A stretch of DNA of 64,000 bases, from positions 304-64,303 of the forward strand of contig DATDWZ010000008.1 of the NCBI GenBank assembly GCA_036517295.1, written 5' to 3'. Positions 1 through 64,000 of this stretch are shown in pieces. The notes beneath the pieces are model-generated. The model saw only the letters and a list, made by a program, of their open reading frames with translations, was not told where the DNA came from and made no database searches. Numbering within the stretch: position 1 is the stretch's first letter; each line of letters begins with the position of its first letter. The position numbers and the translations under genes are program-made. This stretch comes from Minisyncoccota bacterium (GTDB lineage Bacteria; Patescibacteriota; Minisyncoccia; Phycocordibacterales; DATDWN01).

Positions 1-240
1 GTTCGAACAATTCCTCGACCAGAGCCTTCGCGACCTCCGGAGTCCGCGCTTTAGAGCGCAGAGAATCTGTGAGCGACCGTTCTTCTTCAAGCAGCGTGCG
101 TTTACGGCTCTCGAAATCTTCCTTGTTGAGAGTGCCGTCAACGAACGCGTCGATGAGACGGGTCAACCGCATCTGTATCGCGCCGATTTGCGCTTGCAAA
201 TGTGACTTCCGCTCGTCCTCACTCGCGTCGTCCTGCCGCT
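1..240 (-). pseudogene. Fragment of a large serine recombinase coiled-coil region (partial, runs off window start)
   Basis: Minus-strand translation of 1..240 gives ...QRQDDASEDERKSHLQAQIGAIQMRLTRLIDAFVDGTLNKEDFESRKRTLLEEERSLTDSLRSKARTPEVAKALVEELFE. This heptad-like coiled coil is typical of the C-terminal part of large serine recombinases. Its N-terminal side would lie where the + strand fragment sits, so it is a remnant or rearranged. Confidence 0.35.
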
Positions 241-242
241 GA

Positions 243-730
243 ACGGAATACACCTGCCAGAAGTGTAAGAACAAGATTCCGGCCGCTGACCTCGAAACCG
301 TGTTCCGGGAACAGCTCAAGGAATTCTTCCTATCGTCCGAGGAGCTGACCAACTACCTCGAACAGGCCGACGAGAAGGTAGTGGAGAAGCGCGAACTCCT
401 GGGAACCCTGGAGACGGACCGAGCGACCGTCCAGGCCGAGATGGAGAAGGTCTACAAGCTCTACGTCTCGGACCAAATCAGCGCCGATGGGTTCGGCCGG
501 ACATACAAGCCGCTCGAAGAACGCCTCAAGGCGCTCGACGACCAGCTCCCCAGGCTCCAGGCCGAACTCGATTTCCTGCGCATCAAGAACCTCTCCCGTG
601 ACGAAATCGTAAGCGAGGCCCAGGACCTCTATGGCCGGTGGTCGGATCTCCTGCCGGAGGAGAAGCGCCAGATTATTGAGAACGTGGTCGACCGCATCAC
701 CATCGACCTTTCATACGTTCCCTCTCCCTC
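243..730 (+). pseudogene. C-terminal fragment of a large serine recombinase (zinc-ribbon CxxC plus coiled coil); N-terminus missing
   Basis: The frame opens right after an in-frame TGA at 240-242. It reads ..TCQKCKNKIPAADLETVFREQLKEFFLSSEELTNYLEQ...RLQAELDFLRIKNLSRDEIVSEAQDLYGRWSDLLPEEKRQIIENVVDRITID, the recombinase zinc-ribbon/coiled-coil tail. It is oriented head-to-head with the minus-strand fragment at 1..240. Confidence 0.45.
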
Positions 731-756
731 TGAAATAGCCACAAAAAGGCAACGCG

Positions 757-792
757 ACCACACCCCTGCGTTGCCTTTTTGTACGGCGACCA
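757..792 (+). terminator. Putative intrinsic terminator hairpin (aggcaacgc/gcgttgcct) followed by TTTTTGT
   Basis: 9-bp GC-rich inverted repeat with a 12-nt loop and a T-tract. It lies inside the six-frame ORF 300..1214, which argues that ORF is really two genes. Confidence 0.4.
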
Positions 793-1214
793 TGAGAACC
801 GAACGGAAGCCAGAGGGATATCCCAGTGTTCTCAATAACTTAGCGGACCATTTGAAGAAGAGAATCCTCGACCTCGGAACCAATCAGAAAGAGGCGGCGA
901 GGCAGATTGGCGTCGGGACCGGGAGCTTCACGCATTGGATGAGAAAACACCGCAACCCGACCATTCGTCGCTGGCCGAAGGTCATCCAGTTCCTTGGATA
1001 CGACCCACGGCAGGCGTCGGAGGGCATCGGACAGGGCCTCGTTCGATGGCGACAGGGCAGAGGGATGTCACAGAAGGAATTGGCGGCGCAGCTCGACGTT
1101 GACCCGACCACGCTGGCCAAGTGGGAGCGTGGTGAACGTTGTCCGTCGGGCGACCGCCAGATGCAATGCACCATGCTCCTGTGCAATCTAGGCTTTCCGC
1201 GATTGCATCTGTAA
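792..1214 (+). CDS. Tandem helix-turn-helix (XRE-like) DNA-binding protein
   Basis: Starts at ATG 792, after the hairpin. There are two XRE-like HTH motifs: KKRILDLGTNQKEAARQIGVGTGSFTHWMRK and RWRQGRGMSQKELAAQLDVDPTTLAKWERGE. High GC. Confidence 0.45.
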   Translation: MRTERKPEGYPSVLNNLADHLKKRILDLGTNQKEAARQIGVGTGSFTHWMRKHRNPTIRRWPKVIQFLGYDPRQASEGIGQGLVRWRQGRGMSQKELAAQLDVDPTTLAKWERGERCPSGDRQMQCTMLLCNLGFPRLHL

Positions 1215-1321
1215 GCAGTTGACAATAAAGGACTTAGGAGGTACTCTAGTATTAGAAATCGTCTCGTCGGTAGGAGGAAGCGTTCCTTTTTCGAACGTTT
1301 CCTCGCTGCCTAGGAGGCGAC

Positions 1322-1525
1322 ATGCAGGACAAAGCGCAAGACTGCCTTCGATTTGAAGAACTACTTCGGCGTCTGGAACTCACAGACGACGAGGTCGATT
1401 TCTGCCTCAACCATCCGGGGGCGTGCGCGATTGGCGTACACACCCGAGAGGCTCAGACTCGGACCAGAAACGCCTTGCTGAGGTGGGTCGAAAGTCTCGG
1501 TCAACGGAGAGAACGGACCACGTAA
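1322..1525 (+). CDS. Small hypothetical protein (67 aa) with strong SD
   Basis: AGGAGG sits 7 nt upstream of ATG 1322. A terminator hairpin with T-tract lies at 1549..1572. Confidence 0.45.
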   Translation: MQDKAQDCLRFEELLRRLELTDDEVDFCLNHPGACAIGVHTREAQTRTRNALLRWVESLGQRRERTT

Positions 1526-1548
1526 CTTGCCACCGGCAGGTCCTGAAA

Positions 1549-1572
1549 GCCACCATTGCGGTGGCTTTTTTG
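1549..1572 (+). terminator. Intrinsic terminator gccacc-ATTGC-ggtggc + TTTTTT
   Basis: Perfect 6-bp GC stem, 5-nt loop, U-tract. Confidence 0.55.
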
Positions 1573-1669
1573 TGCTCTCGCGTCCCTACATCTTGCCAAA
1601 TAGACGAGACTTACCGGCGGCAGCCAAAAAAGATTCCCACGCTCGTCCAGGCCGGCCGAATATCCTTCC

Positions 1670-2806
1670 GTGAACGCCGCGCACTGTGCCATGGATGAAC
1701 ACAGCGAGCCACAGTTCAGGGACCTTGAGGAAGTCTTCGCGACCGGCGAGGACCAGGCGGCTGAGATCGCCCTCGAAAAGCTGCTTGAAATCCATGGACA
1801 CCGCGTCCGCCATTTTCTTTACAACGTCACGGATGTGGATGGCGCACATGAAGAGATATACGGAGACGCTTACGCGCAGGCGATCGACGACACGACCACG
1901 AACCAAATCACCAAGAAGAGTACCGAGCTAACGAAGAAGGTCATCACAGACAAGCTCAGACGCAGCTTCCAGGACGAACTGGTCGGCCTGGAATTCACCC
2001 ACCTCGCGGTTGAGATCCAGGCAGCGGGCGGCGCGAAGGGTGCGCTCCTTCACAAGCTGGCTTTCAGTAATGCTCCTGGCGTCACCGTCACAGATGTTCT
2101 CAGCGAGGGCGAATCGCGGGCCCTGTCCCTTGCGGCGTTCTTGACCGAATTAAGCACGGCCCCGACAAAGGCCGGGATCATATTCGACGATCCTGTGTCC
2201 TCATTGGATCACGTCTGGCGGGAGCGGATTGCCAAACGACTCGTGGCGGAAGCGAAGGACCGCCAGGTCATCGTCTTCACGCACGACCTGTTTTTTCTTC
2301 GAAGTCTGCTCGCAACATGCGACAGAGAATCTGTTCCGCTTCAACATCAGTACGTTCGCCGCGATGGCCAGGCTGGCATCTGCTCACCTGACCTCCCGTG
2401 GGTCGCGATGAACGTGAAGAGCAGAATTGGCGTCCTCCGACAGCGCTGGCAGGCGGCCGACAAGCTCCAGAGAACCGTGGGAAACCAAGCGTACGAGCCT
2501 GCTGCCCGCGAAATATTTGGTCTGCTTCGCGAGGCCTGGGAGCGTGGCGTGACCGAAGTCCTGCTCAATGACGTCGTCGAGCGTTACCGCCCTGCAATTG
2601 AAACGAAGAAGGTCGCGATTCTGCACGACATCACGAATGCGGACTGCAAGGCAGTTGATGATGGGATGGCAGAGTGCTCGCGGTGGATGCGTGGACATGA
2701 CGAGTCGATGGCAGACGGGACGCCGTTTCCGACGCCGGCACAGCTTAAGACAAGGATCGACGAACTTGAGGGCTGGGCAAAGGGCATTCGAGCCAAACGG
2801 ACCTGA
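1670..2806 (+). pseudogene. 5'-truncated PrrC/RloC-like ABC-type ATPase with C-terminal HEPN-like domain (no Walker A)
   Basis: ABC signature LSEGESRAL, Walker B IIFDDPVSSLD (D-loop) and H-loop VIVFTHDLFF are present. There is no GxxxxGK[ST] anywhere in the 378 aa. The C-terminal domain contains SRWMRGH (an Rx4H HEPN-type motif). The fold assignment is an inference. Confidence 0.45.
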
Positions 2807-2925
2807 GTCGACGGGTGGCACTGGCCGCACATCAGGCTGCTTCGCCACGGCCTGCTAGGCCATGCCGTGGTCAGCTTGCCGTCGTGATGGCCGCGTGAAG
2901 ATTGTTCAGGCGTTCAAAGCCGCAT

Positions 2926-4074
2926 TTACTGCCAAGGCCACGCGCCTTTTGCGGCGAACCCGAGAAGCACAGCCGCGGCTCCCCAAAGTACCGCCCTGTT
3001 ATGGACAAGTCTCAGGCTCACGGGGTCGTGTGTGGCGCGCACTAGAATGGGCAACACTGCGCGGTCGACCACAAGTACCACAGCCATCACTAGAGTTCCG
3101 AATGGGATTAGGGTTACGTAAAGATTCGATTCCGCTGCTATCGAAAGTGGAGCAGCAAGGAACTCGACAACGCCCGAAGGTATGGGCAGCACACCATTCA
3201 TGGCGAGCATCAGGGGAATGCGCGGCAGGATGTTCAGGGCGACAAGTAGACCAAGACTTGAGACGATTAGGCCGAATGCTCGCCACCTGCTCGATCTCGA
3301 TGCTCGCGTGAGAATCCGTCGAAAGACAGCGATGACTGCGAAATCTGCAAGGGCTCCGATGAGCCAGCCAGGAAGAAGTGGAAGTAGGACCGCAGGCGAG
3401 GTTACGAAAACATACTTTGTGGTGCTCGTAGGCTGTGAGCCGACCTCGATAGTGAACCAGCCGCCGATGTGGACCGCGAATGGGGAAAACAACGGTGAGA
3501 ACGACGCAAATAGAGTCAAGCAGATTAAGAGAGCCAAGGTCAGATTCTGAAGCGCCCTGGCGATGATTAGCCAGAACCGTCTTGTGGCAAAGACAGTCAC
3601 AACAAACGTCGAGGCGAGTATCGCCCCGGCCGCGCTGAGGAAGAGCCCGGCGACCTTCGCTGATGCTCTGGTGATCTCGCTTTGCACTATGCCGCGCAGA
3701 AATTGAAGGGGCTCGCCGTCTGTGAAATCATCCGGCGACAATAAGAACGCAATAGCGTACAAACCAACACCTTCTGTGACGAGCACTGACGACAGTGACA
3801 GAAGGAGCGCGGCATTGAAGGCGCGTCGAGACCATATGGTTGGGCCATAGACCTTATTGAGGAGGAGCGTTCCTATCGAGGCAAAGCCACGCATCCAACC
3901 TAAGTGACGGTTCGTTGTTGTTGCGCGGACTTCGGCAAGTCGGAGCCACCAAGTCTCCAGCGAGCTTTGGAGGACGCCTCGTTCGTCTGGGAACATGAAT
4001 AGGGCGATGTAAATCAGCAATAAAGCTGCACATAGTGCGAGACCCCGAAGAACGACCTCGGCTACGAGCAGCAT
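2926..4074 (-). CDS. Polytopic integral membrane protein, function unknown
   Basis: 382 aa with about 10 hydrophobic segments. High GC. No recognisable motif. Confidence 0.55.
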   Translation of the reverse strand: MLLVAEVVLRGLALCAALLLIYIALFMFPDERGVLQSSLETWWLRLAEVRATTTNRHLGWMRGFASIGTLLLNKVYGPTIWSRRAFNAALLLSLSSVLVTEGVGLYAIAFLLSPDDFTDGEPLQFLRGIVQSEITRASAKVAGLFLSAAGAILASTFVVTVFATRRFWLIIARALQNLTLALLICLTLFASFSPLFSPFAVHIGGWFTIEVGSQPTSTTKYVFVTSPAVLLPLLPGWLIGALADFAVIAVFRRILTRASRSSRWRAFGLIVSSLGLLVALNILPRIPLMLAMNGVLPIPSGVVEFLAAPLSIAAESNLYVTLIPFGTLVMAVVLVVDRAVLPILVRATHDPVSLRLVHNRAVLWGAAAVLLGFAAKGAWPWQ

Positions 4075-4696
4075 GGCTTTATTTCAATGAAAGGAAAGTG
4101 CACGAGTCCGGCCCGACGCAGAGAATACATCAGTCGCCTCAGGCAATCAGACTTTCCACGCCGGGGCGCCAGTGGTGGGCGGCTCCGGGCAATGGAGTTA
4201 AGCACGAGCGCACCGGCGCATCTCGGTGCACTTCTCTCTTCGCCCATTCCCAGGGTTCTCTCGCGATGCGTTTGACTTCGTCGATGGAAAGATCAGACAC
4301 CGGTTGACTGGTGTTCATGATGGTGGTGGGTTAGCTGATATGCCGCCAGCAGCATCCTGAATCGTACCGCCAGACCGCGATCTGTCACCAATTCCTGGCC
4401 GCTGAAGCTCCTTCTTGGCCCAGTCGAGGAGAGCGCGAGCTTGTACGTTCAATTCCTCGGTGTCATACTGGACGGATGAATTGGTCGAATCGGTTCGAGC
4501 CCTGTCCTGAAGACGGTCACAATCTTACGGAGTAAAAAAGTCACGGGAGTTGAAGCCTGTTTGAGATATTTTTAGAGTGAAACGAATAAAAATATCCAAA
4601 CACGGGGACTGACCGAGTAGCGGTCAACTCCCGGTAAGGTCACAAAGAGAAACTTCGGCAGAAGTGAGCGAAAAAATGGGTATATTTTCTGATGCT

Positions 4697-7600
4697 TTAT
4701 GGCACAATCCGAACAGAGTCTTTGGCTTGGAATAAGGCTCCGCTCTTGGTCTTACCATTCAATACTCCAGCAGTATCCTGGGCCTGGAAATTACTGACCT
4801 TGGTTGAGAAGTGACAAATCAAATCTTTCCTTCCGTCATTATTAACATCTTCACCATTAGAATTGCAGAGACTTAGGGACTTTTCATCACCGACATGGCC
4901 GAAAGTAAGAGAAGAAAGATCAATTTGAGTTAGGGCGTTGAAATTAACCGAGGAAAGAATCGCTACAGGAATCTTGCCACTACTTTTTGGATTAATTGGA
5001 TTCGGAAAACTGCCGGGCTTGATGTCAATTTTTACGACAATATCTTCTGGCGGGGTTTCAACAGGTTCGGTAATGACGAATGGTGAAAGAGAATTAGCAA
5101 CTCCGCAAATTATTTTATTTACCTTATCTGGATAACCCGATTTGGTTATGTCCACCCAGCTCGTACCGTCAAAATGCCTTAATTTAAGATTATTTTCATT
5201 TTGATAATTTACTCCTGCATAACTAAAGCAGACTTCAACGGGTGGAGTGTAGATGGCGGTAGTACTGATATCATAATAAATTGCCGGATTCCCTAACTTA
5301 AACTGTGTCGGCAAAGCCGGTCCAGCCGAACTAGTAGTAACCGTCGTTATGCCACCAGTTAAAACATTTGAGAATGTCACATTTACATTTGAATCAAGAG
5401 CAACAGAAACACCAGCGCCTGTTTCAGTATAACCCGGCGGTAATGGAAGCACCTGAACTTGCTGAGTTGCTTGGGCCGAATTACCAGCTTGATCTTGCGC
5501 CATCCAAATAACCACAGTGATTCCGATTGGAAATATGGCTGGAGCATTATTTGTCACCGTTGGATTTGGATCAATGTTGTCCGAAACAACTGGGATCCCG
5601 AGAACAACACCACTGGCACCGGCTGAACTTGTAGCCGGTACAACTACATCTTGAGGAGCTATGATGGTTGGCGACTCCGTATCTGCTGGCGGAATATACG
5701 ATACCGTTACAGTAAATGAAGCATTTGCTATATTTCCAGCAGCATCACTAGCTGAACAATTAACCGTATTTTGACCAATTGGAAATGTAGAGCCGGATGC
5801 AGGACTGCAGGAAAAACTAATTACGCCAACATTATCCGTGGCCGAAGCGTCATAATTAACTATGACGCCCTCGGGCGAAACAGCTTCAACGGTGATTGGC
5901 GCTGGTACTGTAATCGTTGGGGCTATGGTGTCTGCCGGAACTGTCCCGCAACTTATGCCGTTTTGATAACGCTGCTCTATTTCGGATGATGTAAGAGCAC
6001 GATTATAGATTTCCACCTCGTCCAGCAGTCCTGGAAATGGCTGAATTTGGGTATCAAAATTACCCAGTGTAAAGTTTGAGTTGAACACGAAGCCGGGGTT
6101 ATAGGAAATAACGGGTGTTCCCCCGCGCTGTGCTCCGGCCGCTATGCCGTCAAGATAAAAAGTCACTGTACCGCCACTTTTGGTGACAGCCACATGGTGC
6201 CATCCTGTGTCATTTACAGAGAGAGGAGCAGCAACCATGTCGAAACCGGGTTTGTCCAAGCTGAGTTGCCGAACCGCGGTCGCCCCATTAGTATTCACGA
6301 CGCTTGGGCCAGACAAGAAGAATCCGTAACCGCCGATCCCATATCCCGCGATTCTTTCGGCAAAGCCGTCAATAGACAAAGTATTGAGTTTGATCCAGGC
6401 ATCAATGGTAAAATCCTGGAAGCGAAGATTGACTGGATTGCCGATAAGTACTTTATCATCCACACCATCAAAACTAAACGCCTGGCCAACTTGTCCTGAC
6501 GCAAATGTAGCGCCACCTTGTAATGTCCCATTATTTACGCCGACAGCATCATTTGCATTTCCCTCGCCGGACCACTCACTAACTATTCCGGACAATGGAA
6601 CAACGCATGCCCCTACCACTCTCGGCACCACAGCAATGCCGTGCGGGCTACTGCCAAAACTTGCCAAAACTGTCGCCACTCCTGTGGTTGGATTCAGTTT
6701 AATAACAGCCCCCGGCTCATTACACGGATCATCGACTAAGAGATTGCCGGAATTATCAAATGCTATTCCTGTCGGACAAACAAATGGACCACCCGAAGCA
6801 ATCACCGTTTGCGCTCCTGTTGTGGGATTGACTTTAATTACCTTACCAATATTGTCAGACACAAAAATATCACCGTTAGGAGCAACCACGACACCTACCG
6901 GATCAACAAAATTTCCACCCGACGAAACCACAGTCCAGGCACCGGTTGCGGGATTGACGCGGATTATTCCCCCAAGTTGTCCGAAACCACTTACATCGGC
7001 CACCAGAACATCCCCATTAGGAGCAACTGTTAGGTAATACGGTCCTGCATTTTGGTCTGTGCTAACATAGACCGGTGTTTGTACTCCTGTTATTGGATTA
7101 ACTTTAATAACTCCGCCATAATAATTGAAGGCGTCGCTATCGGCCACAAATATATCACCGTTGGCGGCTACTGCCACGCCACGGGGATCAACAAAATATT
7201 GTCCCTGTGAGACTACCGTTTGGACTCCATTTGTTGGATTTATTTTAAATACGGCTCCACCTAAACTAAATGCTTGAGGATCACCGACAATAAGATTTCC
7301 GTCTCCATCAATAGCAACTCCCATTGGTTCTTCAAGATCAGGACCTGAATAAACCGCTTTTTGATTTCCTAAAAAATCAAAATGATAAATACCGCCCTGA
7401 TCGGAGGGAGCACTCGGGTCAGCGATAAACATATCACCGGGGATTAATGGCGTGGTCTGAGGAGAAACACTTTCAATAACTAATTTAGGTCTTAATGAAG
7501 CTGTGCCATAATCTGAAGAAGCAATTGTGTTAAGCCAAACACCCCCATCCCAAGTAGATCCTAACCTAGTAAACCCGATTCCGTGGTTTGTAATCGTTCC

Positions 7601-8176
7601 ATTTTTCCAACCATTATATAAATCTGTAATATCAACGGATACCCATTGATCATGTCCACTTTCATTTAACGCGCTAGGTGAAGCCGGAATATTCAATGTA
7701 CCATAAGACCCACCTAAAGTCGGACGATTATTCCAAGTTGCGCTCATTTCATCCCAAGATGAAGTAATACTATTAACGGTCCAACTCATTGCGGGGCACG
7801 AGCCGCCACCACAATTAGCAGTTGAATATAAATACAGCTTGGCAGATACTATGTCGCTAGGCAAAGTTGAAACATCAAATTTCAATATTGGATAACCGTT
7901 ATAGCTAGCGTAGTAATCAAAAATCAATTCGGATCTTGTTCCAAAATTCAGACCCGACCCAAGGTCTACATCGGTATCGCCATATCTAGTAAAACTAACA
8001 TAATTATCCTTTCCTCCAGATACAGTACCCTCATCCGTTCCATTATTCAAACCGCTGGATGGTTGAAAGACGATTTCAGAATTAGGCGCCGCCTGAGAAA
8101 TTGTAATGAGGCTAAAATTAAAAATTAAAACGCTTACAATTATACCAACTTTAAAACTAAAAAGTTTATATTTCAT
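4697..8176 (-). CDS. Large secreted cell-surface protein: signal peptide, DNRLRE-like domain, NHL/SMP-30-like beta-propeller repeats, LamG/concanavalin-like domain, HYR-like domains
   Basis: N-terminal MKYKLFSFKVGIIVSVLIFNFSLITISQA. Repeated GDIFVADS../GNLLVDD.. NHL-like blades. LDEVEIYNRALTSSEIEQRY LamG motif. PTITVPAPITVEAVSPEGV..NASFTVTV HYR-like. ILKFDVSTLPSDIVSAKLYLY DNRLRE-like. Confidence 0.85.
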   Translation of the reverse strand: MKYKLFSFKVGIIVSVLIFNFSLITISQAAPNSEIVFQPSSGLNNGTDEGTVSGGKDNYVSFTRYGDTDVDLGSGLNFGTRSELIFDYYASYNGYPILKFDVSTLPSDIVSAKLYLYSTANCGGGSCPAMSWTVNSITSSWDEMSATWNNRPTLGGSYGTLNIPASPSALNESGHDQWVSVDITDLYNGWKNGTITNHGIGFTRLGSTWDGGVWLNTIASSDYGTASLRPKLVIESVSPQTTPLIPGDMFIADPSAPSDQGGIYHFDFLGNQKAVYSGPDLEEPMGVAIDGDGNLIVGDPQAFSLGGAVFKINPTNGVQTVVSQGQYFVDPRGVAVAANGDIFVADSDAFNYYGGVIKVNPITGVQTPVYVSTDQNAGPYYLTVAPNGDVLVADVSGFGQLGGIIRVNPATGAWTVVSSGGNFVDPVGVVVAPNGDIFVSDNIGKVIKVNPTTGAQTVIASGGPFVCPTGIAFDNSGNLLVDDPCNEPGAVIKLNPTTGVATVLASFGSSPHGIAVVPRVVGACVVPLSGIVSEWSGEGNANDAVGVNNGTLQGGATFASGQVGQAFSFDGVDDKVLIGNPVNLRFQDFTIDAWIKLNTLSIDGFAERIAGYGIGGYGFFLSGPSVVNTNGATAVRQLSLDKPGFDMVAAPLSVNDTGWHHVAVTKSGGTVTFYLDGIAAGAQRGGTPVISYNPGFVFNSNFTLGNFDTQIQPFPGLLDEVEIYNRALTSSEIEQRYQNGISCGTVPADTIAPTITVPAPITVEAVSPEGVIVNYDASATDNVGVISFSCSPASGSTFPIGQNTVNCSASDAAGNIANASFTVTVSYIPPADTESPTIIAPQDVVVPATSSAGASGVVLGIPVVSDNIDPNPTVTNNAPAIFPIGITVVIWMAQDQAGNSAQATQQVQVLPLPPGYTETGAGVSVALDSNVNVTFSNVLTGGITTVTTSSAGPALPTQFKLGNPAIYYDISTTAIYTPPVEVCFSYAGVNYQNENNLKLRHFDGTSWVDITKSGYPDKVNKIICGVANSLSPFVITEPVETPPEDIVVKIDIKPGSFPNPINPKSSGKIPVAILSSVNFNALTQIDLSSLTFGHVGDEKSLSLCNSNGEDVNNDGRKDLICHFSTKVSNFQAQDTAGVLNGKTKSGALFQAKDSVRIVP

Positions 8177-8626
8177 ATTATGTTATTAATTATTTATTCT
8201 TATAAAGAAAGGGCCCTTCACTGGCATTCTACCTCTTGAATTAATAATGTCAACCCCGAACGGTGTACTAGTTTCTCGCGCAGAATACTGATTCCTAGTT
8301 CATCCGAAAGTGACGCACAGTCGCGCTTCGGTCGGAGCCTTCATCATCCAAGACGGCACCAAGACTTCTCTGTACCTCGACGTACGAGTGAACGCGTTCT
8401 AAACGACCCATCGCGCACGGCCGGCCCCAGCCATCACGTTCTAAAGACAATTCGCCACCACGGCGACGGAAGATCCGTCACTGGGGAGGCGGATTTTTTG
8501 TTATGCAAATTTATTTTCTGAAATAACTTTTATATACGAAGAACCGGCGATCATACGACCGCCGGCGAGGGTATGTCTCCCTCTACTCGATATCCGTCGA
8601 GACGGAGGGTCGTCCTAACGACCTAT

Positions 8627-10069
8627 CTAGAAATGCAAGTTCACCGGATCCTGCGACTCGTCCTGCCGTCTGGCATAGTTCAGAGTGTCAAGGAAATCTG
8701 GCAGGTTCCCAAAGCCCCTCTTGAACCGATACAACAGATGGATGAGCTTCTGCTTCGGTTCACTGCCTTGTGGTGAGATGCGCCAGTGGTTGCTGGCTAC
8801 ACGAAGCGCGCGACTGACCATCTCTTCCGAATCCTGTCCGTTCGGCACGGCGTTCCTGAGTCGCGCTTGACTCAAGTTGACATGAGGTTGCCCTTTCGAG
8901 AAGAACAGGGCGTCCAGAACCTGTCGCGCAAGTTTCAGGTCCTCATCCGTGACTGGCGCAGAAGTCGGTGGAAGCCGCTTCTTCACAGTCATCTTCTCCG
9001 AAGCCGAAGGTTTTGGTGTGGCCGCCACCGACCTCGTTGGCGGAGGCGGAGCAGGTTTTGGAGTCGGTATTTTCGTAACCAGCTTTTGTTCCGGAATCTC
9101 GATCTTGGCCAAACCGGTCGAGACTTGGGGTCTCGAAGAAGTCGGTTCCGTCAGTGCCACCTTCAGTTGATTGAGGCGAACGACACACTGCTCGATCTCG
9201 GTCGCCATGAGAGCCAGATCCTTCGGGTCGCGCCTCTGAATTGCGACCAGAGTGGGAGGTGATAGAAGAACGTCCACTCCTTCCTGTGTTCTCTGGACAT
9301 ACCGCCGCATTGACCTGAGATAGTCCGCAATCAAGTGTGGTCTTTTGGCGTTGCCCACTTGCACACCCGCCTCTTCGGCCATCTGTCTGGCCTGAACACG
9401 CGCCTGATTGATGTTCAGTCTTTTGGTCACCACCATCCTTGCAATTTCCATCTGCAAGTCGTGGTGGAGGCCGGAGATGAACACACCAAGCGTATGGCTG
9501 AGTCGGTCTTCTTCCGAAATAGTCGGCGACATCATCGCCTGAACTTCTGGATGAAGCCGGAGAAGCGCGAGATGAGAGTACACCCAGGGTTCAGACCGAG
9601 CGAAAATCTTGGCGATTTTCGCAATCTGTTCACCGGGTGAGAAACTCTCCATTCGCTTTGACTTCCTGATACGGTTGATGGCTTGAGAGATTTCCAGAGG
9701 TGTGTGACTGGACCTGCCGAAGTTGCCGACCACCGACGCGACGAACTGTTCGTCGCTATCTTTAATTGGGCGCACCCAGGCAAGCATGGTATCCACCCCG
9801 GCCATACCGCAGGCAATCCACCGACGTTCACCGTCAACAAGCTCGTACTTGTGTTTCGGGTCGCCAATGACTGCTTTAACCACAATCGGGGTTTGCTGTC
9901 CGATTTCCTCGATGCTTGCAGCCAGGTCGTTCATGTCCTTGGCATCGAAGAAGTTGCGAGGCTGGTCGGTGAAACGCCGGATTTGGTTCCGGAGAATACG
10001 CTCAACCTTGCTGACTTCCGAACCGAGAACGCTAAAACCCGCTTCTGCTTGCTCTTGTGTGGTGGCCAT
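8627..10069 (-). CDS. ParB/Srx-domain (ParB-like nuclease/partition) protein with Pro-rich linker and C-terminal extension
   Basis: N-terminal QQTPIVVKAVIGDPKHKYELVDGERRWIACGMAGVDTMLAWVR (ParB N-domain GERR motif). SD AAGGAG 7 nt upstream. GC about 55%, unlike the flanks. Confidence 0.7.
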   Translation of the reverse strand: MATTQEQAEAGFSVLGSEVSKVERILRNQIRRFTDQPRNFFDAKDMNDLAASIEEIGQQTPIVVKAVIGDPKHKYELVDGERRWIACGMAGVDTMLAWVRPIKDSDEQFVASVVGNFGRSSHTPLEISQAINRIRKSKRMESFSPGEQIAKIAKIFARSEPWVYSHLALLRLHPEVQAMMSPTISEEDRLSHTLGVFISGLHHDLQMEIARMVVTKRLNINQARVQARQMAEEAGVQVGNAKRPHLIADYLRSMRRYVQRTQEGVDVLLSPPTLVAIQRRDPKDLALMATEIEQCVVRLNQLKVALTEPTSSRPQVSTGLAKIEIPEQKLVTKIPTPKPAPPPPTRSVAATPKPSASEKMTVKKRLPPTSAPVTDEDLKLARQVLDALFFSKGQPHVNLSQARLRNAVPNGQDSEEMVSRALRVASNHWRISPQGSEPKQKLIHLLYRFKRGFGNLPDFLDTLNYARRQDESQDPVNLHF

Positions 10070-10081
10070 TGCTAGGCTCCT

Positions 10082-10100
10082 TGTGTAAGAACACTTACAA
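10082..10100. promoter_or_regulatory. Inverted repeat TGTAAG-N4-CTTACA immediately upstream of the ParB-like gene SD (candidate operator)
   Basis: Near-perfect palindrome between the SD and the upstream AT-rich region. A regulatory role is inferred, not shown. Confidence 0.3.
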
Positions 10101-10170
10101 ACGAACCCCTACAAAGGGGCGCGAAGAATCTATGTTCATACTATATTCATGAAATATAAAGTCAATCAAT

Positions 10171-11667
10171 CTACCTATTTAGCCACTCTTTCTCCTGTCT
10201 GACCAAAAGTCTATTTTTGTCTTCAGGACACATCATTACTTCCTCAACAACTTTTTCCATACGCATAGCCTGTGAACCTTTTACCAAAATCATATCTCCC
10301 GCTTGTAGTATTTTTTGTAATTCCTTGCCCGCCTCAACTGAAGAGTCAACCGAGATTATGTTTGACTGGCCAAAACCGAGATTAATAAGCTCTTCCAAAA
10401 TCTTTTTAGCACGCAAACCGACACATATCACAAATGAAGCTGAATCTTTTATTTGTTCGGCAATCTTTCTGTGTTCATCAGCCGAATATTTGCCAAGTTC
10501 CAACATATCACCAATAATAGCAATTTTTCTACCAGAAGATTTAAGCCGAGACAACACCGACATTGCTTGGAACATTGCAACCGGTGAAGAGTTATAGGAA
10601 TCATCGATTATGATACTATCTTTTAGCCCGGGAATAAAATTCATTCTACCGGGAAGACTTCTGTTTTTATTCAAAGAAGCGGTAATTACTGACGGCTGAA
10701 GTCCGAATTCAAGACCGACGGCAAAGGCCAGGAGGCTTGAGTATTCGTTTTGAACACCTATGGACCCTTGAGATGTTACCCCATAAAGATCTTTTTCCGA
10801 AATAATATCAAAAGACATACCGGTTGGGGTTGTGTATTTTTCATCGTTATAAATGATCTCAAAATCCGAACCGCCAACATCAAAAACCTTTCCTATTCCA
10901 CAAGACACTTTCCTACCTTCCCTATCCTGTAAGAGGTTCACTGTTCGCAAATCGTCAGCATTATAAATTATAACCCCATCTTTCTTCATAGAAGCCATAA
11001 TAGACCTCTGTTCAAACAAAAGAGCTTCAATATCACGGAAGGCCTCTGTATGAACCGGCACCTCACCCATAACAGTCATGACCAAGATGTCTATATTGAG
11101 ATACGATAGTCCTGAAAGATCCCCCGGCTTGTCACCATCGAGTTCGAGAATTAACCATTTTGGGTAGGCGGATTTAATGACTATGATTTTTAGTGCAAAA
11201 AAACCCGCCTGGATCAAATCAAACCAGGTAGTCATACCGTAAGGAGAGCCAATAATGGTAAGCGGTATACCCAATTCAGCGGTAAAACTCTTTTCACTTC
11301 TGCGAACAAAAAACCTCTTGGATAGCACGAGATAAACCGCCTCACGAGTCAGAGTCTTGCCGACACTTCCGGTTATGGCAATAATTTTGGGTTTATATTT
11401 TTTTAACACCAATTTCGCTTCCCACCGAAGAATATTTTTCGCTGTTTTTTTTAGAAAATCCATGTAATATTCAGGTTTTATATTTTCCGAAACCGCATAA
11501 ATCGCTGGTGCAATTTTGCTTATCTCGTCGTTCAAGGAAACAATATCCTTGATGCATAGCCCTCTCGCAAACTCAGGCTTCGCCCTCAGACAATGCTTCG
11601 GGCTTATTTCATCTTCGTCTTTGTTTCCTAAACTCCTGCGAAGTCTCTGAAAACATAAAACCCTCAC
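10171..11667 (-). CDS. murF: UDP-N-acetylmuramoyl-tripeptide--D-alanyl-D-alanine ligase (MurF-type Mur ligase)
   Basis: ITGSVGKTLTRE P-loop. DDSYNSSP motif (MurF-like DDSYNANP). Position at the end of the mraZ-rsmH-ftsL-ftsI cluster. Confidence 0.75.
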   Translation of the reverse strand: MRVLCFQRLRRSLGNKDEDEISPKHCLRAKPEFARGLCIKDIVSLNDEISKIAPAIYAVSENIKPEYYMDFLKKTAKNILRWEAKLVLKKYKPKIIAITGSVGKTLTREAVYLVLSKRFFVRRSEKSFTAELGIPLTIIGSPYGMTTWFDLIQAGFFALKIIVIKSAYPKWLILELDGDKPGDLSGLSYLNIDILVMTVMGEVPVHTEAFRDIEALLFEQRSIMASMKKDGVIIYNADDLRTVNLLQDREGRKVSCGIGKVFDVGGSDFEIIYNDEKYTTPTGMSFDIISEKDLYGVTSQGSIGVQNEYSSLLAFAVGLEFGLQPSVITASLNKNRSLPGRMNFIPGLKDSIIIDDSYNSSPVAMFQAMSVLSRLKSSGRKIAIIGDMLELGKYSADEHRKIAEQIKDSASFVICVGLRAKKILEELINLGFGQSNIISVDSSVEAGKELQKILQAGDMILVKGSQAMRMEKVVEEVMMCPEDKNRLLVRQEKEWLNR

Positions 11668-11679
11668 AAATGTAAAAAC

Positions 11680-13386
11680 TCACCGGTCGGGCGGTACTTC
11701 GTAGTAGTTAATAAGAAAATTTACTATACCCATAAAAGGTGTGGTTAGTGTTTCCGAACCGAACCTGGCACCCTTTGGATTTACAGTATACAACAAGATA
11801 ATAAATTTTGGATTATATGAAGGGAAATAACCGACAAAGGAGTGGAGAATACGATCCTCATAATACCCACCTCCCCTTTCTTTTGCCACCTGAGCCGTAC
11901 CGGTCTTGGCAGCAATACTATAGTTTGGCATACGAAGCATACCTCCCGCCAAAACCTTGTCTACGCTATAGGTAAGCATCCTGGAAAGTTCTTCCGAGGT
12001 CTCCCTTTTTATTACAGGAAAACTTCGTTGGATAGCGGTGTCTTTCGATATGCCTATTTTATAATTTATGGTTTTTACAATATGGGGATTAACTAAAACG
12101 CCACCGTTGGCCACAGCAGCCAAAGCCCGTATCGTGGCTATAGGTGTCAAGGCTATTCCCTGGCCAAAAGAAGCCGTAGCATGATCTATATCTATCGTGC
12201 TGTTTAGGTTGTCGGTCAAATCTTTTGATTCATTCGGTAAGTCGATACCAGTTTTTGTATTTATACCAAAGGCATACATATAATTGGTAAATCTTTTATT
12301 GCCAAGTAGTCTTTGAACATGCGCCGCTCCGACATTGAGAGATTGAGATAAAACATCCTGCATGCTGACTATTCCACGCTCCTTTCCGTCAAAGTTCGAA
12401 ACCTTTTTATTATTTATCATGACGAATCCTCTATCATAATAGGTGGAAGTGGCGGTAATAACCCCGGCATCAATACCCGCAGCTATGGTCAACGGTTTTA
12501 TAATAGATCCCATTTCGTATACATTTTCTACAAGTGGATTTGAGAATATAGAAACTCGTTTTTCCACTTGCGGATTATTCAAATCAAATGTGGGGTAGAC
12601 TTCCATTGCGTATATTTCTCCGGTTCCGGGGTTCATGATAATCCCACCGGTAATATCAGATTGCCATTTTCTGGTCGTACTGGCTAAAATATTTTGCAAA
12701 TAAGCCTGAACAGTTGGCTCAATAGAGGTGACTATGTCAGCCTCACTTCCACCCACATCACTGGCAACCGATTTTATGTCGGAAAAAATCTCCGCAAAAA
12801 AATTAACATAACCACCGTCTTTTCTGACCAGTTCCGACTCGTATTGTCTCTCCAGACCATACCTGCCGGCATATTCGTTTCCTTTAAAACCAAGTATCCC
12901 GATAATATGAGAAGCCGAGTCGCCTCCGGGATAAAACCTCCAGCGTTCTTTATAAGCCTCCAATCCGGGAATCTTCAAATCACTGACTTTCTGACCGAGA
13001 ATACTGTCCACATGTGTAGCTATCTCCTCATACGGGTCACCAAGTTTAGAAGCCTTAACTAAAAAGGCGTCGTGATCAATGGGTATTATTTCATTCAAAG
13101 TCTTATAGACATCTTCCGGATTTTTTAAGATTTCCGGATTGATAGCGATAATAAAACCGGCCTCTAAGGTAGCGGCTGAAACCAAACTCCCATCCTTGTT
13201 CTGAAAAAATATGGTTCCCCTGTCGAAAATCTTGATAGACGAACTGGAATACTGTCTGTCGGCCTTATTTAGATAGAAATCATTATCTACTATTTGTAGT
13301 ACATACAACCTACCAATAAGCAGAAAAGCAAAAATCAAAATACATATTGAAACAAAACGAATCCTACCTGAATAATTGGATTTCAT
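11680..13386 (-). CDS. ftsI: Penicillin-binding protein (FtsI/PBP3-type transpeptidase)
   Basis: N-terminal TM. SIIKPLT (SxxK), SxN and KTGTA motifs. dcw cluster context. Confidence 0.85.
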   Translation of the reverse strand: MKSNYSGRIRFVSICILIFAFLLIGRLYVLQIVDNDFYLNKADRQYSSSSIKIFDRGTIFFQNKDGSLVSAATLEAGFIIAINPEILKNPEDVYKTLNEIIPIDHDAFLVKASKLGDPYEEIATHVDSILGQKVSDLKIPGLEAYKERWRFYPGGDSASHIIGILGFKGNEYAGRYGLERQYESELVRKDGGYVNFFAEIFSDIKSVASDVGGSEADIVTSIEPTVQAYLQNILASTTRKWQSDITGGIIMNPGTGEIYAMEVYPTFDLNNPQVEKRVSIFSNPLVENVYEMGSIIKPLTIAAGIDAGVITATSTYYDRGFVMINNKKVSNFDGKERGIVSMQDVLSQSLNVGAAHVQRLLGNKRFTNYMYAFGINTKTGIDLPNESKDLTDNLNSTIDIDHATASFGQGIALTPIATIRALAAVANGGVLVNPHIVKTINYKIGISKDTAIQRSFPVIKRETSEELSRMLTYSVDKVLAGGMLRMPNYSIAAKTGTAQVAKERGGGYYEDRILHSFVGYFPSYNPKFIILLYTVNPKGARFGSETLTTPFMGIVNFLINYYEVPPDR

Positions 13387-13485
13387 CCCATTAGAGATAC
13401 CAGTAATTTTGGACTACTTGTATTAAAATTATTTAATAACCTTATTCCCTAAAAAGATTTTCAATAAACTGAAATCTCTAACGGG
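13387..13485 (-). repeat. Copy D of ~100-bp leader/MITE-like element (CCCATTAGAG ... CTCTAACGGG) abutting the ftsI start codon
   Basis: Terminal inverted repeats. The element ends exactly at ATG 13386. It shares the flanking GACTTGTCCCGTTAGAG with copy C. Confidence 0.55.
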
Positions 13486-13509
13486 ACAAGTCGACTCTAA
13501 TTCTAACAA

Positions 13510-13821
13510 TTAGTGGTCGCGGTAAGCAATCTTGGTTGATGGATCTCTGGAGATAAAAGATTTATTGGCCGTATCCCTGAAACCGAGGGAATAGGCAAGT
13601 TGAATATTAACGGTATTTCGCTTTGTTATATACAAAAATTCTTTGTTTCCTATATCGAGAGTCAACCTGGAAGCTTCATGTTCAAGGTTTTGACGAATAA
13701 CGACATTACTTATTGTCATCCTGACAAAATACATATAAAAACCAATAAATAAAAATAAAGTACAGAGTAGCATCCAGAATATGTATTTTTCTCTATTAAG
13801 TTGTAGTACTTTTTCAACCAT
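13510..13821 (-). CDS. Small single-TM cell-division protein, FtsL-like
   Basis: 103 aa with one N-proximal TM. Position between rsmH and ftsI. Confidence 0.5.
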   Translation of the reverse strand: MVEKVLQLNREKYIFWMLLCTLFLFIGFYMYFVRMTISNVVIRQNLEHEASRLTLDIGNKEFLYITKRNTVNIQLAYSLGFRDTANKSFISRDPSTKIAYRDH

Positions 13822-13836
13822 TTTATTGTCTTTTAT

Positions 13837-14730
13837 CTATATTTTCTCGATTATTCTCATCTTTGCGCTCCTCGATCTCGGATTTTCCTCTATTTCCACC
13901 TCGGTAGGAATGATCGGTTTTTTTGTAATCCTTTTCCCCCGACCAACCTCCTCCTGTTCTTTGAAAAATTGCTTGACGAACCTGTCTTCGAGGCTGTGGA
14001 AAGAAATTACGGCCAGCCGGCCTTTTGTATTCAAATGTTCAAAACCTTTCTTTACGCCTTCTTTCAAAGCCTCTATCTCGTCATTGACCGTGATTCGGAG
14101 AGCCTGAAATGTTTTCGTGGCTGGATGGATACGACGGGTGTGATAGAACTTTGGAGTAGCGGATTTTATAATCTCAACCAAATCAAATGTAGTCTCAATC
14201 GGTTTCGATTCCCTCCTCTCCACGATGGCCTTTGAAATTTTCCAAGCGAATCTCTCTTCGCCATAGCCTTTGAGAATAGCCTCTATGTTTTCCCTGTCCC
14301 AAGTATTCACAATCTCTCGTGCGGTCAAGTCGCTCTCGGTCAAATCTTTCTTGAAAGACATGATGAGTGATTCGTCTCTTTGAAAAGAGAATCCCCTGCC
14401 CGAGTCTTCGAACTGATTTGACGAGAGACCAATGTCTAGAAGTATCTTGTCAACTTTCGATAGACCTACGGAAGACAGGACTTTGTCTATGTTCCGGAAA
14501 CTTTCCTGTGCGTACGAAATATTGCACTTGATTCCGAACAGTCTCTGTCTTGTCCTCTCGACAGCTTCGGTATCCAAGTCAATTCCAATTATTTTAACGG
14601 AATCACCAAATCTTTTGACCACTTCCAGGGTATGTCCTCCTCCACCTAAGGTCCCGTCAACAAAAACGTCGCCGGGCTGAATCTCTAAACCATCTATTGC
14701 TTCTTGTAAAAGAACTGTCTTGTGAAGCAT
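13837..14730 (-). CDS. rsmH: 16S rRNA (cytosine1402-N4)-methyltransferase RsmH/MraW
   Basis: MLHKTVLLQEAIDGL...VDGTLGGGGH SAM-binding motif. Follows mraZ. Confidence 0.9.
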   Translation of the reverse strand: MLHKTVLLQEAIDGLEIQPGDVFVDGTLGGGGHTLEVVKRFGDSVKIIGIDLDTEAVERTRQRLFGIKCNISYAQESFRNIDKVLSSVGLSKVDKILLDIGLSSNQFEDSGRGFSFQRDESLIMSFKKDLTESDLTAREIVNTWDRENIEAILKGYGEERFAWKISKAIVERRESKPIETTFDLVEIIKSATPKFYHTRRIHPATKTFQALRITVNDEIEALKEGVKKGFEHLNTKGRLAVISFHSLEDRFVKQFFKEQEEVGRGKRITKKPIIPTEVEIEENPRSRSAKMRIIEKI

Positions 14731-14734
14731 GTTT

Positions 14735-15169
14735 TTAGAGGACTCCTACTTGACCAAGTTTCTCGGCCAAAGTATCCGCTTGCTTCTCCACAACCTTTTT
14801 GTATTCAATCCAGGCCTTCTCGTTCCAAATTTCCACACGACTGGAGACTCCTATCACCACCACCTTATTTTTTAGTCCCGCTCTATCGCGAAGAAACTCT
14901 GGAACGAGAATTCGACCAATCGAATCTATTTCCGCCTCAACCGCACTGGAAAACATTAGGCGATTGAAGCTTCGATTGTCCGCCTGGCCAATAGAAGACT
15001 GATTAAGTTTTTCTTCTATCTTCTTCCACTCCACGTGTTTGAAGATCCAGAGACAACTATCCAACCCTTGGGTCACTACTATTTTTTTCCCAAGTTCGGA
15101 ACGAAATTTCGCGGGAAGAGATAGTCTGTTTTTGTCATCTATTGAGTGTGTATACTCTCCGATTAACAT
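14735..15169 (-). CDS. mraZ: Transcriptional regulator MraZ
   Basis: Duplicated DxxxR-containing halves (SIDDKNRLSLPAKFR / IDSIGRILVPEFLR). Confidence 0.9.
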   Translation of the reverse strand: MLIGEYTHSIDDKNRLSLPAKFRSELGKKIVVTQGLDSCLWIFKHVEWKKIEEKLNQSSIGQADNRSFNRLMFSSAVEAEIDSIGRILVPEFLRDRAGLKNKVVVIGVSSRVEIWNEKAWIEYKKVVEKQADTLAEKLGQVGVL

Positions 15170-15289
15170 AAAAAGTGATGCTTATTTTCTCCTAAACCAA
15201 GACTTCGTCTTGGTCGGACGAACAATTTTTTCAAAATTGTTTTAGTCCCACTTCTTCCCACTTGATTCCTATTATATACCACTCTATCC

Positions 15290-15800
15290 CACTGTCTACC
15301 ATAGTTATCCCCCTCCTGTGGATAATTCAAGTATAGGAAAAGACCGAGAATTCTCGGCCTTTGAAAGATGGGAGGGTGGAGTTCTCCCCCGCATGGTACC
15401 TTGAGAAAACATACCAAGGCTCACACCACAGTGGTAAGACGGAACACACTGGTAACCCCGGTCAATCGCAGGGCTCCACCCTCCTACTGCGGAGAATAGC
15501 ATACTACATATAAAAATCAATTAATATAAGAAAGGGACCCGCCATTCGCCGAAGCGACTGCGGGCCCCAGTGGAAGGGCACTTCCTCTCTCTGTCTAGGC
15601 GGACCTGCAGATCCGCCACCCATCGCCCAGAAACTAAACTTCTGAGCGCAGGATTTCAACTGAGCCGTCTCTAACGCTGCACAGCGACCCGCTTTTCGAC
15701 GTCGCTTACGTCGTCACACCACGAATTCCCTGCTCTCGCGGCCCGTCCAGGCCCGCACGCTGGGGTGGCGATTGTGCGCTATGCAAACCGTTTTTATTAG
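15290..15800. ncRNA. GC-rich, highly structured non-coding island (candidate structured RNA; identity unresolved)
   Basis: ~55-60% GC within ~38% GC flanks. An 11-bp long-range pairing, gggagggtggag (15371) with ctccaccctcc (15470), encloses nested hairpins (ccttg...caagg; cagtg...cactg). Many further GC hairpins follow at 15530-15780. No convincing ORF. It lies between lysS and mraZ. Confidence 0.25.
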
Positions 15801-15916
15801 ACTGCCCGCTTCCGTTTGAAATTATAGCATAGTATATATTAGGTGTCAAGTATTTTTGGTATCCCAAAAAAGCCCTTATTTTAAGGACTTTTTAGAGTAA
15901 ACTAAAATAATCATGC

Positions 15917-17812
15917 TTATTTAAACAATTCCAATCCTTTGGTTAATTCATCCACTTCAGACTTTGGACCAAATATAAGGAGCCCAAGAAAATCAATGTC
16001 TTTTACATCCTTCGCTTTCGTCCATTCAACCACTTTGTTATCACTTGTTGTTTCTATCATCTCTTTTGTAAAGTGAGCAATTTCCAATCCCCTTTCTTGG
16101 GCCAAGTCCGATAGTCTCCAGATATCCTCCGAACTTCCGGCGGTCTTTATCATGATTGCGTGTCGGATATTCAATCTTATATTTTTATTGTCTTGAGTTT
16201 TTATGGAATCGAATTTAAAAAGATTATTTTTCGACCGTGCGCCAAAAGCCACACCGAGATGAGCGATGGTATTTGCAACCTTCCAGGGTTCCAGATTCAA
16301 CCCTTTATTTATTATGGCTGTCACGACCCAAGTCGCCTTATCTTTCTTTTTTATTTCCTCCAGAGGTCTCATCAGCGGGAAAGCTTGCAGTTCGCGAAGT
16401 GGTTTATCCGCCAGAAAAGCAAAGAGTCTCTCGCCGAAACCGAACCCACAGGTGGGAGGCATACCGTGTTCCAGCATTTCCACAAATTCATCATCCTGCA
16501 TCATGGCCTCCGTATCGCCGGCATCTATCAACCTCTGTTGAGCCTCAAATCTCTGTTTTTGATCAATCGGATCATTCAACTCGGAATAACCGTTCCCGAC
16601 TTCACTGCCGGCAATAATCGGCTGAAATCTTTGGGCGGTTTTTATATTATCCGGGTTCGCTTTTGACAGTGGTGCAACCAGAGTCGGATGGTTTATGAGA
16701 AAGGCCGGGCCGGAAATCTGCCTACGGCAATATTTCCATAAGGTATCCGTCAGCCTCTCCTTATTGTCTCCTTCATACTTTACACCGAGCTCATCCAATT
16801 TCTTTTTCATATCACCTTCGCTCGCGGTTAACAAATCAATGTTGGTCATTTCTTTCACTTTTGAAACATAGTCTATTTTTTTCCATTCATCGGCCAAATC
16901 GAAAGAGTGTCCGTGAGTGGTAAACTTTGTAGTACCAAAAACTTTTTTGGCAATCTCAATATACATTTCCCGCACCAATTCCATACCATCGTTATAATCG
17001 GCAAAGGACCAGTAAAATTCCATGTTCGTAAATTCTTGAGCGTGCTCGGGAGAAGTCCCCTCATTCCGATATGCCTTTCCTATCTCAAAAGTCTTTGGGA
17101 AGCCACCGGCCATAAGTCTCTTCTGCCACAATTCGCCTATCGATATGCGTAAATAAACATCGAGGTCATAATCGTTGTGGTGTGTTCTGAATGGAGTGGC
17201 CTCCGCGCCTCCAGTGGTGGTTTCAAGAGTCGGGGTCTCAACTTCGAGAAACCCTTTGCTCTTCATAAACTCCCGAGTTACATCCCAGAATTTGGATTTT
17301 TTTACTATCAAATCGCGTAACTCGCCGTTCATTAAAAAATCCAGGTATCGCTTTCTATACCTTTCATCAACATCCTGTAATCCGTGCCATTTTTCCGGTA
17401 ACGGCAGGATGGACTTACAGGCCATGACCCAAGAATTAACTATGATACTTTGTTCGCCTGTTTTAGAAACCGCAGGAACGCCGGTAATAGAAATAAAATC
17501 TCCAACATCGATGGTGTCCGTAAATAAAGAAAAATTATCGACCTTTATTTCATCCTTTTTTACAATAGCCTGAATCCTTTCCGTTCCATCAAAAAGCACG
17601 GCAAAAAGTATGGCCCCCTGGCCACGCAGAGCCATTACTCTTCCGGCTACAGAAACCGGTTTGCCCGATTTACTCCTTGTATCAAATTCGGATTTTAAAA
17701 TAGATATCGGAAAATCTCGTGGGACTTTTGCCGGATATGGGTTTATACCTTTACTTTTCAGTATTTCAAGCTTTTGTAATCGCGCTTGCCTTATTTCTTC
17801 TAGTGAGGCCAT
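15917..17812 (-). CDS. lysS: Lysine--tRNA ligase (class II) with ~140-aa C-terminal PTH2/DUF2000-like domain
   Basis: Class II LysRS core (anticodon-binding OB fold, then motifs through ...GMPPTCGFGFGERL). The C-terminal extension TWVVTAIINKGLNLEPWKVANTIAHLGVAFGA...LLIFGPKSEVDELTKGLELFK resembles the peptidyl-tRNA hydrolase PTH2 fold (VIVVRTDL...AQ..HA ... AIGP...VTG.LKLL). Confidence 0.85.
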   Translation of the reverse strand: MASLEEIRQARLQKLEILKSKGINPYPAKVPRDFPISILKSEFDTRSKSGKPVSVAGRVMALRGQGAILFAVLFDGTERIQAIVKKDEIKVDNFSLFTDTIDVGDFISITGVPAVSKTGEQSIIVNSWVMACKSILPLPEKWHGLQDVDERYRKRYLDFLMNGELRDLIVKKSKFWDVTREFMKSKGFLEVETPTLETTTGGAEATPFRTHHNDYDLDVYLRISIGELWQKRLMAGGFPKTFEIGKAYRNEGTSPEHAQEFTNMEFYWSFADYNDGMELVREMYIEIAKKVFGTTKFTTHGHSFDLADEWKKIDYVSKVKEMTNIDLLTASEGDMKKKLDELGVKYEGDNKERLTDTLWKYCRRQISGPAFLINHPTLVAPLSKANPDNIKTAQRFQPIIAGSEVGNGYSELNDPIDQKQRFEAQQRLIDAGDTEAMMQDDEFVEMLEHGMPPTCGFGFGERLFAFLADKPLRELQAFPLMRPLEEIKKKDKATWVVTAIINKGLNLEPWKVANTIAHLGVAFGARSKNNLFKFDSIKTQDNKNIRLNIRHAIMIKTAGSSEDIWRLSDLAQERGLEIAHFTKEMIETTSDNKVVEWTKAKDVKDIDFLGLLIFGPKSEVDELTKGLELFK

Positions 17813-17825
17813 ATGAATAAATTAT

Positions 17826-17950
17826 AGCATAGACAATTTTCAATTTCTAATTTTAAATTTTCAAACAATTTTCAATGCTTCAATGAATTAAACGGGTTAT
17901 TTTATAAATTAATTCATTAGAAATTGTTTAGAAATTAGAAATTGAAAATT
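17826..17950. repeat. AT-rich palindromic intergenic repeat (core AATTTTCAATTTCTAATTTT; central 10-bp hairpin aatgaattaa/ttaattcatt)
   Basis: Large imperfect palindrome between cfa and lysS. Related motifs occur at 26401-26460, 27080-27140 and 29975-30012. Confidence 0.6.
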
Positions 17951-17955
17951 AGAAA

Positions 17956-19068
17956 TTACCTAATCGATTCGTATCCCCCCACCACACCATCCGGTGACAA
18001 GACTATCTGCCATAGATATATTTTCCTCGCCCGAAAGGCTCCAGCGCATGATAATAGATAATACCTCCACATTCTGTAGAATCTATCGCCATATTTTTGT
18101 GACAGTTCCAACCAGTGGGTATCAAAATTCTTGAACCAAGCGCAAAGGGTCTTGTCATAGTCGGCGCCAAAATTATGCCAATCTTCGATAACAAACTTAT
18201 CTTCAATAGCCCGACTCAACTGGACAAAAGAAGGTAGTTTGCTGTTTGGAAAAATATATTTGTTCATCCAGGCGTCGGTGGCTCGGGTAGTTCTGTTATT
18301 ACCGATGGTGTGCAATAAAAACAACCCGTCGTCTTTCAGACATCTTCGCACCATCTTCATATATATGGAATAATTTTTTATACCGACATGTTCAAACATC
18401 CCGAGAGAAATTATGTGATCGAATTTTTCGTCAACTTCTCTGTAATCCTGCAATCGAATCTCGACGGGTAGTCCTGCACATCTCTCTCGGGCCAGCTCGA
18501 CCTGTTCCTTAGACACCGTTATTCCCACAACACTCACTCCGTATTTTTCTGTGGCGAATTTTGCAAAACTTCCCCATCCGCAACCTATATCCAAAACCCT
18601 CTGACCTTTTTGAAAATTAAGTTTTTTGCAAACCAGATCAAGTTTATTCTCTTGGGCTTCATCCAGATTTTTTGCATTCTTCCAATAAGCACAAGTGTAA
18701 ACCATTCTTTTATCCAACATGATTTCGAACAAATCGTTTCCTATATCATAGTGTTTCTCTCCGATCTCAAAGGCCTTAGCTCTTGCTCCTTGGTTCGTCA
18801 GCAAAGCCTTAAGATAAAGGGATAAATTGGAAAAATTCAGAGAAACCCTTTTTTGTATATCGGTTTTTAGAATGCGATTTATACACTCATCCAGTCCATC
18901 GCAATCCCACCAACCGTCCATGTATGACTCACCAAAAGCCAGAGGGCCACCGGAGATTACTCTTTTATAAAATTTATCGTTATGTACTTTTATATCGAAA
19001 GGCCTATCACCGTTTATTTTTACATCCGCACTTTGGAGAAGTTTTTCTACAAATGAGCGCGAGTTCAT
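17956..19068 (-). CDS. cfa: Cyclopropane-fatty-acyl-phospholipid synthase family SAM-dependent methyltransferase
   Basis: VLDIGCGWGSFAKFA SAM motif. CFA-synthase-like length and C-terminal region. Confidence 0.8.
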   Translation of the reverse strand: MNSRSFVEKLLQSADVKINGDRPFDIKVHNDKFYKRVISGGPLAFGESYMDGWWDCDGLDECINRILKTDIQKRVSLNFSNLSLYLKALLTNQGARAKAFEIGEKHYDIGNDLFEIMLDKRMVYTCAYWKNAKNLDEAQENKLDLVCKKLNFQKGQRVLDIGCGWGSFAKFATEKYGVSVVGITVSKEQVELARERCAGLPVEIRLQDYREVDEKFDHIISLGMFEHVGIKNYSIYMKMVRRCLKDDGLFLLHTIGNNRTTRATDAWMNKYIFPNSKLPSFVQLSRAIEDKFVIEDWHNFGADYDKTLCAWFKNFDTHWLELSQKYGDRFYRMWRYYLLSCAGAFRARKIYLWQIVLSPDGVVGGYESIR

Positions 19069-19077
19069 ATTAAAGTA

Positions 19078-19530
19078 TTACTTTATTTCTAATAATTTAT
19101 AAGTTAATTCACCATTCGGGGCCATGAAAGAAAAGGCTTCTCCTTTTTTCTTGCCGACAATCGCCTGACCAAACGGTGATTTGATAGATATTTTATTATT
19201 GACCGTATCGGCTTCTTCCGAACCAACTATGTTGTAGGTAGCTTTCTTACCATCCCTCTCTACCGTAACAACGGAACCGACATTTACCACTCCGGAGTGA
19301 CCACCGGAAACAATAGTAACGGTCTTTAAAAGGTCCTCCAATTTCATTATCCTGTCTTCAATCGTGGCCTGAACATCTCGCGCTTCGTGATATTCGGCAT
19401 TTTCTTTTAAATCGCCGAGAGATTTTGCATACTCCAAATTTTCTGCCACCTCTTTCCTACGCTTATTTTTAAGCTCCGCCAGTTCCTTTGTAAACTCGTC
19501 AAACTTCTCTTTGGTCAAATATTCAGCCAT
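19078..19530 (-). CDS. greA: Transcription elongation factor GreA
   Basis: N-terminal coiled coil (KLEDLL) and C-terminal FKBP-like domain. Confidence 0.9.
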   Translation of the reverse strand: MAEYLTKEKFDEFTKELAELKNKRRKEVAENLEYAKSLGDLKENAEYHEARDVQATIEDRIMKLEDLLKTVTIVSGGHSGVVNVGSVVTVERDGKKATYNIVGSEEADTVNNKISIKSPFGQAIVGKKKGEAFSFMAPNGELTYKLLEIK

Positions 19531-19585
19531 ATTTTTTTGTTAAATAATTGCCAAAAGTTTAGCAAAAAAACAGCTCCAGGTCAAC

Positions 19586-21325
19586 CTATTTTAGATACTC
19601 GTTGGCGTAAACAGCTATCCAATTAAAAAACTCCTGCATAACCAGTACCGCACCGAATTGATTGTTTTTTGAACCCCTTTCCATAACCACGGCATAAGCA
19701 TATTTTGGATCTTTGTATGGCCAAAAACCGACCACCCAAGAATTGACTAGGTCTTTACTGACACCCAGTTGAGCCGTACCGGTCTTTGAAACAATCTCTA
19801 CAAATGGGAAATTGATGGCTCCAGATGTCCCTTCGGTCACACCAAGTCTCATCCCCTCTTTTATTATGGTGTAAAAGTCAGGGTTAAGATCTATTTTGCC
19901 GGAAGACATCCCAACATTTGTTTTTAAAAATGTTGGTACGAGTAAAGTCCCTTCGTTGGCGATAGCGGCTACGGCTCTGACAACCTGGATCGGTGATGTT
20001 TGAAAACCGTATTGTCCTATCGCCGTGTTATATGTGTCCCCCACTCTCCAAACCTCCCCTTTGAAATTCTTAGCCTTCCAACTGGGACTTGGTATGATGC
20101 CGTCTTCCTCTCCCGGAAAATAAATACCAGTGGTACTTCCAAAACCGAACATCCGTGTATATTTTTCTATGTTCGCTATTCCTATACCTTTTTGACCTTC
20201 ATATCCACCGGTAACTTCATAAAAATAAACGTTGGAAGAAACGGCTATAGCATGCCGTAAATCAACATAGCCGTGAGCTTTCCAATCTAAAAATATCGAT
20301 GGTTTGTCGGGGAAAAACGGGTTTGGTACAGATATGGAACCGGTAGAAAGAATCTGTTTTGTGGGAGAAATAATATTCTGATCCAAAGCCCCTATAGCCA
20401 TAAAGAGTTTCATTATTGAGCCGGGGGTATAAAGACCGCCCACGACACGGTTTAGGAATGGGTAATTGGTTGAAACAACCCAAGAAGATATTCTTTTTTG
20501 ATCAGCCCCGTCGGTCATGGTCTGTGAATCGTATTCGGGGAAATTACTACTGGCCAATATCTCACCGGTATGCACATTCATAATAACCCCCGCCCCTCCT
20601 TTGTAACCGGCCCTGTCCGCTATATCTAGCAAAGCGTTGTGTAGTTCTCTTTGTAAATCAATATCGATTGATAAATCAATATTGTCGCCATCAACAGGAA
20701 GCTGGATAATACTTTCTCCAACAACATTACCCTTAACATCGGTTTCTATTATCTTTGTGCCATTGGAACCGCTAATTTCTCCGTCGTATATTTTTTCTAT
20801 ACCGTCTTTCGGATCAAATTTATCCTGATAATAAAATCCGTTGGAATCCTTTGTGGGATATTTAATATAACCCAGAACCGTCGAGAGTCCTGTTGATGTA
20901 GCATATACTCTTAAAGAAAAATCCGTAGAGTTCGGATTTATATTGTTCCAGACCAGGGGCACCTTGTTCCTGTCGTATATTATCCCACGGTCTGCATAGA
21001 CCAGAGTCTTGTGTAGACTATTGTTGTCACTCCTGTTACGAAAATTTGCTCCTTGAATGATTTCAAGATTGGATAATTTATATACAAAAATAAGACCAAC
21101 ACAAAAAATAAAAAGGGTGATGAAACTTTTAACACTGTGTGGAATCGGTTTTTCTATGCGTCCCTCAAACTGATTAGTATCGAAGTTCGGTAAGTTTTTT
21201 GAATCAAGAAAAATTTCATCCGGATCAATGTCGTGGTTAGTGTTACGGGACCGTCTTTTAAATATTTTCTTTATTTGGTGGAACATGACTTTATCTCCTG
21301 ATTTGTGTTTTAGTAAAATAAACAA
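19586..21325 (-). CDS. mrdA: Penicillin-binding protein 2 (elongasome transpeptidase, MrdA-type)
   Basis: SIMKLF (SxxK), SSN and KTGTAQ motifs. Immediately downstream of mreB-mreC-mreD. Confidence 0.85.
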   Translation of the reverse strand: MFILLKHKSGDKVMFHQIKKIFKRRSRNTNHDIDPDEIFLDSKNLPNFDTNQFEGRIEKPIPHSVKSFITLFIFCVGLIFVYKLSNLEIIQGANFRNRSDNNSLHKTLVYADRGIIYDRNKVPLVWNNINPNSTDFSLRVYATSTGLSTVLGYIKYPTKDSNGFYYQDKFDPKDGIEKIYDGEISGSNGTKIIETDVKGNVVGESIIQLPVDGDNIDLSIDIDLQRELHNALLDIADRAGYKGGAGVIMNVHTGEILASSNFPEYDSQTMTDGADQKRISSWVVSTNYPFLNRVVGGLYTPGSIMKLFMAIGALDQNIISPTKQILSTGSISVPNPFFPDKPSIFLDWKAHGYVDLRHAIAVSSNVYFYEVTGGYEGQKGIGIANIEKYTRMFGFGSTTGIYFPGEEDGIIPSPSWKAKNFKGEVWRVGDTYNTAIGQYGFQTSPIQVVRAVAAIANEGTLLVPTFLKTNVGMSSGKIDLNPDFYTIIKEGMRLGVTEGTSGAINFPFVEIVSKTGTAQLGVSKDLVNSWVVGFWPYKDPKYAYAVVMERGSKNNQFGAVLVMQEFFNWIAVYANEYLK

Positions 21326-21545
21326 TAACCAAGAAAACGGCGGATGTAGTCAATCCGATGTATGGGAATTGGAAATTTACAGCATATAGGATGTCAAAAA
21401 GGAAGCCGAAAAACAGAACTTCCGGATAGAGTGGTAAATAAATCGTCAAACTGACCAGAATCAGACAAGATATATACCACGGCAATAAAAGTAGAGACAA
21501 AAAAACAACAACGAAAAGTAATATTCTTACTAAAATACCGTTCAT
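21291..21545 (-). CDS. Small polytopic membrane protein, MreD-like (rod-shape)
   Basis: Three hydrophobic helices. Position between mreC and mrdA. The likely start is MNGILVR at 21545; the upstream MINSNG comes from the repeat element. Confidence 0.45.
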   Translation of the reverse strand: MNGILVRILLFVVVFLSLLLLPWYISCLILVSLTIYLPLYPEVLFFGFLFDILYAVNFQFPYIGLTTSAVFLVIVYFTKTQIRR

Positions 21546-21644
21546 CCCGTTAGAGTTTATCATTATATATTCTAGTACATTAGAACTTGCTTAATTCCAT
21601 TAGCATAATCACAACATCTCGGAGCCAAGTTAAACTCTAACGGG
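21546..21644 (-). repeat. Copy A of ~100-bp leader/MITE-like element with 14-bp terminal inverted repeats CCCGTTAGAGTTTA / TAAACTCTAACGGG
   Basis: Perfect 14-bp TIRs. Internal TAGAATATATAATGATAAACTCTAACGGG-ATG. About 85% identical to copy B (52343-52451) in gene-relative orientation. Confidence 0.6.
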
Positions 21645-21676
21645 ATTAATGGAATTACTATATCACAAAGACCATT

Positions 21677-22471
21677 TTATTTGGTTTTTTCTATAAAGAC
21701 AGACTTCGCGGAGAAAACATTGCCCAAACTTCTTATATACACCGTTTTAAAAGAACTTTGAGAATTAGTGTCTATGTAATACACACTACCTATGATAGAC
21801 GAGGCTATTCCCGGATACATAAAAACATCACCCCATAAAATATCAGTTTCCTTCGGAACTTCCAGTTTCATATTAGCCCCTCCCGCACCAGTAATAGTAA
21901 ACGAAGCTCCGGTACGGGATAGGGTCATTTGTTCTGCCACACCGCTACTGGAAAAAAGACGAACCAGAGATGTGTGTGGGGTGATATTGGTAACAATACC
22001 TATAATAGTTACATCCGACAAATAAACTTTATTACCGAGGACAACACCGTCAGAGGAGCCCGCGTCCACAACAAATGTATCGTACGGAGATTGTGGCGGT
22101 TTGGATAATATTCGAGCCATGACCCGACTGGTTGAGATTTTTCTTCCCAATTCCTCTTTCAGTTCCAGATTTTCTTTTAACAAAGCATCATAATCTATTT
22201 CTTTCATCCGTAGGTTGGATAACTCCTCTTTTATAGCAAGATTATCCGTAATCAACCTGCTCTTGAAAACAAAAAAATCTTTTGCATATATGAACGGTTT
22301 GGCCGATGTATTACCTATAATCCAGATAGGCCTGGAAACGGTATAAAAAAAACTTCGGAGATAACCCATAAATAAAAAACCGGAAAAGCTTAGAAGCATG
22401 AACAAGACAATGGTGAAGATCATTTTCCTGTGACCGAAAGACTTTGGTTTACTTCTTAGGAGGTAATTCAT
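21677..22471 (-). CDS. mreC: Rod shape-determining protein MreC
   Basis: N-terminal TM, coiled coil (KENLELKEEL), C-terminal beta domains. Downstream of mreB. Confidence 0.75.
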   Translation of the reverse strand: MNYLLRSKPKSFGHRKMIFTIVLFMLLSFSGFLFMGYLRSFFYTVSRPIWIIGNTSAKPFIYAKDFFVFKSRLITDNLAIKEELSNLRMKEIDYDALLKENLELKEELGRKISTSRVMARILSKPPQSPYDTFVVDAGSSDGVVLGNKVYLSDVTIIGIVTNITPHTSLVRLFSSSGVAEQMTLSRTGASFTITGAGGANMKLEVPKETDILWGDVFMYPGIASSIIGSVYYIDTNSQSSFKTVYIRSLGNVFSAKSVFIEKTK

Positions 22472-23510
22472 CTTGGTTGGCGATTAAAACATCTTTGTAT
22501 AATTCTATGTCGTCCAAGATAATACCCGTGCCACGACAAACAGCAGTCAGTGGATCGTCGGCTATGTGAACGGGGATTTTTGTATATTCATGAATAATCT
22601 CAGCAAGTCCTTTTATCAAGGCCCCTCCACCAAACAGATAAACTCCCCGATGCATCACATCAGATAGAATTTCCGGCGGAGTCGTTTCCAAAACCTCCTT
22701 AACCGATTCTATGAGTGTATCTATCGACTGCGAAATGGCTTCCCGAATATCGGAGTCGGTTATGACCACTTCGCGTGGAAGACCTGATATAAGATCACGA
22801 CCTTTTATCGATGCCTCAAGCGGAACATCACTCGGTAATATCGCTCCTATGGATATTTTTATATTTTCTGCAGTTTTTTCACCGATTAAAATTTTGAACT
22901 CGCTTCGAACATAGGAAATGATGTCGTTGTTCAATTTATCTCCTGCGATACGGACATTTTTTGAACGAACCACTCCACCGAGAGAAATTACGGCGATATC
23001 GGAAGTTCCGCCACCTATATCTATGACCATATTACCAATAGGTTCGTGAATAGGAAGTCTTATGCCAATCGCGCCGGCCATTGGCTCTTCGACGATATAT
23101 ACCTCCGAAGCTCCGGCATTTTTACACGCATCACGAACCGCACGAGTTTCCACATTTGTAATTCCAGACGGAACACCGACAACAACGCGCGGACCTAAAA
23201 GTTTTTTATTATGCTTTTGGGCTTTGTTCAAGAGATAAGTAATCATTTCCTCGGTTACTTCGAAATCAGAAATAACACCGTCCACAAGAGGACGGATGGC
23301 AACGATATGCCCCGGAGTTCTGCCGAGCATCTGCTTGGCATCTTTACCAACAGCAACCACACGACCGGTCTTTTGGTTCACAGCAACAACAGACGGTTCG
23401 TTCAACACTATTCCCTTACCGCGCAAATAGACCAAAGTATTGGCGGTACCCAAATCGATACCGATATCGTTCGAGAGAAGTCTTTTAAATTGTTCGAAGT
23501 TTTTTATCAT
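22449..23510 (-). CDS. mreB: Rod shape-determining protein MreB (actin-like ATPase)
   Basis: GIDLGTANTLVY phosphate-1 motif, DIGGGTSD and LFGGGALIKG motifs. Confidence 0.9.
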   Translation of the reverse strand: MIKNFEQFKRLLSNDIGIDLGTANTLVYLRGKGIVLNEPSVVAVNQKTGRVVAVGKDAKQMLGRTPGHIVAIRPLVDGVISDFEVTEEMITYLLNKAQKHNKKLLGPRVVVGVPSGITNVETRAVRDACKNAGASEVYIVEEPMAGAIGIRLPIHEPIGNMVIDIGGGTSDIAVISLGGVVRSKNVRIAGDKLNNDIISYVRSEFKILIGEKTAENIKISIGAILPSDVPLEASIKGRDLISGLPREVVITDSDIREAISQSIDTLIESVKEVLETTPPEILSDVMHRGVYLFGGGALIKGLAEIIHEYTKIPVHIADDPLTAVCRGTGIILDDIELYKDVLIANQDELPPKK

Positions 23511-23554
23511 AAATTAAATCAGAACAAGAAAATCTCATCGAGCACTGTCTTGAT

Positions 23555-23627
23555 GAGAGACTAGTGAGCGCGTCGGCGCGAACTCAAGGAAAATTTTAGC
23601 AAAAATTTATCCGTATCTCTCAGAGAG
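23555..23627. repeat. Copy 1 of ~73-nt structured repeat (closing stem gagagac/gtctctc; internal hairpin cgcg-tcgg-cgcg; conserved AACTCAAGGAAAATTTTAGCAAAAATTTATCCG)
   Basis: Second copy at 58766-58838 in opposite orientation. The internal hairpin there is gctc-gacg-gagc, a compensatory change that keeps the pairing. Confidence 0.5.
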
Positions 23628-23661
23628 ATAGTGTGAGAAAGAGATTTTCTCTATACAAGTC

Positions 23662-24906
23662 TTACAAAATTTTCAAAGCATCCTCAACCGACATCAATTC
23701 CGAATCTGCGGATGTCCTCATCTTCACTTCAACCTTATTCTCAGCAACGGTCTTATCGCTAACCACAAACCGAACCGGAATACCTATAAGGTCAGAATCT
23801 GCGAATTTCTCTCCCGGTCGTATATCCCGGTCATCATAGAGTACAGGAATTCCCCTCTTTCGCAAATCGGCATATAAGTTGTCTGTAAAAGAGACTACTG
23901 CCTCGTTTACACCGAGTCTCACTAGATGGACCACAAACGGAGCAACTTCTTTCGGCCAAACCATACCTTTGTCGTCGGAAAGAAGTTCAACAATTGTACC
24001 CATAAGTCGTCCGAGGCCAATACCATAAGCTCCAAGAACAACGGTACTTTCTTTACCATTTTCTTCTTTAAAATTAAGACCGAGCTCGGTAGTATAACGA
24101 GTACCATATTTGAATATATTTCCAACTTCGATTGATTTCGCCTCTACCAATGTTTCTTTTTTTAATCCTAATCCTTGTAAAATATCATTCTGCATAACCT
24201 CGTCATTTACAGCCAAACTTTTTTCTTTATCTATAAAAATATGATCCTCCCCAGCATCACAAATCGTCTGAAATTCGTGACTGAATTTACTAAACATTCC
24301 TCCTGAGGCAAAAGTTAAATAAGTTTTATCTCCAATCCCCACCCGGTTATATACATTTTTATATGCTCGAATAGCTTTTTCATAGAACGCATCTAACTCC
24401 TTCTGATTTCTATTGAAAGAGTACATGTCTTTCATTAGAAATTCTCTCCCACGCATTATTCCGGACTTTGACCTTAGTTCATTTCTAAATTTTGTCTGGA
24501 ATTGATGTGTATACCTAGGCAAATCACGATATGAACTAATGTGATCCTTCATCATTCTTACCATTGGTTCTTCGTGAGTACAGCCAAGCCCAAGCTCCGT
24601 ATCATTTTTTAATTTTGTCTTAAACCATACATCAACTTTTTCGTCGCTCCATCTATCGGTTGCTTTCCATATCTCTGGATCCTGAAGTGTTGAGAGAGAT
24701 ACTTCTTCACTACCAATCGCTTCCATTTCCTCTCTAATGATTTTTCTAAGGTTATTGATTACCCTTAAACCTAGAGGTAAGTAATCATAAACTCCAGCCA
24801 TTTCTTTGTGTATAAATCCAGCTTTAATAAGAAGCTGGGCGTTCTTTGAAACCTCATCGGACGGAGCTTCTTTACGGGTTTTTGTAAAAAGTTGTGATTG
24901 TTTCAT
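23662..24906 (-). CDS. proS: Proline--tRNA ligase (short form lacking editing insertion)
   Basis: Class II motifs. KNAQLLIKAGFIHKEMAGVYDYLPLGLRV N-terminus. The likely start is MKQSQLF at 24906. Confidence 0.85.
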   Translation of the reverse strand: MKQSQLFTKTRKEAPSDEVSKNAQLLIKAGFIHKEMAGVYDYLPLGLRVINNLRKIIREEMEAIGSEEVSLSTLQDPEIWKATDRWSDEKVDVWFKTKLKNDTELGLGCTHEEPMVRMMKDHISSYRDLPRYTHQFQTKFRNELRSKSGIMRGREFLMKDMYSFNRNQKELDAFYEKAIRAYKNVYNRVGIGDKTYLTFASGGMFSKFSHEFQTICDAGEDHIFIDKEKSLAVNDEVMQNDILQGLGLKKETLVEAKSIEVGNIFKYGTRYTTELGLNFKEENGKESTVVLGAYGIGLGRLMGTIVELLSDDKGMVWPKEVAPFVVHLVRLGVNEAVVSFTDNLYADLRKRGIPVLYDDRDIRPGEKFADSDLIGIPVRFVVSDKTVAENKVEVKMRTSADSELMSVEDALKIL

Positions 24907-25003
24907 CCCGTTAGAGTTTATGTTTATATATTCTAGCAAATAAAATAAATTTATCTGAATACTGTGACAACGGTGTCTCCGAAACGAGTAAGACTCTAAC
25001 GGG
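24907..25003 (-). repeat. Copy C of ~100-bp leader/MITE-like element (CCCGTTAGAGTTTA ... GACTCTAACGGG) abutting the proS start codon
   Basis: TIRs. Internal TAGAATATATAA. Ends exactly at ATG 24906. Confidence 0.55.
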
Positions 25004-25032
25004 ACAAGTCACTACATATTATAGCAAAAAAG

Positions 25033-25086
25033 AGAGAGGGTCAAAAAAACTCCTGGGCCGTAGGGCGCCAAGCTTTTGGCTTGGCT
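25033..25086 (-). terminator. Strong hairpin (ccgtaggagccaagc-caaaa-gcttggcgccctacgg) + U7 on minus strand; A7 on plus (bidirectional-capable)
   Basis: Long GC stem followed by TTTTTTT on the minus strand, 200 nt downstream of the rseP stop. Confidence 0.5.
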
Positions 25087-25279
25087 CCTACGGGGAGGAG
25101 TATCATCGCGCATGTCTTGTTTTGGTCGACACCTCAGCCTTCAGCCGAGGGACTGCGTCGAGGGGGATAAGAATGCCGATGGCTCTTGATCTAACCATGA
25201 TGGGCGACCATTCCCTCGGGCCGTCCAGTTAGATCTTGGAAAAATCGCTTTCGCTACTATACATTATGTCAACTTTTTG

Positions 25280-26386
25280 TCAAATCAGATTAAAAATATC
25301 ATGACCGGTAACAACTAGCATCAAAATTATTAAGCATGCGAAGCCGAGAATATTTGTCCACTTAACTATGTTCGGCGATATCGATCTTCGTAGGATAGCC
25401 TCAACTCCGACGAACAAAAGCCTTCCTCCGTCAAGCGCAGGAAACGGAACAAGATTTATTATGGCCAAGTTAACGGAAATGAGTGTGACGAGAGATAGAA
25501 GGTATGCAAATCCAAGTTGGGTTGCTTCTCCCACAATCTTTGCTATGCCGATGGGCCCGCTGACCTGAGAAAGATCGGATTTAAGCATAATCGTATTCCA
25601 TAGAAATATTCCAAGGCTTATGGCCGTACCTTTTGTCAGAAGATATGTAGTACGAGCGCCTTCAAGTAAAGCCAGATGGGGTGGAAGTTTCAAAATACCC
25701 ATTTCGTCCAATGCAACACCTATAGAACGCGAGCCAAAAACCATATCGGCGGTAGGCGCGATAAAAATAGTAGCCGGAGGATTGTCCCCTCTCTTGTATA
25801 AAACTTGTATGTTTCGTCCAGCGCTCTCAGTAATAAGATTTTTGAAACTCTGCGGATTGAGACTTTCGTTCTGTAAAGAAGTTTTGCCCGAATTAGCAAA
25901 AACTATCAGGTCGCCCGCCAACAGTCCCGACTCTTCAGCCGGTGAACCACCTAAAACTTCCGTGACAATAAGATGTGGATTTGTGATTTGGCCATATTCA
26001 GAATATCCGGCCGAGGATGGGAGGCCGATTGAAAATCCTAGAGAAATAACCAGCCAGGCAAAAATCATATTGAAAGCAACACCGGCCACTAGGACCATAG
26101 CCTGGATAAATCTGTTTTTGTGAATGAAACTTCTAGACTTATCGGCCTCCGATAAGGATTCTACATGAGAGTTCTCGCCAAATATCTTTACAAAACCTCC
26201 GAACGGGATAAGGTTCAGGGTATATCTTGTTTCGCCCAACTTCACAGAAAAAATCCTCGGCGGAAATCCTAGGCCAAACTCGTCCACCCGTATTCCACAC
26301 ATTTTTGCCACAATAAAATGCCCAAATTCGTGGACTAGGACTAAAATAGCGAGAATGATGAGGAAAATGATGATTGACATATTCAA
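25280..26386 (-). CDS. rseP: Site-2 protease RseP family (M50 zinc metalloprotease with PDZ domain)
   Basis: HEFGHFIVAK HExxH motif in the first TM. PDZ-like middle region. LDGG motif near the C-terminus. Confidence 0.85.
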   Translation of the reverse strand: MNMSIIIFLIILAILVLVHEFGHFIVAKMCGIRVDEFGLGFPPRIFSVKLGETRYTLNLIPFGGFVKIFGENSHVESLSEADKSRSFIHKNRFIQAMVLVAGVAFNMIFAWLVISLGFSIGLPSSAGYSEYGQITNPHLIVTEVLGGSPAEESGLLAGDLIVFANSGKTSLQNESLNPQSFKNLITESAGRNIQVLYKRGDNPPATIFIAPTADMVFGSRSIGVALDEMGILKLPPHLALLEGARTTYLLTKGTAISLGIFLWNTIMLKSDLSQVSGPIGIAKIVGEATQLGFAYLLSLVTLISVNLAIINLVPFPALDGGRLLFVGVEAILRRSISPNIVKWTNILGFACLIILMLVVTGHDIFNLI

Positions 26387-26400
26387 TAGAAATTTTTAAT

Positions 26401-26460
26401 TCTTAATTTTGTAATTTTTAAATAATTTCTAATGAATTAATTTTTAAACATTTGAAATTA
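26401..26460. repeat. AT-rich intergenic repeat containing TTAATTTTGTAATTTTTAAATAATTTCTAATGAATTAAT (identical 39-mer at 27093-27131)
   Basis: 39-nt identity with the repeat upstream of frr. Shares the AATTTCTAATGAATTAA core with 17918 (reverse complement). Confidence 0.6.
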
Positions 26461-26499
26461 AAATTTATTTATAAAATTAAAAATTCAAAAATTATAAAA

Positions 26500-27057
26500 T
26501 TACTCCGTAATCTCCTTCTCTTTCTTTGCAAAATTCTCCTCAAGCATCCGCCCGGCATCGTCCAACATCTTCTGAAGTTCCGCTTTAAAACGAAACTTCT
26601 CGTCCTCAGACATCCCTCCTTCTTTTTCTTGCCTGTCGATATCCTTTATAACCCTTTCCCTCTCGGCGCGTAAAGTGACTCTGGCATCCTCCAGTTTCTG
26701 CTTAGCGATTTTTACAAGATCCGCTCGCCTATCCGAAGTCAGCCCCGGAAAAGTTACCCGCAGTCCCTTATCGTCCAGAGCAACCGAAAGCCCGAGGTCT
26801 GCGAGAACTATTGCCTTTTCTATAGCCTTGGCCACCGACATGTCCCACGGAGTAATACGCAACATCCGAGCATCTTCAATGGAAATATTGGCGAGCTCCA
26901 TTACCGCCATGTCAGCGTCGTATGCCTCCACCCTAACTCCGTCCAAAATAGCCGGTGTCGCTCGTCCGGTGCGGATGGTTGTGAACTCACGCCGGAGCCA
27001 GTCTTCTGTGTCTTTAACAGACTGTTTAAATGTAGCGAAATTGTATTGCATAGTCAT
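26500..27057 (-). CDS. frr: Ribosome recycling factor
   Basis: 185 aa, canonical RRF sequence (…RTGRATPAILDGVRVEAYD…VKIAKQKLEDARV…). Confidence 0.9.
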   Translation of the reverse strand: MTMQYNFATFKQSVKDTEDWLRREFTTIRTGRATPAILDGVRVEAYDADMAVMELANISIEDARMLRITPWDMSVAKAIEKAIVLADLGLSVALDDKGLRVTFPGLTSDRRADLVKIAKQKLEDARVTLRAERERVIKDIDRQEKEGGMSEDEKFRFKAELQKMLDDAGRMLEENFAKKEKEITE

Positions 27058-27079
27058 TACAGCATAACATATTATGCTG

Positions 27080-27140
27080 AATTTTCAATTTTTAATTTTG
27101 TAATTTTTAAATAATTTCTAATGAATTAATGTCTAAAAAA
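27080..27140. repeat. AT-rich intergenic repeat (second copy of the 39-mer)
   Basis: See 26401-26460. Confidence 0.6.
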
Positions 27141-27854
27141 TTAAATGTTTAGTAATAAATTTTCCAAGATTATTTTCACCGGCGCACCGCGATCGTATAG
27201 AGAGGCCCGAGCTTCCTGACAAAGTTCTAGGACTTTAGATGATTTCTCGACGCCCAATCCATACAATTCCGATTCAACTTGATTAAGAAAGGCGATAGCA
27301 TCTTGTTTTGTCTTCTCTTCGTCACTTATGGCTTCCGTTATTTCTTTTACTCTAGCCAAACGCTCGACTAGCTTTAGTTCCAAAATACTTTCTAACTTTA
27401 TAGACTTTTGACTTTCGCCTCCTATCACCAACATTCTAGATCGTAATGTTGGTAATAACATATCCTGCGGAGAAATTATGAAAAAATGCGTCCCAACTGT
27501 CGGTTCCTCAAATACTTTGAGTAGCGAGTTCTGTGCTTCTTGTGTAATAAAATCTGCTTGAATTATAAAAATCCTCTTACTTGGAAGCCGAGCTTCCAAG
27601 TAGGTTTCGAATGGCTTACGATTGGCACTTTCCATAATGGCACGAGCGTCGTCAATGGTCAGCGTTTTAAACTCTCCGTGCCAAAAATCCGGATTGCCGG
27701 CCGTTTTAACTCCAACCGTGTTTTCCAAAAAGTCTTTAAGTTTTTCGACCAACCCCTTTGCTTTATTCTCAACAAAAAAATAGGCGTGGTGGAGATGCTC
27801 TGAGTTTTTATATAAATCAATAAGCGACTGCATGAGTTCAGTATAACAAAACAT
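27141..27854 (-). CDS. holB: DNA polymerase III delta-prime subunit-like (clamp-loader AAA+ without functional P-loop)
   Basis: IFIIQADFITQEAQNSLLKVFEEP (sensor and Walker-B-like region). No GKT P-loop. Size about 230 aa. Confidence 0.65.
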   Translation of the reverse strand: MFCYTELMQSLIDLYKNSEHLHHAYFFVENKAKGLVEKLKDFLENTVGVKTAGNPDFWHGEFKTLTIDDARAIMESANRKPFETYLEARLPSKRIFIIQADFITQEAQNSLLKVFEEPTVGTHFFIISPQDMLLPTLRSRMLVIGGESQKSIKLESILELKLVERLARVKEITEAISDEEKTKQDAIAFLNQVESELYGLGVEKSSKVLELCQEARASLYDRGAPVKIILENLLLNI

Positions 27855-27905
27855 AAAACAAAACGGCGCACCTTGTAAGGGTGCGCCCGAGTGAAACCGG
27901 CGTTA

Positions 27906-28118
27906 GGGGGAAGAATAAGCCAGACGAAGCACCGGCATGGCCCACGACGGTGTTGGGACGATGTAGAGAATCATAACCACCGACCCAAAACTGAGGTAGT
28001 ACCGATTCTGGACCGGGTCATACCTCGCACCCTCTCTCACCAACGCCTGACCGGCCAGTTCTTCCGAAGCGAAGAGGCCGTTCGGCCTCCCGAAAAAATC
28101 AATGCTGTACATCCGCAC
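27906..28118 (-). CDS. Small GC-rich hypothetical protein (71 aa) with SD
   Basis: GGAGG 5 nt upstream of ATG. A terminator hairpin ggcgcacc-ttgtaa-gggtgcgcc + T-tract lies at 27866-27895 on the minus strand. About 55% GC versus an AT-rich genome. Only moderate support for coding. Confidence 0.3.
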
Positions 28119-28172
28119 CTCCGAGAATAATGATACTGTATTCTCTCCGAAATAGAATCTTCCCAGGAGGAA

Positions 28173-29186
28173 TCAGCGCTTCGAAATTATCAATCGCTTG
28201 TATGTATCTAGATGTTCTAAAGCAATCCCTGTCCCCTTTGCCACACAATATAGAGGGTCTTTTGCCAAAACGGCTTTCACACCAGTCCGACGAAAAACAA
28301 GTTCGGGGAAATTGCGTAGTTGTGACGAACCGCCAGTCATTATGATTCCCTGATCAATAATATCTGACGAAAGTTCTGGTGGAGTTTCCTGCAAAACATC
28401 TTTTATTGCTTTTATCATTTCACGCAGGTCTTTCGATATCGCTTTGACTATCTCGTTTGTTTTTATTTCAACGCTTCGTGGAAGACCGGTCACAAAATCG
28501 CGACCTTTTATGGTCATTGAAAGTTCTTCATCGAGAGGAATGGCCGAGCCGATGTTTATTTTTATATCTTCCGCTGTCTTGTCGCCGATGCCGAGATTGA
28601 ATGTTTTCTTTATATAGTCGGTTATAGCATAATCGATTTTATTTCCTGCGCATTTAACCGATGTTGAAGAAACGATACCGCCGAGAGAAATCACCGCCAC
28701 GTCCGTCGTTCCTCCGCCGATATCAACGATCATGTGTCCCATTGCTTCGTGAATCGGAATCCCCGCGCCGATAGCGGCCAGAATCGGCTCTTTGACCACG
28801 TAGGCGTTTTTCGCGCCGGCTCGTATTGCCGCTTCTATAACCGCCCGCCGTTCGGTCGATGTCACGCCCGCAGGGACAGAAACAAGAACCTCGGGCTTTG
28901 TAAAATTCCATTTACCCAAAGCTTTATCCATGTAATATCGCAACATCGCTTCCGTAACACGATAATCAGCAATGACACCGTCTTTCATAGGACGATAAGC
29001 AATTATGTTTTCTGGAGTACGACCAATCATCTCCTTTGCTTCGATACCGATGGCCACAATACGATTGTCCTCTTCAGACACTGCCACAACGGATGGTTCA
29101 TTCAGAACTATCCCGCGACCAGGAACAAAGACCAGTATATTGGCCGTACCAAGGTCGATTCCGAGCTTTTTTGAGAAAATTCCCAT
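28173..29186 (-). CDS. MreB-like actin homolog (second paralog)
   Basis: GIDLGTANILVF, DIGGGTTD and IMTGGSSQLRN motifs. About 45% identical by eye to the mreB at 22449..23510. Confidence 0.85.
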   Translation of the reverse strand: MGIFSKKLGIDLGTANILVFVPGRGIVLNEPSVVAVSEEDNRIVAIGIEAKEMIGRTPENIIAYRPMKDGVIADYRVTEAMLRYYMDKALGKWNFTKPEVLVSVPAGVTSTERRAVIEAAIRAGAKNAYVVKEPILAAIGAGIPIHEAMGHMIVDIGGGTTDVAVISLGGIVSSTSVKCAGNKIDYAITDYIKKTFNLGIGDKTAEDIKINIGSAIPLDEELSMTIKGRDFVTGLPRSVEIKTNEIVKAISKDLREMIKAIKDVLQETPPELSSDIIDQGIIMTGGSSQLRNFPELVFRRTGVKAVLAKDPLYCVAKGTGIALEHLDTYKRLIISKR

Positions 29187-29206
29187 AATGGTATACTATA
29201 GCTGAT

Positions 29207-29971
29207 ATGCTGGATAATGCAAAAAGGGAAATCTTGAAACATAAAGAGCTTTACGCGACTATCTTGGTCGTTGTTTTAATTATTATTTCTGGTCTTGTCG
29301 GCTACAAAAAAGGCTACAGGTTCCAGAACAACTTTTTGATCGGAAAAGTTGGAACTTTATCTATAACCATACCGACAATACAGACAAATATTTTTATCGA
29401 CCAAAACCGTAAAATCACAACAATGAGCGACAACCAAACGGTGAGCATCCCACTATCCCCACGCAGTCACTCGGTCATTGTTTCTCACGACGGATACTTT
29501 CCTTGGAAGAAAGACTTTACTATGCCTAGTGGCGGAAACATCGTCCTCTCCCCTATTTTTGTAACCCAAAATGCAACGGGGCAAATTATTTTGAAAAACG
29601 ATCCAGAGTTTTGGGAAATCAGAAGCCGAATAATTCGCGACATCTTACCCACAAAAGAAAACCCCAGATTCTCTACAGATAATTTCGGAGCAATGTGGAT
29701 TGAAGACAACGCGGTAATAGTTAAGGTACAAGAAAAAATGTTCACGGTTATCCAGCCCGACACTGTAATAAAAAACCTCTACTTTTACAAAGACAGAAGC
29801 GACACCGTAGTTTTCTCAACAAATAATTCTATATATGTAATCGAGGTTAACAAAGAAGGTACCCAGAACTTCATACCCATATACAAAGGTAAAAACCCTT
29901 ACTTCATCGCCAGGGACATCGGCTTCATATATGTTCTCGATGGAGAGACTTTGATGCAGGTGATTATCTAA
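29207..29971 (+). CDS. Single-TM hypothetical protein with PEGA-like beta domain
   Basis: N-terminal TM. SHSVIVSHDGYFPWKKDF resembles a PEGA motif. Weak. Confidence 0.55.
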   Translation: MLDNAKREILKHKELYATILVVVLIIISGLVGYKKGYRFQNNFLIGKVGTLSITIPTIQTNIFIDQNRKITTMSDNQTVSIPLSPRSHSVIVSHDGYFPWKKDFTMPSGGNIVLSPIFVTQNATGQIILKNDPEFWEIRSRIIRDILPTKENPRFSTDNFGAMWIEDNAVIVKVQEKMFTVIQPDTVIKNLYFYKDRSDTVVFSTNNSIYVIEVNKEGTQNFIPIYKGKNPYFIARDIGFIYVLDGETLMQVII

Positions 29972-29974
29972 ATA

Positions 29975-30012
29975 AATTTTCAATTTCTAATTTTCAATTT
30001 TCAAAGATTTGA
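29975..30012. repeat. AT-rich intergenic repeat AATTTTCAATTTCTAATTTTCAATTTTCAAA
   Basis: Same core as 17837-17870. Confidence 0.55.
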
Positions 30013-30079
30013 CAGTGAGCGTAAAATTGACATAATAGCCTTAGATTGCGGGATAGAAACCCCATACGAGGAGAAGTCC

Positions 30080-30373
30080 ATGCTCACAGTAACACATGTG
30101 ATCTCAGTCGTTCTGATCCTTACCGGAGTGTTCACCTGGTTCAGAATCTCCAGACGGAACATCCCGCCGGCCACACCTTATCCCGTCGGTTCGGAAATCC
30201 TCCTCGGGAAGGAACTCGTAACGATCGTGGGGCACCGGCACTCCACCAGAAACGGAGACTTCCTGTACGATGTCGAGGGCGAAACGGGTGATCAGGCGGT
30301 GGCACGACATTCAGAAATGTCGTCTATGAAAAAAGTGCGGTCGTCTGGGCAAGAGAAGCAATGGCTACACTAG
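30080..30373 (+). CDS. Small GC-rich protein with N-terminal TM helix (97 aa)
   Basis: AGGAG 6 nt upstream of ATG 30080. The downstream hairpin caggaaaacc-tgccggc-ggttttcctg is a 10-bp perfect stem. About 58% GC. Confidence 0.45.
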   Translation: MLTVTHVISVVLILTGVFTWFRISRRNIPPATPYPVGSEILLGKELVTIVGHRHSTRNGDFLYDVEGETGDQAVARHSEMSSMKKVRSSGQEKQWLH

Positions 30374-30478
30374 ACTGGAAACGGTCCGCGTGTCTGCTAC
30401 GAGCGTGAGAAGCATCCCGGCACAATGGCCGCCGAGCAGGAAAACCTGCCGGCGGTTTTCCTGTTATAATGGAAAATC

Positions 30479-32386
30479 ATGCGAATTCTTACAGTCATAC
30501 CCATCAGCAAGGGCATATCCAAAGACACCCTGACCTACTTCACAAGCAAGGATGTGAGTACTGGCTCCATAGTCTCAATCCCCCTCCGAAACAAAACTAT
30601 TTACGGACTGGTAACCGCAAGCAAGGTGGCTCAGGAAATAAAATCCGAACTAAAATCGCTTTCGTACAGTATAAAAAAGATAGAGAAAATAGAGGCCAGA
30701 AACTTTTTGTCAGATGGTTTTATCGAGAGCGCACAGAAAATTGCAGATTATAACGCCGGAAGTGTCGGTGCCGTTTTGTCCGCTCTTATCCCGCGGACCA
30801 TACTGGAAGAAAGCGAGAAGTTGTCCTACACTCCACTGCAAACTCCAAAAAATACATTTCATGAAACCGTACTCCTACAATCGGATGATGAGGAAAGATA
30901 CGCAACATACAGAAGTCTCATACGTGAAGAATTTGCCAAGAATCGAAGCGTTTTTTTCTGTCTACCAACGACCGAGGATTTATTGAACGCCAAATTAACC
31001 CTAGAAAAAGGCATAGAAAAATATACATACATGTTACATTCCGGTTTGTCGAAAAAAGAACTCGTTGGTCTTTGGCAGAACATTATAGACGAACCACACC
31101 CACTGCTTATTATCGCCACAGGTTCTTTCTTGTCTCTACCCCGTCATGATCTCGGCACTATCATATTGGAAAAAGAAAGCTCGCGCGCATACAAAATGCA
31201 GGTGAGGCCGTTCATAGATATCCGTAGTGCCGTAGAAATAATAACCAAACAATTAAGTGTTCGCCTGGTGCTGGGTGATTTATTGCTTCGTACCGAAACG
31301 CTATGGGAAGAAAAGAATGGTCGATACGCGGAACTGTCCCCCCTCAAGTTCCGCTCACTTACAACGGCTGGATGCGAACTTGTCAGCATGCGCGTACCGC
31401 AGGATATGAAGAAAAAAGAGTTCACGATATTTAGTGATAAATTGAAAGATATGATTCGTGAAGCAAAAGAAAACAACGAACACACATTTTTATTTTGTGG
31501 ACGAAAAGGCCTGTACCCCGTAACTGTTTGTAGTGATTGTGGAACCGTTGTGGTGTGTAAAAATTGCAACGCCCCGGTGGTTTTGTACGGCCCTGCTTCG
31601 CGCAAGGCTACGCAGGGTAAGAGAAGCTTGTTCGTATGTAACCATTGTGGAGAGAGGCGTGATGCGGAAGAGTTGTGCGCGCATTGTGGAGGTTGGAGAC
31701 TGAATCCTATGGGACTGGGTATTGATAGGGTAGTCGAAGAAATTAAATCCATGATTCCAGAAGCTAATATAGTACTCATGGACAAAGACCATGTAACTAC
31801 CCATAAACAAGCGGTCAAGGCACGCGACCTTTTTTATTCCACCCCGGGCAGTGTTATGGTCGGCACAGAAATGGCCGCCACCTATCTTAATGAAAAAATA
31901 GAAAATGTGGCTGTCATTTCAATAGATTCATATTTTTCCATACCGGATTTTCAGGTGAATGAAAAAATATTCCATATTCTTTTGGGGCTGCGAGCTTTGG
32001 CAGAGAAAAATCTCCTGTTTCAGACGAGACAAGAGAATACCAAAATATTCGACTATGCTTTGCGCGGAAATCTTCTGGATTTTTATCGTGATGAAATAGA
32101 AGAGCGGGAGTCAATCGGCTATCCACCTTTTGTAACATATATAAAACTCAGTCTTGAAGGAGAAAAAAATGACATAAAAAAGGAAATGGCTAATATTGCT
32201 GACCAGATGAAACCGTACGAGGTCAATATCTTTGATGCATTCAATCCGGGCGGAAAATTAAAGTACACCATACACGGGCTTTTATCTCTCCCACACGGCA
32301 AATGGATGGATAAAATACTTTTGGATAAACTAAGAACGCTTCCACCGCATGTAGCGGTCAGAATAGACCCCGTCACGCTTTTGTGA
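30479..32386 (+). CDS. priA: Primosomal protein N' (PriA) homolog with degenerate helicase motifs I/II/III
   Basis: N-terminal 3'-DNA-binding domain. Cys-rich region CSDCGTVVVCKNCNAPVV...CNHCGERRDAEELCAHCG. C-terminal domain present. At the Walker A position it reads QSDDEERYATY instead of GxGKT. It reads LEKES instead of DEEH and VLGDLL instead of SAT. Confidence 0.8.
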   Translation: MRILTVIPISKGISKDTLTYFTSKDVSTGSIVSIPLRNKTIYGLVTASKVAQEIKSELKSLSYSIKKIEKIEARNFLSDGFIESAQKIADYNAGSVGAVLSALIPRTILEESEKLSYTPLQTPKNTFHETVLLQSDDEERYATYRSLIREEFAKNRSVFFCLPTTEDLLNAKLTLEKGIEKYTYMLHSGLSKKELVGLWQNIIDEPHPLLIIATGSFLSLPRHDLGTIILEKESSRAYKMQVRPFIDIRSAVEIITKQLSVRLVLGDLLLRTETLWEEKNGRYAELSPLKFRSLTTAGCELVSMRVPQDMKKKEFTIFSDKLKDMIREAKENNEHTFLFCGRKGLYPVTVCSDCGTVVVCKNCNAPVVLYGPASRKATQGKRSLFVCNHCGERRDAEELCAHCGGWRLNPMGLGIDRVVEEIKSMIPEANIVLMDKDHVTTHKQAVKARDLFYSTPGSVMVGTEMAATYLNEKIENVAVISIDSYFSIPDFQVNEKIFHILLGLRALAEKNLLFQTRQENTKIFDYALRGNLLDFYRDEIEERESIGYPPFVTYIKLSLEGEKNDIKKEMANIADQMKPYEVNIFDAFNPGGKLKYTIHGLLSLPHGKWMDKILLDKLRTLPPHVAVRIDPVTLL

Positions 32387-32539
32387 TAAATTAGGGGAAA
32401 TTGAGAATAATTCTTTCTCACCATATCCTTTTTGGAGTACGCACTTTTTTTGGTAAAAAAGATGCTCGAATCCTCGCGCCGACGGGCTTCTGAGCCTCCA
32501 AAAAGGACACGGCTCAAAGAATTATTCAATTTTATTTAA

Positions 32540-33082
32540 ATGAAAAAAATACTACAAAAAGACTCGCCCATATTACGACAGAAATCTCTGGAGGTTCCGG
32601 TGAAAGATATTAGTTCACCTAAAATCAAAAAGGTTATAAGGGAAATGAAGGAAGCGTTGAACTCCCAGGATGACGGCGTGGCTATCGCTGCTCCGCAGAT
32701 TGGGTATTCCCTTCGGATATTTATCGTCTCAAAGAAGGTCTTTGAGATAAATAAAGCAGTCAAGGAAAATCCTAGGGGGATTAGTTCAACTGGTCTTGTT
32801 TTTATAAATCCGGTCATAAAAAAAGTATCGAAGGAAAAGAAAGGATTGGAAGAAGGGTGTCTGTCGGTTAGATTTTTATACGGTAAGGTTGAGAGAAGTA
32901 ACAAAGCCACCATATCGGCATACAACGAGGCCGGTAAAAAATTCGAAAGGGGCGGAACGGGACTCTTGGCCCAAATATTCCAACACGAAGTGGATCACCT
33001 GAACGGAATCCTGTTTATCGACAAAGCAAAGAGTCTGGAAGAACTGCCACCTGGGCATGGTATAGATGAACCAAAAAAATAA
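32540..33082 (+). CDS. def: Peptide deformylase
   Basis: EGCLSV and QHEVDHLNG metal-binding motifs. Confidence 0.9.
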   Translation: MKKILQKDSPILRQKSLEVPVKDISSPKIKKVIREMKEALNSQDDGVAIAAPQIGYSLRIFIVSKKVFEINKAVKENPRGISSTGLVFINPVIKKVSKEKKGLEEGCLSVRFLYGKVERSNKATISAYNEAGKKFERGGTGLLAQIFQHEVDHLNGILFIDKAKSLEELPPGHGIDEPKK

Positions 33083-33946
33083 ATGTCGTCAAAAAATAAT
33101 TCTAGTTGGGCATTTTTCGGCACTTCACTATTTTCCGTAACTATATTGGATGAGTTAAGAAGCGCGGGCTTTGTCCCGAATCTTTTAGTCACGGTCCCGG
33201 ACAAGCCGAAAGGCAGAAAGCTAATACTGACCCCTTCGGATACAAAAATCTGGGCGGAGAAAAACGGTATTCCCGTCTTCCAACCGGAAAAATGGGACGA
33301 AGATGCGGTTTCAAAACTTTCAGATTACAGTTTTCGATTTTTTGTCGTAGCCTCGTATGGAAAAATTATTCCTCGACATATTTTGGATATTCCTAAGCAC
33401 GGCGCTTTGAATGTCCACCCCTCACTCCTACCAACACTACGAGGTCCATCCCCTATAGAGAGCGCCATATTGAAAGAAAGTGGGACCGGTGTGACAATCA
33501 TCAAGCTGGATAAAGAGATGGACCATGGGCCGATAATCGCCCAGGAAAAAGTACTGGTTGATGAGTGGCCTCCATACACCAAAGATCTCGAAAACAAACT
33601 GGGGATGGTCGGCGGACAAATACTGGTAAATGTAATCCCTGATTGGCTTCTCGGAAAAATAAAAGGGATCGAGCAAAATCACAGTCTTGCCACTTTTTGT
33701 AAAAAAATAGAAAAGGAAGATGGAAAAATAAATCTAGCCGACAGCCCTGAAGTAAATCTGAGAAAAATAAGAGCCTACCATATATGGCCGGGAGCTTTTT
33801 ATCTCCATCAATCTGGGAAAAGAGAAATCCGTGTAATCATAAAAAGGGCACATATAGAAAACGGTGCATTGATTTTGGATAGAGTATTGCCAGAGGGTAA
33901 GAAAGAAATGGGTTACAAAGATTTCCTTAGAGGATTAAGAAATTAG
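33083..33946 (+). CDS. fmt: Methionyl-tRNA formyltransferase
   Basis: Formyltransferase N-domain, HPSLLP motif, C-terminal domain. Adjacent to def. Confidence 0.9.
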   Translation: MSSKNNSSWAFFGTSLFSVTILDELRSAGFVPNLLVTVPDKPKGRKLILTPSDTKIWAEKNGIPVFQPEKWDEDAVSKLSDYSFRFFVVASYGKIIPRHILDIPKHGALNVHPSLLPTLRGPSPIESAILKESGTGVTIIKLDKEMDHGPIIAQEKVLVDEWPPYTKDLENKLGMVGGQILVNVIPDWLLGKIKGIEQNHSLATFCKKIEKEDGKINLADSPEVNLRKIRAYHIWPGAFYLHQSGKREIRVIIKRAHIENGALILDRVLPEGKKEMGYKDFLRGLRN

Positions 33947-34100
33947 TATTAATAATCATCTATTGACTGGAGAGAAAGATTTTCTGCGGTAGCTTCGGCT
34001 TTTTGCATAACATACAAAAGCACGATGGTTATTATAATGCAACCGAAGACAAAGATTACTAAAAAAGAATTGGCTTTTTGTTGCAATTTACCAATATTTA

Positions 34101-34478
34101 TCATCTCCTTCGTTTAAAGTTAATCCTTTTTAGTATCTCTTTCATCCTAATCGCTCCCTTCTTGAATAAAGTCTTGTATTTATTTTTTCGGGAAACTATG
34201 GCTCGTTCGGCCTCATCGCGAACTATATCTATGGCAGTATATAAATCTATTTCTTCCGCAACAACATATACCTGTTTATTCCCCGGTTGGAGTATGTTTA
34301 CCTCCGCCTTGAATATATCCCCCGATTTGTGATGCTTTGTAGTTCTACCTATCTCGACTTCACACAGAGTCCCATTTTTCACATTCAGAAACTTCTCCAG
34401 CGAAGATATTTTACTCGTTACATAATCCTTTATCGACGGTGTTAAGTCAAAATTTTTTGAGCGAATTTTAATTTGCAT
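34101..34478 (-). CDS. hpf: Ribosome hibernation promoting factor / RaiA family
   Basis: MQIKIRSKNFDLTPSIKDYVTSKISSLEKF... canonical HPF N-terminus. Confidence 0.85.
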   Translation of the reverse strand: MQIKIRSKNFDLTPSIKDYVTSKISSLEKFLNVKNGTLCEVEIGRTTKHHKSGDIFKAEVNILQPGNKQVYVVAEEIDLYTAIDIVRDEAERAIVSRKNKYKTLFKKGAIRMKEILKRINFKRRR

Positions 34479-34597
34479 ATACATACTATTATACACTGTC
34501 AAAAAAGGCCGACAAGGAATTGCATTACTTCATATTTTTGCTATTATCTCTAAGTGCATAAAAAATGCATATGTTAATTTGAAAACGGTTAGTAAGC

Positions 34598-34915
34598 TCC
34601 GGTGTAGCTCAGTGGTAGAGCAATCGCCTGTACCGAAAGGTTGTGCAGCTTCCTAAAGTAATTTAGGATGAAAAATGAGGTGAATTCGGGGAACCCCACA
34701 GTTTAATAGCTGAGGGCAATCCCGAGCCAAGTCCCGAGAGAAATCGAGGGAAAGGTGTAGAGACTATCTCGTAAGAGAGTAGCCGTCACGCAAGTGAGTA
34801 GGCGAAGCGCCCCACATCCCACTCAGAAATGAAGGATGATGATATAGTCCAGACCAAAGGCAACTTTGGATAAAATGTAAGCGATTGGTCGTAGGTTCGA
34901 TCCCTACCGCCGGAG
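34598..34915 (+). tRNA. tRNA-Asn(GUU) interrupted by a group I intron in the anticodon loop (exons 34598-34631 and 34878-34915; CCA not encoded)
   Basis: Acceptor tccggtg/cgccgga (U1-A72, G73 as in Asn). D-arm gctc-agtggta-gagc. Anticodon stem atcgc/gcgat with loop CUGU|UAA after splicing. T-arm gtagg-ttcgatc-cctac. 5' exon ends in U; intron ends in G. Confidence 0.7.
34632..34877 (+). ncRNA. Group I intron (IC3-like, tRNA anticodon-loop type), ~246 nt
   Basis: Conserved core strings AAUCCCGAGCCAAGUCCCGAGAG (cf. AAUCCUGAGCCAAGCCGAAG), AAGGUGUAGAGACUA (P7; cf. GGUGUAGAGACUA) and UCGGGGAACCCC. Ends with omega-G. Confidence 0.7.
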
Positions 34916-36562
34916 CAATGGTCGTGAAAGAGGTATAATTTGCCTCTGTCGTGGCTTTACCAGGGACTTTTTTGAGGTTCGAAAATGATTTCGAGGCTCC
35001 GGAAGTTCCACAAATGGTTGAGAACTCGTTTTTAACAAGGAACCGCCAGCCGTAAGGGTTTTGGTGGTTTTTTGTGCTTGTTCGAAAGTTTTCTCTTGAT
35101 CTAGTCGTTGCTGTACTCTTTCCGCAAGTTTCTGAACTGGAGTTTTCATTGTCGGAGTTACTTCTTTATCTGTAAGTATTAAGTTCGAAAAGATATGACT
35201 CAAAAGTAATCTTCTGTCTTCGGGAGACCTTTTCTCGTATATCTCTCTTGCTCTCCTAGCAAGGTCAATTATATTCAACCAGATTTCAAAATACTTTGCT
35301 TCTTCAGTCTTAATCCTACCAAGTTGTTCTATCACAGCATTTTGCTCTTCTATTATTTCCTTATTTTTTATCTCCCAACGCTCTCTTGTAATTCTCTCAT
35401 CAAGACGGTCATCATATACGTTATCTAAACGTCTCTGTAGTGAGCTGTAGCGGTCGTTAAGCCCCTTGATAGCACTTTCCTTGTACTCTATCTCTTGGGC
35501 GTGGTTTTCCTTAATTTTAACCTTAATTTGCTCTGCCTCTTCTGGTGTTATGGTTTCAAAGAACTTAAAGACTCCAAAGAGTTTGTCTTCGAGTTCCTTT
35601 TCCGGTGCATACTTTTTCTGAGAGCAGTTTCGGTAATGATTGCAGTGATAATAGACTATTCCTTTCTGTATTTCTGCCGTAATAGTCCCACTACATTCTC
35701 CACAGATAAACATTTTTCTAAATTGAAACTCGTGGCGGTTAAAGTGAGGAGTCTTTTTACCCATTCTAATATCTCTAACCTTTTCAAATAACTCTTTGGT
35801 GATAAGGGGTTCGTGAGACCCATTACTAAAAACCTCATCATTCCATTCCATCGCTCCATAGTAAAAAGGATTATTAAGAATACTCTCAATAACACTTTTT
35901 ACCATCTTCTTACCAGATCGAGTCCGAAATCCCTCTTTGTAAAACATCTCAATCACGGCTTTCATAGAATAGTTACCAGAACCATAAAGTTCAAACATCC
36001 TTTTTACGAATGGAGCGATTTCTTGATCTATTATGTGTGTTTTATGTCCCTTCTCACCAATGGTTTTATATCCGAGTGGAGGTTTTGTTGGTAACCACCC
36101 TTGAGCAAGTTTTTCTTTCTGACCCTTTTTTACCTCTTCAGATAGATTTGAAATAAACTTCTTAGCTAGAACTATTTCAATATCCCAGCGAAACTTTTCG
36201 TCAGATTTAGCGTTCTTATGGATAATCAGATTTTGCTTAACAAAATGTATTTGCCTAGAAACATCTCCCTCAACCCAATCGTTAATCGCTAGTGCTTCCT
36301 TGAAGTTGCGAGTAAGTCTATCTACTTTCTCACAGAGTAATATATTTACTTTATTTTTTTCCAAAAACTCTAACATTTCTGCAAAAACCACTCGTTGTTT
36401 TGCACCACTTGCTGACTCTGCAATCGAAAAGACTTTTATCATCTGAAAATCTTTTCGCTGAGCATATTCCTCCATAAGTTTAACCTGTGATGGCAAAGAA
36501 TAACCTGTTTCTTCTTGTTCTTTTGATGAAACTCTACAATAACTAACTGCTTTTATTTTCAT
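34904..36562 (-). CDS. Large serine recombinase (resolvase catalytic domain + recombinase domain + zinc ribbon + coiled coil)
   Basis: YCRVSSKEQ catalytic Ser motif. Recombinase domain. CGECSG...YYHC zinc ribbon. Long coiled coil. The 3' end overlaps the tRNA-Asn 3' end. Confidence 0.85.
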   Translation of the reverse strand: MKIKAVSYCRVSSKEQEETGYSLPSQVKLMEEYAQRKDFQMIKVFSIAESASGAKQRVVFAEMLEFLEKNKVNILLCEKVDRLTRNFKEALAINDWVEGDVSRQIHFVKQNLIIHKNAKSDEKFRWDIEIVLAKKFISNLSEEVKKGQKEKLAQGWLPTKPPLGYKTIGEKGHKTHIIDQEIAPFVKRMFELYGSGNYSMKAVIEMFYKEGFRTRSGKKMVKSVIESILNNPFYYGAMEWNDEVFSNGSHEPLITKELFEKVRDIRMGKKTPHFNRHEFQFRKMFICGECSGTITAEIQKGIVYYHCNHYRNCSQKKYAPEKELEDKLFGVFKFFETITPEEAEQIKVKIKENHAQEIEYKESAIKGLNDRYSSLQRRLDNVYDDRLDERITRERWEIKNKEIIEEQNAVIEQLGRIKTEEAKYFEIWLNIIDLARRAREIYEKRSPEDRRLLLSHIFSNLILTDKEVTPTMKTPVQKLAERVQQRLDQEKTFEQAQKTTKTLTAGGSLLKTSSQPFVELPEPRNHFRTSKKSLVKPRQRQIIPLSRPLLRR

Positions 36563-36600
36563 ATATATATTTATATTATCACTTTTTAATAATCAGCTAC

Positions 36601-36770
36601 AGTCCGACTTCTACCTTCTGATACTATCAACAGGTAGTGGACTCTTATGTATCAGATAACTATGAGCGAGTTTTGTGATAACCTTTTCGTAAATTATTTT
36701 ACGTTTTATATATCCAACCCCGTTCTGAACTATTCCGATACTCTTCAGATGGCAGGGCGAGAAGTCGGAC
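36601..36770. repeat. Long-range inverted repeat agtccgacttct ... agaagtcggac(a) flanking ~150 nt immediately upstream of the recombinase gene (candidate att/recombination site or structured RNA)
   Basis: 11/12-bp inverted repeat at 36601-36612 and 36760-36770. Confidence 0.3.
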
Positions 36771-36818
36771 ACTCGTTTTCCCTGCTTTCGCAAGAGTACC
36801 TGAACACCCCTTATAGGA

Positions 36819-37091
36819 CTAAACGTCCTGTTTTAAAGAACAAGTTTTACCTGATGTCCTTATAGCAGGTTTGTTATCTAAATTGTCTTCCGTTTGCGAC
36901 ACGGGCTCTCTGGGGTTGGTCAAAGAGCTTGTGTCGATAACCGAATATTCGTTTTTCTTATCTTCGTAATCAAACCTTGATAACAAATCAAAGAAAGACG
37001 CCAACCCATTTATTTCTTCTCCGCTCAAAATTGAACTAACAGATTTTTCTGTATCAACTTCATTATTAAAGTTTTGAGATTTCACTGTCAT
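36819..37091 (-). CDS. Hypothetical acidic protein (90 aa)
   Basis: ORF only. Lies between the recombinase and the RM genes. Confidence 0.3.
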   Translation of the reverse strand: MTVKSQNFNNEVDTEKSVSSILSGEEINGLASFFDLLSRFDYEDKKNEYSVIDTSSLTNPREPVSQTEDNLDNKPAIRTSGKTCSLKQDV

Positions 37092-37099
37092 TTCAATTT

Positions 37100-37140
37100 T
37101 TGATAAACAAAAACACCACCCTTTTAGGTGGTTAATTTAC
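37100..37140 (-). terminator. Intrinsic terminator downstream of res (accacc-cttttag-ggtggt + U-tract on minus strand)
   Basis: Hairpin plus TTTTTGTTT on the minus strand. Confidence 0.5.
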
Positions 37141-37287
37141 GTACAGCAAAAGAGCCCCTTGATTGGGTAACTGTATCGGATTATTTAGTAGAGCGAAGTT
37201 TCCATCGGAAACTCACAGTAGCTTGATAACTTAATTATACCCTTTCACAACAGAATAGCAATCACATCTTATCCACTTATTCTATAC

Positions 37288-39699
37288 CTAGAACAAGTCC
37301 TCAAACGGTCTCCATTCCTTACTGTCATTTACTGACTGTCTTTCCCTAAAGGAATACTTCGGACTATCGTTGTAATACCAAAGTCCTGCTTCTTGTACCG
37401 CAATACCACCTACAAACTTTTTACCAAATTGCTTGAGCTTAGCTTGCAATGATTTTGCCTTATCAGCGGTATCTGTACTTGTTGCGGTATCTCCTTTCTT
37501 CGTATCAAAAATACCTATACGACCATCAGAGAAGCGAATAATCCAGTCAGGATAAAACAGGTTTTCTTCTTTTGTTGATGAGTTTGTATATTTAATGCCT
37601 AGATAGTTTTTTCCTTGATCGCCGTTTTTGAACCACCAATCAATCTTCCCTTTTTTCTTTTCCAAGTACTCGACAAAAGCAATTTCATTTTTGCGTCCAT
37701 TATAATCTTCTAATAAGTAGAACTTGTCTAATACACATAACTTTTGAGGGACAACCTTATAATCTTCAGGATACCGATATTCTTCTTGTATAGTAAAAGT
37801 ATATGCTTGCTGTTCTTCTATCTTCTTTTTCTTGTCAGTGAGTAAACTATCTGAAATTGGTTTGTAAGCTCTAAGTGCCTTTGTTATTGCCGGACGAAAC
37901 TTACTTTCAGTACCTTTACGAATATCTTTAATAAATATCTTGTACCAAAAAATATGGTCATCAAGTAAAACTGTCTTAAACCAAACACGAAGTGCTTGTT
38001 TTAACACTGACCAAGAACGAGCTATGTTAGAGTATCTAGCTTTGTCGTCTTCTTGTTCTTTCAAGATTTGGTAACAAAGATAGTTGAATGTTTTTTCAAC
38101 ATCACTCACTGACATTTCAAGAGAAACATCACTACCTTTCTTTTTGAAATCAAAAGCAAGGTTATCGTAGTCCTCAAAACGAGCATTGGCTATAACTTCA
38201 TTTACTAAAGTATTACTAAGATCCAGCCCTGCCTTTTTTAATTTTATCTCTGATTTACCTAAAATATCTTTCTCACTAATACCAAAATGCTTGTTTAATT
38301 CTATTCTAAAAACTTTTTGGAACTCTGAAGATACACGAATATCTCCGTAATCTAAGCGAGAAATATAATCAGAAGGCAACTCTATATTACTTATTCCTTT
38401 TTTTATATGTGCAGTTTCTGTAAGAGCTTTATTCGCAGGGTTTTGATCTGGTATTACTACTTCCTTACGCTTATAGTTTGTATATAGATAACCCAATCGG
38501 AGGTTAGGATTATTTTTGTAATCTTCTTTTGCTTGAGGTTCAGGCATTCGCAAAATACGCCCAACAGTTTGAGTATAAAAAGTATTTGATTGTATCTCTC
38601 TAAACATCACAAGTACCGATGCACGAGGACAGTCCCAACCATTACCAGCAGTTTGTTTGAAGATCAGAAAATCGTGTTCATCGTCATTTTCTTCTAGCCC
38701 CTTCGGTTTATCTTGTCCCTTAGACCATTTTGCAATTTTATGTTCAGGTACTTTCATTCTAACAAGATAATCTGTAACAATTTTTTCCTTTGTCTGTTCG
38801 CCTTTTTCTATTAACTTACTGTCGTCATTCGGTATTTGTATTAACATTAAAGGATTTATTTCTTTCCCGAGTGCCTTAAGTTCAGCTTTTAATTCTTCTC
38901 TTTTATTTATTCCATTTTCAAGAAGAACTCTATCAAGGTCTTTACCGGACATACCCTTAAAATCTTCATCTGTTTGAGTAACAATAGCTTCTTTTATTAA
39001 ACCTTGATCAACCACTTCTTTTCTTGGGACTTCATAATAACTACCAAGACGGCGAGCATCCAGTTCGTCATCTCGGTTTGGTGTAGCTGTAATGTGAAGA
39101 ATTACCTTAGGATCAATCATCTCGATAATATCCTTTGCGAGCCTCGTGTCTTTGTTTTTATGGGCTTCATCAATAACTAAAATAATCTGCCTGCCATCAG
39201 CGTGTGTTTGCTCAATTACATCCTCAAAGTATTTACCCGTTTCTTTTATCCACTCTTCATCTTCAGGACGGCGAAGTAATCTTGTTTCTGCACTTTTAGC
39301 AGTAACTTTTTGCCAATTCAAAAACAAAATATCATTTTGATATAGTTTGCCTTGATTTATATCTGCAACAGTCAAAGCTCTGTTTTCAAGCATATTTTCA
39401 AAATACTCAAGAAACTTACCTTTACTTTGCATAGCCAAATCATCACTGAAAGTAATCCAAATAAATGCCTTGTCTTCTTTCCATTGTGGTAAATGATTAA
39501 GGCCACGAATAAAGAGTGAGGTCATAAAGGTTTTACCGCTACCAGTTGGCGATTTGAAAACAATAGGTAATTGTCTGCCTTGTTGTTTCCATATCGCTAC
39601 AAACATATCTGTAAGATTTTCTACAGCAGTTTTTTGGAATTGTAATGGATTAAATGTTTTCATATTAAATAATATTGTATATTTGCTTGTATACCTCAA
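37288..39699 (-). CDS. res: Type III restriction enzyme Res subunit (SF2 helicase + C-terminal PD-(D/E)xK endonuclease)
   Basis: KSPTGSGKTF (motif I), LVIDEAHKN (DEAH), ITATPN (motif III). C-terminal PDWIIRF...IGIFDTKKG nuclease motif. Confidence 0.85.
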   Translation of the reverse strand: MRYTSKYTILFNMKTFNPLQFQKTAVENLTDMFVAIWKQQGRQLPIVFKSPTGSGKTFMTSLFIRGLNHLPQWKEDKAFIWITFSDDLAMQSKGKFLEYFENMLENRALTVADINQGKLYQNDILFLNWQKVTAKSAETRLLRRPEDEEWIKETGKYFEDVIEQTHADGRQIILVIDEAHKNKDTRLAKDIIEMIDPKVILHITATPNRDDELDARRLGSYYEVPRKEVVDQGLIKEAIVTQTDEDFKGMSGKDLDRVLLENGINKREELKAELKALGKEINPLMLIQIPNDDSKLIEKGEQTKEKIVTDYLVRMKVPEHKIAKWSKGQDKPKGLEENDDEHDFLIFKQTAGNGWDCPRASVLVMFREIQSNTFYTQTVGRILRMPEPQAKEDYKNNPNLRLGYLYTNYKRKEVVIPDQNPANKALTETAHIKKGISNIELPSDYISRLDYGDIRVSSEFQKVFRIELNKHFGISEKDILGKSEIKLKKAGLDLSNTLVNEVIANARFEDYDNLAFDFKKKGSDVSLEMSVSDVEKTFNYLCYQILKEQEDDKARYSNIARSWSVLKQALRVWFKTVLLDDHIFWYKIFIKDIRKGTESKFRPAITKALRAYKPISDSLLTDKKKKIEEQQAYTFTIQEEYRYPEDYKVVPQKLCVLDKFYLLEDYNGRKNEIAFVEYLEKKKGKIDWWFKNGDQGKNYLGIKYTNSSTKEENLFYPDWIIRFSDGRIGIFDTKKGDTATSTDTADKAKSLQAKLKQFGKKFVGGIAVQEAGLWYYNDSPKYSFRERQSVNDSKEWRPFEDLF

Positions 39700-41350
39700 G
39701 GATTGGTTGCGGTATTGTTTTGAGATTTATTTTTTTGTTATCTTCAAAATCAGCAATTTCAACTCTTTCTTCCCAACTAAACATATAAACTGTTACTGGT
39801 TTTTTAAGTGATAGGACTTCTTTTATAAACTCATCAAGTTTGTTTTGTTCTTCTCTGAAATATACTGCTGTCATTCTATCTTTGTTTTCAAACACTTGCC
39901 AATAATCATTTTTCTTTACTTGCTCTAGCGTATTTTCTGCGATTGCGAGCATTTCACCTGCGTGATGAGCTAGTAGTATTTTGTCTTTATCATCTGCATC
40001 AAGAATGTTGTGCTTACCAACAAAAGCAGTTTTGTAAAACTTAACTGATTGAAACAACCCACCTTTATCATTATATCCAGTAATGGCTGTTTTAATTCTT
40101 GGTAAACAAATATCGCTCATTATGTTATTTTCGTTGTCGGTAACTAAGATAAATTGCCTTGAACCTTTTGTGTCTTCATCTTTATTTAATTGCATAACAG
40201 CGTGTCCTGTTGTTCCTGAACCAGCAAAGAAATCTAAAACAATTATATTATTATCAAAATGGTTTAGTAATTCTCTTATTAGTTTAGTAGGTTTTACTGT
40301 GTCAAAACCGTGTTCTTTACCAAGAATTAAAGATAACTCTTTTTTACCGTCTTCAGCTGTATCAACTTGTTCTTTAAGCAGAAGCGACCAAAAAGGTCTT
40401 TCAATGGATTGATTTTCGTCTTCAGGATAGATAATTTTTTTTACTTTCCCTTCCACTATAATTATTTTATCTTCTTCAATTAAGCGATTAACTTCCTGAA
40501 GTCCAATTTTCCATCTTTTACCCGTTTGTGGAATAACACCTAAGATTGGAAACTTCATAGTATCTCTTTTCTTTCTTCCTATATCTGAGTCCTCAATATC
40601 AACAAGACGAGCTAGTCCTTTTTTAGTTTGAAAATTATATTTTCTTTGACCTTGTTCTTTTAGGACAAAACCTAGATATTTTTCTTTTGGTATCGCATTA
40701 CTATAACAAAGAATGTATTCTATGTTTTGCTGTATTTGATATTTTGCCTTACCAGAATTAACTGGTTTGGTTTTATTCTGCCAATTAAGGATACCCAGCA
40801 ATGAAGTTTCGCCAAAAATACTATCAGTAAGAAGTTTTAATTGTGCAAACTCGTTATCGTCAATACTTATGAAAATAACACCGTCTTTCGTTAGAAGGTC
40901 TTTGGATAACTCTAACCTCTTTCGCATAAAAGAAAGCCAGTAGCTATGACGAAAAGGGTGGTCTTTTGGCACATCTGTTCCATCAGGATATTTATCTAAA
41001 ATCCTTTTATCTTTATAACGAAAACCGTCTTCTCCTGTGTTGTACGGCGGGTCAATATAAATAACATCAATCTTGCTCTTATGTGTGTAATTTAAGCAAG
41101 TAAGTGCGTGGTAATTATCACCCTCAATAAGTAGGTGGGTGGGTTCGGTATCTTTACTTTTAATTCCTTTTGTGGGTACATCTTCAAGAATTGGTAGTTT
41201 ATTTTCTACATCATCTTCAAAACCTTCAGGCACATCAAGCCACACTAAACCATAGTGTTGTGTTTTTACAGCTTTTTTCCATTTCTCAATTTCTTTTTCA
41301 AGCTTGAGAATGTGATTTTCTTTTTGTTGTAGTAATTCTTTTTCAGTCAT
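39665..41350 (-). CDS. mod: Type III restriction-modification Mod subunit (N6-adenine DNA methyltransferase, beta class)
   Basis: YIDPPYNTG (motif IV) lies upstream of FFAGSGTTGHAV (motif I). Overlaps the res start. Confidence 0.85.
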   Translation of the reverse strand: MTEKELLQQKENHILKLEKEIEKWKKAVKTQHYGLVWLDVPEGFEDDVENKLPILEDVPTKGIKSKDTEPTHLLIEGDNYHALTCLNYTHKSKIDVIYIDPPYNTGEDGFRYKDKRILDKYPDGTDVPKDHPFRHSYWLSFMRKRLELSKDLLTKDGVIFISIDDNEFAQLKLLTDSIFGETSLLGILNWQNKTKPVNSGKAKYQIQQNIEYILCYSNAIPKEKYLGFVLKEQGQRKYNFQTKKGLARLVDIEDSDIGRKKRDTMKFPILGVIPQTGKRWKIGLQEVNRLIEEDKIIIVEGKVKKIIYPEDENQSIERPFWSLLLKEQVDTAEDGKKELSLILGKEHGFDTVKPTKLIRELLNHFDNNIIVLDFFAGSGTTGHAVMQLNKDEDTKGSRQFILVTDNENNIMSDICLPRIKTAITGYNDKGGLFQSVKFYKTAFVGKHNILDADDKDKILLAHHAGEMLAIAENTLEQVKKNDYWQVFENKDRMTAVYFREEQNKLDEFIKEVLSLKKPVTVYMFSWEERVEIADFEDNKKINLKTIPQPILEVYKQIYNII

Positions 41351-41352
41351 AT

Positions 41353-41526
41353 TTATTTTGTGCTTGCTTTTTTTAAGAATGCTTCAAACTCAACTTTCGC
41401 TATCCGATACTCTTTGCCTATTTTATATGCCTTGAGCTTTTTTGCATCTATGTAGCGATAAATGGTCATAATGTTCAGGCCAAGTTTTTCTGCTAAATCA
41501 TTTGCTGTGTAAAAATCTTTATTCAT
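41353..41526 (-). CDS. Excisionase-family / MerR-like HTH DNA-binding protein (57 aa); possible controller of the RM operon
   Basis: MNKDFYTANDLAEKLGLNIMTIYRYIDAKKLKAYKIGKEYRIAKVEFEAFLKK is the Xis-family HTH pattern. The stop is 2 nt before the mod ATG, and the ATG overlaps the upstream gene's stop. Confidence 0.6.
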   Translation of the reverse strand: MNKDFYTANDLAEKLGLNIMTIYRYIDAKKLKAYKIGKEYRIAKVEFEAFLKKASTK

Positions 41527-42005
41527 TGTAATTGCTTAAGGTTTTTATAATACTGATCAACTTTTTTAGACCAATTTGGGTAAAATTGTTCCCAAGTAGG
41601 TATAACACTCACTGGTAATTGCCTCATCGGTGTTTCTTTGTGTTGTTGACTTTTTCTTCCGAGTGTTTTCATCCATATTTCTTGTGAATGTTTTATCAAT
41701 GGAGCAACCACCTTGCTTGGGATAATCCAGAAGTCTGGCTCTTTGTTGAATTGATTGAGGCGAACAAAAGCATAATAGAAATCATTAGACGCTCCATTTT
41801 CATCCTTAGCCGAAAGTATAAAACTTTTTGCAGTTTCTCTGTAAGCAGTTTTTATTGAAAGTTTTATAGCTCTACCGTCTGGACTCAATGCTAAAATATC
41901 ATATTTTTCAGCTCGTCCAAGCGTAAGGGTAGCAATGAAGTTTTCCGCTGAGAGCCGAGAAGCTATGTAGTATTCTCCTGCGTTACCGATATTTTGTTTT
42001 TGCAT
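41523..42005 (-). CDS. Hypothetical protein, possible PD-(D/E)xK-like nuclease fold, first gene of the HTH-mod-res operon
   Basis: GNAGEYYIASRLSAENFIATLTLGRAEKYDILALSPDGRAIKLSIKT resembles the Mrr/Hjc-type E..VA..L..G...D(i)la...K.xVK core. The fold assignment is tentative. Translationally coupled (ATGA overlap) to the HTH gene. Confidence 0.5.
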   Translation of the reverse strand: MQKQNIGNAGEYYIASRLSAENFIATLTLGRAEKYDILALSPDGRAIKLSIKTAYRETAKSFILSAKDENGASNDFYYAFVRLNQFNKEPDFWIIPSKVVAPLIKHSQEIWMKTLGRKSQQHKETPMRQLPVSVIPTWEQFYPNWSKKVDQYYKNLKQLQ

Positions 42006-42296
42006 AGTTATAATTATACTTTACTATTCTTTACAAGCCAAACTCACGAAGTGGACAACCTTATGAACACAACATAATAAAAATAGTATTGGCAGATCAA
42101 TAACCTATGATATAATTCACCCACAACTGAATAAGCAGACCTAACCCTATAGTTTTTATTATAGGTATGGTTGCAGGTCGTATAAGGCACAAAGAACCCA
42201 TCGCAGGGTCGCCTTATACGCCTTATCGGGAAACCGGTATGAGGGACTTCGGTCTCTACCTGTGGTGGGCTTTTTGTATATAAAAATAGTAAAATT

Positions 42297-43271
42297 ATGA
42301 AAAAACACTACTCCTCAAACAAGGGTTTCATACAAATACCTGTTTTATTTTTTATAATTACCGGGATAATTATTACTGGTGGTGCTGGTTATTTTGGAGT
42401 AAAAAAATATGAAAATTATCATATTACCAAAGGGAAAGAAAAAGTAACGGAAGAAATTAAACCTCAAAAAGACATAGGGGTTGAAAAATTAACGAAAGAG
42501 ACTGGGGCATCAAAAGATACTAAGCCAGATGTTAAAAAGGGGGCAATTACACCTTATGACTATGACCACCCCGAAAATAATCTTTCGTCATACCAACCCA
42601 AAATAAATGGTGCTGATGATAGTGTTTCTGTCATCAAAAAATGGAAGCCTAGAGTTGCATACATTGATTGTAAGGTTGTTTTTAATGGAAATAATATGGG
42701 AGAACAAACTGGTTCTGGGTATTTACTGGGTTACGACTCTCAAAATGGCGACATTATAATACTAACAAATCTTCACATAATTAAAGTTAATTTGTACTAC
42801 CCTGACGGTGAACCAATCGGCACATCCCTCACAGCAACTTCTTGTGATATTAAAATCCCGGGTGATACTCAGTTTGTAACAGTTTATAAAGAAGATGGTT
42901 CTTTCACTGTTTCAGATAAAGAAGATTTTGCTCAAGTAACTGTAAAAAACCCAACTCCTTATATGACTAAAACTATAAAAAGTATATCGGGTAGTAACTG
43001 TATAAGTAAAGCCGAACTGGGTGAAAGAATACTAATACTTGGTTATCCCGGAATTGGCGACCAAAATGATATAACTGTAACTGACGGAATAATATCTGGC
43101 TATGACGGAAACCACTACATAACATCAGCAAAAATTGAATACGGTAATTCTGGTGGTATAGCAATATCGCTTAAAAATAACTGTTATTTAGGCATCCCAA
43201 CTTTTGTTATTTCTGGAGAGCTGGAGTCTTTAGCAAGGATTTTGAACGTCAATGCGATATTTCCTAATTAA
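42297..43271 (+). CDS. Membrane-anchored trypsin-like (S1) serine protease
   Basis: N-terminal TM. TNLHII (His), GNSGGIA (catalytic Ser, GDSGG-like). No PDZ domain. Confidence 0.7.
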   Translation: MKKHYSSNKGFIQIPVLFFIITGIIITGGAGYFGVKKYENYHITKGKEKVTEEIKPQKDIGVEKLTKETGASKDTKPDVKKGAITPYDYDHPENNLSSYQPKINGADDSVSVIKKWKPRVAYIDCKVVFNGNNMGEQTGSGYLLGYDSQNGDIIILTNLHIIKVNLYYPDGEPIGTSLTATSCDIKIPGDTQFVTVYKEDGSFTVSDKEDFAQVTVKNPTPYMTKTIKSISGSNCISKAELGERILILGYPGIGDQNDITVTDGIISGYDGNHYITSAKIEYGNSGGIAISLKNNCYLGIPTFVISGELESLARILNVNAIFPN

Positions 43272-43274
43272 AAT

Positions 43275-43646
43275 ATGTTCAAAACAATTAACAAGTTTTC
43301 AAGATTAACAATTGTATTCACTGTTTTATATATACTTAGTGGTGTGTTTCTATTACTTCTCTCATTATCAGAAATATACCCAGTTTCAACTCCTTTTGAG
43401 TGGATACCAACCTTTGTATATGGAAACAAACTCTTATTACATCTAGTTTTGTCAATTCCTAATTACCTGTTTTGGATATTATCTACTCTTATACTTGGAC
43501 TTGTAATTACAGCAATTGTTTTAGGTATAAGAGCGATCAAACAGACAAGCAAAACAAAAGAGAAAGGTAGGTGGATAGCGTTACTGCTGACAACACTTAA
43601 TATCTTCCTACTTATAATTCTTGTGCCTATTGCTTTTATACTTTAA
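43275..43646 (+). CDS. Small polytopic membrane protein (3-4 TM), unknown
   Basis: Hydrophobic profile only. 4 nt downstream of the protease. Confidence 0.5.
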   Translation: MFKTINKFSRLTIVFTVLYILSGVFLLLLSLSEIYPVSTPFEWIPTFVYGNKLLLHLVLSIPNYLFWILSTLILGLVITAIVLGIRAIKQTSKTKEKGRWIALLLTTLNIFLLIILVPIAFIL

Positions 43647-43663
43647 TACCGAATATAGTAAGT

Positions 43664-44065
43664 CTATTTTTTCTGAAACTTAGACATAAGTCGCTCAATT
43701 AACTGTTCACGGGTATAACTAGCATAGATATTATGTTCCTCTGGAGAATATGCACCGACAACTTTGAATACTTGATCTGTTGCTTTTAATCTATCGTTTG
43801 GCTTTACTTTATCATTTAACATTATTTCTTCCACCACTTTCCTAGCAGAATACTCGTCAAAGCCTAGTGCTTTTAGTTCCTCTTGTACTCCTTTTTGAGC
43901 AATAGTCTCTCCGGGCTTTTTCTTTGCTTGCGTTTTGGTATATCCTACTTTTTCCAACAACTCACTCTTATTAAGAGGTTTAGCTCTTTTAGAGTTAAGG
44001 ACTATCTCATTTGCGAGATTTTTTTGTCTTAGTGTAGATCTATTTTTGTTTTGTTTTATATACAC
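43664..44065 (-). CDS. Phage terminase small-subunit-like HTH protein (TerS/Terminase_2-like), tentative
   Basis: LRQKNLANEIVLNSKRAKPLNKSELLEKVGYTKTQAKKKPGETIAQKGVQEEL resembles the N-terminal Terminase_2 pattern. No large subunit nearby. Confidence 0.35.
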   Translation of the reverse strand: MYIKQNKNRSTLRQKNLANEIVLNSKRAKPLNKSELLEKVGYTKTQAKKKPGETIAQKGVQEELKALGFDEYSARKVVEEIMLNDKVKPNDRLKATDQVFKVVGAYSPEEHNIYASYTREQLIERLMSKFQKK

Positions 44066-44075
44066 CTTTTTTTAT

Positions 44076-44831
44076 TTAATTCTTTTTTTTACTATTTCTG
44101 GTTCTACGACTATTACTTTTTTTAGAAATCTTCTTTACAAAAACGGTCGGTGTTATATCATCTGAAACTGGTGGATTGCTGATAATCTGATCATTATCGA
44201 TTTGATTAGTTGGTGCAGGTAATTGAGAAACAGGTTTAATTCTTTTCTCATAGTAGTTGTTCAATATCTCTGGTTGAGGAGTTACAAAGTATGTAGGTAA
44301 ATAGACTGGATAACCCTTATTATTCTCATACTCGATGGTTTTTCTTAAACCCGTAATTTCCATAAAAAATGGAGCTGGATAATCAGTAATATTTGTTGTG
44401 TATATTACCGAGTTTGTAATAAAAGCTGTAGCCCCTACAATTTTATCAGCTAATGATACTTGACCCGTAGAAATACCAATTTCTTTGTAGAAACAACCTA
44501 GTCGTCCTGCAATTCTCAAAACAACTTCGTCAATTAAAAATGTCTGTACTCCATTTAATGCATTCTCAATCTTAATTTCTTCCTCTACAGAAGACTCATC
44601 AATAAGTTCAAACAAGGTAACACTAGAGATTGCAACTCCCCAACCCGGACTTACAGCAAATACACTTTTCAAGTAGTCGATTATAAGCTTTGCAACCTGA
44701 TCGTTACTTTTACTTATTCCACCTCTGCAAGCAGATGCACGTGAAAGAGTGTTGGTATCAAAAATTAAATAACGAGATGGTTTTTCATTATTTGGTTGAG
44801 TATTATTCTGCGGTGTTTGTTCTGTGTCCAT
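44076..44831 (-). CDS. PIN-like domain protein with C-terminal extension, tentative
   Basis: RYLIFDTNTL ... LFELIDE acidic pattern typical of PIN. Weak. Confidence 0.4.
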   Translation of the reverse strand: MDTEQTPQNNTQPNNEKPSRYLIFDTNTLSRASACRGGISKSNDQVAKLIIDYLKSVFAVSPGWGVAISSVTLFELIDESSVEEEIKIENALNGVQTFLIDEVVLRIAGRLGCFYKEIGISTGQVSLADKIVGATAFITNSVIYTTNITDYPAPFFMEITGLRKTIEYENNKGYPVYLPTYFVTPQPEILNNYYEKRIKPVSQLPAPTNQIDNDQIISNPPVSDDITPTVFVKKISKKSNSRRTRNSKKKN

Positions 44832-45039
44832 CTTGTTCTAATTTATTTTCCCCTATTGAAGAAAAAACGCCACCAGAAATAGCCCTCTCAATTTGATCTA
44901 AAGCACTGTTAGTTGAGAGTTTTTTTATCTCTTTCTTTTCACTCAACAGATCATTTGGATTTCTACTAAAATCAAACTTTACTAACTCTGCGTTAGGTAA
45001 TTTGCCTTTTGAACTATATTTTTCTTCTTCTTTTGTCAT
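44803..45039 (-). CDS. Small hypothetical protein overlapping the PIN-like gene start (antitoxin-like position)
   Basis: 78 aa. 29-nt overlap with the downstream PIN-like ORF. Confidence 0.3.
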   Translation of the reverse strand: MTKEEEKYSSKGKLPNAELVKFDFSRNPNDLLSEKKEIKKLSTNSALDQIERAISGGVFSSIGENKLEQDGHRTNTAE

Positions 45040-45176
45040 AGTGGTATTATACTACACAAAAAGCAAACTTTTTATTTGTTCCAATGCTATGTTGGGATAT
45101 GGGTATTCCTTAATCCAATCTATCGTTCTAAAATCGTCCGCCAGAGCGAGCTTAATAACTGTTTTGTAAGATTCAA

Positions 45177-45500
45177 ATGACAGAACCGACACATGTAGCG
45201 GTTGACTTAGGAGTTTTTCTTATATTGATGCAGATAGGTAGTTTAAATCCGAACTACACAGATTTATCGCTTATTATTGGTTCGAATCTTGTTGATTTGG
45301 ACCACTTATTCTCTCGACCTATTTACCAGCCAGGAAGAGATTCATTTAAAACCCATTTCCTCTACAAACAATGGAAAATGGTATTACTTTTATCAATACT
45401 TATGTTGTTTGTCAGGCCATTAATGTTTCTGGGCATTGGTCTGGTTCTTCACTTTTTCTTAGATTATCTGGATACAATAAAAGAGAAAATCCATCTCTAA
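45177..45500 (+). CDS. Small membrane protein, possibly YdjM/DUF457-like metal-dependent hydrolase
   Basis: N-terminal MTEPTHVAVDLGVFL (His-containing start typical of DUF457). Two TM segments. Confidence 0.35.
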   Translation: MTEPTHVAVDLGVFLILMQIGSLNPNYTDLSLIIGSNLVDLDHLFSRPIYQPGRDSFKTHFLYKQWKMVLLLSILMLFVRPLMFLGIGLVLHFFLDYLDTIKEKIHL

Positions 45501-45636
45501 TTTAATCCTGCTCCAATTCAGAATTTGGATACCCTAAATAAAAAGTTCGTAGGGGTTATAAAACCAGTATCAACTGGAAAGCCTAGGCGTTGATCATTTG
45601 ATATTTTTCGGAATGTTTAATGTATAATTAAACTCT

Positions 45637-46017
45637 ATGAATAAACAAACCAAGTTATTCCTTGAAATAATATTCTCCATCGCTTTCGTCCTCGTCGGCA
45701 CATATTTTGTATATGGACAATTGGAATTCGTAAATTCCTTTTGGAATGCGCAAAGTATTTGGAGTTCCATTTTGGCGATTGGATGGATTATTGTTTCCCT
45801 TGGATATTTTCATCAAGGTTGGCTCATTCATGAAAAAAGAAATGCCCACAATGTATCTGCCCTACTCCCAATAGCAGTATTTTTTATACAATGCATCTTA
45901 TTTGTGAAAGGCATCTACTATCACGACTGGTCACTGATTTGGGGTGCTTTAGTAGTAAACTCCGGAGTGGTTTTTAGTCTATACCATATAATTAGAGCGA
46001 ACAGGAAAAAATTATGA
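45637..46017 (+). CDS. Polytopic membrane protein (4 TM), unknown
   Basis: Hydrophobic profile. TGTATAAT -10-like hexamer upstream. Confidence 0.5.
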   Translation: MNKQTKLFLEIIFSIAFVLVGTYFVYGQLEFVNSFWNAQSIWSSILAIGWIIVSLGYFHQGWLIHEKRNAHNVSALLPIAVFFIQCILFVKGIYYHDWSLIWGALVVNSGVVFSLYHIIRANRKKL

Positions 46018-46439
46018 TTACCCAACTCCAAAGAGAACAACTTATAAAAGAAGCCGCTCTGGCTTTGGAAAATGTTTACCCAAAAAGTTCAAAGGTTGCA
46101 TATTCTGCGGCTTTATTGACCAATACGGGAAATATCTATTCGTCGTCGCAATACGGCTCAGACACATACTCTCTCACGCTACACGCAGAACAATCCGCCC
46201 TGGCTCACGCCGCGGCCCATGGCGAAGGAAATTTAGTGGCTATCGCTGTTACCAGTAACGAAAAGTTAGAAAAAGGAGAATTTACGGCACCGTGTCATAT
46301 GTGCAAGCAGCTTCTTTGGGAAAGCAGTCTTCATTCCGGATTACCTATGCTTATTATTCTTGCGAACAGTTTTGGAGAAATAAAAGAAGTAAATCTTGAC
46401 GACTTGATGTCTCTACCTTGGCCAACTAAAAAATCCTAA
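46014..46439 (+). CDS. Cytidine/deoxycytidylate deaminase-family zinc enzyme
   Basis: HAEQSAL (H-A-E) and PCHMCKQ (PCxxC) zinc-binding motifs. Confidence 0.75.
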   Translation: MITQLQREQLIKEAALALENVYPKSSKVAYSAALLTNTGNIYSSSQYGSDTYSLTLHAEQSALAHAAAHGEGNLVAIAVTSNEKLEKGEFTAPCHMCKQLLWESSLHSGLPMLIILANSFGEIKEVNLDDLMSLPWPTKKS

Positions 46440-46444
46440 AACTT

Positions 46445-46981
46445 ATGAAAATATATATCATCAGACACGGACTCACTAACTATAATAAAATAGGCAGAAT
46501 AAATAGCCGAGGAGTAGATGAGCCTTTGGCCCCTGAAGGAGTAGCGCAAGCGGAAGAGACATCGCAAAATATGCCGGAAGGCATCGTAAAAATATACGCA
46601 TCCCCCCTACTAAGAACTAGGCAGACCGCCGATATCCTGAATAAAGACCTTGGACTGGAGATCGAGTACGCGCCCGAACTTATGGAAGTCGATTTTGGTC
46701 TGTTCACGGACAGAACTTGGGTGGAGATCGAGGAAGAGTATAAAGGGTTTCGTCGGTCTTTCACCGACCAAACATACGACTTCACCTCTCACAATGGAGA
46801 AAGTATTACGGATGTGGTGGGACGAGCAAGAAAGATGATCGAGAAGATCAAGAAAGATCATGTGAACGAGAGAGTTCTCCTCGTCACCCACGGAGGCGTC
46901 GTGCGGGCTATTCATAATATTTATAATAATGAAATATTGGGAGAAACAAAAAACGCCACGATTTACGAAATTGAGGTATAA
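46445..46981 (+). CDS. Histidine phosphatase family protein (phosphoglycerate mutase-like)
   Basis: IIRHGLTNYN RHG motif. C-terminal VTHGGVVRA. Confidence 0.8.
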   Translation: MKIYIIRHGLTNYNKIGRINSRGVDEPLAPEGVAQAEETSQNMPEGIVKIYASPLLRTRQTADILNKDLGLEIEYAPELMEVDFGLFTDRTWVEIEEEYKGFRRSFTDQTYDFTSHNGESITDVVGRARKMIEKIKKDHVNERVLLVTHGGVVRAIHNIYNNEILGETKNATIYEIEV

Positions 46982-47009
46982 AGAGTGGTTGTGGAAAATA
47001 TTTAATCAC

Positions 47010-47507
47010 TTATATCCTAACCACCTCCGCTTTCAAAATCATTCCAGAAGAACTCGGCTTCAGGGTACCGCTTACGGTTATAACATCCCCTACACGAATA
47101 TCTGTAATAGCAACTTTTTTACCTTTAGAGTCTAGAAATATGGTACCGAAATGTCGTTTACCATAATCCGACGCGTCAGTATGAATTATCCAGCTCATCT
47201 TCGTCGCTTCCCATGAAGTACCCACAACTATAGTCGTCCCCGACACAGACTCCACTAGCCCACCTTGTAAAAAGACCATGCCGTTACTTGCTATATGAAC
47301 CTCAAGAATAGATTTACTGTTAGAAACCTTAGAAACTAGAGAGGCAGGATTGGGCTCTTCCGCTTTTACGGTTTCTGCACCGGGCAGTAAATATGTAACG
47401 GTAAAAAAGAGAAGACCAACAATAAAGGTACTGACGGATACACCAAGAAAACCGGCTAGGCGAGGATTGCTTCGAAAAATTGGGAATTTTGTTATCAGAT
47501 ATTTCAT
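47010..47507 (-). CDS. N-terminally anchored/secreted hypothetical protein
   Basis: N-terminal TM then a beta-rich region. No motif. Confidence 0.45.
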   Translation of the reverse strand: MKYLITKFPIFRSNPRLAGFLGVSVSTFIVGLLFFTVTYLLPGAETVKAEEPNPASLVSKVSNSKSILEVHIASNGMVFLQGGLVESVSGTTIVVGTSWEATKMSWIIHTDASDYGKRHFGTIFLDSKGKKVAITDIRVGDVITVSGTLKPSSSGMILKAEVVRI

Positions 47508-47650
47508 AATAAAAGTTGTTTGATGGTTACATACTGTGACGGTGGTATGAGATAATTCTTACAAAAAAATCGTGTTTTAATATGTAACAATTTGCACTTT
47601 AGGACGGCTTAATCTTTATAACAATCATATTAAAAACTAACACTAAAAAC

Positions 47651-47800
47651 ATGTTAACAACAATCGCTATTATCCTCGTTATATTATGGCTTCTCGGTGT
47701 GGTGTCTTCGTTTACTCTTGGAGGATTCATACATATCCTTTTGGTAATAGCAGTCGTGGTAATACTCTTAAGGGTAATTCGCGGAGACAGACTCCTCTAG
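47651..47800 (+). CDS. lmo0937-family small membrane protein (49 aa)
   Basis: MLTTIAIILVILWLLGVVSSFTLGGFIHILLVIAVVVILLRVIRGDRLL matches the lmo0937-family pattern (LWLLG...GG.IH.LLVIA.V.L..R). Not in the supplied ORF track because it is under 60 aa. Confidence 0.6.
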   Translation: MLTTIAIILVILWLLGVVSSFTLGGFIHILLVIAVVVILLRVIRGDRLL

Positions 47801-47883
47801 ACCCTATTTAATCGTGTTAATATTAACTAACTTGCACTTTCTATGTATCGTGGTATTATAGTGGACGGAGAAAAGGAGACCTT

Positions 47884-48222
47884 ATGTATCTAGACATGAT
47901 AAGACTGAATCAAACGCAGGTGGTGCAACACCCCTGCGGGCCGGAGATCCGTCACAGGTACCTGACACATCTGTCAAACGGAACTACGGTGGCATTGTGG
48001 TCTGTGTCGGCAGACTCCTGTTTCGGCCCAGAGACACGAAACTATGACATCGTGGTCACCGTCCTTGAGGGTATGGGTATCGTCCTCATCGGCGACGAAG
48101 AGGAGCCGTACCACCCGGGCATGACCACCCACATCCCGGCCGGCACGAAGGCCTGCATCAAGCAAGCCGGCACGGATACGACCGTGCTACAGTGCAACTT
48201 CCCCACCCTCAGGATTGAGTAA
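47884..48222 (+). CDS. Cupin-domain small protein (GC-rich)
   Basis: AAGGAG 6 nt upstream. G.E..H.H...VLEGMG...G...PYHPGMTTHIPAG cupin_2 pattern. Terminator follows. Confidence 0.65.
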   Translation: MYLDMIRLNQTQVVQHPCGPEIRHRYLTHLSNGTTVALWSVSADSCFGPETRNYDIVVTVLEGMGIVLIGDEEEPYHPGMTTHIPAGTKACIKQAGTDTTVLQCNFPTLRIE

Positions 48223-48249
48223 GAGGGGTAAGTCCCCGCCCGTCAACGA

Positions 48250-48290
48250 ACCCGCCCCTGTGCTGGTAGTCGGGGGCGGGTTTTGTTTTA
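48250..48290 (+). terminator. Intrinsic terminator (cccgcccc ... ggggcggg + TTTTGTTTT)
   Basis: GC stem plus U-tract after the cupin stop. Confidence 0.6.
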
Positions 48291-48300
48291 TATAAAACAC

Positions 48301-48335
48301 AAAAGACCACCGATCGGAGGTCTTTTGTTTATTAA
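48301..48335 (-). terminator. Intrinsic terminator for 48354..49304 (agacc-tccgatcgg-tggtct + U-tract on minus strand)
   Basis: Hairpin with a T-tract on the minus strand. Confidence 0.5.
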
Positions 48336-48353
48336 ACTAAATAATAAAGCAAT

Positions 48354-49304
48354 TTATTGAACCAGAGTCTTGAATGAACCCTCTGCGCCCAGAACCGTAT
48401 TTCCTTTAACATCAGTGCTTCCAACAACATAGAAGTATGTCGTACTTGTCGCTAAGTTAGACAAAGTTAAACTGTGCCAGAATCCCATTCCACCGGAAAC
48501 CTGTGTTGGAGTTTTTGTAGTATCAATCGGTGTTGTTGTACTTACCCACAATTTACTATTCGATGATTCATCTGTAACCCAAACTATATTGGCTGATATA
48601 TCGGTTATTCTGAAAGCGGTGGAGAAGAGGATTTTTGGAGCGGTAGCATCAACTTCCATGATTGCTTTTGTCTTGAACTCATAAACCTTTGATCTGACTA
48701 ATCTGCCATCCGTACCTTGATACTCTATGAAATAGTAGTACTTGGTACTCACCGACAAATTAGACAATGTTGTTTTGTGTTCGAGAGAGAAAACTGTCTC
48801 TTCTACAAAAGATAGACCGGTTGTCGTGCTGGTTTTTGACAAATTACTGTCTGTCGAGAAGTAAACTTTACCTTTTGTTTCTTCTTTTGTCTTCCAGTTA
48901 ACTAGTGCTGTGCTCGTTCCAACTCGTTCGTTAACGGCAGAAATCCTTATGCCCGCCTTTGTGTCTGCATCGGTCTTATTGAAGAAACGGGCAAACCAAC
49001 TAACCAACGATCCTCTGTTATCTTTATTTTCTTTACTGTTCGATTTTGAATTTTTCCTGTTATCACCGCCGGACTTATCATCGTCATTCGATTTTAACGA
49101 CGCTTCTCCTCTGATACTGTTATTTGATCTTATACTATTATCACCTTGATTGTTTTCGGCGATTAAAGCCGTTCTTAGTGCAACCGAGACTTCCGCTCTT
49201 TCATCGTCATTTATTTTTAATAATGATGCATTAGCCATAAATGGTGACAAGGCCATGCTCATTACCGAGAAAGCCAGTATGTAAGACATATTTCTTTTAA
49301 TCAT
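48354..49304 (-). CDS. Secreted protein with two fibronectin type III-like domains
   Basis: Signal peptide. Low-complexity Ser/Asn/Lys linker. Two FN3/PAP-N-like repeats (STKYYYFIEYQGTDG; STTYFYVVGSTDVKG). Confidence 0.65.
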   Translation of the reverse strand: MIKRNMSYILAFSVMSMALSPFMANASLLKINDDERAEVSVALRTALIAENNQGDNSIRSNNSIRGEASLKSNDDDKSGGDNRKNSKSNSKENKDNRGSLVSWFARFFNKTDADTKAGIRISAVNERVGTSTALVNWKTKEETKGKVYFSTDSNLSKTSTTTGLSFVEETVFSLEHKTTLSNLSVSTKYYYFIEYQGTDGRLVRSKVYEFKTKAIMEVDATAPKILFSTAFRITDISANIVWVTDESSNSKLWVSTTTPIDTTKTPTQVSGGMGFWHSLTLSNLATSTTYFYVVGSTDVKGNTVLGAEGSFKTLVQ

Positions 49305-49451
49305 AAATTTTTAAGTTAATTTTAATTGAGGTTAGGGTTATGGTTGTATTCAGAAACCCACACCTACTTTTGTTATGACGCCCTGTTTCTTTCGTTCTTA
49401 CACTATTATTAACGAGAGTTTGTGGTATAGTAAGCCTTAATCAAAGATGTA

Positions 49452-49486
49452 ATATTGGTAAGAAATAGTTACTTAAAGCGTCTAAA
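49452..49486 (+). promoter_or_regulatory. Candidate ECF-type promoter GGTAAG-N16-CGTCTAA directly upstream of the sigma gene (leaderless-like)
   Basis: CGTC-containing -10 with a GGTAAG -35-like element at 16-nt spacing. An autoregulatory ECF promoter is plausible. Confidence 0.3.
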
Positions 49487-49489
49487 ACT

Positions 49490-50002
49490 ATGAAAGGCCC
49501 CGAAGAAATGTTTCTGGATACATATAACACCTATTCGGACCAAATCTTTCGGTTTGTCCTCTTTAAGTTAAGCGACAGAGAAAAAGCCAAAGATCTGACG
49601 CAAGAAACTTTCATGAAGACCTGGATCCATATTTCCAAAAATGGCAACCTGGAAAATGTAAGGGCTTTTCTCTATAAGGTAGCGAGGAATCTGGTCGTCG
49701 ACGAATATAGGAGAAAAGGTAGAGTAAACATAAGGTCTTTGGATGAACTTGTGGAAGATGGCTACGATCCAAAAACGGAGGAATCCGAATCTTTGATGGA
49801 TAAGATAGACGGCAGAGAGGCCTTAAAATTCATAAAACAACTGCCCCAAGCATATTCGGATATTTTATTTATGAGGTATGTGGAAGAATTGGATATTTCT
49901 GAAATAGCTTCCGCTCTCGATAAATCAACAAATGTCGTCTCTGTCAGAATAAATCGAGGTATAAAGAAACTGAAAGAAATAATAAGTAAAAAAAATATAT
50001 AA
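49490..50002 (+). CDS. ECF-family RNA polymerase sigma factor (sigma-70 regions 2 and 4)
   Basis: DLTQETFMKTW (region 2.x). DILFMRYVEELDISEIASALDKSTNVVSVRINRG (region 4 HTH). Confidence 0.9.
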   Translation: MKGPEEMFLDTYNTYSDQIFRFVLFKLSDREKAKDLTQETFMKTWIHISKNGNLENVRAFLYKVARNLVVDEYRRKGRVNIRSLDELVEDGYDPKTEESESLMDKIDGREALKFIKQLPQAYSDILFMRYVEELDISEIASALDKSTNVVSVRINRGIKKLKEIISKKNI

Positions 50003-50010
50003 TTGCTCCT

Positions 50011-50748
50011 ATGTACCGAAATCTATTTAAAAAAATAAAGAAAGAACAACTAAGTCCGAAAGAAAAAGCGGATGGGTTTTTGAAACTCCGAGAGTTTATA
50101 AAAGAAAATCCAATACGATTTACTCCGGAAATGACCGTGGCAGAGAAAAAAGGCGCACCCATAAAATCTCCTTTCTTTAATGGCTTCTTTTTTGGGCAGA
50201 GAACTTTCGTTTTGGCCGGGGCTTGTATGCTTCTACTCGTTGCTGGAGGAACGGCTATCGGCTCAAACTCTTCGTTACCCGGAGAAATTCTTTACCCCGT
50301 GAAAATATTGAACGAAAAAATGGAATCATTCTTGTCTGTGGGAACAAGGGCCCAGACCGAAGTTGAAATTCAGCATACCTTAAAAAGGCTGGATGAAGCT
50401 GAAAATCTATCAAATCAGAACAGACTCGACGAGAAAAAACAGATAGAAATTACCGATAATGTCTCATTAGGACTCCAGGAGATATCAAAAAAGGTCACAA
50501 AATTGCAGGATGACGGCAAGACAAAAGATGTCGAGGAGATAAATACCAGATTTAAAAAATCTCTGGAGGTACGCCGAGGAATAATACTAAAACTTGAAGA
50601 AGGGTGGAATGAAAAACAAAAATCTGCCTCTAGCACGAAAGAAGATGGGGAAAATTCATCGAATAAGGACTCGTCAAAAAACAGGGAGCAAATCAGAGAA
50701 TCGGGAGGCGTATTGAATGTAAAAACGGAAAATCCTCTTGAATTATAA
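50011..50748 (+). CDS. Putative anti-sigma factor (single TM, cognate to the ECF sigma)
   Basis: Immediately downstream of the sigma gene. Cytoplasmic N-region, TM (VLAGACMLLLVAGGTAIG), extracytoplasmic coiled region. Confidence 0.45.
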   Translation: MYRNLFKKIKKEQLSPKEKADGFLKLREFIKENPIRFTPEMTVAEKKGAPIKSPFFNGFFFGQRTFVLAGACMLLLVAGGTAIGSNSSLPGEILYPVKILNEKMESFLSVGTRAQTEVEIQHTLKRLDEAENLSNQNRLDEKKQIEITDNVSLGLQEISKKVTKLQDDGKTKDVEEINTRFKKSLEVRRGIILKLEEGWNEKQKSASSTKEDGENSSNKDSSKNREQIRESGGVLNVKTENPLEL

Positions 50749-50754
50749 GAACCC

Positions 50755-51114
50755 TTACTTATCCTGAGATTCCAGTTTAACCGCCGCTTCAGGAGTTGAA
50801 ACAGTTCTACCCATAAGAAAGAGTCTGATTATACCAACCGCCACAATCCAGTAAACGAGCATGGCCAAAAGTGTAGTCCACTCAAACACACTCCCTTCTA
50901 TTTGGGTTCTGCTAAACACCGCGTTAAATGGAGAGGTAAAAACGGATGTGGCGCCATAAATAAAGCTTGTAAATCCGGCGCCAGCATTGGCACCGAGAAG
51001 TTTCAAGACGAATCGAAAGGCTAAGAGTATTTCCAGTAACCCCAACACATACCAAACTATTTGCGTGCCACGGTATAGAGGTTTTGTTGATGAAGAATTA
51101 TATGATGATTCCAT
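50755..51114 (-). CDS. YggT-family membrane protein
   Basis: About 100-aa two-TM protein. LLEILLAFRFVLKLLGAN matches the YggT pattern. Confidence 0.65.
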   Translation of the reverse strand: MESSYNSSSTKPLYRGTQIVWYVLGLLEILLAFRFVLKLLGANAGAGFTSFIYGATSVFTSPFNAVFSRTQIEGSVFEWTTLLAMLVYWIVAVGIIRLFLMGRTVSTPEAAVKLESQDK

Positions 51115-51139
51115 AAATTTTTGTTGTTAGAATTAATAT

Positions 51140-52243
51140 TTAGTTTTTTGTCTTAAACGCCTGCCTTTCCCCTCGTACCGTACCCATACTGTTTTCGGCA
51201 ACAAGTCGGAAATAGTAGTTAGTGCCCGAATTAAGCCCCGTAACAAATTTATCAATAGGCACAACCGCTCCCCCGGCACCCACATTAACAGGATCGGATG
51301 ATTGCAATAGTACCTGCCCTAGTAATGAATTCGTGCTGTACTCAAACCAATACTTCGTATCAGCAAGATTCGGATTAACCGTACCGTGCAAGGTTGCTCC
51401 CGAAGAGGTTACCGCCGAAGCGTTACCCGTAGTGACACTCGGAACTTTTGCCGATACCGGCCCCAATGTCTTGAAATTTAATATTGAACCGTTAATCGTC
51501 CCGAATTGGTTTTGAGCATTGATCCGAAAATAATATGTCGTCAGGGGTTCAAGGGAAGAAAGGGATACGGAAGCTGATGATTTCGTATTACCGTCACCAA
51601 TAGAAGAGAAAGCTGAGGTATCCCCCAATTCCACGGTCTTACCATATTCAAACCAATATTGTGTTGATGCATTATTTGGCGTAACTTCACCATTTATAAT
51701 AGCCGTTGTTCTGGATATGGCGCTGGCTGGCAGGGTTTTTGTCCTTGGAGCACTCCCCACCGGAGTTGATACACCTTCCGTGGTCTCTAATGTATATTGC
51801 CCACCAACCACTCTTCCATAGCGGTTTTCCGCGACAAGTCGAAAGTAATATGTTGTGTTTTTAACAAGTCCTGTAATATATGCCGGGGCTTGGATTGAGA
51901 CGAAACCGGAACCAAGCGTCTGATTTAAAGTCTTACTTCCAAGGTTATTGGTATTACCATATTCATACCAATAACTTGTAAACGCCCCCCGTGGGTTGAC
52001 CGTACCATTAACAACTGCTGTTGTATCCGTTGGAGAAAATGATGAGTTAGTGACGACAATTGGCAACCCGGCTTGAGATGTCACGACCGTGTTCGTACCG
52101 GTAGTATTAGTATCGTTATTTACGGTAGTAGATGTAGTTGTGGCATTAGGAGACGGACCAACACCTCCACTAAAGCTCCAGATAGCCCACCCAACTATTG
52201 CCACCACCACGATGCCTCCAACAATCATTATTGTTTTTTCCAT
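51140..52243 (-). CDS. N-terminally anchored protein with three fibronectin type III-like repeats
   Basis: Three repeats ending NTTYYFRLVAENRYG, TTYYFRINAQNQFG, TNYYFRLVAENSMG. Confidence 0.65.
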   Translation of the reverse strand: MEKTIMIVGGIVVVAIVGWAIWSFSGGVGPSPNATTTSTTVNNDTNTTGTNTVVTSQAGLPIVVTNSSFSPTDTTAVVNGTVNPRGAFTSYWYEYGNTNNLGSKTLNQTLGSGFVSIQAPAYITGLVKNTTYYFRLVAENRYGRVVGGQYTLETTEGVSTPVGSAPRTKTLPASAISRTTAIINGEVTPNNASTQYWFEYGKTVELGDTSAFSSIGDGNTKSSASVSLSSLEPLTTYYFRINAQNQFGTINGSILNFKTLGPVSAKVPSVTTGNASAVTSSGATLHGTVNPNLADTKYWFEYSTNSLLGQVLLQSSDPVNVGAGGAVVPIDKFVTGLNSGTNYYFRLVAENSMGTVRGERQAFKTKN

Positions 52244-52342
52244 AATATTTATGTTATTTTTTAATTATGTATAATCCTACACACTAAGACGAGACGGAAA
52301 CCGCTGTATTACAGGTGTATAATTATAATTTTGTTATAATGG

Positions 52343-52451
52343 AGTAATGAATCCCGTTAGAGTTTAACTGGGCTCGGAGATGTTGTAATCATACTAATGA
52401 GGTTAAATAGGCTTTAATGTACTAAAATATATAATGATAAACTCTAACGAG
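52343..52451 (+). repeat. Copy B of ~100-bp leader/MITE-like element (CCCGTTAGAGTTTA ... TAAACTCTAACGAG) abutting the ytxJ-like ATG
   Basis: About 85% identical to copy A over the full length in the same gene-relative orientation. Ends exactly at ATG 52452. Confidence 0.6.
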
Positions 52452-52781
52452 ATGAACTATTTTTATGAAACCCCATATCTGTCGGAAATAACAGAAAAAT
52501 CTCACAGTGAAACGGTTATGATTTTTAAACACTCCTCCACCTGCACCGGAAGTGTTAAATTATATAAAAAACTGGAGGAACTAATGGAGAAGGGCGATTG
52601 GAAAACTCCGGTTTATCTAGTAACGGTTCAAGTATACCCAACATTATCAAAAAACATATCCGAAATATTTGATATAAAACATGAAAGCCCGCAAATAATA
52701 GTTTTAAAATCCGGAAAAGTCTTATATGAAGCCCATCACAACCAAATAGATATAGAAAATCTTATTAATTCACGAATGTAG
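52452..52781 (+). CDS. YtxJ-like monothiol thioredoxin-fold protein (bacillithiol-system YtxJ/DUF2847 family)
   Basis: MIFKHSSTCTGS (TCxxS) and HESPQIIVLKSGKVLYEAHHNQID match the YtxJ pattern. Confidence 0.65.
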   Translation: MNYFYETPYLSEITEKSHSETVMIFKHSSTCTGSVKLYKKLEELMEKGDWKTPVYLVTVQVYPTLSKNISEIFDIKHESPQIIVLKSGKVLYEAHHNQIDIENLINSRM

Positions 52782-52910
52782 TTTCGGAGGATTTTTGGCC
52801 AAAAGTCGCGTATAAAATAAAAACTGGAACCCGAGACATACAGTTAGTACATTGAGGGACCAGTTTTTATTTTAGACGATGAAATTAAGCAAAAAGACCG
52901 GGAACCGATA

Positions 52911-53114
52911 CTACATCTTTCCCACTGAGCAAGCCTTGCAGTTACCCTTGTGAGTGAAAATCTCATACAAAGCTGCCAAACCTACCAACAAATAGACAAG
53001 CTTAGCCAAACCTGGACCCAGCGCCTCTACGACATCATATCCCAGAGCATGAAGACCCCATGCCAAACCACCAACTATCAAGAGCACGAACGCAACCATG
53101 TGTAATGATTTCAT
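52911..53114 (-). CDS. DUF378-family small membrane protein
   Basis: GGLAWGLHALGYDVVEALGPGLAKLVYLLVGLAALYEIF matches the DUF378 consensus. Confidence 0.7.
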   Translation of the reverse strand: MKSLHMVAFVLLIVGGLAWGLHALGYDVVEALGPGLAKLVYLLVGLAALYEIFTHKGNCKACSVGKM

Positions 53115-53212
53115 ACGATAAATTAATTAAGATAACTAATAACTACCCCTTTTATTATACAATATATAGTGATTTAGTCACCAGCAGCCTGTGTATTACT
53201 TTAGATCTAAAA

Positions 53213-53755
53213 CTAGTTATTATTATCAGCTATTTTATTCTGCTGACTGAATATAACCCGCCTAATTTCATCAGGGTGACGGACGGCACTGATATAGAAC
53301 TCTCGGCTGTCTTCACTGGCCGTCTGAACCTGCACATTACCGAAACCTAAGAGAGTCGGAATAAAACCGTGAACATCCAAAGTTATGTCCTGTATCTTGT
53401 CAAAATGTAGATTTGAAACCTCTCGATCGAAAATCCGGCGTTGATCTATGGCAATAATACGCTTCTCGGTTATATACCAAACATCAAGATAAAATTTCGT
53501 CCAATCGACAAAGAAAGAGGCCCATATAGACAGAAGCCAAAGTGAATAAAAAAATAAAAACGCGGCCGAATGATTTCCTGGAAAATCAATAGCAAGTATG
53601 GACGGTATGAACACCCTTATTACAGCGAATAAAATTATCGGCAGAAGAGCTACCACCAAGAGGGCCGCCCCGTAACCTACAAAAACAATCCAATGCTTGC
53701 GCACCACCATTATGACATGCTCGTCGTGATTTAAATGTAATACTTCGTATGACAT
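53213..53755 (-). CDS. Membrane-flanked bacterial PH-domain (bPH_2/DUF304) protein
   Basis: Two TMs. YITEKRIIAIDQRRIFDREVSNLHFDKIQDITLDVHGFIPTLLGFGNVQVQT. Confidence 0.65.
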   Translation of the reverse strand: MSYEVLHLNHDEHVIMVVRKHWIVFVGYGAALLVVALLPIILFAVIRVFIPSILAIDFPGNHSAAFLFFYSLWLLSIWASFFVDWTKFYLDVWYITEKRIIAIDQRRIFDREVSNLHFDKIQDITLDVHGFIPTLLGFGNVQVQTASEDSREFYISAVRHPDEIRRVIFSQQNKIADNNN

Positions 53756-53758
53756 AGT

Positions 53759-54055
53759 TTAAAAATAATTTATGGCCAAGCCGGCAACAGTAAACAAGGC
53801 TAGCGAGACTAGCACGAAAATTGTCTCCCCTATAACAACACCGGCACTGCGCATTCCGTATGACGACCAATGATACATCAAAACCGACGAGATGATCGTA
53901 TAAATAACAAAGAAAAAAACCAGTATGGCCACAAAAACAGGTTTATTTATAAAGAGTGATAGGTCTATATCGGGTAAGGCTGGCAATGAAAATAATGGTG
54001 ACTGCATATCTATATTATAACAATAACTATTCGTTTTTAGCAAAAGCTGAGCCAA
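53759..54055 (-). CDS. Small membrane protein (2 TM), unknown
   Basis: Hydrophobic profile only. Confidence 0.4.
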   Translation of the reverse strand: MAQLLLKTNSYCYNIDMQSPLFSLPALPDIDLSLFINKPVFVAILVFFFVIYTIISSVLMYHWSSYGMRSAGVVIGETIFVLVSLALFTVAGLAINYF

Positions 54056-54144
54056 ATTATCAATAAGTGGTTTGACTTATTGTCCGAAGTTTGCTTTAAT
54101 TGAGCGGTCGCCGGCACGGGCCGGTTTTTCAAATCATCAAAATT

Positions 54145-55938
54145 ATGGAAATTAGAAATATTGCAATAATAGCCCATGTCGACCATGGAAAAACGACCCT
54201 TACGGACGCCCTTATGAGACAGACGGGCATGGTTACGGCCGAGGGTGTGACCATGGATTCTAACGCTCTTGAGCAAGAGCGGGGCATTACTATATACGCC
54301 AAAAATACATCCGTGTATTATCCCGGAAAAAACTCCGGGCGAGAAGTGACAAAAATCAACATCGTCGATACGCCGGGCCACTCCGACTTCGGTTCGGAGG
54401 TAGAGCGAGTTTTGCGCTCCATCGACACGGTGCTCCTTTTGGTTGATGCTCAAGAAGGACCAATGCCCCAAACACGATTCGTTTTGAAAAAATCTCTTGA
54501 ACTCGGACTTAAGCCTATCGTCATAATAAACAAAATAGATAAACCGGCCGCTCGACCGGACGAAGTGCACGAGATGGTTTTGGAACTTTTTATGGAACTT
54601 GGGGCCAGCGATTCGCAGTTGGATTTTACGACAGTATATGCCATAGGTCGCGACGGTATAGCAAAAATGAAACTCACGGACGAATCGAAAGACCTAACTC
54701 CCCTTTTAGAAACAATACTTCGTGAAGTGCCACCGGCGACAGGGGATAAAAATCTGCCGGCAAGAATGCAATCGTTTAATCTAGCTTATGATAACTTCCT
54801 CGGTCGCCTCGCAGTCTGTCGAATGTATGAAGGCACAATAAAAGTCGGTGATGCGGTTTTCGTCAAACAACATCACGACGAAAAAGCAGCTCAAACAGTT
54901 TCCGGAAAATTAACAAAGATGTTCTCCTTTGAGGGTACCAAACGAGTAGAAATACAGGAAGCTTCTGCCGGAGATATTGTTATGATAGCCGGACTTCCTA
55001 CGGTTTATATTGGAGACACTATTTGTAAGGACGAGAATGCGGAAATGTTGCCTTCTATCAATATAGATGAGCCGACTATTTCGTTGAATTTCCTTGTGAA
55101 CGACTCACCTTTTGCTGGCCGTGAAGGAAAATTTGTAACGGGACGACAAATACGTGACAGACTGGAAAAAGAACTGGAAATAAACGTGGGGCTTAAGATT
55201 GATTGGAATAACAACGAGTACTTTACTGTTTATGGAAGAGGTGAATTGCACATCGCCATTCTCTGCGAAAATATGCGACGCGAAGGTTATGAACTTCAAG
55301 TCTCACAACCACAAGTTATTATAAAAGAAGAAAATGGAATCAAAACCGAGCCCTTTGAAGAAGTGACCGTAGATGTTTCGGATGAATTGGCCAGTTCGGT
55401 TATCGCAAGACTTACAGAAAGGCGCGGACTTTTGATGAATATAAAACAAAGGCATGGTCAGCAGAGAATCATTTTTGAAATACCAACAAGGGGTCTTTTA
55501 GGGTATCGTGGTCAGTTTGTGGTAGATACGAAAGGCAACGGGATTTTGTCTTCACGGTTTATAGAATTTCGAGAATATGTGGGTGATATAAAAAAGACCA
55601 GCTATGGCTCTATGGTTTCCATGACGGCAGGCAAGGTCCTGGCTTTTGCCTTAGACAACCTGCAACAGAGAGGGACATTGTATGTCGACCCGGGAGTAGA
55701 GGTATACGAAGGAATGGTTATCGGAAACACTTCAAAAGGTGAAGACCTCTTCGTAAACCCGACCAAAGGCAAACAGCTGACAAACATGAGAGCCTCCGGT
55801 TCCGACGACAAAGTCTATCTCACCGCAACAATGAAACTCGACATCGAGAAAGCCATGGAGGTCATGTCCGAAGATGAATATATAGAAATCACTCCAAAGT
55901 CGGTGAGATTGAGAAAGAAGGTACTGAAGGTTAAGTAA
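54145..55938 (+). CDS. typA: Translational GTPase TypA/BipA
   Basis: MEIRNIAIIAHVDHGKTTLTDAL G1 motif, DTPGH G3. Full-length TypA architecture. Confidence 0.9.
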   Translation: MEIRNIAIIAHVDHGKTTLTDALMRQTGMVTAEGVTMDSNALEQERGITIYAKNTSVYYPGKNSGREVTKINIVDTPGHSDFGSEVERVLRSIDTVLLLVDAQEGPMPQTRFVLKKSLELGLKPIVIINKIDKPAARPDEVHEMVLELFMELGASDSQLDFTTVYAIGRDGIAKMKLTDESKDLTPLLETILREVPPATGDKNLPARMQSFNLAYDNFLGRLAVCRMYEGTIKVGDAVFVKQHHDEKAAQTVSGKLTKMFSFEGTKRVEIQEASAGDIVMIAGLPTVYIGDTICKDENAEMLPSINIDEPTISLNFLVNDSPFAGREGKFVTGRQIRDRLEKELEINVGLKIDWNNNEYFTVYGRGELHIAILCENMRREGYELQVSQPQVIIKEENGIKTEPFEEVTVDVSDELASSVIARLTERRGLLMNIKQRHGQQRIIFEIPTRGLLGYRGQFVVDTKGNGILSSRFIEFREYVGDIKKTSYGSMVSMTAGKVLAFALDNLQQRGTLYVDPGVEVYEGMVIGNTSKGEDLFVNPTKGKQLTNMRASGSDDKVYLTATMKLDIEKAMEVMSEDEYIEITPKSVRLRKKVLKVK

Positions 55939-56010
55939 GAATATTAGATTTGAGAAAAGGCATTGGCCACGCGTGGAACTGCACGCGACCAATACCTTTT
56001 TCAAAAAGAG

Positions 56011-56345
56011 CTACCTCTTCCGGCCACCAAGTCGGCGGTAGTGACACCGCCTGCACTCTTGCCGTGGGGGTGAGATGATTTTGAGAAGCCGATGGGCCTC
56101 TCTCACTCGCCTCTCCTCTTCGGCCTTGTGCAGTTCACGAAGAGCATCGACGAGCTTCACAAGATCACCAATTCTGACTTGGTGAGCCTTGCTGTGCTCG
56201 ACGAGGCAGATCGCAAACATAGGAACCCCCGCTATCTGCGCAAGGTGATCACGGCTTATGTGACCCCTCCAACTCCTCATCTCCTTTCCGAAAATGAAAC
56301 ATGCGCGCCTTCTTCCGCCTTTCACTACCGCCCCTACTTTCATAG
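56011..56345 (-). CDS. GC-rich hypothetical protein (~110 aa), possible HTH
   Basis: AGGAG 4 nt upstream of ATG (MKVGAVVKGG...). The region is about 58% GC. HLAQIAGVPMFAICLVEHSK may be an HTH. Low support. Confidence 0.3.
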
Positions 56346-56422
56346 CGCTCCTGGGGAACTTGGAGTGACCATTCACTCTGTCTATAATCTAATACTATAT
56401 AAAGCAATATGCAAACATAGAC

Positions 56423-57187
56423 TTATGCACAGTCTTCGGTGCTATACTCCCCCACTTTTACCCTTTTTATATGAAAAGTTGTAGCTTTTACGCCTAAACT
56501 CTCGGCCAAATCAGAAACGAACTGCCTAACATAAAACCCGCTCGAAACAGTTATGGAAATTTTATCAATTAGAAAGATGTCAAAGAGACTCTTTGACATA
56601 AGTTCCTGCCATTGTTTTATTATTTCCTCTTGCCTGAAATCACCGGAAACGGAATTTATATTTCTTACGATATATCGTAAGAGATCATCTTTTACAATCT
56701 CTCGTCGTGATACAAAATCCACGGAATGAACCTCAACCTCATGACTCGGTATTTCAATCTCATTCAATTTCCCTTCCCTAGCCCATTGAAAAAGTGGCTT
56801 ACTGTCCACAGGCTTCGACGAATATGCCGGATACTTTTGTTCAAACTTACCAACAAACTTTTTTAACTCTTTTTTTAAATCTTTCCTAGACACTAAATGC
56901 TGACTACTAACCCCTACTCGACCTAAAAGGTCGAGTGTATCCGTCTCAAATCCCCATAAAATCTCAAACTCATATATTTTTGGTAACCCTAAATACTCAT
57001 CCTTTTTCTTTATCTCCTCACCTGACAAAACTAAAAGTAGCCCTTCTGCCATAGGATCCAGTCGCCCGGCATATGTCATTACCACATCCGAATACTCCGG
57101 ATTCTCCTTTTTGAACCTTAAAATTACCTCGTTTGGTGTCTCTCCAATATTTTTATACAGCAGATGGACACCACTATTTTTTTTCAT
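56423..57187 (-). CDS. truB: tRNA pseudouridine(55) synthase TruB
   Basis: AGRLDPMAEGLLLVL (catalytic Asp motif), HLLYKNIGETP N-terminus. Confidence 0.8.
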   Translation of the reverse strand: MKKNSGVHLLYKNIGETPNEVILRFKKENPEYSDVVMTYAGRLDPMAEGLLLVLSGEEIKKKDEYLGLPKIYEFEILWGFETDTLDLLGRVGVSSQHLVSRKDLKKELKKFVGKFEQKYPAYSSKPVDSKPLFQWAREGKLNEIEIPSHEVEVHSVDFVSRREIVKDDLLRYIVRNINSVSGDFRQEEIIKQWQELMSKSLFDIFLIDKISITVSSGFYVRQFVSDLAESLGVKATTFHIKRVKVGEYSTEDCA

Positions 57188-57209
57188 ATATTCTGTTACA
57201 ATAACCCAT

Positions 57210-58154
57210 ATGTCAGATAAATCAAAACCAGAAAACAAAATCAGCACTGAACCGTATAAAGGTGTTCGAGATTTCTATCCGGAAGACATGGCTGTTCAAA
57301 ATTATATTTTTGACACATGGAAAAAAGTGGCCAAAGAAGCCGGCTTTGTAGAATACTCCGCATCCATCCTTGAACCTGCCGAACTGTACAGAGCAAAAAC
57401 TGGCGAGGAAATAGTAAACGAGCAAATGTTCACTTTCACGGATAAGGGTGAGCGGGAGATTGCTCTGCGTCCAGAAATGACCCCAACCTTGGCCCGAATG
57501 ATTGCAGGAAAACGAAAATCTCTCAAATTCCCCCTCCGATGGTTCTCTATCCCGAATCTTTTCCGGTACGAGAGACCTCAACGAGGGCGAAAACGTGAAC
57601 ACTGGCAGTTGAATTGCGATATTATGGGCATAGCTGACCTCTCGGCAGAAGTAGAGACTATTTCTCTAGCTCACGCCATTATGAAAGCCTTCGGGGCGAA
57701 AGACAAGGACTTCGTGATACGAATAAACGACAGAAAACTCCTGAACGAAAAATTTGGGAACGAAAAAGCCATAAAACTTCTCGACAGAAAAGATAAAATG
57801 TCTGCTGAAGAGTTCGATCAAAAATGGAGTGAAGTATCATCGGAACCTTTTGACCCGAATATCGAACCGAACGAGACTATTAAAAAACTTATCGATGGTC
57901 TGAATAAAAAAGGGATAGCAAATGTCATCTTCGATACAACCATAACTCGTGGTTTTGACTACTACAACGGCGTAGTCTTTGAAGTTTTTGATACGGACCC
58001 AGCAAACAACCGCTCACTCTTTGGTGGCGGACGGTATGATAACCTCTTGGAGATTTTTGGCGTAGAACCAATACCGACTATCGGCTTCGGTATGGGAGAT
58101 ATTACTATACGAGACTTTCTCGAAACGCACGGCTTACCAACATGCGAAAAGTAG
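57210..58154 (+). CDS. Histidyl-tRNA synthetase catalytic-core protein lacking the C-terminal anticodon-binding domain (HisRS/HisZ-like)
   Basis: Motif 1 region (KGVRDFYPED). HisA (FTFTDKGEREIALRPEMTP). Motif 2 (FRYERPQRGRKREHWQLNCD). Motif 3 (GGGRYDNL...GFGMGDITIRDF). The protein ends about 12 aa later. Confidence 0.7.
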   Translation: MSDKSKPENKISTEPYKGVRDFYPEDMAVQNYIFDTWKKVAKEAGFVEYSASILEPAELYRAKTGEEIVNEQMFTFTDKGEREIALRPEMTPTLARMIAGKRKSLKFPLRWFSIPNLFRYERPQRGRKREHWQLNCDIMGIADLSAEVETISLAHAIMKAFGAKDKDFVIRINDRKLLNEKFGNEKAIKLLDRKDKMSAEEFDQKWSEVSSEPFDPNIEPNETIKKLIDGLNKKGIANVIFDTTITRGFDYYNGVVFEVFDTDPANNRSLFGGGRYDNLLEIFGVEPIPTIGFGMGDITIRDFLETHGLPTCEK

Positions 58155-58723
58155 TTTTTGATATCGAAACAAAGAATATTTTTCAAGATGTCGGGTCAAA
58201 CAACCCGGAGGATTTGGATATATCGGTCGTAGGAGTATACGATTACGAAACGGATAAATACCTGACCTTTTTGCAGGAAGAATTCGACAAGATGTGGTCG
58301 TTTTTCAAAAAAGCCGATGTTATAATCACATTCAACGGCGAGTACTTCGATATCCCCCTTCTGAACAAATACTACAAAAAAGCAGGCCACGGCGACCTAA
58401 AGAATATTCGCTCTCTTGATATTTTCAAAGAAGTGAAACAGACCTCCGGCAGATGGTTGAAATTGGATAAAATAGCCGAAGGGACTTTTGGTATAAATAA
58501 AGTCGGCGACGGCCTGGAAGCGGTAAAATGGTGGCGGACCGGCGAGATAGATAAAATAAAGAAATACTGCACGGAGGACGTAAAAATCACGAAGGATGTC
58601 TATGAATTCGCTCTTAAAAATAAAAAGATAATGTATAAAGAAGGACCTTTCGTTAAGGAAATAAAACTTGAAACGAAACACTGGGAGCCAATCGCGGAAG
58701 TAAAAACGCAAAGTTTGTTTTAG
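58142..58723 (+). CDS. DEDDy-type 3'-5' exonuclease (RNase H-like fold)
   Basis: VVFDIETKN (Exo I DxE), ITFNGEYFDIPLL (Exo II), YCTEDVKITKDVYE (Exo III YxxxD). Confidence 0.7.
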   Translation: MRKVVFDIETKNIFQDVGSNNPEDLDISVVGVYDYETDKYLTFLQEEFDKMWSFFKKADVIITFNGEYFDIPLLNKYYKKAGHGDLKNIRSLDIFKEVKQTSGRWLKLDKIAEGTFGINKVGDGLEAVKWWRTGEIDKIKKYCTEDVKITKDVYEFALKNKKIMYKEGPFVKEIKLETKHWEPIAEVKTQSLF

Positions 58724-58765
58724 AGACCACTCACGTCCGCTAAATTTCTTTCTCATAATATTTTT

Positions 58766-58838
58766 CAGAGAGACGCGGATAAATTTTTGCTAAAATTTTC
58801 CTTGAGTTCGCTCCGTCGAGCCTCACTAGTCTCTCTTC
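58766..58838. repeat. Copy 2 of the ~73-nt structured repeat (reverse orientation relative to copy 1)
   Basis: See 23555-23627. The hairpin gctc-gacg-gagc replaces cgcg-tcgg-cgcg. Confidence 0.5.
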
Positions 58839-58954
58839 AAAATATTATTCGACAAAATTTAGCTTAGTGGTTATTTTAAATTTTTTGTACGACTTTATTT
58901 TCTTATGAGTAACGCGAATTAGAAAATAAGAAGTGCCCTTGTGGTATTAAAAAA

Positions 58955-58979
58955 GGCGGAGGTTTGCAGTCCCTCCGCC
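58955..58979 (-). terminator. Intrinsic terminator (ggcggagg-tttgcagtc-cctccgcc) with U-tract on minus strand; A-tract on plus (bidirectional-capable)
   Basis: 8-bp GC stem. TTTTTTA follows on the minus strand. Confidence 0.6.
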
Positions 58980-59101
58980 TTTGCCCGTCGCCGACGCCAT
59001 CTGGGTTGGGCTCTCCGGCCCGCTTCCTCACCAGTGACGCTCCGCGCCGTCTTACCTCTTTTGGCCCACCATACTTCGTACGCAGGGCCGGCGCCCGCCG
59101 A

Positions 59102-59269
59102 TCAGCCGCCCGCCGTCGCGTCGGAGTGCGTGCCGTGGCTGTTGGCCGCCGTCGCCGCGCGCGTCGTGTGGTTGGTCGGAATCATCGTGCCGGCGCCCTT
59201 GGGCGTCGCGTTGATGTCGAAGTTATCCAGTCCGGCGCTCGCGCCGTGATCGCTCCGCATTCGTCGCAT
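59102..59269 (-). CDS. Very GC-rich (~70%) small gene: 55-aa Gly/Ala/Thr/His-rich hydrophilic protein with own promoter, SD and terminator (could alternatively be an sRNA)
   Basis: GAGGTGA sits 2 nt before ATG. The product is MRRMRSDHGASAGLDNFDINATPKGAGTMIPTNHTTRAATAANSHGTHSDATAGG. A promoter lies upstream and a terminator downstream. Confidence 0.4.
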   Translation of the reverse strand: MRRMRSDHGASAGLDNFDINATPKGAGTMIPTNHTTRAATAANSHGTHSDATAGG

Positions 59270-59321
59270 GGTCACCTCGTTGGCTCTTGGGTCGAAACAA
59301 CAATCAGTAACAGAAGACTAA

Positions 59322-59350
59322 ACTTTACCATACCCCTCTCTTGCCGTCAA
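59322..59350 (-). promoter_or_regulatory. Sigma70-like promoter TTGACG-N17-TAAAGT with upstream AT-rich UP-like tract, driving the 59269..59102 gene
   Basis: -35 TTGACG (59345-59350, minus strand). 17-nt spacer. -10 TAAAGT (59322-59327). AT-rich tract 59351-59380. Confidence 0.45.
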
Positions 59351-59567
59351 GTATTTTATATTGTTAAATATGAGAATCGCAAAAATATGGCTTAAAATAA
59401 CGAAAATCCGCAGGAGGGCGTTACTCCCACGGATGTCTATCTCGTCATGTACTGTTCGGTCAACCTTTGCACTGCCCTTGAGGCGTGTGTGCGTATGACC
59501 TACCGTTTACTGTCCTTGCCTCCCCATTGCCTAAACGCCGGGTGGGGGTAAAAAAATTGTAGCATAT

Positions 59568-60143
59568 TCACTCAGAATCACCAATCAATTTTTTAAGACT
59601 TGGACCTAGATATACAAATGTTAAATAAGCAACTACCACACCGAGAATCATTCCACCTAAAATATCCGATGGATAATGAACTCCAGCCATAACCCGTGCA
59701 ATGGTCATGAGAAGTGAAGCTATGAGAAACCAAATCCCCCACTTTTTGTTATAGAGATAAATAGCGAAAGAAAAAGCAAAAAAGAAACTGGCGTGTCCCG
59801 ACGGAAACGAGTAAGAATTTTCCGTAAACAACGACTGTATGTCATAAGTCAGAAAAGGTCTCGGACGATGATAGAAAAGTCGGATAAACTCCTCGACTGC
59901 GTATTTTGTAAACAGAGCGGAAAAGAAGACAACCCCCGCCAGCCATATTTTTTCTCTAAAAGAAGATGATTCTCGATAAAGTAACACAAGAAATGCTATC
60001 GGTAAAACAAAAGCTAAGTAAACAGCGAAAAAAACTATCGCCTGGTCTACCACTCCATAATTCCCAACCACAGTATTAAGCATAAGAAATATGAAGACAT
60101 CAAGGTTGGTAAAGAATTGCATCATATAGTAGAATGATATCAT
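59568..60143 (-). CDS. PAP2-family phosphatase (undecaprenyl-diphosphatase/phosphatidate phosphatase-like)
   Basis: KYAVEEFIRLFYHRPRP (KxxxxxxRP), PSGH, ARVMAGVHYPSD (SRxxxxxHxxxD). Confidence 0.85.
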   Translation of the reverse strand: MISFYYMMQFFTNLDVFIFLMLNTVVGNYGVVDQAIVFFAVYLAFVLPIAFLVLLYRESSSFREKIWLAGVVFFSALFTKYAVEEFIRLFYHRPRPFLTYDIQSLFTENSYSFPSGHASFFFAFSFAIYLYNKKWGIWFLIASLLMTIARVMAGVHYPSDILGGMILGVVVAYLTFVYLGPSLKKLIGDSE

Positions 60144-60173
60144 AATAACTTTATAAATTAATACTAGAATCTC

Positions 60174-60866
60174 ATGAATATGGAAAAATTATCGGTTCCA
60201 ATAGCAATCGTCATCGCCGGAATCCTCATCGCCGTAGCGCTTTATTATTCGAATATAAACCCTCCGAAACAAGTCGTGAACACCGCGCCGACTGGCACAT
60301 CCGGCGACATAGAAATGCGGGCTATTACGTCGGAAGACCATATTCTAGGAAATCCTAATGCGGATATAATTATCGTCGAATATTCTGACCTTGAGTGTCC
60401 GTATTGTAAGGCCTTCCACTCAACACTGAAACAGGTCATGGCGGACTATGGTTCAAATGGTAAAGTAGCTTGGGTATACAGACACTTCCCTATTGATCAA
60501 CTGCATTCCAAAGCTAGAAAAGAAGCCGAGGCTACCGAATGTGCCAACGAACTAGGTGGTAACGAAAAATTCTGGCAATATATAAATATGCTTTACGATA
60601 CTACAAACTCGAACGACTCTCTCGATTTGGCCCAACTCCCAATCATCGCTAAAAACGTAGGTCTAGATGTTAAGGCTTTCAACGAGTGTCTCTCCAGCGG
60701 AAGATACTCTGCCAAAGTCGAAGCTGACTACCAAGACGCGGTCAAAGCTGGAGGAAAAGGCACCCCAAACTCGATTCTGGTCTCGAAAGACGGTACAAAA
60801 ACAACGGTCCAGGGAGCACAGCCATATGCAAACTTGAAAGCAATAATCGACGCCCTACTTAAGTAG
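60174..60866 (+). CDS. DsbA-family thiol:disulfide oxidoreductase (membrane-anchored)
   Basis: N-terminal TM. CPYC active site in a thioredoxin fold. Confidence 0.85.
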   Translation: MNMEKLSVPIAIVIAGILIAVALYYSNINPPKQVVNTAPTGTSGDIEMRAITSEDHILGNPNADIIIVEYSDLECPYCKAFHSTLKQVMADYGSNGKVAWVYRHFPIDQLHSKARKEAEATECANELGGNEKFWQYINMLYDTTNSNDSLDLAQLPIIAKNVGLDVKAFNECLSSGRYSAKVEADYQDAVKAGGKGTPNSILVSKDGTKTTVQGAQPYANLKAIIDALLK

Positions 60867-63809
60867 TTTTCTATAAGCACAATACTGACAATTTTTATCT
60901 TCACAAGTCTCACTCCAAAAAGCCAGAGTGGTTATTTCTTGAACTACGGTTTTTATAGTTCCTGATAGCGCCTCCAGATCTTTATCTTCTATTTCAAATT
61001 CTTCTCGGTTGTAACCCCCCGAGTCGTTTGGCTCCAAAAACTCGATAATTCCGGATACCATCTCCGTCCCGTCATATAGTTTCAAAAGCAGTTTGTAGAA
61101 TTGCAATTGACGAATCAAATCTCCGTTGGAATTTCGAGTCTTACCTTCTATGTCGTTACGGGATCTTTGCTTACCTGTCTTATAATCCGTAACTATCACT
61201 TTGCCTTTTTTCAAAACTTCAACCTTGTCCAAGTTTCCGGATAGGATGACACCGTCGGATAGCTCGACGCCGTTTATTTTAAACTCTGTAATTACCGGAT
61301 TGGTTAGTATGGGCCTGGACCAGTCAAACCAGCCGGAAAGAGACTTTTTACCGCGGGCCAGAGCCTCCTCTGCCTCCCTAGGCGACAATATGCCTAAAAG
61401 TCCTAAATGCCTCTCATAAGAATCAAGAAGGAATTTTAAACTCGGTTCCCTATCTTTTGCCACTCGCCACAAATCCTCAACCGCCGAGTGTATAGCAATA
61501 CCATAAATCTGATGTTTTTCGGGAGAACTGGGAATACGCAGTAGGTTTCTATAAAAATACTTCCACGGACAAGATAAGTAGTTATTCAGAGCACTAACCG
61601 ATAAGGGGTGTGAGTGAAATAATTCCCCAACAAAATCCTTATCTATCTTCAATACTCCCGGAGCCTTTCTTTCGGTAAATAATTTCTGCGGATTCTCCAA
61701 GAGACTTTTTTCGAACTTGGTCGTATCCACTATTTCCTTTTTATCATCCCTTATTTCCAGAATAAAAGGCGACGGCAGAACATCCCTACCGTTTTCGTCA
61801 TACGAAGAGTAAGTTATACAAACTGACTTCTTGGCTCGGGTCAGGGCCACATAAAACAACCTCCTTTCGTCTTCTATTGAATTTTTCTCCATACTGACAT
61901 CGCTATCGCCTTTAATATACACCGCCGGAAGGAGGGGCAGATGGTCCCTGTCACTTTTTTCACCAAAAGATGTCTCGGTGGCATTCACGATAAAAACATG
62001 CTCAAACTCCAAACCTTTCGAGCCGTGGGCTGTCATAAGACGAACGGCATTTTCGGCAACATTGTGTCTTGGGCGCTTTATAAACAATTTATGCTCCCGT
62101 AAAACATCGATGTAGTGCATAAAATCTTTAAACTCCGCGCCGGCCTTATTAGTGGCAATCCTTTTACCTTCGGTAAACAATTTTTCGATACCGAGAAAGG
62201 CTCCGGCGTCACGCGAAGAAATCATTGAATCCAAAATGCCGGACTCCCGCAATATCTTTTCCAAAAATTCCGACAGGCTCGATGTATTGGCCGACTTGGC
62301 CCATGATTTGATTTTTCCTCCCAACTCTTTTATTGCTTTATTTTCAGAATCAGAAACCAGGTCGTAAAGAGAAACTTTACTTTTTGACGATTCGGCGATA
62401 AGTCGATATGAATCCAACGGGTCGATATCGAACTCGTCTATATGTAGAACCGGAGTCAAAAACTCTCCATCGCCATAGTGGTAGACGGCATCAAAAACAG
62501 CCAGGAGTTTCCGGACAAACCTCTCCGAGAGCAGGTCCTCATCGGATTCTATGGTATATGAAACCTTGGCTCTTTCCAAAGCCTCGGCCACGACAAAAGC
62601 CTCCCTGTTGGACCGATATAATACCGCAATCTCTCTCGGCGACACGCCTCCCGTTTCGATAAGACCCTTTATTTTATCGGCCACAAAATGAATCTCGTGA
62701 TTTTTATTTTTGAATTCGGCGATGCTTATCCCGGGATTATTTTTTATTCCACCTCCGGCTTTTAGTGCATTTTTTCCGGGCAAAACAGAATGAGCTCCAT
62801 CCAGTATGTTCTGTCCAGAACGATAATTTGTGACTAGTTCTATTATTTTCACCTTCGGATATAACTTCTTTATATAGAAAAAATTCTGAATAGAGGCTCC
62901 TTGAAAACGAAATATTGCCTGCTTCTCATCGCCGACAATAAAAATGTTCGGGTTTTTATGAAAATCACACAAAAGCTCCATGATTTTGTTTTGGGCATTA
63001 TTGGTATCTTGATGTTCATCAACCAAAATATATTGATGGTTTTCCTGAAGTTGTAGTTTCAAATCGTCGTTTGACTCCAGCGCACGCCGAACCTCCATTA
63101 TCATGTCGCTCCAATCATACAGTCGTTTCTCTCTCAACACCTTTTGATACTCGGCGTATAGCAACTGTAATTCCATATTCTTCGCGATAGTTCTTTCGAG
63201 CTTCTTATAATCCCCCTTCATTTTACCCTTATGGGCTCCTTTTTCATGATATAAATCATCTTTTTTTCTGAACTTTTTTTCTTCGGTCGCTACGATTTTT
63301 TTGAACTCTTCCGGAGTTATATCTTCCCGCTTTAATTCCTCTATTTTTTTATTTATGTCACGCAGATAATGCAAAGGCTCTCCCCATGGCCGTAAAATGT
63401 CCAAAGTCAGTTTCTCGACCAATCCTTCCAAAATAGAAAGTGATTCAACTTGGGTTATGTGAGCCGAACCTATAATAGTCGGAAAATATTCCGGATAATC
63501 TTTTATTATGTTGTTACAAAACGAATGAAATGTCTCTATAACCGTCCTGTACGCCAAAGCACCTATAAGTTGAGAAAGTCTTCGGCGCATATTCCCTGCC
63601 CCGGCGTCGGTAAAAGTAAGGGCTAAAATATTTTCCGGTCGAGTATCTGTCTTTTTTAAAATATTGGCAATACGAAGCGTAAGTATCTCCGTCTTGCCCG
63701 TTCCCGGACCGGCCACAACCAAAACCGGACCGTCTATGGTATTGACGGCTTTTTTCTGCTCGGCGTTTAAGTTTTTATATCTCTCTTCAAAATTATCAGT
63801 AATCGACAT
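60855..63809 (-). CDS. UvrD/PcrA-family SF1 helicase fused to a C-terminal PD-(D/E)xK (Cas4/AddB-like) nuclease domain with 4-Cys cluster
   Basis: VVAGPGTGKTEIL Walker A and UvrD motifs. C-terminal VIVTDYKTGK nuclease motif and CEDKNCQYCAYRK cysteines. The likely start is MSITDNF at 63809. Confidence 0.85.
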   Translation of the reverse strand: MSITDNFEERYKNLNAEQKKAVNTIDGPVLVVAGPGTGKTEILTLRIANILKKTDTRPENILALTFTDAGAGNMRRRLSQLIGALAYRTVIETFHSFCNNIIKDYPEYFPTIIGSAHITQVESLSILEGLVEKLTLDILRPWGEPLHYLRDINKKIEELKREDITPEEFKKIVATEEKKFRKKDDLYHEKGAHKGKMKGDYKKLERTIAKNMELQLLYAEYQKVLREKRLYDWSDMIMEVRRALESNDDLKLQLQENHQYILVDEHQDTNNAQNKIMELLCDFHKNPNIFIVGDEKQAIFRFQGASIQNFFYIKKLYPKVKIIELVTNYRSGQNILDGAHSVLPGKNALKAGGGIKNNPGISIAEFKNKNHEIHFVADKIKGLIETGGVSPREIAVLYRSNREAFVVAEALERAKVSYTIESDEDLLSERFVRKLLAVFDAVYHYGDGEFLTPVLHIDEFDIDPLDSYRLIAESSKSKVSLYDLVSDSENKAIKELGGKIKSWAKSANTSSLSEFLEKILRESGILDSMISSRDAGAFLGIEKLFTEGKRIATNKAGAEFKDFMHYIDVLREHKLFIKRPRHNVAENAVRLMTAHGSKGLEFEHVFIVNATETSFGEKSDRDHLPLLPAVYIKGDSDVSMEKNSIEDERRLFYVALTRAKKSVCITYSSYDENGRDVLPSPFILEIRDDKKEIVDTTKFEKSLLENPQKLFTERKAPGVLKIDKDFVGELFHSHPLSVSALNNYLSCPWKYFYRNLLRIPSSPEKHQIYGIAIHSAVEDLWRVAKDREPSLKFLLDSYERHLGLLGILSPREAEEALARGKKSLSGWFDWSRPILTNPVITEFKINGVELSDGVILSGNLDKVEVLKKGKVIVTDYKTGKQRSRNDIEGKTRNSNGDLIRQLQFYKLLLKLYDGTEMVSGIIEFLEPNDSGGYNREEFEIEDKDLEALSGTIKTVVQEITTLAFWSETCEDKNCQYCAYRKLLK

Positions 63810-64000
63810 GAATATAGAATAGCATTTTTTAGAAAAAGCCTCATGGCCCGGGTGTGACCCAAAAATCGGGTACACCCGGAACACGAAGCTCACTTCCCGC
63901 CAGCCATGGACTCCGGAGCGACCAGCCGCAGAACCCGATTGGCTAGAACCTCCGCCGAATCATGGCGGGACAGGAACATTACCAGACCCGCAAAGACGAC

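Follow-up and report, generated by a model that had tools for sequence, protein, structure and literature searches.

Two predicted tandem genes for structured small RNAs in the lysS–mraZ spacer of a Paceibacteria genome

The GC-rich spacer between lysS and mraZ in the window, as we call the whole stretch of 64,000 nucleotides analyzed here, probably holds two independent genes, arranged in tandem on the minus strand, for structured small RNAs of undescribed families in the Paceibacteria/Parcubacteria (CPR). Both RNAs, referred to below as RNA1 and RNA2, would act in trans, RNA1 would alternate between two states, and the spacer would be a hotspot for RNA genes. What the evidence below establishes, as predictions from sequence, are the gene structure and its strand, the conservation and the RNA structure. 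Function is a step further, and here the best reading is that both are trans-acting structured sRNAs in an sRNA locus with fast turnover.

CPR/Patescibacteria have tiny genomes and few known regulators, and to our knowledge almost no small RNAs have been described in them. Our search of the literature on CPR small RNAs found nothing relevant, and the 2017 Weinberg paper, checked for LOOT or CPR motifs, held none. If the two genes are expressed, they would represent two concrete new RNA families, one of them with an apparent two-state fold, and would indicate that a CPR lineage invests in lineage-specific, quickly turning-over RNA genes.

Results

A GC-rich, ORF-free spacer between lysS and mraZ

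The genes lysS (15917-17812, minus strand) and mraZ (14735-15169, minus strand) bracket an ORF-free gap (15170-15916). All genes around the locus lie on the minus strand, with rsmH, an ftsL-like gene and a PBP gene downstream of mraZ. The lysS product carries a DUF2000 domain at its C-terminal end; its relatives point to the Paceibacteria/Parcubacteria (CPR), near 'Zambryskibacteria', and the closest LysS proteins are just 79-83% identical. The spacer contains zero ORFs of at least 110 codons, and the sole ORF of at least 80 codons, a TTG frame of 84 codons (15163-15417), overlaps with the start of mraZ. The GC content is 0.49-0.62 over 15300-15800, compared with 0.27-0.45 in the flanks and 0.42 in the whole window, and the part that is both GC-rich and ORF-free extends from 15330 to 15815. 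The initial annotation, made from the sequence of the window, had described a GC-rich non-coding region of about 500 nt between the two genes, and this description holds. Counting from the homologous 5' ends of the relatives presented below, no reading frame is stop-free in all of them, and the indels between them are not multiples of three. Other GC-rich, ORF-poor patches occur in the window, some of them within apparent islands.

An 11-bp perfect helix with arms about 90 nt apart had also been reported. Its arms are located at 15371-15381 and 15474-15484; they are 100% complementary and 92 nt apart. Perfect 11-mer inverted repeats are expected about 0.035 times in the spacer and about 3 times in the window, where about 20 distinct loci (50 overlapping 11-mer pairs) were seen. 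Since such repeats are commoner in the window than expected, this one proves little by itself. The region as a whole folds only moderately better than shuffled sequence (z -3.1 for the minus and -2.6 for the plus strand).

On the lysS side, an intrinsic terminator read from the sequence (AAAAAGUCCUUAAAAUAAGGGCUUUUUU, 15862-15895, minus strand) follows lysS, and the same hairpin is found after lysS in two related loci, L107 and L113; chance-level weak Rfam matches at this terminator are driven by the hairpin and U-run alone. On the mraZ side, a DnaA-box pair (15303-15326, minus strand) consists of a perfect box, TTATCCACA (15317-15325, minus strand), and a degenerate inverted copy, GTTATCCCC, on the plus strand. 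The perfect box is the only one in the window, and one perfect DnaA box is present at the equivalent place in most related lysS-mraZ loci; on its right-hand side, the variable RNA spacer ends at this pair. Next to it is the mraZ promoter (15237-15300, minus strand), found by the promoter scan, with TAGACA, 16 nt and TATAAT at 15298-15271. This promoter is embedded in AGTGGGA/AGTGG repeats (repeat D3) resembling MraZ boxes, lies outside both RNAs and forms the most widely conserved part of the spacer, with nhmmer matches in 26 loci.

RNA1 is predicted to be a self-contained gene

The RNA1 promoter (15821-15849, minus strand), of the sigma-70 type, reads TTGACA, 17 nt, TGcTATAAT. With 12 of 12 consensus positions and an extended -10, it is the only 12/12 promoter that the promoter scan found in the 64-kb window. 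The predicted transcript starts at 15813, reading GGAAGCGGG..., and the promoter sequence CTTGACTT..GTATGCTATACT is orthologous and kept in the related loci L107, L106 and L007. The core of RNA1, delimited from nhmmer homologues, alignment and folds, comprises 245 nt (15569-15813, minus strand). From its 5' end it contains GGAAGCGGGCAGUCUAAU, a long branched domain A, the block AGAGACGGCUCAGUUGAAAUCC (invariant; 15651-15672), two hairpins, the block UAGACAGAGAGAGGAAG (invariant; 15581-15597) and a GGAAG/CUUCC hairpin. An intrinsic terminator recognized from the fold, GGGGCCCGCAGUCGCUUCGGCGAAUGGCGGGUCCC then UUUCUUAUAUU, follows at 15528-15568 (minus strand), which gives a predicted unit of about 285 nt (~15813 to 15528, minus strand).

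Homologs of RNA1 were detected with nhmmer (E 1e-17 to 1e-62) downstream of lysS in L107 (4203-4421), L106 (2506-2737) and L007 (7754-7965); L083 is the same organism as L007. Pairwise identity is 54-74% over aligned columns. In L107, RNA1 is alone in the spacer: an equivalent hairpin and U-run end it, and the mraZ promoter comes directly after, which makes RNA1 a self-contained gene. L106 and L007 carry extra structured modules between RNA1 and a terminator. Three blocks are invariant in the family, namely 5' GGAAGYGRGCAGUCURAU, CAGAGACGGCUCAGUUGAARUCC and UAGACAGAGAGAGGAAGU..CUUCC, and between them lie domain A and the two hairpins, in which the pairing is kept as the sequence changes.

Because MAFFT and RNAalifold aligned the variable domains poorly, the RNA1 helices were defined by folding each sequence. 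Between the window and L107/L106, helix P3 differs by four double changes that preserve its pairing, and hairpin P6 is always paired although its sequence differs from genome to genome in all four. When the helices of fold A (see below) and of domain A are taken together on the MAFFT alignment, 92.7% of the cells are paired, compared with 35-48% in slid controls, and 4 pairs are changed on both sides; none of 500 shuffles reaches the observed covariation score. Helix P1 of fold A is nearly invariant, hence it provides no covariation proof of its own. The folding energy of RNA1 against shuffled sequence gave z -3.0 for the window and just -1.1 for L107.

The RNA1 family appears rare, or poorly sampled, as a search of a metagenome collection with the 19-mer GACGGCTCAGTTGAAATCC returned 8 exact matches, of which 7 were chance matches inside coding sequence and the remaining one was the L007 organism again, so that it provided the single true extra contig.

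RNA1 probably adopts two alternative folds

The 5' end of RNA1, GGAAGYGRGCAGUCUR, can form two conserved and mutually exclusive pairings, and each of the four homologues can adopt both. Fold A joins the 5' end to AGACGGCUC (GRGC-A-GUCU with AGAC-G-GCUC) and has a local hairpin, GGAAG/CUUCC. Fold B uses the 3' end, with UAGAC as the partner of GUCUR and UGCYC(AC)UUCC as that of GGAAGYGRGCA. The whole molecule is closed in this way, the purine run AGAGAGAGGAAG bulges out over 12 nt, and the AGACGGCUCAGUUGAA block becomes free. The predicted energies of the two folds are 0.4-5.8 kcal/mol apart in all four homologues. At position 8 of fold B, the window and L107 have G-C whereas L106 and L007 have A-U, and the 5' 11 nt of L007 are perfectly complementary to UGCUCACUUCC. 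This is the single covarying pair in support of fold B, and 87 of 500 shuffles do as well. Neither of the alternative helices overlaps the terminator stem. Judging from these predicted folds, RNA1 is probably a two-state RNA.

RNA2 is predicted to be a second, rod-shaped transcript

A promoter-like site for RNA2 was read from the sequence at 15493-15520 (minus strand), with TTGATT (15520-15515), 16 nt, and TGcTATTCT (-10 at 15498-15493). The site is weak, with 8 of 12 consensus positions plus TG, below the threshold of the promoter scan; it has GTATGCTAT in common with RNA1-type promoters, and the predicted start is at about 15486. The RNA2 core (15371-15484, minus strand), identified from inverted repeat I3, homologues and alignment, is a 114-nt rod closed by the reported 11-bp helix. 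This helix, P1 (GGAGGGUGGAG/CUCCACCCUCC, 11 bp), has a 5-nt GAGAA bulge, and P2 (CCCUGC/GCGGGG, counted as 7 bp in the closing rod) comes next. The reported helix extends to 17 pairs plus the 5-nt bulge and is kept with compensatory changes in two other genomes. After P2 come an internal loop (AUUG / A(A/C)CA), then ACC/GGU (+2 bp), then the apical domain. An intrinsic terminator, GGCCGAGAAUUCUCGGUC then UUUUCCUAU (UUUUCC), lies at 15335-15368 (minus strand); it was recognized from inverted repeat I2 and the fold and is not listed by the scan tool. The whole unit is predicted to be about 150 nt long (~15486 to 15336, minus strand).

RNA2 homologs were found in L015 (3663-3763) and L111 (3485-3584), where RNA2 is alone and has its own TTGACT promoter and terminator. 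Pairwise identity among the three sequences is 62-89%. In the rod, 23 of 23 pairs are paired in all three sequences, compared with 41-58% in slid controls. Both partners differ in 4 of these pairs (three G-C to A-U, one G-U to U-G) and a single partner in 6. The AUUG / A(A/C)CA internal loop is invariant, as is ACC/GGU, and the apex differs between the window and L015/L111. Several pairs are G-U, which makes the structure specific to the minus strand; accordingly, a covariance model of RNA2 scored 88-110 bits on the forward strand and 23-28 bits on the reverse. Folding against shuffled sequence gave z -3.5 for the window and -5.8 and -6.8 for the homologues. The covariance model detected no further members among 32 sources.

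These results bear on the initial proposal of a novel large structured RNA. The region is indeed structured, conserved and outside the Rfam families; it is not a single RNA of about 500 nt, since it is made up of two minus-strand units. A terminator and a second promoter separate RNA1 from RNA2, and the two occur apart from each other, RNA1 alone in L107 and RNA2 alone in L015 and L111. A degraded pseudogene with no conservation or covariation in relatives had been named as the alternative, and what we found instead were homologues with compensatory changes. By prediction, both units have the attributes of stand-alone sRNA genes: each has its own promoter and an intrinsic terminator, and neither contains a conserved ORF. 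Both also show compensatory substitutions, in 3-4 sequences and below R-scape grade; the covariation statistics are weak because there are four RNA1 and three RNA2 sequences, some of them closely related.

The lysS-mraZ spacer is a locus of unusual RNA turnover

The loci sampled for comparison comprise 80 lysS loci of GTDB species representatives and another 27 obtained via exact-protein look-ups. Among these relatives, the spacer from the lysS terminator to the DnaA box or mraZ promoter ranges from 26 nt to >900 nt. Most of the spacers of the LysS/MraZ relatives from the exact-protein look-ups are empty or contain unrelated RNAs. There is no RNA in the spacers of L002, L010, L105, L109 and L112, and those of L018 and L074 encode small membrane-protein ORFs. 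Unrelated GC-rich RNAs are found behind strong promoters in L026/L030 (which have one in common), in L009/L108 (another), and in L022, L099-L101, L113 and L114. The RNAs of L026/L030, L113 and L114 were considered as RNA2 relatives and rejected, being undetectable by the RNA2 covariance model despite similar G-rich closing stems and a common GACCGG string.

Different RNAs occupy this one site in related organisms found together in groundwater; the contig of the window is itself present in groundwater assemblies that include ERZ4903072, ERZ4903185 and the ANAN16-1 sets. The turnover can be followed between close relatives. The LysS proteins of L113 and L107 are 96.5% identical, and their DNA is 89.9% identical over 2.8 kb; the homology stops 9 nt into the RNA (GGAAGKG), after which an unrelated RNA follows in L113. 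L109 is without RNA2 even though its LysS is 95% identical to that of L015. Compared with L107, the window contains an extra cassette of about 175-230 nt (promoter, RNA2 and terminator) between the RNA1 terminator and the DnaA box. Most RNAs at the locus begin with GGARRG and, where the 3' end is visible, close with CYYUCC. At least the 5' part of these RNAs is inherited with the promoter region.

Second copies of RNA1 or RNA2 were found neither elsewhere in the window nor in 115 loci. An exact-pattern scan of viral contigs with the RNA1 block and the L026/L030 RNA block gave 0 matches, and blastn against phage and plasmid collections gave none. None of the 30 larger window proteins scanned has a Ro, RtcB, RT, Cas or IscB/TnpB domain, and no gene for an RNA-associated protein was found near the locus. 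When the window was searched for sites complementary to the two invariant RNA1 blocks, nothing other than these blocks came up. RNA1 and RNA2 are predicted to be new, narrowly distributed sRNA families, and the locus is one with unusual RNA turnover.

Known RNA families do not account for the region

The initial annotation had proposed a reduced RNase P RNA or a tmRNA variant as candidates and a search of Rfam as the check. This search, which included RNaseP_bact_a/b, tmRNA, SRP and 6S, was run, and no family matches the region: the whole window at the gathering score gave nothing in 15330-15815, and a short, permissive search (E<=10) gave no match on either strand of 15100-15950 and none in the L107 homologue. 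On 18 related loci, the only Rfam matches were four tRNAs, well away from the lysS-mraZ spacer. Elsewhere in the window, Rfam identified a group I intron (34630-34870) and a LOOT RNA (RF03000; 42138-42257). ARAGORN found no tRNA or tmRNA on either strand of the window. Neither candidate is thus retained, and the GC-rich region is not to be annotated as RNase P or tmRNA.

The strings said to recall RNase P RNA had been read on the non-functional plus strand and are without statistical support. On the minus strand, GGAAGUGGGC and AGACGGCUCA bear a loose resemblance to CR-I and CR-V of E. coli M1. In RNase P, P4 is a long-range helix of CR-I (GAGGAAAGUCC) with CR-V (ACAGAAnnnGGCUUA) in a multi-domain fold. 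In RNA1, GGAAGYGRGC, AGACGGCUCA and GUCU/AGAC together build a single unbroken helix, which closes just one hairpin domain and is not a pseudoknot. No covariance-model match to RNaseP_bact_a or RNaseP_bact_b was obtained at the gathering score or at E<=10, and for a circularly permuted RNase P the pairing fails. A tmRNA, with its tRNA-like domain of acceptor stem, T-arm and 3' CCA and its tag frame, was rejected on the negative ARAGORN and Rfam results. For SRP RNA, there is no Rfam match, and the apical half of RNA2, where domain IV would be, differs between the window and L015/L111. For 6S RNA, a rod of about 150-200 nt whose large central bubble imitates an open promoter, there is again no Rfam match; RNA2 is 100-114 nt long with an internal loop of just 4-5 nt, and RNA1 is branched. 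CsrB-like GGA decoys were dismissed because the GGA motifs lie in stems. A mimic of the Shine-Dalgarno/anti-SD pair, which GAGAGGAAGUG and the CACCUCC-like 3' strands might suggest, was dropped.

Discussion

The reading that we prefer is that RNA1 and RNA2 are stable, abundant, trans-acting RNAs that would work through their invariant unpaired segments. In RNA1, these would be AGUUGAAR and the purine run UAGACAGAGAGAGGAAG, and in RNA2, the internal loop AUUG / AMCA in the long rod. The segments may bind a protein or pair with another RNA. RNA1 would switch between folds A and B via its 5' end, and the conserved promoter in the lysS-mraZ spacer would drive different RNA bodies in different lineages. 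The consensus promoter suggests that the RNAs are abundant, the invariant unpaired blocks point to a protein or RNA partner that recognizes them specifically, and the patchy distribution argues for fast-evolving accessory regulators and against RNAs with an essential housekeeping role.

The region could alternatively act in cis on the mraZ (dcw) operon, as a leader or attenuator transcribed from the promoter at 15849, in which the terminators would be regulated read-through points and the RNA1 folds a riboswitch-like sensor. In favor of this, mraZ lies immediately downstream of the region on the same strand, there is a terminator after each unit, and the two alternative RNA1 pairings are conserved. 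Yet mraZ is served by a promoter of its own, accompanied by MraZ-like boxes and a DnaA box, and this promoter is conserved in relatives that lack the RNAs entirely; in addition, the alternative RNA1 helices miss the terminator stem, and both facts make such a role less likely. Moreover, what follows RNA1 varies by genome (RNA2, other modules or the mraZ promoter directly), and RNA2 has its own promoter in L015 and L111. In a leader one would expect joint transcription with the regulated gene, no intervening promoter, and an alternative structure that reaches into the terminator or RBS. We regard a leader as unlikely. It is highly improbable that the region encodes a divergent housekeeping RNA (RNase P, tmRNA, SRP or 6S) missed by the standard models in CPR. 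A consensus-strength promoter is typical of such RNAs, RNA2 is rod-like, as are 6S and 4.5S RNAs, and there is the loose string similarity to CR-I and CR-V of E. coli M1; however, ARAGORN and the Rfam search at E<=10 (window region and L107) are negative, the would-be P4 strands form a simple continuous helix closing a hairpin domain, and the apex of RNA2, the expected site of SRP domain IV, is variable. Furthermore, as far as a comparison covering that spacer goes, both RNAs are absent in close relatives, with unrelated RNAs in their stead, a pattern that does not suit an essential RNA.

It is also very unlikely, in our view, that the region is non-functional, whether as a decayed GC-rich pseudogene, a mobile-element remnant, or selfish or neutral insertions that fold by chance. 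The patchy distribution and the rapid turnover of the spacer among close relatives fit such an origin, as do the other GC-rich, ORF-poor patches of the window, some of which are in apparent islands. Against it, the promoter and terminator are kept together with the RNA body across genomes whose LysS proteins are only about 79% identical, the stems carry compensatory changes, and blocks of 17-22 nt are invariant in otherwise diverged sequence. A conserved frame is lacking; so are extra copies in the window or the 115 loci and similarity to phage, plasmid or viral contigs. Two tandem trans-acting sRNA genes remain the reading that we favor.

A more far-reaching version of it, which we put forward tentatively and consider doubtful, is that the lysS-mraZ spacer is an RNA-cassette locus. 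A strong promoter and a GGAAG start would be joined to interchangeable bodies, swapped even between strains with 96.5% identical LysS, and the GGARRG/CYYUCC stem would serve a common, Y RNA-like partner; RNA1 would then be a two-state switch of a new class.

Several known systems offer points of comparison. RNase P RNA is, like the region, GC-rich and multi-helix, a few hundred nt long, with short invariant purine-rich segments; the region differs in that its functional strand is opposite to the one initially read, in being without the CR-I to CR-V motifs and in its patchy distribution. RNA2 resembles 6S and 4.5S (SRP) RNAs as a rod of about 100-115 nt closed by its 5' and 3' ends, with a conserved internal loop and its own promoter and terminator, but it has neither the 6S central bubble nor the SRP GNAR tetraloop and domain IV loops, and its apex is variable. 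With Y RNAs, the RNAs of the locus have in common a variable internal module and a terminal stem in which the two ends of the RNA pair (mostly GGARRG / CYYUCC). Y RNAs have a Ro/TROVE partner, usually encoded nearby, and a conserved bulged helix in the terminal stem that Ro binds; here, no tRNA-like module and, in 15100-15950, no Rfam Y_RNA match were found, and the 30 larger window proteins include no TROVE or RtcB. The GGAAG common to the 5' ends may simply have come along with the promoter. Unlike a riboswitch expression platform, RNA1 contains no recognizable aptamer, its alternative helices are clear of the terminator and a separate promoter serves the downstream gene, but it resembles one in that its 5' segment has two exclusive partners of near-equal predicted energy in all four homologues. 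The LOOT motif RNA is an example of the orphan structured sRNAs that stand out as GC-rich islands of AT-rich intergenic DNA. RNA1 and RNA2 have no sequence or structure match to the LOOT motif RNA and differ from it in being known from 3-4 genomes of one Paceibacteria clade. They are nevertheless similar to it as stand-alone GC-rich structured RNAs with compensatory helices in an AT-rich spacer of a small genome, and the promoters are alike as well, that of LOOT (11/12 plus TG at 42089) and that of RNA1 (12/12 plus TG) both being near consensus.

The lysS gene and its 3' flank

The LysRS of the window (15917-17812, minus strand) carries a C-terminal DUF2000 domain (PF09391) of ~145 aa. This LysRS-DUF2000 fusion was found in only a subset of the relatives and is absent from those that are closest by the catalytic core. 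Directly 3' of the lysS stop codon, several relatives possess an AT-rich element that is conserved among them, spans ~130-190 nt, and contains inverted repeats (7450-7640 in L007, 3950-4080 in L107, and 4230-4420 in L009, where L-numbers designate lysS/mraZ loci or contigs of related genomes; also in L019, L022, and L113). This element is not present in the window, and it has no match in Rfam.

Predicted RNAs in the lysS-mraZ spacers of relatives

The lysS-mraZ spacer, which holds the predicted sRNA genes RNA1 and RNA2 in the window, harbors other unclassified, GC-rich, promoter-driven predicted RNAs in relatives. Those of L026 (7668-7754) and L030 (7531-7604) have the string ACAGACCGGCUAACGCUGAUCAU in common; those of L009 (4545-4959; also found in L108) and L106 (2840-2952) share a 3' module of 111 nt with 89% identity. 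Others were predicted in L099 (3975-4150), L113 (2805-2932), and L114 (3485-3660). The L114 RNA is closed by a stem of 17 bp (GUGGAGGUGGUGGGCGG/CCGCCACCUCCUCCAC), the 3' strand of which contains CACCUCCU, a match to the anti-Shine-Dalgarno sequence of the 16S rRNA 3' end.

Other predicted RNAs and apparent islands in the window

Two regions of the window matched Rfam families. The first is a LOOT motif RNA (42138-42257, plus strand, 72.9 bits; 42089-42257 including the promoter), preceded by a near-consensus promoter (TTGGCA-16-TGaTATAAT) and followed by a gene for a trypsin-like peptidase. The second is a group I intron match (34630-34870, plus strand, 75.6 bits) that lies outside every rRNA or tRNA match, in an intergenic region with hpf on one side and a large serine recombinase on the other. 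A type III restriction-modification pair comes next, within 34904-41350, and the intron together with this stretch resembles an integrated element. At its left end (1-4700), the window is GC-rich and contains genes for two proteins, one with an HTH and the other an AbiEii-like AAA protein. There, a segment of 132 nt (4515-4646) is 81% identical to positions 12455-12583 of L026, where the copy adjoins a tRNA gene; this segment may represent the site, a tRNA fragment, at which an island is attached.

Judging from sequence features, this genome may encode several additional unclassified sRNAs. Five GC-rich, ORF-poor gaps of the window (24940-25279 and 27855-28172, both on the minus strand; 8177-8626; 4075-4696; and 1226-1669) gave no match in Rfam. 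The gap at 24940-25279, which precedes a gene for a class II aaRS, has a promoter at 25283 (11/12 matches to the sigma-70 consensus) and a hairpin with a U-run near 25045. The gap at 27855-28172 ends at its 3' side with a terminator (GGGCGCACC..GGUGCGCC followed by Us), and the corresponding RNA may start with GGAGGUGCGG.

The mraZ control region

Two contigs, L090 and L094, match the window with ~98.5% DNA identity and an identical MraZ protein. Upstream of the mraZ promoter (1-101 in L090 and 1-478 in L094, compared with the window from 15293 onward), they lack lysS and the RNAs, and the neighbor is a 98-aa gene on the opposite strand. This different neighbor shows that strain-level rearrangement occurs exactly at the junction between the mraZ promoter and the RNA spacer. 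In addition, several contigs of the same strain terminate within the RNA region.

By sequence match, the 64-kb window has a single perfect DnaA box, TTATCCACA, at 15317-15325 (minus strand), immediately upstream of the mraZ -35 element; a second, degenerate box lies nearby in inverted orientation (15303-15312, plus strand). Most related lysS-mraZ loci have one perfect box in the same position and orientation; in L114, the boxes form a perfect inverted pair. This conserved placement suggests a DnaA input into transcription of the dcw operon in these CPR bacteria. The most widely conserved segment of the spacer among the related loci is the mraZ promoter with the AGTGGGA/AGTGG repeats that surround it (15240-15300, minus strand, spaced by ~10-31 nt), which are similar to MraZ operator boxes.

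What the first reader, a model, noticed from the sequence alone, without database searches (positions are those of the whole stretch)
15917..16330. Lysyl-tRNA synthetase carries a C-terminal PTH2/DUF2000-like domain
After the complete class II LysRS core, the protein continues for about 140 aa. The pattern is TWVVTAIINKGLNLEPWKVANTIAHLGVAF...IMIKTAGSSEDIWRLSDLAQERGLEIAHF...DFLGLLIFGPKSEVDELTKGLELFK. This parallels the peptidyl-tRNA hydrolase 2 fold (VIVVRTDL..AQ..HA ... GLP.....DAG.T.....T.LAIGP....VD.VTG.LKLL). An aaRS fused in cis to a peptidyl-tRNA-hydrolase-like module suggests an editing or quality-control function for Lys-tRNA or peptidyl-tRNA. I am not aware of a described LysRS-PTH2 fusion.
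Basis: partly seen in the sequence, partly recalled or inferred. Interest (0 to 1): 0.6.

Follow-up and report, generated by a model that had tools for sequence, protein, structure and literature searches.

The report
LysRS with tethered Pth2-fold DUF2000 domain
The cell's ordinary lysine-tRNA charging enzyme here carries an extra, strongly conserved tail domain that is folded like a peptidyl-tRNA hydrolase but has no known function, and this hints at an undescribed tRNA clean-up step in ultra-small bacteria and archaea.

Summary
The ORF at 15917-17812 (-) encodes 631 aa: a complete class II LysRS (residues 1-481, above NCBIfam cut-offs), a 13-residue Lys/Glu-rich linker, and a Pfam DUF2000 domain (E 2e-19).

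The fusion is not an artefact:
- It was found at 56 loci from species-representative genomes, nearly all labelled Patescibacteria or DPANN. It sits at the housekeeping lysS locus.
- Where kept, the domain is as conserved as the LysRS core.
- It is nevertheless patchy: 114 of the 120 closest LysRS proteins lack it, including a fully syntenic relative.
- Some relatives add B3/4, AlaX-type or HDIG modules.

The Pth2 catalytic residues (recalled from memory) are not clearly retained. DUF2000 has its own conserved set (W510, N514, H518, D541, N548, M585, D591) on the equivalent structural elements.

Best reading, which is an inference: a tethered hydrolase-like quality-control module that acts on the acylated 3' end of tRNA-Lys. 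No paper in the searched library mentions DUF2000 or this fusion. It is a new variant of a known kind, of moderate-to-high interest.

The parts
15917..17812 (-). Whole gene: class II lysyl-tRNA synthetase with C-terminal DUF2000 domain (631 aa plus stop)
   Evidence: ORF. Pfam architecture. NCBIfam lysS models above cut-off. An identical protein, P0219, is in an independent assembly.
17429..17656 (-). OB-fold anticodon-binding domain (residues 53-128)
   Evidence: PF01336, E 9e-13.
16370..17371 (-). Class II catalytic core (residues 148-481). Motif 2 RNEG starts at residue 249 and motif 3 GFGFGER at residue 456.
   Evidence: PF00152, E 7e-66. Motifs located. Relatives without the domain end right after the equivalent of FPLMRP.
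16331..16369 (-). Flexible Lys/Glu-rich linker (residues 482-494, PLEEIKKKDKAT)
   Evidence: pLDDT is below 50 for residues 480-491 in the full-length model, whose pTM is 0.65. The first 10 residues of the extension model have pLDDT 72.
15920..16330 (-). DUF2000 / Pth2-fold domain (residues 495-631). Family-conserved residues are W510, N514, H518, D541, N548, F581, M585, D591, G610, G615, T624.
15917..15919 (-). Stop codon TAA
   Evidence: Sequence.

Best explanation
The gene is the organism's housekeeping class II LysRS. A mobile module of the Pth2 structural superfamily (Pfam DUF2000) is attached to its C-terminus by a disordered linker of about 13 residues.

Proposed mechanism:
- tRNA-Lys is held on the enzyme through anticodon recognition by the N-terminal OB domain.
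- The tethered domain samples the acylated CCA end.
- It hydrolyses ester-linked groups that should not be there, which frees tRNA-Lys for immediate correct recharging on the same enzyme.

The likely substrates are mis-acylated tRNA-Lys (post-transfer editing in cis) or N-blocked/peptidyl-tRNA-Lys (Pth-like recycling). I rate these two variants about equal.

Shown: domain identity, fold, homology to Pth2, flexible tether, strong conservation where present, restriction to LysRS in Patescibacteria and DPANN, and co-fusion with known editing-type modules in relatives.

Inferred: that the domain is catalytic, that the substrate is an acyl-tRNA ester, and that it acts on tRNA-Lys.
For: - Homology to Pth2, not mere resemblance: hhalign E 6.6e-5 with shared helix-1 A-H, the GP after the last strand, and the C-terminal (L/I)T(G/K)xLxL. 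12 of 67 members hit the Pfam PTH2 model.
- Conserved polar residues: N514, H518, D541, N548 and D591, plus W510 and M585, lie on helix 1, on the loop before strand 3 and on the segment after strand 4. These are the elements that align with Pth2's invariant K18/Q22/H25, G53-Q54 and D86-T90.
- Conservation: across 52 fused proteins the domain's median identity to the window is 50%, against 44.5% for the essential core.
- Architecture: every fusion found is to LysRS, at the conserved greA-lysS-mraZ housekeeping locus.
- Co-fused modules: relatives add a PheRS-type B3/4 domain or an AlaXM-type editing domain to the same polypeptide, and B3/4 is the neighbouring gene in a Woesearchaeota locus.
- Tether: the linker is disordered and no fixed docking is predicted. 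No core residue co-varies with presence of the domain.
- Own knowledge: Pth2 hydrolyses N-blocked aminoacyl-tRNA. Diacetyl-Lys-tRNA-Lys is the classical Pth substrate. tRNA-Lys is the limiting species when Pth fails in E. coli (Heurgue-Hamard et al. 1996).
Against: - No biochemical data exist for any DUF2000 protein. Pfam (2025 copy) and NCBI still call it unknown.
- The window protein itself does not hit the Pfam PTH2 model even at E 10.
- Of the Pth2 residues I recall as catalytic (S. solfataricus K18, D86, T90; from memory), K18 aligns to K511 here but to Gln in most relatives. D86 and T90 fall in a region with a 5-residue insertion where the alignment is unreliable.
- The domain is dispensable. 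114 of the 120 closest LysRS proteins (73-83% identical cores) lack it, and fused members are scattered in the tree. A fully syntenic relative ends at the core.
- Fused domains are on median near-neutral (pI 6.4), unlike the basic Pth2.
- Gene neighbourhoods of true free-standing DUF2000 genes show no translation link.
- AlaX or B3/4 modules on a LysRS could mean that LysRS is only a carrier for generic trans-acting factors, rather than that these domains act on tRNA-Lys.
Confidence: 0.45

Rival explanations
1. The domain is a non-catalytic tRNA acceptor-end or aminoacyl-tRNA binding module. It raises affinity for tRNA-Lys, or protects and hands off Lys-tRNA-Lys, and has kept the Pth2 fold but lost hydrolysis.
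For: The Pth2 catalytic Lys is Gln in most members, and D86/T90 are not clearly retained. The domain is dispensable among close relatives. Appended tRNA-binding domains are common in aaRS (own knowledge).
Against: The conserved residues are a polar Asn/His/Asp set plus an invariant Met, which is more typical of a catalytic or ligand pocket than of an RNA-backbone surface. The domain is near-neutral on median, pI 6.4. The co-fused partners are catalytic editing-type domains.
Confidence: 0.2
2. The domain binds or processes a small molecule tied to LysRS chemistry rather than tRNA, for example Ap4A or another adenylate side-product, or lysine or an analogue. It would then serve as a regulatory or detoxifying module.
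For: An HDIG phosphohydrolase domain is recurrently fused behind DUF2000 (L011, L014, L017, P0121, P0123, P0137) or encoded next to it (L016, L050, L002) in both Patescibacteria and DPANN. The HDIG tail matches the HD part of a NadD-HD fusion model weakly. Own knowledge: LysRS is a main Ap4A source and YqeK-type HD proteins hydrolyse Ap4A. Free-standing DUF2000 genes sit among metabolic genes such as NUDIX, GNAT and reductases.
Against: The only characterised relatives of the fold act on tRNA esters. B3/4 and AlaX co-fusions point to acyl-tRNA. The HDIG tail also resembles the HD part of a tRNA methyltransferase fusion, so it does not discriminate between the readings.
Confidence: 0.15
3. The extension is an artefact: a missed stop, a frameshift, or a chimeric assembly that joins lysS to a separate DUF2000 gene.
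For: Many database entries look like separate 119-aa or 150-aa DUF2000 proteins or split LysRS genes.
Against: The reading frame in the window is continuous, and an identical protein occurs in an independent assembly. 51 of 56 species-representative loci have one ORF of 616-715 aa (from the first ATG) spanning both parts, and two code-25 Gracilibacteria are contiguous. The apparent stand-alone forms are the artefacts: one is created by an N-run in a scaffold, and the 150-aa forms start at the Met of the LysRS FPLM(R/K)P motif.
Confidence: 0.01

Closest known systems
Peptidyl-tRNA hydrolase 2 (Pth2, Pfam PF01981; PDB 1XTY, 1WN2, 1Q7S, 2ZV3, 3ERJ, 1RLK)
   Different: The domain here is about 20-25 residues longer, with two extra helices between strand 4 and the last strand. 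The window protein does not reach the PTH2 model. Pth2's invariant R9, D11, K16-G-K18, Q22 and D86-x-G-x-T90 are replaced by a different conserved set. Pth2 is free-standing, whereas this domain is tethered to LysRS.
Atu0240 of Agrobacterium tumefaciens (PDB 2GAX), the only solved DUF2000 protein
   Different: Atu0240 is free-standing, has only 16% identity, and lacks several residues conserved in the LysRS-linked clade: it has F for H518, A for D541 and L for N548. Its function is unknown.
Cis and trans aminoacyl-tRNA editing domains (AlaRS/AlaX, ThrRS N2, PheRS B3/4, ProRS INS/YbaK/ProX, DTD)
   Same: In concept both are a hydrolytic module attached to or working with an aaRS to clear wrongly acylated tRNA. 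B3/4 and AlaXM-type domains occur in the same polypeptide as DUF2000 in some relatives.
   Different: The fold is different. No class II LysRS is known to have a post-transfer editing domain; LysRS is known for pre-transfer cyclisation of Hcy, Hse and Orn (own knowledge). Activity here is untested.
Other LysRS fusions and paralogues: LysX (MprF-LysRS) and EpmA/PoxA/GenX
   Same: They are also built on the class II LysRS catalytic core. The window core matches these models secondarily.
   Different: LysX carries an N-terminal membrane lysyl-PG synthase and EpmA lacks the OB domain. Neither has a Pth2-fold domain. The window protein passes the true lysS equivalog cut-off but not theirs.

Membership tests
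Class II lysyl-tRNA synthetase (lysS) | N-terminal OB anticodon-binding domain plus a class II catalytic core with motifs 2 and 3 | tested here: met
   PF01336 at 53-128 and PF00152 at 148-481. RNEG at 249 and GFGFGER at 456.
Class II lysyl-tRNA synthetase (lysS) | Score above the curated equivalog or subfamily cut-off | tested here: met
   PRK00484 scores 497.5 against 468, and TIGR00499 scores 439.2 against 427.6. LysX, EpmA, AspRS and AsnRS models are all below their cut-offs.
Class II lysyl-tRNA synthetase (lysS) | Housekeeping genomic position, and the only LysRS of the genome | tested here: inconclusive
   Synteny with greA, CMAS, mraZ, rsmH, ftsL and ftsI is shared with relatives. Whether a second LysRS exists elsewhere in the genome cannot be seen from 64 kb.
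Class II lysyl-tRNA synthetase (lysS) | Lysylation of tRNA-Lys | not testable with these tools
   This needs an enzyme assay.
DUF2000 (Pfam PF09391) | Match above the Pfam gathering score | tested here: met
   70.1 bits in the full protein and 74.6 bits alone, against a cut-off of 25.
DUF2000 (Pfam PF09391) | Fold of the family's solved structure 2GAX | tested here: met
DUF2000 (Pfam PF09391) | Family-wide conserved residues (W, N, H, D, N, F, M, D, G, G, T) | tested here: met
   All are present at 510, 514, 518, 541, 548, 581, 585, 591, 610, 615 and 624.
Peptidyl-tRNA hydrolase 2 (PF01981) | Match to the PTH2 profile | tested here: not met
   The window extension gives no PTH2 hit at E up to 10. 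Only 12 of 67 family members give sub-threshold hits, best E 6.8e-5.
Peptidyl-tRNA hydrolase 2 (PF01981) | Pth2 alpha/beta fold | tested here: met
Peptidyl-tRNA hydrolase 2 (PF01981) | Catalytic residues (S. solfataricus K18, D86, T90; recalled from memory, not verified in a held paper) | tested here: inconclusive
   K18 aligns with K511 here but with Gln in most relatives. H25 aligns with H518. The D86/T90 region has a 5-residue insertion, so the alignment is ambiguous. No residue-level structural superposition was possible because the tools do not return coordinates.
Peptidyl-tRNA hydrolase 2 (PF01981) | Hydrolysis of N-blocked aminoacyl-tRNA | not testable with these tools
   This needs an enzyme assay or complementation of an E. 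coli pth(ts) strain.
aaRS-appended editing domain (functional class) | Hydrolase-type domain in the same polypeptide as the synthetase, able to reach the CCA end | tested here: inconclusive
   The domain is tethered by a disordered linker. Relatives add B3/4 or AlaXM-type modules. Geometry relative to bound tRNA was not modelled.
aaRS-appended editing domain (functional class) | Deacylation of mischarged tRNA while sparing the cognate product | not testable with these tools
   This needs deacylation assays.

The most novel reading that the evidence does not exclude
DUF2000 is a previously unrecognised family of acyl-tRNA ester hydrolases. In Patescibacteria and DPANN it would give class II LysRS its first dedicated cis-acting post-transfer quality-control or recycling domain, specific for tRNA-Lys through the synthetase's own anticodon recognition. 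This would also assign a function to free-standing DUF2000 proteins in other bacteria by the fusion (Rosetta-stone) argument. Together with the B3/4, AlaX and HDIG add-ons, it would show that these minimal organisms use LysRS as a platform for tRNA 3'-end surveillance.
Probability: 0.35. Interest if true: 0.75.

Novelty: new variant of a known kind. Interest (0 to 1): 0.55.

Why it matters
Own knowledge: no class II LysRS is known to have a post-transfer editing or tRNA-recycling domain. LysRS is thought to rely on pre-transfer cyclisation of near-cognates.

A conserved Pth2-superfamily module on the housekeeping LysRS of many Patescibacteria and DPANN lineages points to an uncharacterised quality-control step. 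This holds all the more because some relatives pair it with B3/4, AlaX-type or HDIG modules. These organisms have minimal genomes, AT-rich coding and Lys-rich proteins.

It gives the first functional lead for an orphan Pfam family that has had a solved structure since 2006. It is also directly testable with standard Pth and deacylation assays.

The patchy presence among near-identical LysRS cores offers natural plus and minus pairs for comparison. The shared architecture in bacteria and archaea suggests transfer between the two domains of life.

Tried and rejected
- Literature: full-text searches for DUF2000, PF09391, Atu0240, 2GAX and IPR018988, and for combinations of LysRS, Pth, Patescibacteria, CPR, DPANN, editing and fused terms, found nothing relevant. 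One candidate paper (Burroughs and Aravind 2019) mentions neither Pth2 nor LysRS. Powers et al. 2005 is not held, and two Pth papers give no Pth2 catalytic residues. K18, D86 and T90 therefore rest on memory.
- Stand-alone Patescibacteria copies of 119 aa and 150-157 aa looked like free DUF2000 genes next to lysS, and the A-rich KKK linker suggested slippage. I rejected both ideas. One split is caused by a run of N. The 150-aa forms start at the Met of the LysRS FPLM(R/K)P motif. The 119-aa forms start at the conserved MNT, which lies inside helix 1 and so lacks strand 1.
- I looked for Pth1 or Pth2 genes in the window and in all fetched loci by tblastn and found none. This is uninformative over such short stretches.
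- I looked for LysRS core positions that co-vary with presence of the domain and found none.
- Neighbourhoods of true free-standing DUF2000 genes (140-143 aa) showed no conserved or translation-related partner.
- The full-length AF2 model gave no confident inter-domain docking (pTM 0.65).
- The broad DUF2000 alignment A3 was too diverse for the genome pattern scan, so A1 was used instead.
- The afdb50 fold library was unavailable.
- phmmer of the extension alone against PDB sequences found nothing. The profile was needed to reach 2GAX.
Full report
**1. Observation**

The minus strand carries one uninterrupted ORF, 17812 to 15917, of 631 aa. Pfam finds the OB anticodon-binding domain at residues 53-128 and the class II catalytic core at 148-481. 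After a short linker it finds DUF2000 (PF09391) at 506-631, with E 2.3e-19 in the whole protein and 9e-21 when the last 147 residues are scanned alone.

The synthetase part is a true LysRS. PRK00484 scores 497.5 bits against a cut-off of 468, and the TIGR00499 equivalog scores 439.2 against 427.6. The LysX, EpmA, AspRS and AsnRS models all stay below their cut-offs. Motif 2 (RNEG, residue 249) and motif 3 (GFGFGER, residue 456) are present.

The finding's coordinates 15917-16330 are exactly residues 495-631 plus the stop codon.

**2. Fold and homology of the extension**

I built an alignment of 117 sequences (A2) and used it for an AlphaFold2 model of the last 147 residues. The model has mean pLDDT 95.1 and pTM 0.86.

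- Foldseek ranks 2GAX first (E 6e-10). It then lists human, Pyrococcus, Methanocaldococcus, Archaeoglobus, Sulfolobus and Thermoplasma Pth2, all at probability 1.0.

At sequence level:
- A DUF2000-only profile (A3, 67 sequences) finds 2GAX at E 2.3e-14.
- 12 of the 67 members also touch the Pfam PTH2 model, best E 6.8e-5 (see also P0202).
- hhalign of A3 against an alignment of five Pth2 sequences taken from the PDB (A4) gives E 6.6e-5 and 64% probability. It pairs strand 1, the helix-1 A-H, the strand before the catalytic loop, the last strand with its GP, and the C-terminal LT(G/K)xLxL.

The domain is therefore a divergent homologue of Pth2 and a regular member of DUF2000.

**3. It is not an artefact, and it is widespread**

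A word-indexed profile search returned many PF00152+PF09391 proteins. Sources label them Patescibacteria (Staskawicz-, Parcu-, Dojka-, Kuenenbacteria) or DPANN (Woesearchaeota, Nanoarchaeia). An exhaustive HMMER search of 1.84 billion cluster representatives found about 20 clusters of 600-900 aa with DUF2000 at the C-terminus.

A pattern scan of one genome per GTDB species gave 56 loci.
- In 51 of them a single ORF of 616-715 aa (from the first ATG) spans both parts.
- Two ORFs are 833 and 839 aa.
- Two Gracilibacteria loci are contiguous across in-frame TGA codons, which Gracilibacteria read as a sense codon (code 25).
- One locus has a mid-gene frame break.

An identical 631-aa protein sits on an independent metagenome scaffold.

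The conserved neighbours are greA, mraZ, rsmH, ftsL, ftsI, serS and murF. This is the housekeeping lysS locus.

The apparent split or stand-alone copies are themselves artefacts. One is produced by an N-run. The 150-aa forms begin at the Met of the LysRS FPLM(R/K)P motif. Loci L002, L003 and L017 show frame breaks.

Every fusion partner seen is LysRS.

**4. Conserved where present, but patchy**

Over 52 fused proteins, the median identity to the window is 50.4% for the domain and 44.5% for the LysRS core. Selection on the domain is therefore at least as strong as on an essential enzyme.

Yet of the 120 LysRS proteins closest to the window core (73-83% identity, Paceibacterota/Zambryskibacteria), only 6 carry DUF2000. 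The rest stop at 481-496 aa, right after FPLMRPK. In a neighbour-joining tree the fused members are scattered, each next to unfused sisters.

Locus L060 is fully syntenic (greA-CMAS-lysS-mraZ-rsmH-ftsL-PBP) but lacks the domain. The window-specific DNA runs from 16385 to 15326.

No core residue tracks the presence of the domain. The full-length model leaves the linker (480-491) below pLDDT 50 with pTM 0.65. The domain is therefore a flexibly tethered accessory module that has been lost, or exchanged, repeatedly.

**5. Clues to function**

*(a) The conserved residues.* Residues conserved in both fused and true free-standing DUF2000 proteins are W510, N514, H518, D541, N548, F581, M585, D591, G610, G615 and T624.
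- They sit on helix 1, on the loop before strand 3 and on the segment after strand 4. These elements align with Pth2's invariant K18/Q22/H25, G53-Q54 and D86-T90.
- The identities differ, however. Pth2 K18 is Lys in the window (K511) but Gln in most relatives. The D86/T90 stretch carries an insertion, so its alignment is unreliable.
- That K18, D86 and T90 are the catalytic residues is my recollection of Fromant et al. 2005. I could not verify it in held papers.
- A His/Asp/Asn constellation is compatible with ester hydrolysis. For comparison, bacterial Pth1 uses His20 with Asn10 and Asp93 (PMC4929431). This is an analogy only.

*(b) Domain company.*
- P0177 is OB-LysRS-B3/4-DUF2000.
- P0134 is LysRS-DUF2000-AlaXM-like (NF040865, 121 bits).
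- P0121, P0123, P0137, L011, L014 and L017 add an HDIG domain.
- B3/4 is the upstream gene in Woesearchaeota locus L001. The HDIG homologue is a separate adjacent gene in L016, L050 and L002.
- B3/4 and AlaX are known acyl-tRNA editing folds (own knowledge).

*(c) Charge.* The fused domains are on median near-neutral (pI 6.4; 8.8 in the window), whereas Pth2 is 8.8-9.6. This argues mildly against a generic RNA-binding appendage.

*(d) Free-standing genes.* Neighbourhoods of free-standing DUF2000 genes are uninformative.

**6. Mechanism proposed**

The LysRS OB domain holds tRNA-Lys by its anticodon. The tethered Pth2-fold domain samples the acylated CCA end and removes acyl groups that should not be there. 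The freed tRNA-Lys can then be recharged on the same enzyme.

The acyl group could be a non-cognate amino acid (post-transfer editing) or an N-blocked or peptidyl group (Pth-like recycling). Two points from own knowledge make the second attractive: diacetyl-Lys-tRNA-Lys is the classical Pth substrate, and tRNA-Lys is the limiting species in Pth-deficient E. coli. The B3/4 and AlaX co-fusions favour the first. I cannot separate the two variants.

Confidence in the umbrella model is 0.45. The rivals are:
- a non-catalytic tRNA-end binding module (0.2);
- a small-molecule or Ap4A-linked role, suggested by the HDIG partner (0.15);
- an artefact (0.01, refuted).

**7. Comparison with what is known, and novelty**

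The protein is a member of class II LysRS and of DUF2000. It is not a member of the Pfam PTH2 family: the profile test was not met and the catalytic residues are inconclusive. It does share the fold and ancestry.

From own knowledge, I know of no LysRS with a post-transfer editing or recycling domain. Pfam (2025 copy) still lists DUF2000 as unknown, and no NCBIfam (June 2026) model covers the domain. No paper in a library of 8 million mentions DUF2000 or this fusion.

The architecture is nevertheless abundant in public data and has been auto-named 'DUF2000 family protein' or 'lysine--tRNA ligase'. I rate it a new variant of a known kind (an aaRS with an appended hydrolase-like module), with interest 0.55.

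The same architecture occurs in DPANN archaea at about 50% identity. From own knowledge, most archaea use class I LysRS, so this suggests transfer between the two ultra-small radiations.

Noticed in passing
window 15335-15849 (-), between the lysS-DUF2000 stop and mraZ: A perfect sigma-70 promoter (TTGACA, 17 nt, TG-TATAAT, 12/12) lies at 15849-15821. It is followed by two GC-rich segments, 15815-15525 (fold z -2.55) and 15500-15335 (z -3.63). Both have stable predicted folds and both end in a hairpin plus U-tract. There is no Rfam match at E below 0.4 and no tRNA or tmRNA. The segments are absent from the syntenic relative L060, except for an 83-nt piece at 15325-15247. They look like two unannotated small RNA genes.
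   Followed up: partly
window 34596-34917 (+): A tRNA gene has its anticodon loop interrupted by a group I intron (Rfam RF00028, 34630-34870, 75.6 bits). The exons read GCUCCGGUGUAGCUCAGUGGUAGAGCAAUCGCCU... and ...GCGAUUGGUCGUAGGUUCGAUCCCUACCGCCGGAGCA. ARAGORN misses it and finds no tRNA in the whole 64 kb. The anticodon was not settled (possibly GUU or GUA).
   Followed up: partly
window 42138-42257 (+): There is a LOOT RNA (Rfam RF03000, 72.9 bits against a gathering score of 46.4) in the most AT-rich part of the window (36-46 kb, GC 0.34).
   Followed up: no
window 1-4000: GC is 0.57-0.58 here, against 0.34-0.47 in most of the rest of the window. This could be foreign DNA or an assembly join.
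   Followed up: no
L011 6433-7020, L014 6436-7047, L017 6430-7062 (fused); L016 3924-4286, L050 1220-1609, L002 7981-8340 (adjacent genes): An HDIG-type HD phosphohydrolase domain is recurrently fused behind, or encoded next to, LysRS-DUF2000 in both Patescibacteria and DPANN. It weakly resembles the HD parts of NadD-HD and Trm56-HD fusion models. It could link to Ap4A turnover or to tRNA 3'-end repair.
   Followed up: partly
P0177 (906 aa), P0134 (622 aa, N-truncated); L001 4647-5351: Some LysRS variants carry extra editing-type modules. P0177 is OB-LysRS-B3/4-DUF2000 and P0134 is LysRS-DUF2000-AlaXM-like. In a Woesearchaeota contig, a B3/4 gene sits directly upstream of the LysRS.
   Followed up: partly
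L001, L011, L016, L025, L046, L050: DPANN archaea (Woesearchaeota, Nanoarchaeota, Nanoarchaeia) and one contig labelled Methanosarcinales carry the same bacterial-type class II LysRS-DUF2000. The domain is 48-54% identical to the window's, which suggests inter-domain transfer. In L001, the OB part and the catalytic+DUF2000 part are called as two genes in the same frame, about 200 bp apart.
   Followed up: partly
L068 2801-4335, L069 839-2373 (Babeliales): A true free-standing DUF2000 gene (141 aa) is flanked by a NUDIX hydrolase and a GNAT (Acetyltransf_3) gene on two independent contigs. GNAT toxins that acetylate aminoacyl-tRNA are countered by Pth (own knowledge), but this is a single lineage.
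   Followed up: no

What the first reader, a model, noticed from the sequence alone, without database searches (positions are those of the whole stretch)
23555..58838. Two-copy ~73-nt structured repeat with a compensatory stem change
Copy 1 at 23555-23627 and copy 2 at 58766-58838 (reverse orientation) share gagagac-TAGTGAG-[hairpin]-AACTCAAGGAAAATTTTAGCAAAAATTTATCCG-(t/c)(a/g)tctctc. The outer 7-8-bp stem is conserved. The inner hairpin is cgcg-tcgg-cgcg in one copy and gctc-gacg-gagc in the other. Both stem strands changed yet pairing is retained, the hallmark of a structure under selection. The single-stranded 33-nt segment is near-identical. One copy sits in the mreB operon promoter/leader region, the other in a convergent-terminator region. 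This is a candidate small RNA motif or protein-binding structured element.
Basis: seen in the sequence. Interest (0 to 1): 0.55.

Follow-up and report, generated by a model that had tools for sequence, protein, structure and literature searches.

The report
Dispersed structured hairpin repeat of Paceibacterota
The two-copy repeat is real, but it is part of a previously undescribed family of about 125-base elements scattered between genes of tiny "candidate phyla radiation" bacteria, in which one strand folds into a long hairpin capped by a three-way junction kept by strong compensatory evolution; what it does is still unknown.

Summary
Both copies exist at the stated coordinates, and the 33-nt core is identical (0 chance matches expected). 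The description is incomplete. Each copy is about 125 nt (23527-23652 +, 58740-58865 -), and the "single-stranded" 33-mer is mostly a hairpin. The window also holds a third copy (32404-32528 -) and a probable fourth (11457-11678 -).

Pattern scans and a covariance model recovered about 30 distinct homologs, all but one in MAGs labelled Parcubacteria/Paceibacterota (one labelled Saccharibacteria) or in unlabelled metagenome contigs, roughly one per 30 kb. None appeared in Rfam 15, phage, plasmid or E. coli collections.

The fold is a three-helix rod with tandem GA loops, capped by a junction with hairpins P2 and P3. 95% of cells pair, and 45 of 47 pairs show changes on both sides. G-U outnumbers A-C 65 to 15, so one strand ("X") is the selected one.

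X usually runs antisense to its neighbours, with its 3' end beside a convergent gene's stop codon (20 vs 4). So it is not an mreB leader. Copies are gained, lost, inverted in place and duplicated identically.

Best reading (about 0.4): a REPIN/ERIC-like mobile or self-maintaining element recognised as a folded single strand. Rivals are a multi-copy small RNA, a terminator, an RT-linked element and a ribozyme.

The parts
23527..23652 (+). Copy 1, whole element on the X (folding) strand. It fills the proS-mreB intergenic region and runs antisense to both genes.
   Evidence: Fold -53.4 kcal/mol, z = -6.3; the reverse strand gives only -41.9. CM R1 135.6 bits, R2 139.4 bits. Flanking ORFs are mreB 22449-23510 (-) and proS 23662-24939 (-).
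23554..23622 (+). Copy 1 junction domain. Inner P1 helix is 23554-23561 with 23615-23622. P2 is 23563-23584 (AGU-GA-GCGC-GUCG-GCGC-GA-ACU). P3 is 23588-23612 (10 bp, bulged A, AGCA loop).
   Evidence: Dot-bracket structures. Column-to-position mapping from alignment A3. Per-pair covariation.
58740..58865 (-). Copy 2, whole element with X on the minus strand. Its 3' end lies 15 nt from the stop codon of the convergent RNase-H-fold exonuclease gene (58142-58723 +).
   Evidence: Fold -41.8 kcal/mol (126 nt), z = -6.2. The 150-nt stretch gives -52.8, against -44.4 on the other strand. CM 138.2 and 140.6 bits. Pfam RNase_H_2 for the neighbouring gene.
58767..58836 (-). Copy 2 junction domain. Inner P1 helix is 58829-58836 with 58767-58774. 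P2 is 58805-58827 (GCUC-GACG-GAGC with one extra G). P3 is 58777-58801.
   Evidence: The exact 33-mer match lies at 58776-58808.
32404..32528 (-). Copy 3, a divergent member. It has the same rod and three-way junction but different helix sequences. It fills the priA-def intergenic region, antisense to both genes.
   Evidence: CM 60.0 bits (R1) and 84.5 bits (R2). Fold -55.6 kcal/mol, z = -7.3, versus -43.6 on the other strand. ORFs. The orthologous site in L026 is empty, with a 13-nt gap.
11457..11678 (-). Probable copy 4. The P1 rod and the P3 hairpin (GCAAAAUUGC-ACCA-GCGAUUU-A-UGC) are conserved. P2 is expanded to about 110 nt. It lies between a PBP/ftsI-like gene and a murF-like gene, on the same strand as both.
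   Evidence: CM R2 31.2 bits, E about 6e-5 with filters off. R1 partial hit on P3 only. Fold -74.5 kcal/mol, z = -4.8. ORFs.

Best explanation
The repeat belongs to a family of about 125-nt elements, called 'X' here, that are dispersed through the intergenic regions of Paceibacterota/Parcubacteria genomes.

One strand folds into a rod made of a 10-bp helix, a small loop, 2 bp, a GA/GA loop, a 10-bp helix, another GA/GA loop and an 8-bp helix. The rod is capped by a three-way junction with two hairpins. P2 is a GC-rich hairpin with an internal tandem GA loop and a GNCG loop, and it can expand. P3 is a 10-bp hairpin with a bulged A and an ANYA loop.

I think X is a non-autonomous, REPIN/ERIC-like mobile or self-maintaining element. 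Its folded single strand, RNA or possibly single-stranded DNA, would be recognised by a trans-acting protein through the conserved junction and GA loops. On this view it spreads, inverts and is homogenised among intergenic sites. The host tolerates it mainly in the orientation where host mRNAs carry only the weaker reverse complement just after a stop codon.

Shown here: the fold, the strand specificity, the family, the orientation bias and the turnover. Inferred: the mobility mechanism, the protein partner, and whether the active form is RNA or DNA.
For: Family and fold. There are 9 genome hits and 14 metagenome hits to the core pattern, plus divergent hits from the covariance model. 95.1% of 1256 cells pair. 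45 of 47 pairs change on both sides, 0 of 500 shuffles reach this, and slid controls pair at 34-62% (11-sequence MAFFT alignment).

Strand. G-U/U-G 65 versus A-C/C-A 15, p = 1.4e-8. The X strand folds better than its complement in all but one copy.

Not gene-specific. Neighbours include proS-mreB, priA-def, ftsZ, rplJ, fusA, nusB-rnc, rpoD, efp, nusA and a DGR RT.

Turnover. The proS-mreB site is filled in the window and in L004 but empty in L025, L026 and L027. The priA-def site is filled in the window and empty in L026. RT-pilC is filled in L028 and empty in L035. At nusB-rnc the whole element is inverted between two close relatives, L008 and L024; the copies are 95% identical and their differences preserve the structure. 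L002 and L009 are identical copies at unlinked loci of one MAG, and the identity stops exactly at the element ends.

Orientation. The gene within 60 nt of X's 3' end is convergent in 20 cases and co-directional in 4, p = 0.0015.

No promoter signal lies upstream of X. That argues against ordinary stand-alone genes.
Against: No transposase, target-site duplication or conserved terminal sequence was found. The basal helix simply continues with variable, mutually complementary sequence.

Copies within one genome differ at 20-30% of stem positions, and these differences are fully compensated. Orthologous copies (window versus L004) also differ by 12 doubly compensated pairs. Both look like long-term selection on each copy in place, as for a functional RNA gene, rather than recent bursts of a parasite.

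The expandable P2 domain (12 nt to about 51 nt to about 110 nt) is typical of structured RNAs.

Homologs were found with an exact core pattern, so the conservation of the core is partly a result of how they were collected.

There are no expression data, and no whole genome could be scanned.
Confidence: 0.4

Rival explanations
1. X is a multi-copy small RNA gene family with a cellular role, for example a protein-binding scaffold. It would be transcribed or processed from the X strand, usually convergent with the upstream gene, and its own long hairpin plus U run would serve as a shared bidirectional terminator.
For: Selection is strand-specific and independent of neighbour orientation. Compensated divergence occurs between copies of one genome and between orthologous copies. 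The conserved unpaired nucleotides lie only in the junction and loops, and P2 is expandable. The tail-to-tail arrangement with the neighbouring gene (20 vs 4) fits a convergent transcription unit.
Against: There is often only 11-38 nt between X's 5' end and the start codon of the divergent gene, which leaves no room for a promoter outside coding sequence. Extended -10 or -10 motifs are not enriched upstream of X compared with upstream of the complement. The consensus scans found no promoter on the X strand upstream of any of the three copies. Synteny is not conserved among relatives. X has no long single-stranded segment for base-pairing to targets.
Confidence: 0.28
2. X is a host cis-element. 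It would act as a bidirectional intrinsic terminator, or as a protective or processing hairpin at the 3' end of mRNAs, placed after stop codons.
For: The reverse complement lies 1-30 nt after a stop codon in most copies. The basal helix is A-run/UCUC...GAGA/U-run, so either strand ends in GAGAUUUU. Two copies sit back to back between convergent genes in L023, one behind each gene.
Against: The strand that host mRNAs usually carry is the one that folds worse. It has A-C mismatches and UC/UC loops where X has G-U pairs and GA/GA loops. A terminator does not need a conserved three-way junction with two specific loops. The terminator scan calls none at the three copies. Several copies sit inside apparent operons only 11-26 nt before the next start codon.
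Confidence: 0.14
3. X is linked to a reverse transcriptase. It would be the 3'-UTR RNA of the Parcubacteria DGR-type RT, and the dispersed copies would be retro-copied, like a SINE.
For: In two independent DGR loci (RTs 68% identical, different neighbours), X lies 6-9 nt after the RT stop codon on the RT's strand. These are L028/L011 (118.6 bits) and L031 (70.6 to 84.1 bits). That orientation is otherwise the rare one. Retro-copying would explain X-strand selection on a master copy and dispersed copies that need no promoter.
Against: Four other loci of the same RT family leave only 17-72 nt after the RT, with no X. A fifth, L030, has an unrelated hairpin there. None of 37 viral DGR RT loci has X. 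No RT is found in the window or in the other X-bearing loci. The copies show no adenine-specific differences.
Confidence: 0.07
4. X is a new self-cleaving ribozyme class or another catalytic RNA.
For: It has a three-way junction with conserved junction nucleotides and tandem GA pairs that extend P2, as in domain 2 of the hammerhead (UGA...GAA). It is dispersed and multi-copy. If the sense RNA cleaved itself, that would explain the depletion of X in the mRNA-sense orientation.
Against: No Rfam ribozyme model matches even at E <= 10. The hammerhead core is not present: X has CUAGUGA rather than CUGAUGA, and the position equivalent to A14 covaries as a Watson-Crick pair. No cleavage site can be inferred.
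Confidence: 0.04
5. X is a cis-regulatory leader or promoter element of the mreB operon.
For: Copy 1 lies 16 nt upstream of the mreB start codon.
Against: The selected strand is antisense to mreB. Relatives with 91-93% identical MreB lack the element and have an ordinary promoter-like motif there instead. Other copies flank unrelated genes.
Confidence: 0.02

Closest known systems
REP / REPIN elements mobilised by RAYT (Y1/HUH) transposases
   Same: Multi-copy, extragenic and found in both orientations. They function as a folded single strand. The hairpin is preserved over long times, and the copies of a genome form a diverse 'population'.
   Different: X has no GTAG head, and its arms are not themselves REP palindromes. 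X carries a conserved three-way junction cap and GA/GA loops. No RAYT gene was seen. X's orientation follows neighbouring genes.
ERIC / IRU (127-bp imperfect palindromes of enterobacteria) and Correia/NEMIS, RUP, BOX-type MITEs
   Same: Similar size (about 125 nt). They are imperfect palindromes in short, transcribed intergenic regions, are polymorphic for presence between relatives, and fold into long RNA hairpins.
   Different: X has no sequence similarity to them (no E. coli hit). X has no conserved terminal inverted repeats or TA duplication; its arms covary instead of being conserved. X has a branched, conserved apex. The host clade is different (CPR).
Integron attC sites (for example the 123-126-bp VCRs)
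   Same: Length is about 60-140 nt. They lie directly after a stop codon. The strand antisense to the gene is the structured, functional one. Structure is conserved more than sequence, and the apex can be branched.
   Different: X has no R''/R' core sites (RYYYAAC/GTTRRRY), no cassette arrays and no integrase. Its neighbours are housekeeping genes tens of kb apart. Its apex is conserved rather than variable.
Bidirectional intrinsic terminators
   Same: A hairpin flanked by an A run and a U run, lying between gene ends.
   Different: X is about ten times longer, has an AU-rich base, a conserved branched apex and strand-asymmetric pairing. It often lies inside apparent operons.
Hammerhead ribozyme (three-way junction)
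   Same: A three-way junction. Tandem G-A pairs stack on helix II with the UGA...GAA signature.
   Different: X lacks the CUGA uridine turn (it has CUAG). There are extra junction nucleotides before P3. No Rfam model matches.

Membership tests
Any Rfam 15 family | A covariance-model match at or near the gathering score | tested here: not met
   The whole window at gathering thresholds gave only a group I intron and LOOT. Copy 1 (E <= 10) and copy 2 (E <= 5) gave only noise-level hits of 18 bits or less.
REP/REPIN-RAYT | A 20-40-nt imperfect palindrome with a conserved 5' GTAG, and a REPIN made of two inverted REPs | tested here: not met
   The consensus from 27 copies has no GTAG head. The arms are single strands of one long helix, not palindromes themselves.
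REP/REPIN-RAYT | A RAYT (Y1 transposase) gene in the genome, flanked by the repeats | not tested
   Only about 383 kb of fragments were held. Flanking proteins scanned with Pfam were housekeeping genes or a DGR RT. No whole genome was available.
MITE (ERIC, Correia and similar) | Terminal inverted repeats conserved in sequence among copies | tested here: not met
   Arm sequences differ between copies and covary. 29 of the 30 P1 pairs change on both sides. In one MAG the stems of three copies share no sequence at all (L003 x2 and L007).
MITE (ERIC, Correia and similar) | A target-site duplication flanking the insertion | tested here: inconclusive
   The filled versus empty priA-def site shows an insertion of about 140 nt, with only weak AT-rich similarity between the flanks. 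Other flanks show no consistent direct repeat.
Integron attC | R''/R' core sites (RYYYAAC ... GTTRRRY) at the ends | tested here: not met
   The ends are AAAUCUC...GAGAUUU in the common type.
Integron attC | Arrays of cassettes next to an integron integrase | tested here: not met
   Copies are solitary, 10-26 kb apart in the window, and lie between housekeeping genes.
Intrinsic terminator | A short GC-rich stem followed directly by a U tract | tested here: not met
   The terminator scan found 0 sites at all three copies. The U run is part of the AU-rich basal helix.
Hammerhead ribozyme | The conserved core C3-U4-G5-A6-N7-G8-A9 ... G12-A13-A14, with helix III starting at A15.1-U16.1 | tested here: not met
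   The sequence is C-U-A-G-U-G-A. The A14 equivalent changes to G together with its partner (U-A to C-G in L013, L011 and L003b). Five more nucleotides precede P3. No Rfam hit.
Kink-turn / box C/D RNA | A 3-nt bulge followed by tandem G-A pairs, with box C RUGAUGA and box D CUGA | tested here: not met
   The loops are symmetric 2x2 GA/GA flanked by Watson-Crick pairs. UGAUGA occurs only in copy 1. In L004 the loop is replaced by UC/GA pairs.
TIGR-Tas stem-loop guide units / IS110 bridge RNA | Two unpaired 8-12-nt spacers flanked by box C/D motifs, in tandem arrays next to a Tas or IS110 gene (PMC12045711) | tested here: not met
   The variable 10-nt segments of X pair with each other. Copies are solitary, and no such neighbouring gene is present.
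DGR accessory RNA | Constant presence next to TR or RT in DGR loci | tested here: not met
   X is present after the RT in 2 of 7 loci of the close RT family and in 0 of 37 viral DGR loci.

The most novel reading that the evidence does not exclude
X is the structured 3'-end RNA recognised by the highly conserved DGR-type reverse transcriptase of Parcubacteria. On this reading the dispersed copies are retro-copied, which would make X a bacterial SINE-like element. Alternatively, X is a new abundant ribonucleoprotein RNA or ribozyme specific to these ultra-small bacteria. Either reading would explain selection on a strand that host genes do not transcribe.
Probability: 0.1. Interest if true: 0.85.

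Novelty: new member of a known kind. Interest (0 to 1): 0.6.

Why it matters
Paceibacterota and other CPR bacteria have genomes of about 1 Mb with very short intergenic regions and almost no described non-coding elements.

At about one copy per 30 kb, this structured element would be one of the most abundant non-coding features of these genomes. It often fills the whole space between essential genes such as proS-mreB, priA-def and ftsZ, so it must affect how the operons around it are transcribed and translated.

Its covariation support is as strong as that of well-established RNA families, and it is absent from Rfam. It would therefore make a ready-made new family with a working covariance model.

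The mismatch between the selected strand and the transcribed strand is a concrete puzzle. Answering it (a mobile single-stranded DNA element, an antisense RNA or a retro-element) would reveal something new about genome dynamics in uncultivated bacteria.

Tried and rejected
1. Rfam at gathering and at permissive E-values: no family matched.

2. Hammerhead, kink-turn / box C/D and sarcin-ricin-like readings of the junction: rejected on sequence and covariation.

3. A sigma-70 or extended -10 promoter upstream of X. My first impression by eye was wrong. Strict TGnTAnnnT motifs occur in 3 of 27 upstream regions of X, in 2 of 27 upstream of the complement, and at a background rate of 4.8%. TAnnnT counts are 36 vs 30. 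Consensus scans were negative.

4. A promoter on the reverse strand using the invariant TTGAGT...TAGTCT: considered, but it cannot explain the covarying helices.

5. Phage, plasmid and E. coli collections and viral contigs: no match.

6. Chassis-motif searches in the window (TGAGAAAGAGATTT and AAATCTCGTCGA): no extra copies. The hit at 38262 lies in coding sequence.

7. DGR association: followed through 7 cellular and 37 viral RT loci, and it is not a constant feature.

8. TIGR-Tas / IS110 analogy: rejected after reading PMC12045711.

9. Mutational bias as the cause of the G-U excess: X lies on the C-rich strand, which would predict the opposite.

10. Arm-to-arm gene conversion as a structure-free cause of covariation. 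It could keep the arms complementary (see the perfect, unique stems in MAG Gw_Eff_bin_316), but it cannot produce the 65:15 G-U versus A-C asymmetry.

11. The GC-rich block next to copy 2 as an RNA gene: no Rfam hit, and fold z = -1.1.

12. Literature searches for CPR/Patescibacteria structured RNAs, repeats or MITEs: nothing describes this element.

Full report
OBSERVATION. The 33-nt segment occurs exactly twice in the window, with no mismatch, against 0 matches in 100 shuffles. Aligned in register, the inner hairpin is GCGC-GUCG-GCGC in copy 1 and GCUC-GACG-GAGC in copy 2. That is one compensated pair (G-C to U-A), one loop change and a 1-nt indel.

- Most of the "single-stranded" 33-mer is itself a hairpin (P3: GGAAAAUUUU-AGCA-AAAAUUU-A-UCC).
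- Similarity and pairing continue outward to about 125 nt (23527-23652 on +, 58740-58865 on -).
- Those outer helices differ in sequence between the copies while staying paired.

Both 126-nt stretches fold into the same architecture: -53.4 and -41.8 kcal/mol, z = -6.3 and -6.2. Between the two window copies alone, 9 of 47 pairs are doubly compensated and 4 more differ through G-U.

ANATOMY. From the base upward the element has:
- a 7-10-bp helix, commonly AAAUCUC/GAGAUUU;
- a 1x2 loop, then 2 bp (UC/GA), then a 2x2 GA/GA loop;
- a 10-bp helix of variable sequence, then a second GA/GA loop;
- an 8-bp helix ending in conserved A-U and C-G pairs;
- a three-way junction.

The junction runs: one U; then P2 (AGU/ACU, tandem GA/GA, a 4-bp GC-rich helix, GNCG loop); then CAA; then P3 (10 bp with a bulged A and an ANYA loop); then two nucleotides back to P1.

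HOMOLOGS. A degenerate core pattern gave 9 true hits in species-representative genomes. Eight carry Parcubacteria, Paceibacterota or Zambryskibacteria labels and one is a MAG labelled Saccharibacteria. There was also one chance hit in a gammaproteobacterial MAG. A relaxed pattern gave 14 metagenome hits and none in viral contigs.

A covariance model built from 11 sequences (R1) then found divergent members in the same loci and in the window. These include 32401-32531 (-), L003 5739-5873, L008 3216-3383, L017 1885-2012 and two in L023. A second model from 27 sequences (R2) added a probable fourth window copy with a P2 of about 110 nt at 11454-11681 (-).

In loci fetched for other reasons (about 106 kb around mreB or RT genes) there are 3-4 copies. 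That is roughly one per 30 kb. The window itself comes from a Candidatus Paceibacterota MAG.

COVARIATION. On the MAFFT alignment of 11 sequences, 95.4% of cells pair and 30 of 47 pairs change on both sides. No shuffle out of 500 reaches this, and sliding the partners by 1-3 columns gives 31-60% pairing. On 27 model-aligned sequences, 95.1% of cells pair and 45 of 47 pairs change on both sides. That alignment is fitted to the model and so leans towards it.

One caveat applies. Most homologs were collected with an exact core pattern, which inflates the apparent invariance of the junction. The model-found divergent members show that the P2a, P2b and P3 helices and even the junction letters can change, while the architecture, the 3'-side GA, the GNCG and ANYA loops and the bulged A persist.

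WHICH STRAND. In the helices, G-U/U-G pairs number 65, against 15 A-C/C-A combinations (p = 1.4e-8). The internal loops are GA/GA on this strand and UC/UC on the other. The X strand folds 3-20 kcal/mol better than its complement in all but one copy. Mutation bias does not explain this, because X lies on the locally C-rich strand. So selection acts on the fold of one strand, either as RNA or as single-stranded DNA.

CONTEXT. The element typically fills a whole short intergenic region between housekeeping genes. Examples are proS-mreB, priA-def, ftsZ-trxB, upstream of rplJ, after fusA, typA, efp, nusA and rpoD, and nusB-rnc.

The X strand is usually antisense to its neighbours. The gene within 60 nt of X's 3' end is convergent in 20 cases and co-directional in 4 (p = 0.0015). 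On the 5' side there is no bias (10 vs 6). Host mRNAs therefore mostly carry the reverse complement, starting 1-30 nt after a stop codon. In L023, two copies sit back to back between convergent genes, one behind each gene.

No promoter-like signal distinguishes the region upstream of X, and no canonical terminator is called.

TURNOVER.
- The proS-mreB site carries X in the window and in L004, in the same relative orientation. It lacks X in L025, L026 and L027 (MreB 91-93% identical), which show a promoter-like motif there instead.
- The priA-def site is filled in the window. In L026 it is a 13-nt spacer with a Shine-Dalgarno-like AAGGAA. In the window a similar AGGGGAA remains on the far side of the hairpin.
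- RT-pilC is filled in L028 and empty in L035.
- At nusB-rnc, two close relatives (L008, L024) carry the element in opposite orientations. The two copies are 95% identical, and their differences are G-U-type or doubly compensated.
- L002 and L009 lie at unlinked loci of one MAG and are identical from AAATCTC to GAGATTTT but not beyond.
- In MAG Gw_Eff_bin_316, three copies have long, nearly perfect stems of unrelated sequence and no GA loops.

KNOWN FAMILIES. There is no Rfam match and no similarity in the phage, plasmid or E. coli collections. The hammerhead, kink-turn / box C/D, attC, REP/REPIN, MITE, TIGR/IS110 and intrinsic-terminator definitions each fail on at least one tested feature (see the membership table). 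Literature searches found no description of the element.

A LEAD THAT WEAKENED. In L011/L028, X lies 6-9 nt after a 346-aa reverse transcriptase and on the same strand. This RT is paired with bAvd and with a VR/TR repeat showing adenine-specific differences, so it is a diversity-generating retroelement (DGR). A second DGR whose RT is 68% identical has a divergent X in the same place (L031).

However, four further loci of this RT family have only 17-72 nt after the RT, and a fifth has an unrelated hairpin there. None of 37 viral DGR loci has X. Two of seven in the otherwise rare sense orientation is more than I would expect from overall occupancy; by my rough estimate p is about 0.003. But X is clearly not an integral DGR part. 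I keep this as an unexplained observation and as the basis of the novel case.

INTERPRETATION. The settled points are these:
- X is a real family of roughly 125 nt, supported by covariation.
- One strand is the selected one.
- The family is not tied to mreB.
- It shows an orientation bias relative to neighbouring genes.
- Copies are gained, lost, inverted and homogenised.

The function is not settled. I favour (0.4) a REPIN/ERIC-like mobile or self-maintaining element that is recognised as a folded single strand. On this view its sense orientation is selected against inside host transcripts.

The main rival (0.28) is a multi-copy small RNA. Compensated divergence of copies in place and an expandable P2 speak for it. 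The lack of room for promoters and the lack of synteny speak against it.

A pure terminator or mRNA-end role (0.14) conflicts with the strand asymmetry and with the conserved junction. RT-linked retro-copying (0.07) and a new ribozyme (0.04) are not excluded.

LIMITS. No expression data were available and no complete genome could be scanned. Collection scans were capped and based on exact patterns. Gene calls in the fetched loci are simple longest-ORF calls. E-values from the models are rough.

Noticed in passing
window 34596-34920 (+): A tRNA gene is split by the group I intron that Rfam reports at 34630-34870. The exons read ...ctccggtgtagctcagtggtagagcaatcgcctgt / aagcgattggtcgtaggttcgatccctaccgccggagca. 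ARAGORN finds no tRNA anywhere in the window. This matches a recent report of group I introns hiding tRNA genes in Patescibacteria (PMC13011429).
   Followed up: partly
window 34904-36562 (-) and about 35000-46000: A large serine recombinase (Pfam Resolvase + Recombinase + Zn_ribbon_recom) lies directly next to the intron-containing tRNA. It is followed by about 11 kb of lower GC (32-38% versus about 40-45%). This is probably an integrated phage or island at the tRNA.
   Followed up: no
window 42138-42257 (+): A LOOT RNA (RF03000, 72.9 bits) lies inside the low-GC block.
   Followed up: no
window 21525-21690 (-), 24885-25050 (-), 52305-52470 (+); shorter pieces near 13476-13509: A second repeat family of about 150 nt. 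It begins with a -10-like TGTGATATAAT and contains a long hairpin, CCCGUUAGAGUUUA...UAAACUCUAACGGG, that ends right at an ATG (for example the proS start). It looks like a shared promoter plus structured 5' leader. Rfam gives no hit at gathering thresholds.
   Followed up: partly
window 58950-59400: A block of about 450 nt with very high GC sits beside copy 2 in an AT-rich genome. It ends, on the minus strand, in a canonical terminator (ggcggagggactgcaaacctccgcctttttt). It has no Rfam hit, and its fold is no better than shuffles (z = -1.1). Its origin is unclear: a foreign fragment, a small gene or an assembly artefact.
   Followed up: partly
window 1-4000: The first 4 kb have 55-60% GC, against about 40% for the rest of the window. 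They contain ORFs of 304-382 aa. The composition suggests foreign or chimeric DNA.
   Followed up: no
L028 4931-7041, L030 5042-7008, L031 5044-7002: DGRs of related Parcubacteria share a fixed layout: target gene with VR, about 370 nt of non-coding DNA, TR, then bAvd on the opposite strand abutting the TR, then the RT. This leaves no room for a BPP-1-like spacer RNA directly after the TR. The RT family is unusually conserved (62-72% identity across several CPR classes).
   Followed up: partly
L025 900-956, L026 9950-10000, L027 9860-9895: Relatives that lack X upstream of mreB share the motif TTTTTTAAACATGTGCTAGTATA just before the gene. Together with CTAGAATATA in the window's leader repeat, this suggests a lineage-typical -10 region of the form TG-n-CTAG(T/A)AT.
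   Followed up: no
window 32386-32540 versus L026 270-284: In the filled priA-def site, a Shine-Dalgarno-like AGGGGAA lies before the hairpin and the def ATG lies 8 nt after it. If the hairpin folded in the mRNA, it would bring the two to normal spacing, as in the split ribosome-binding site of phage T4 gene 38 (recalled from memory, not tested).
   Followed up: no
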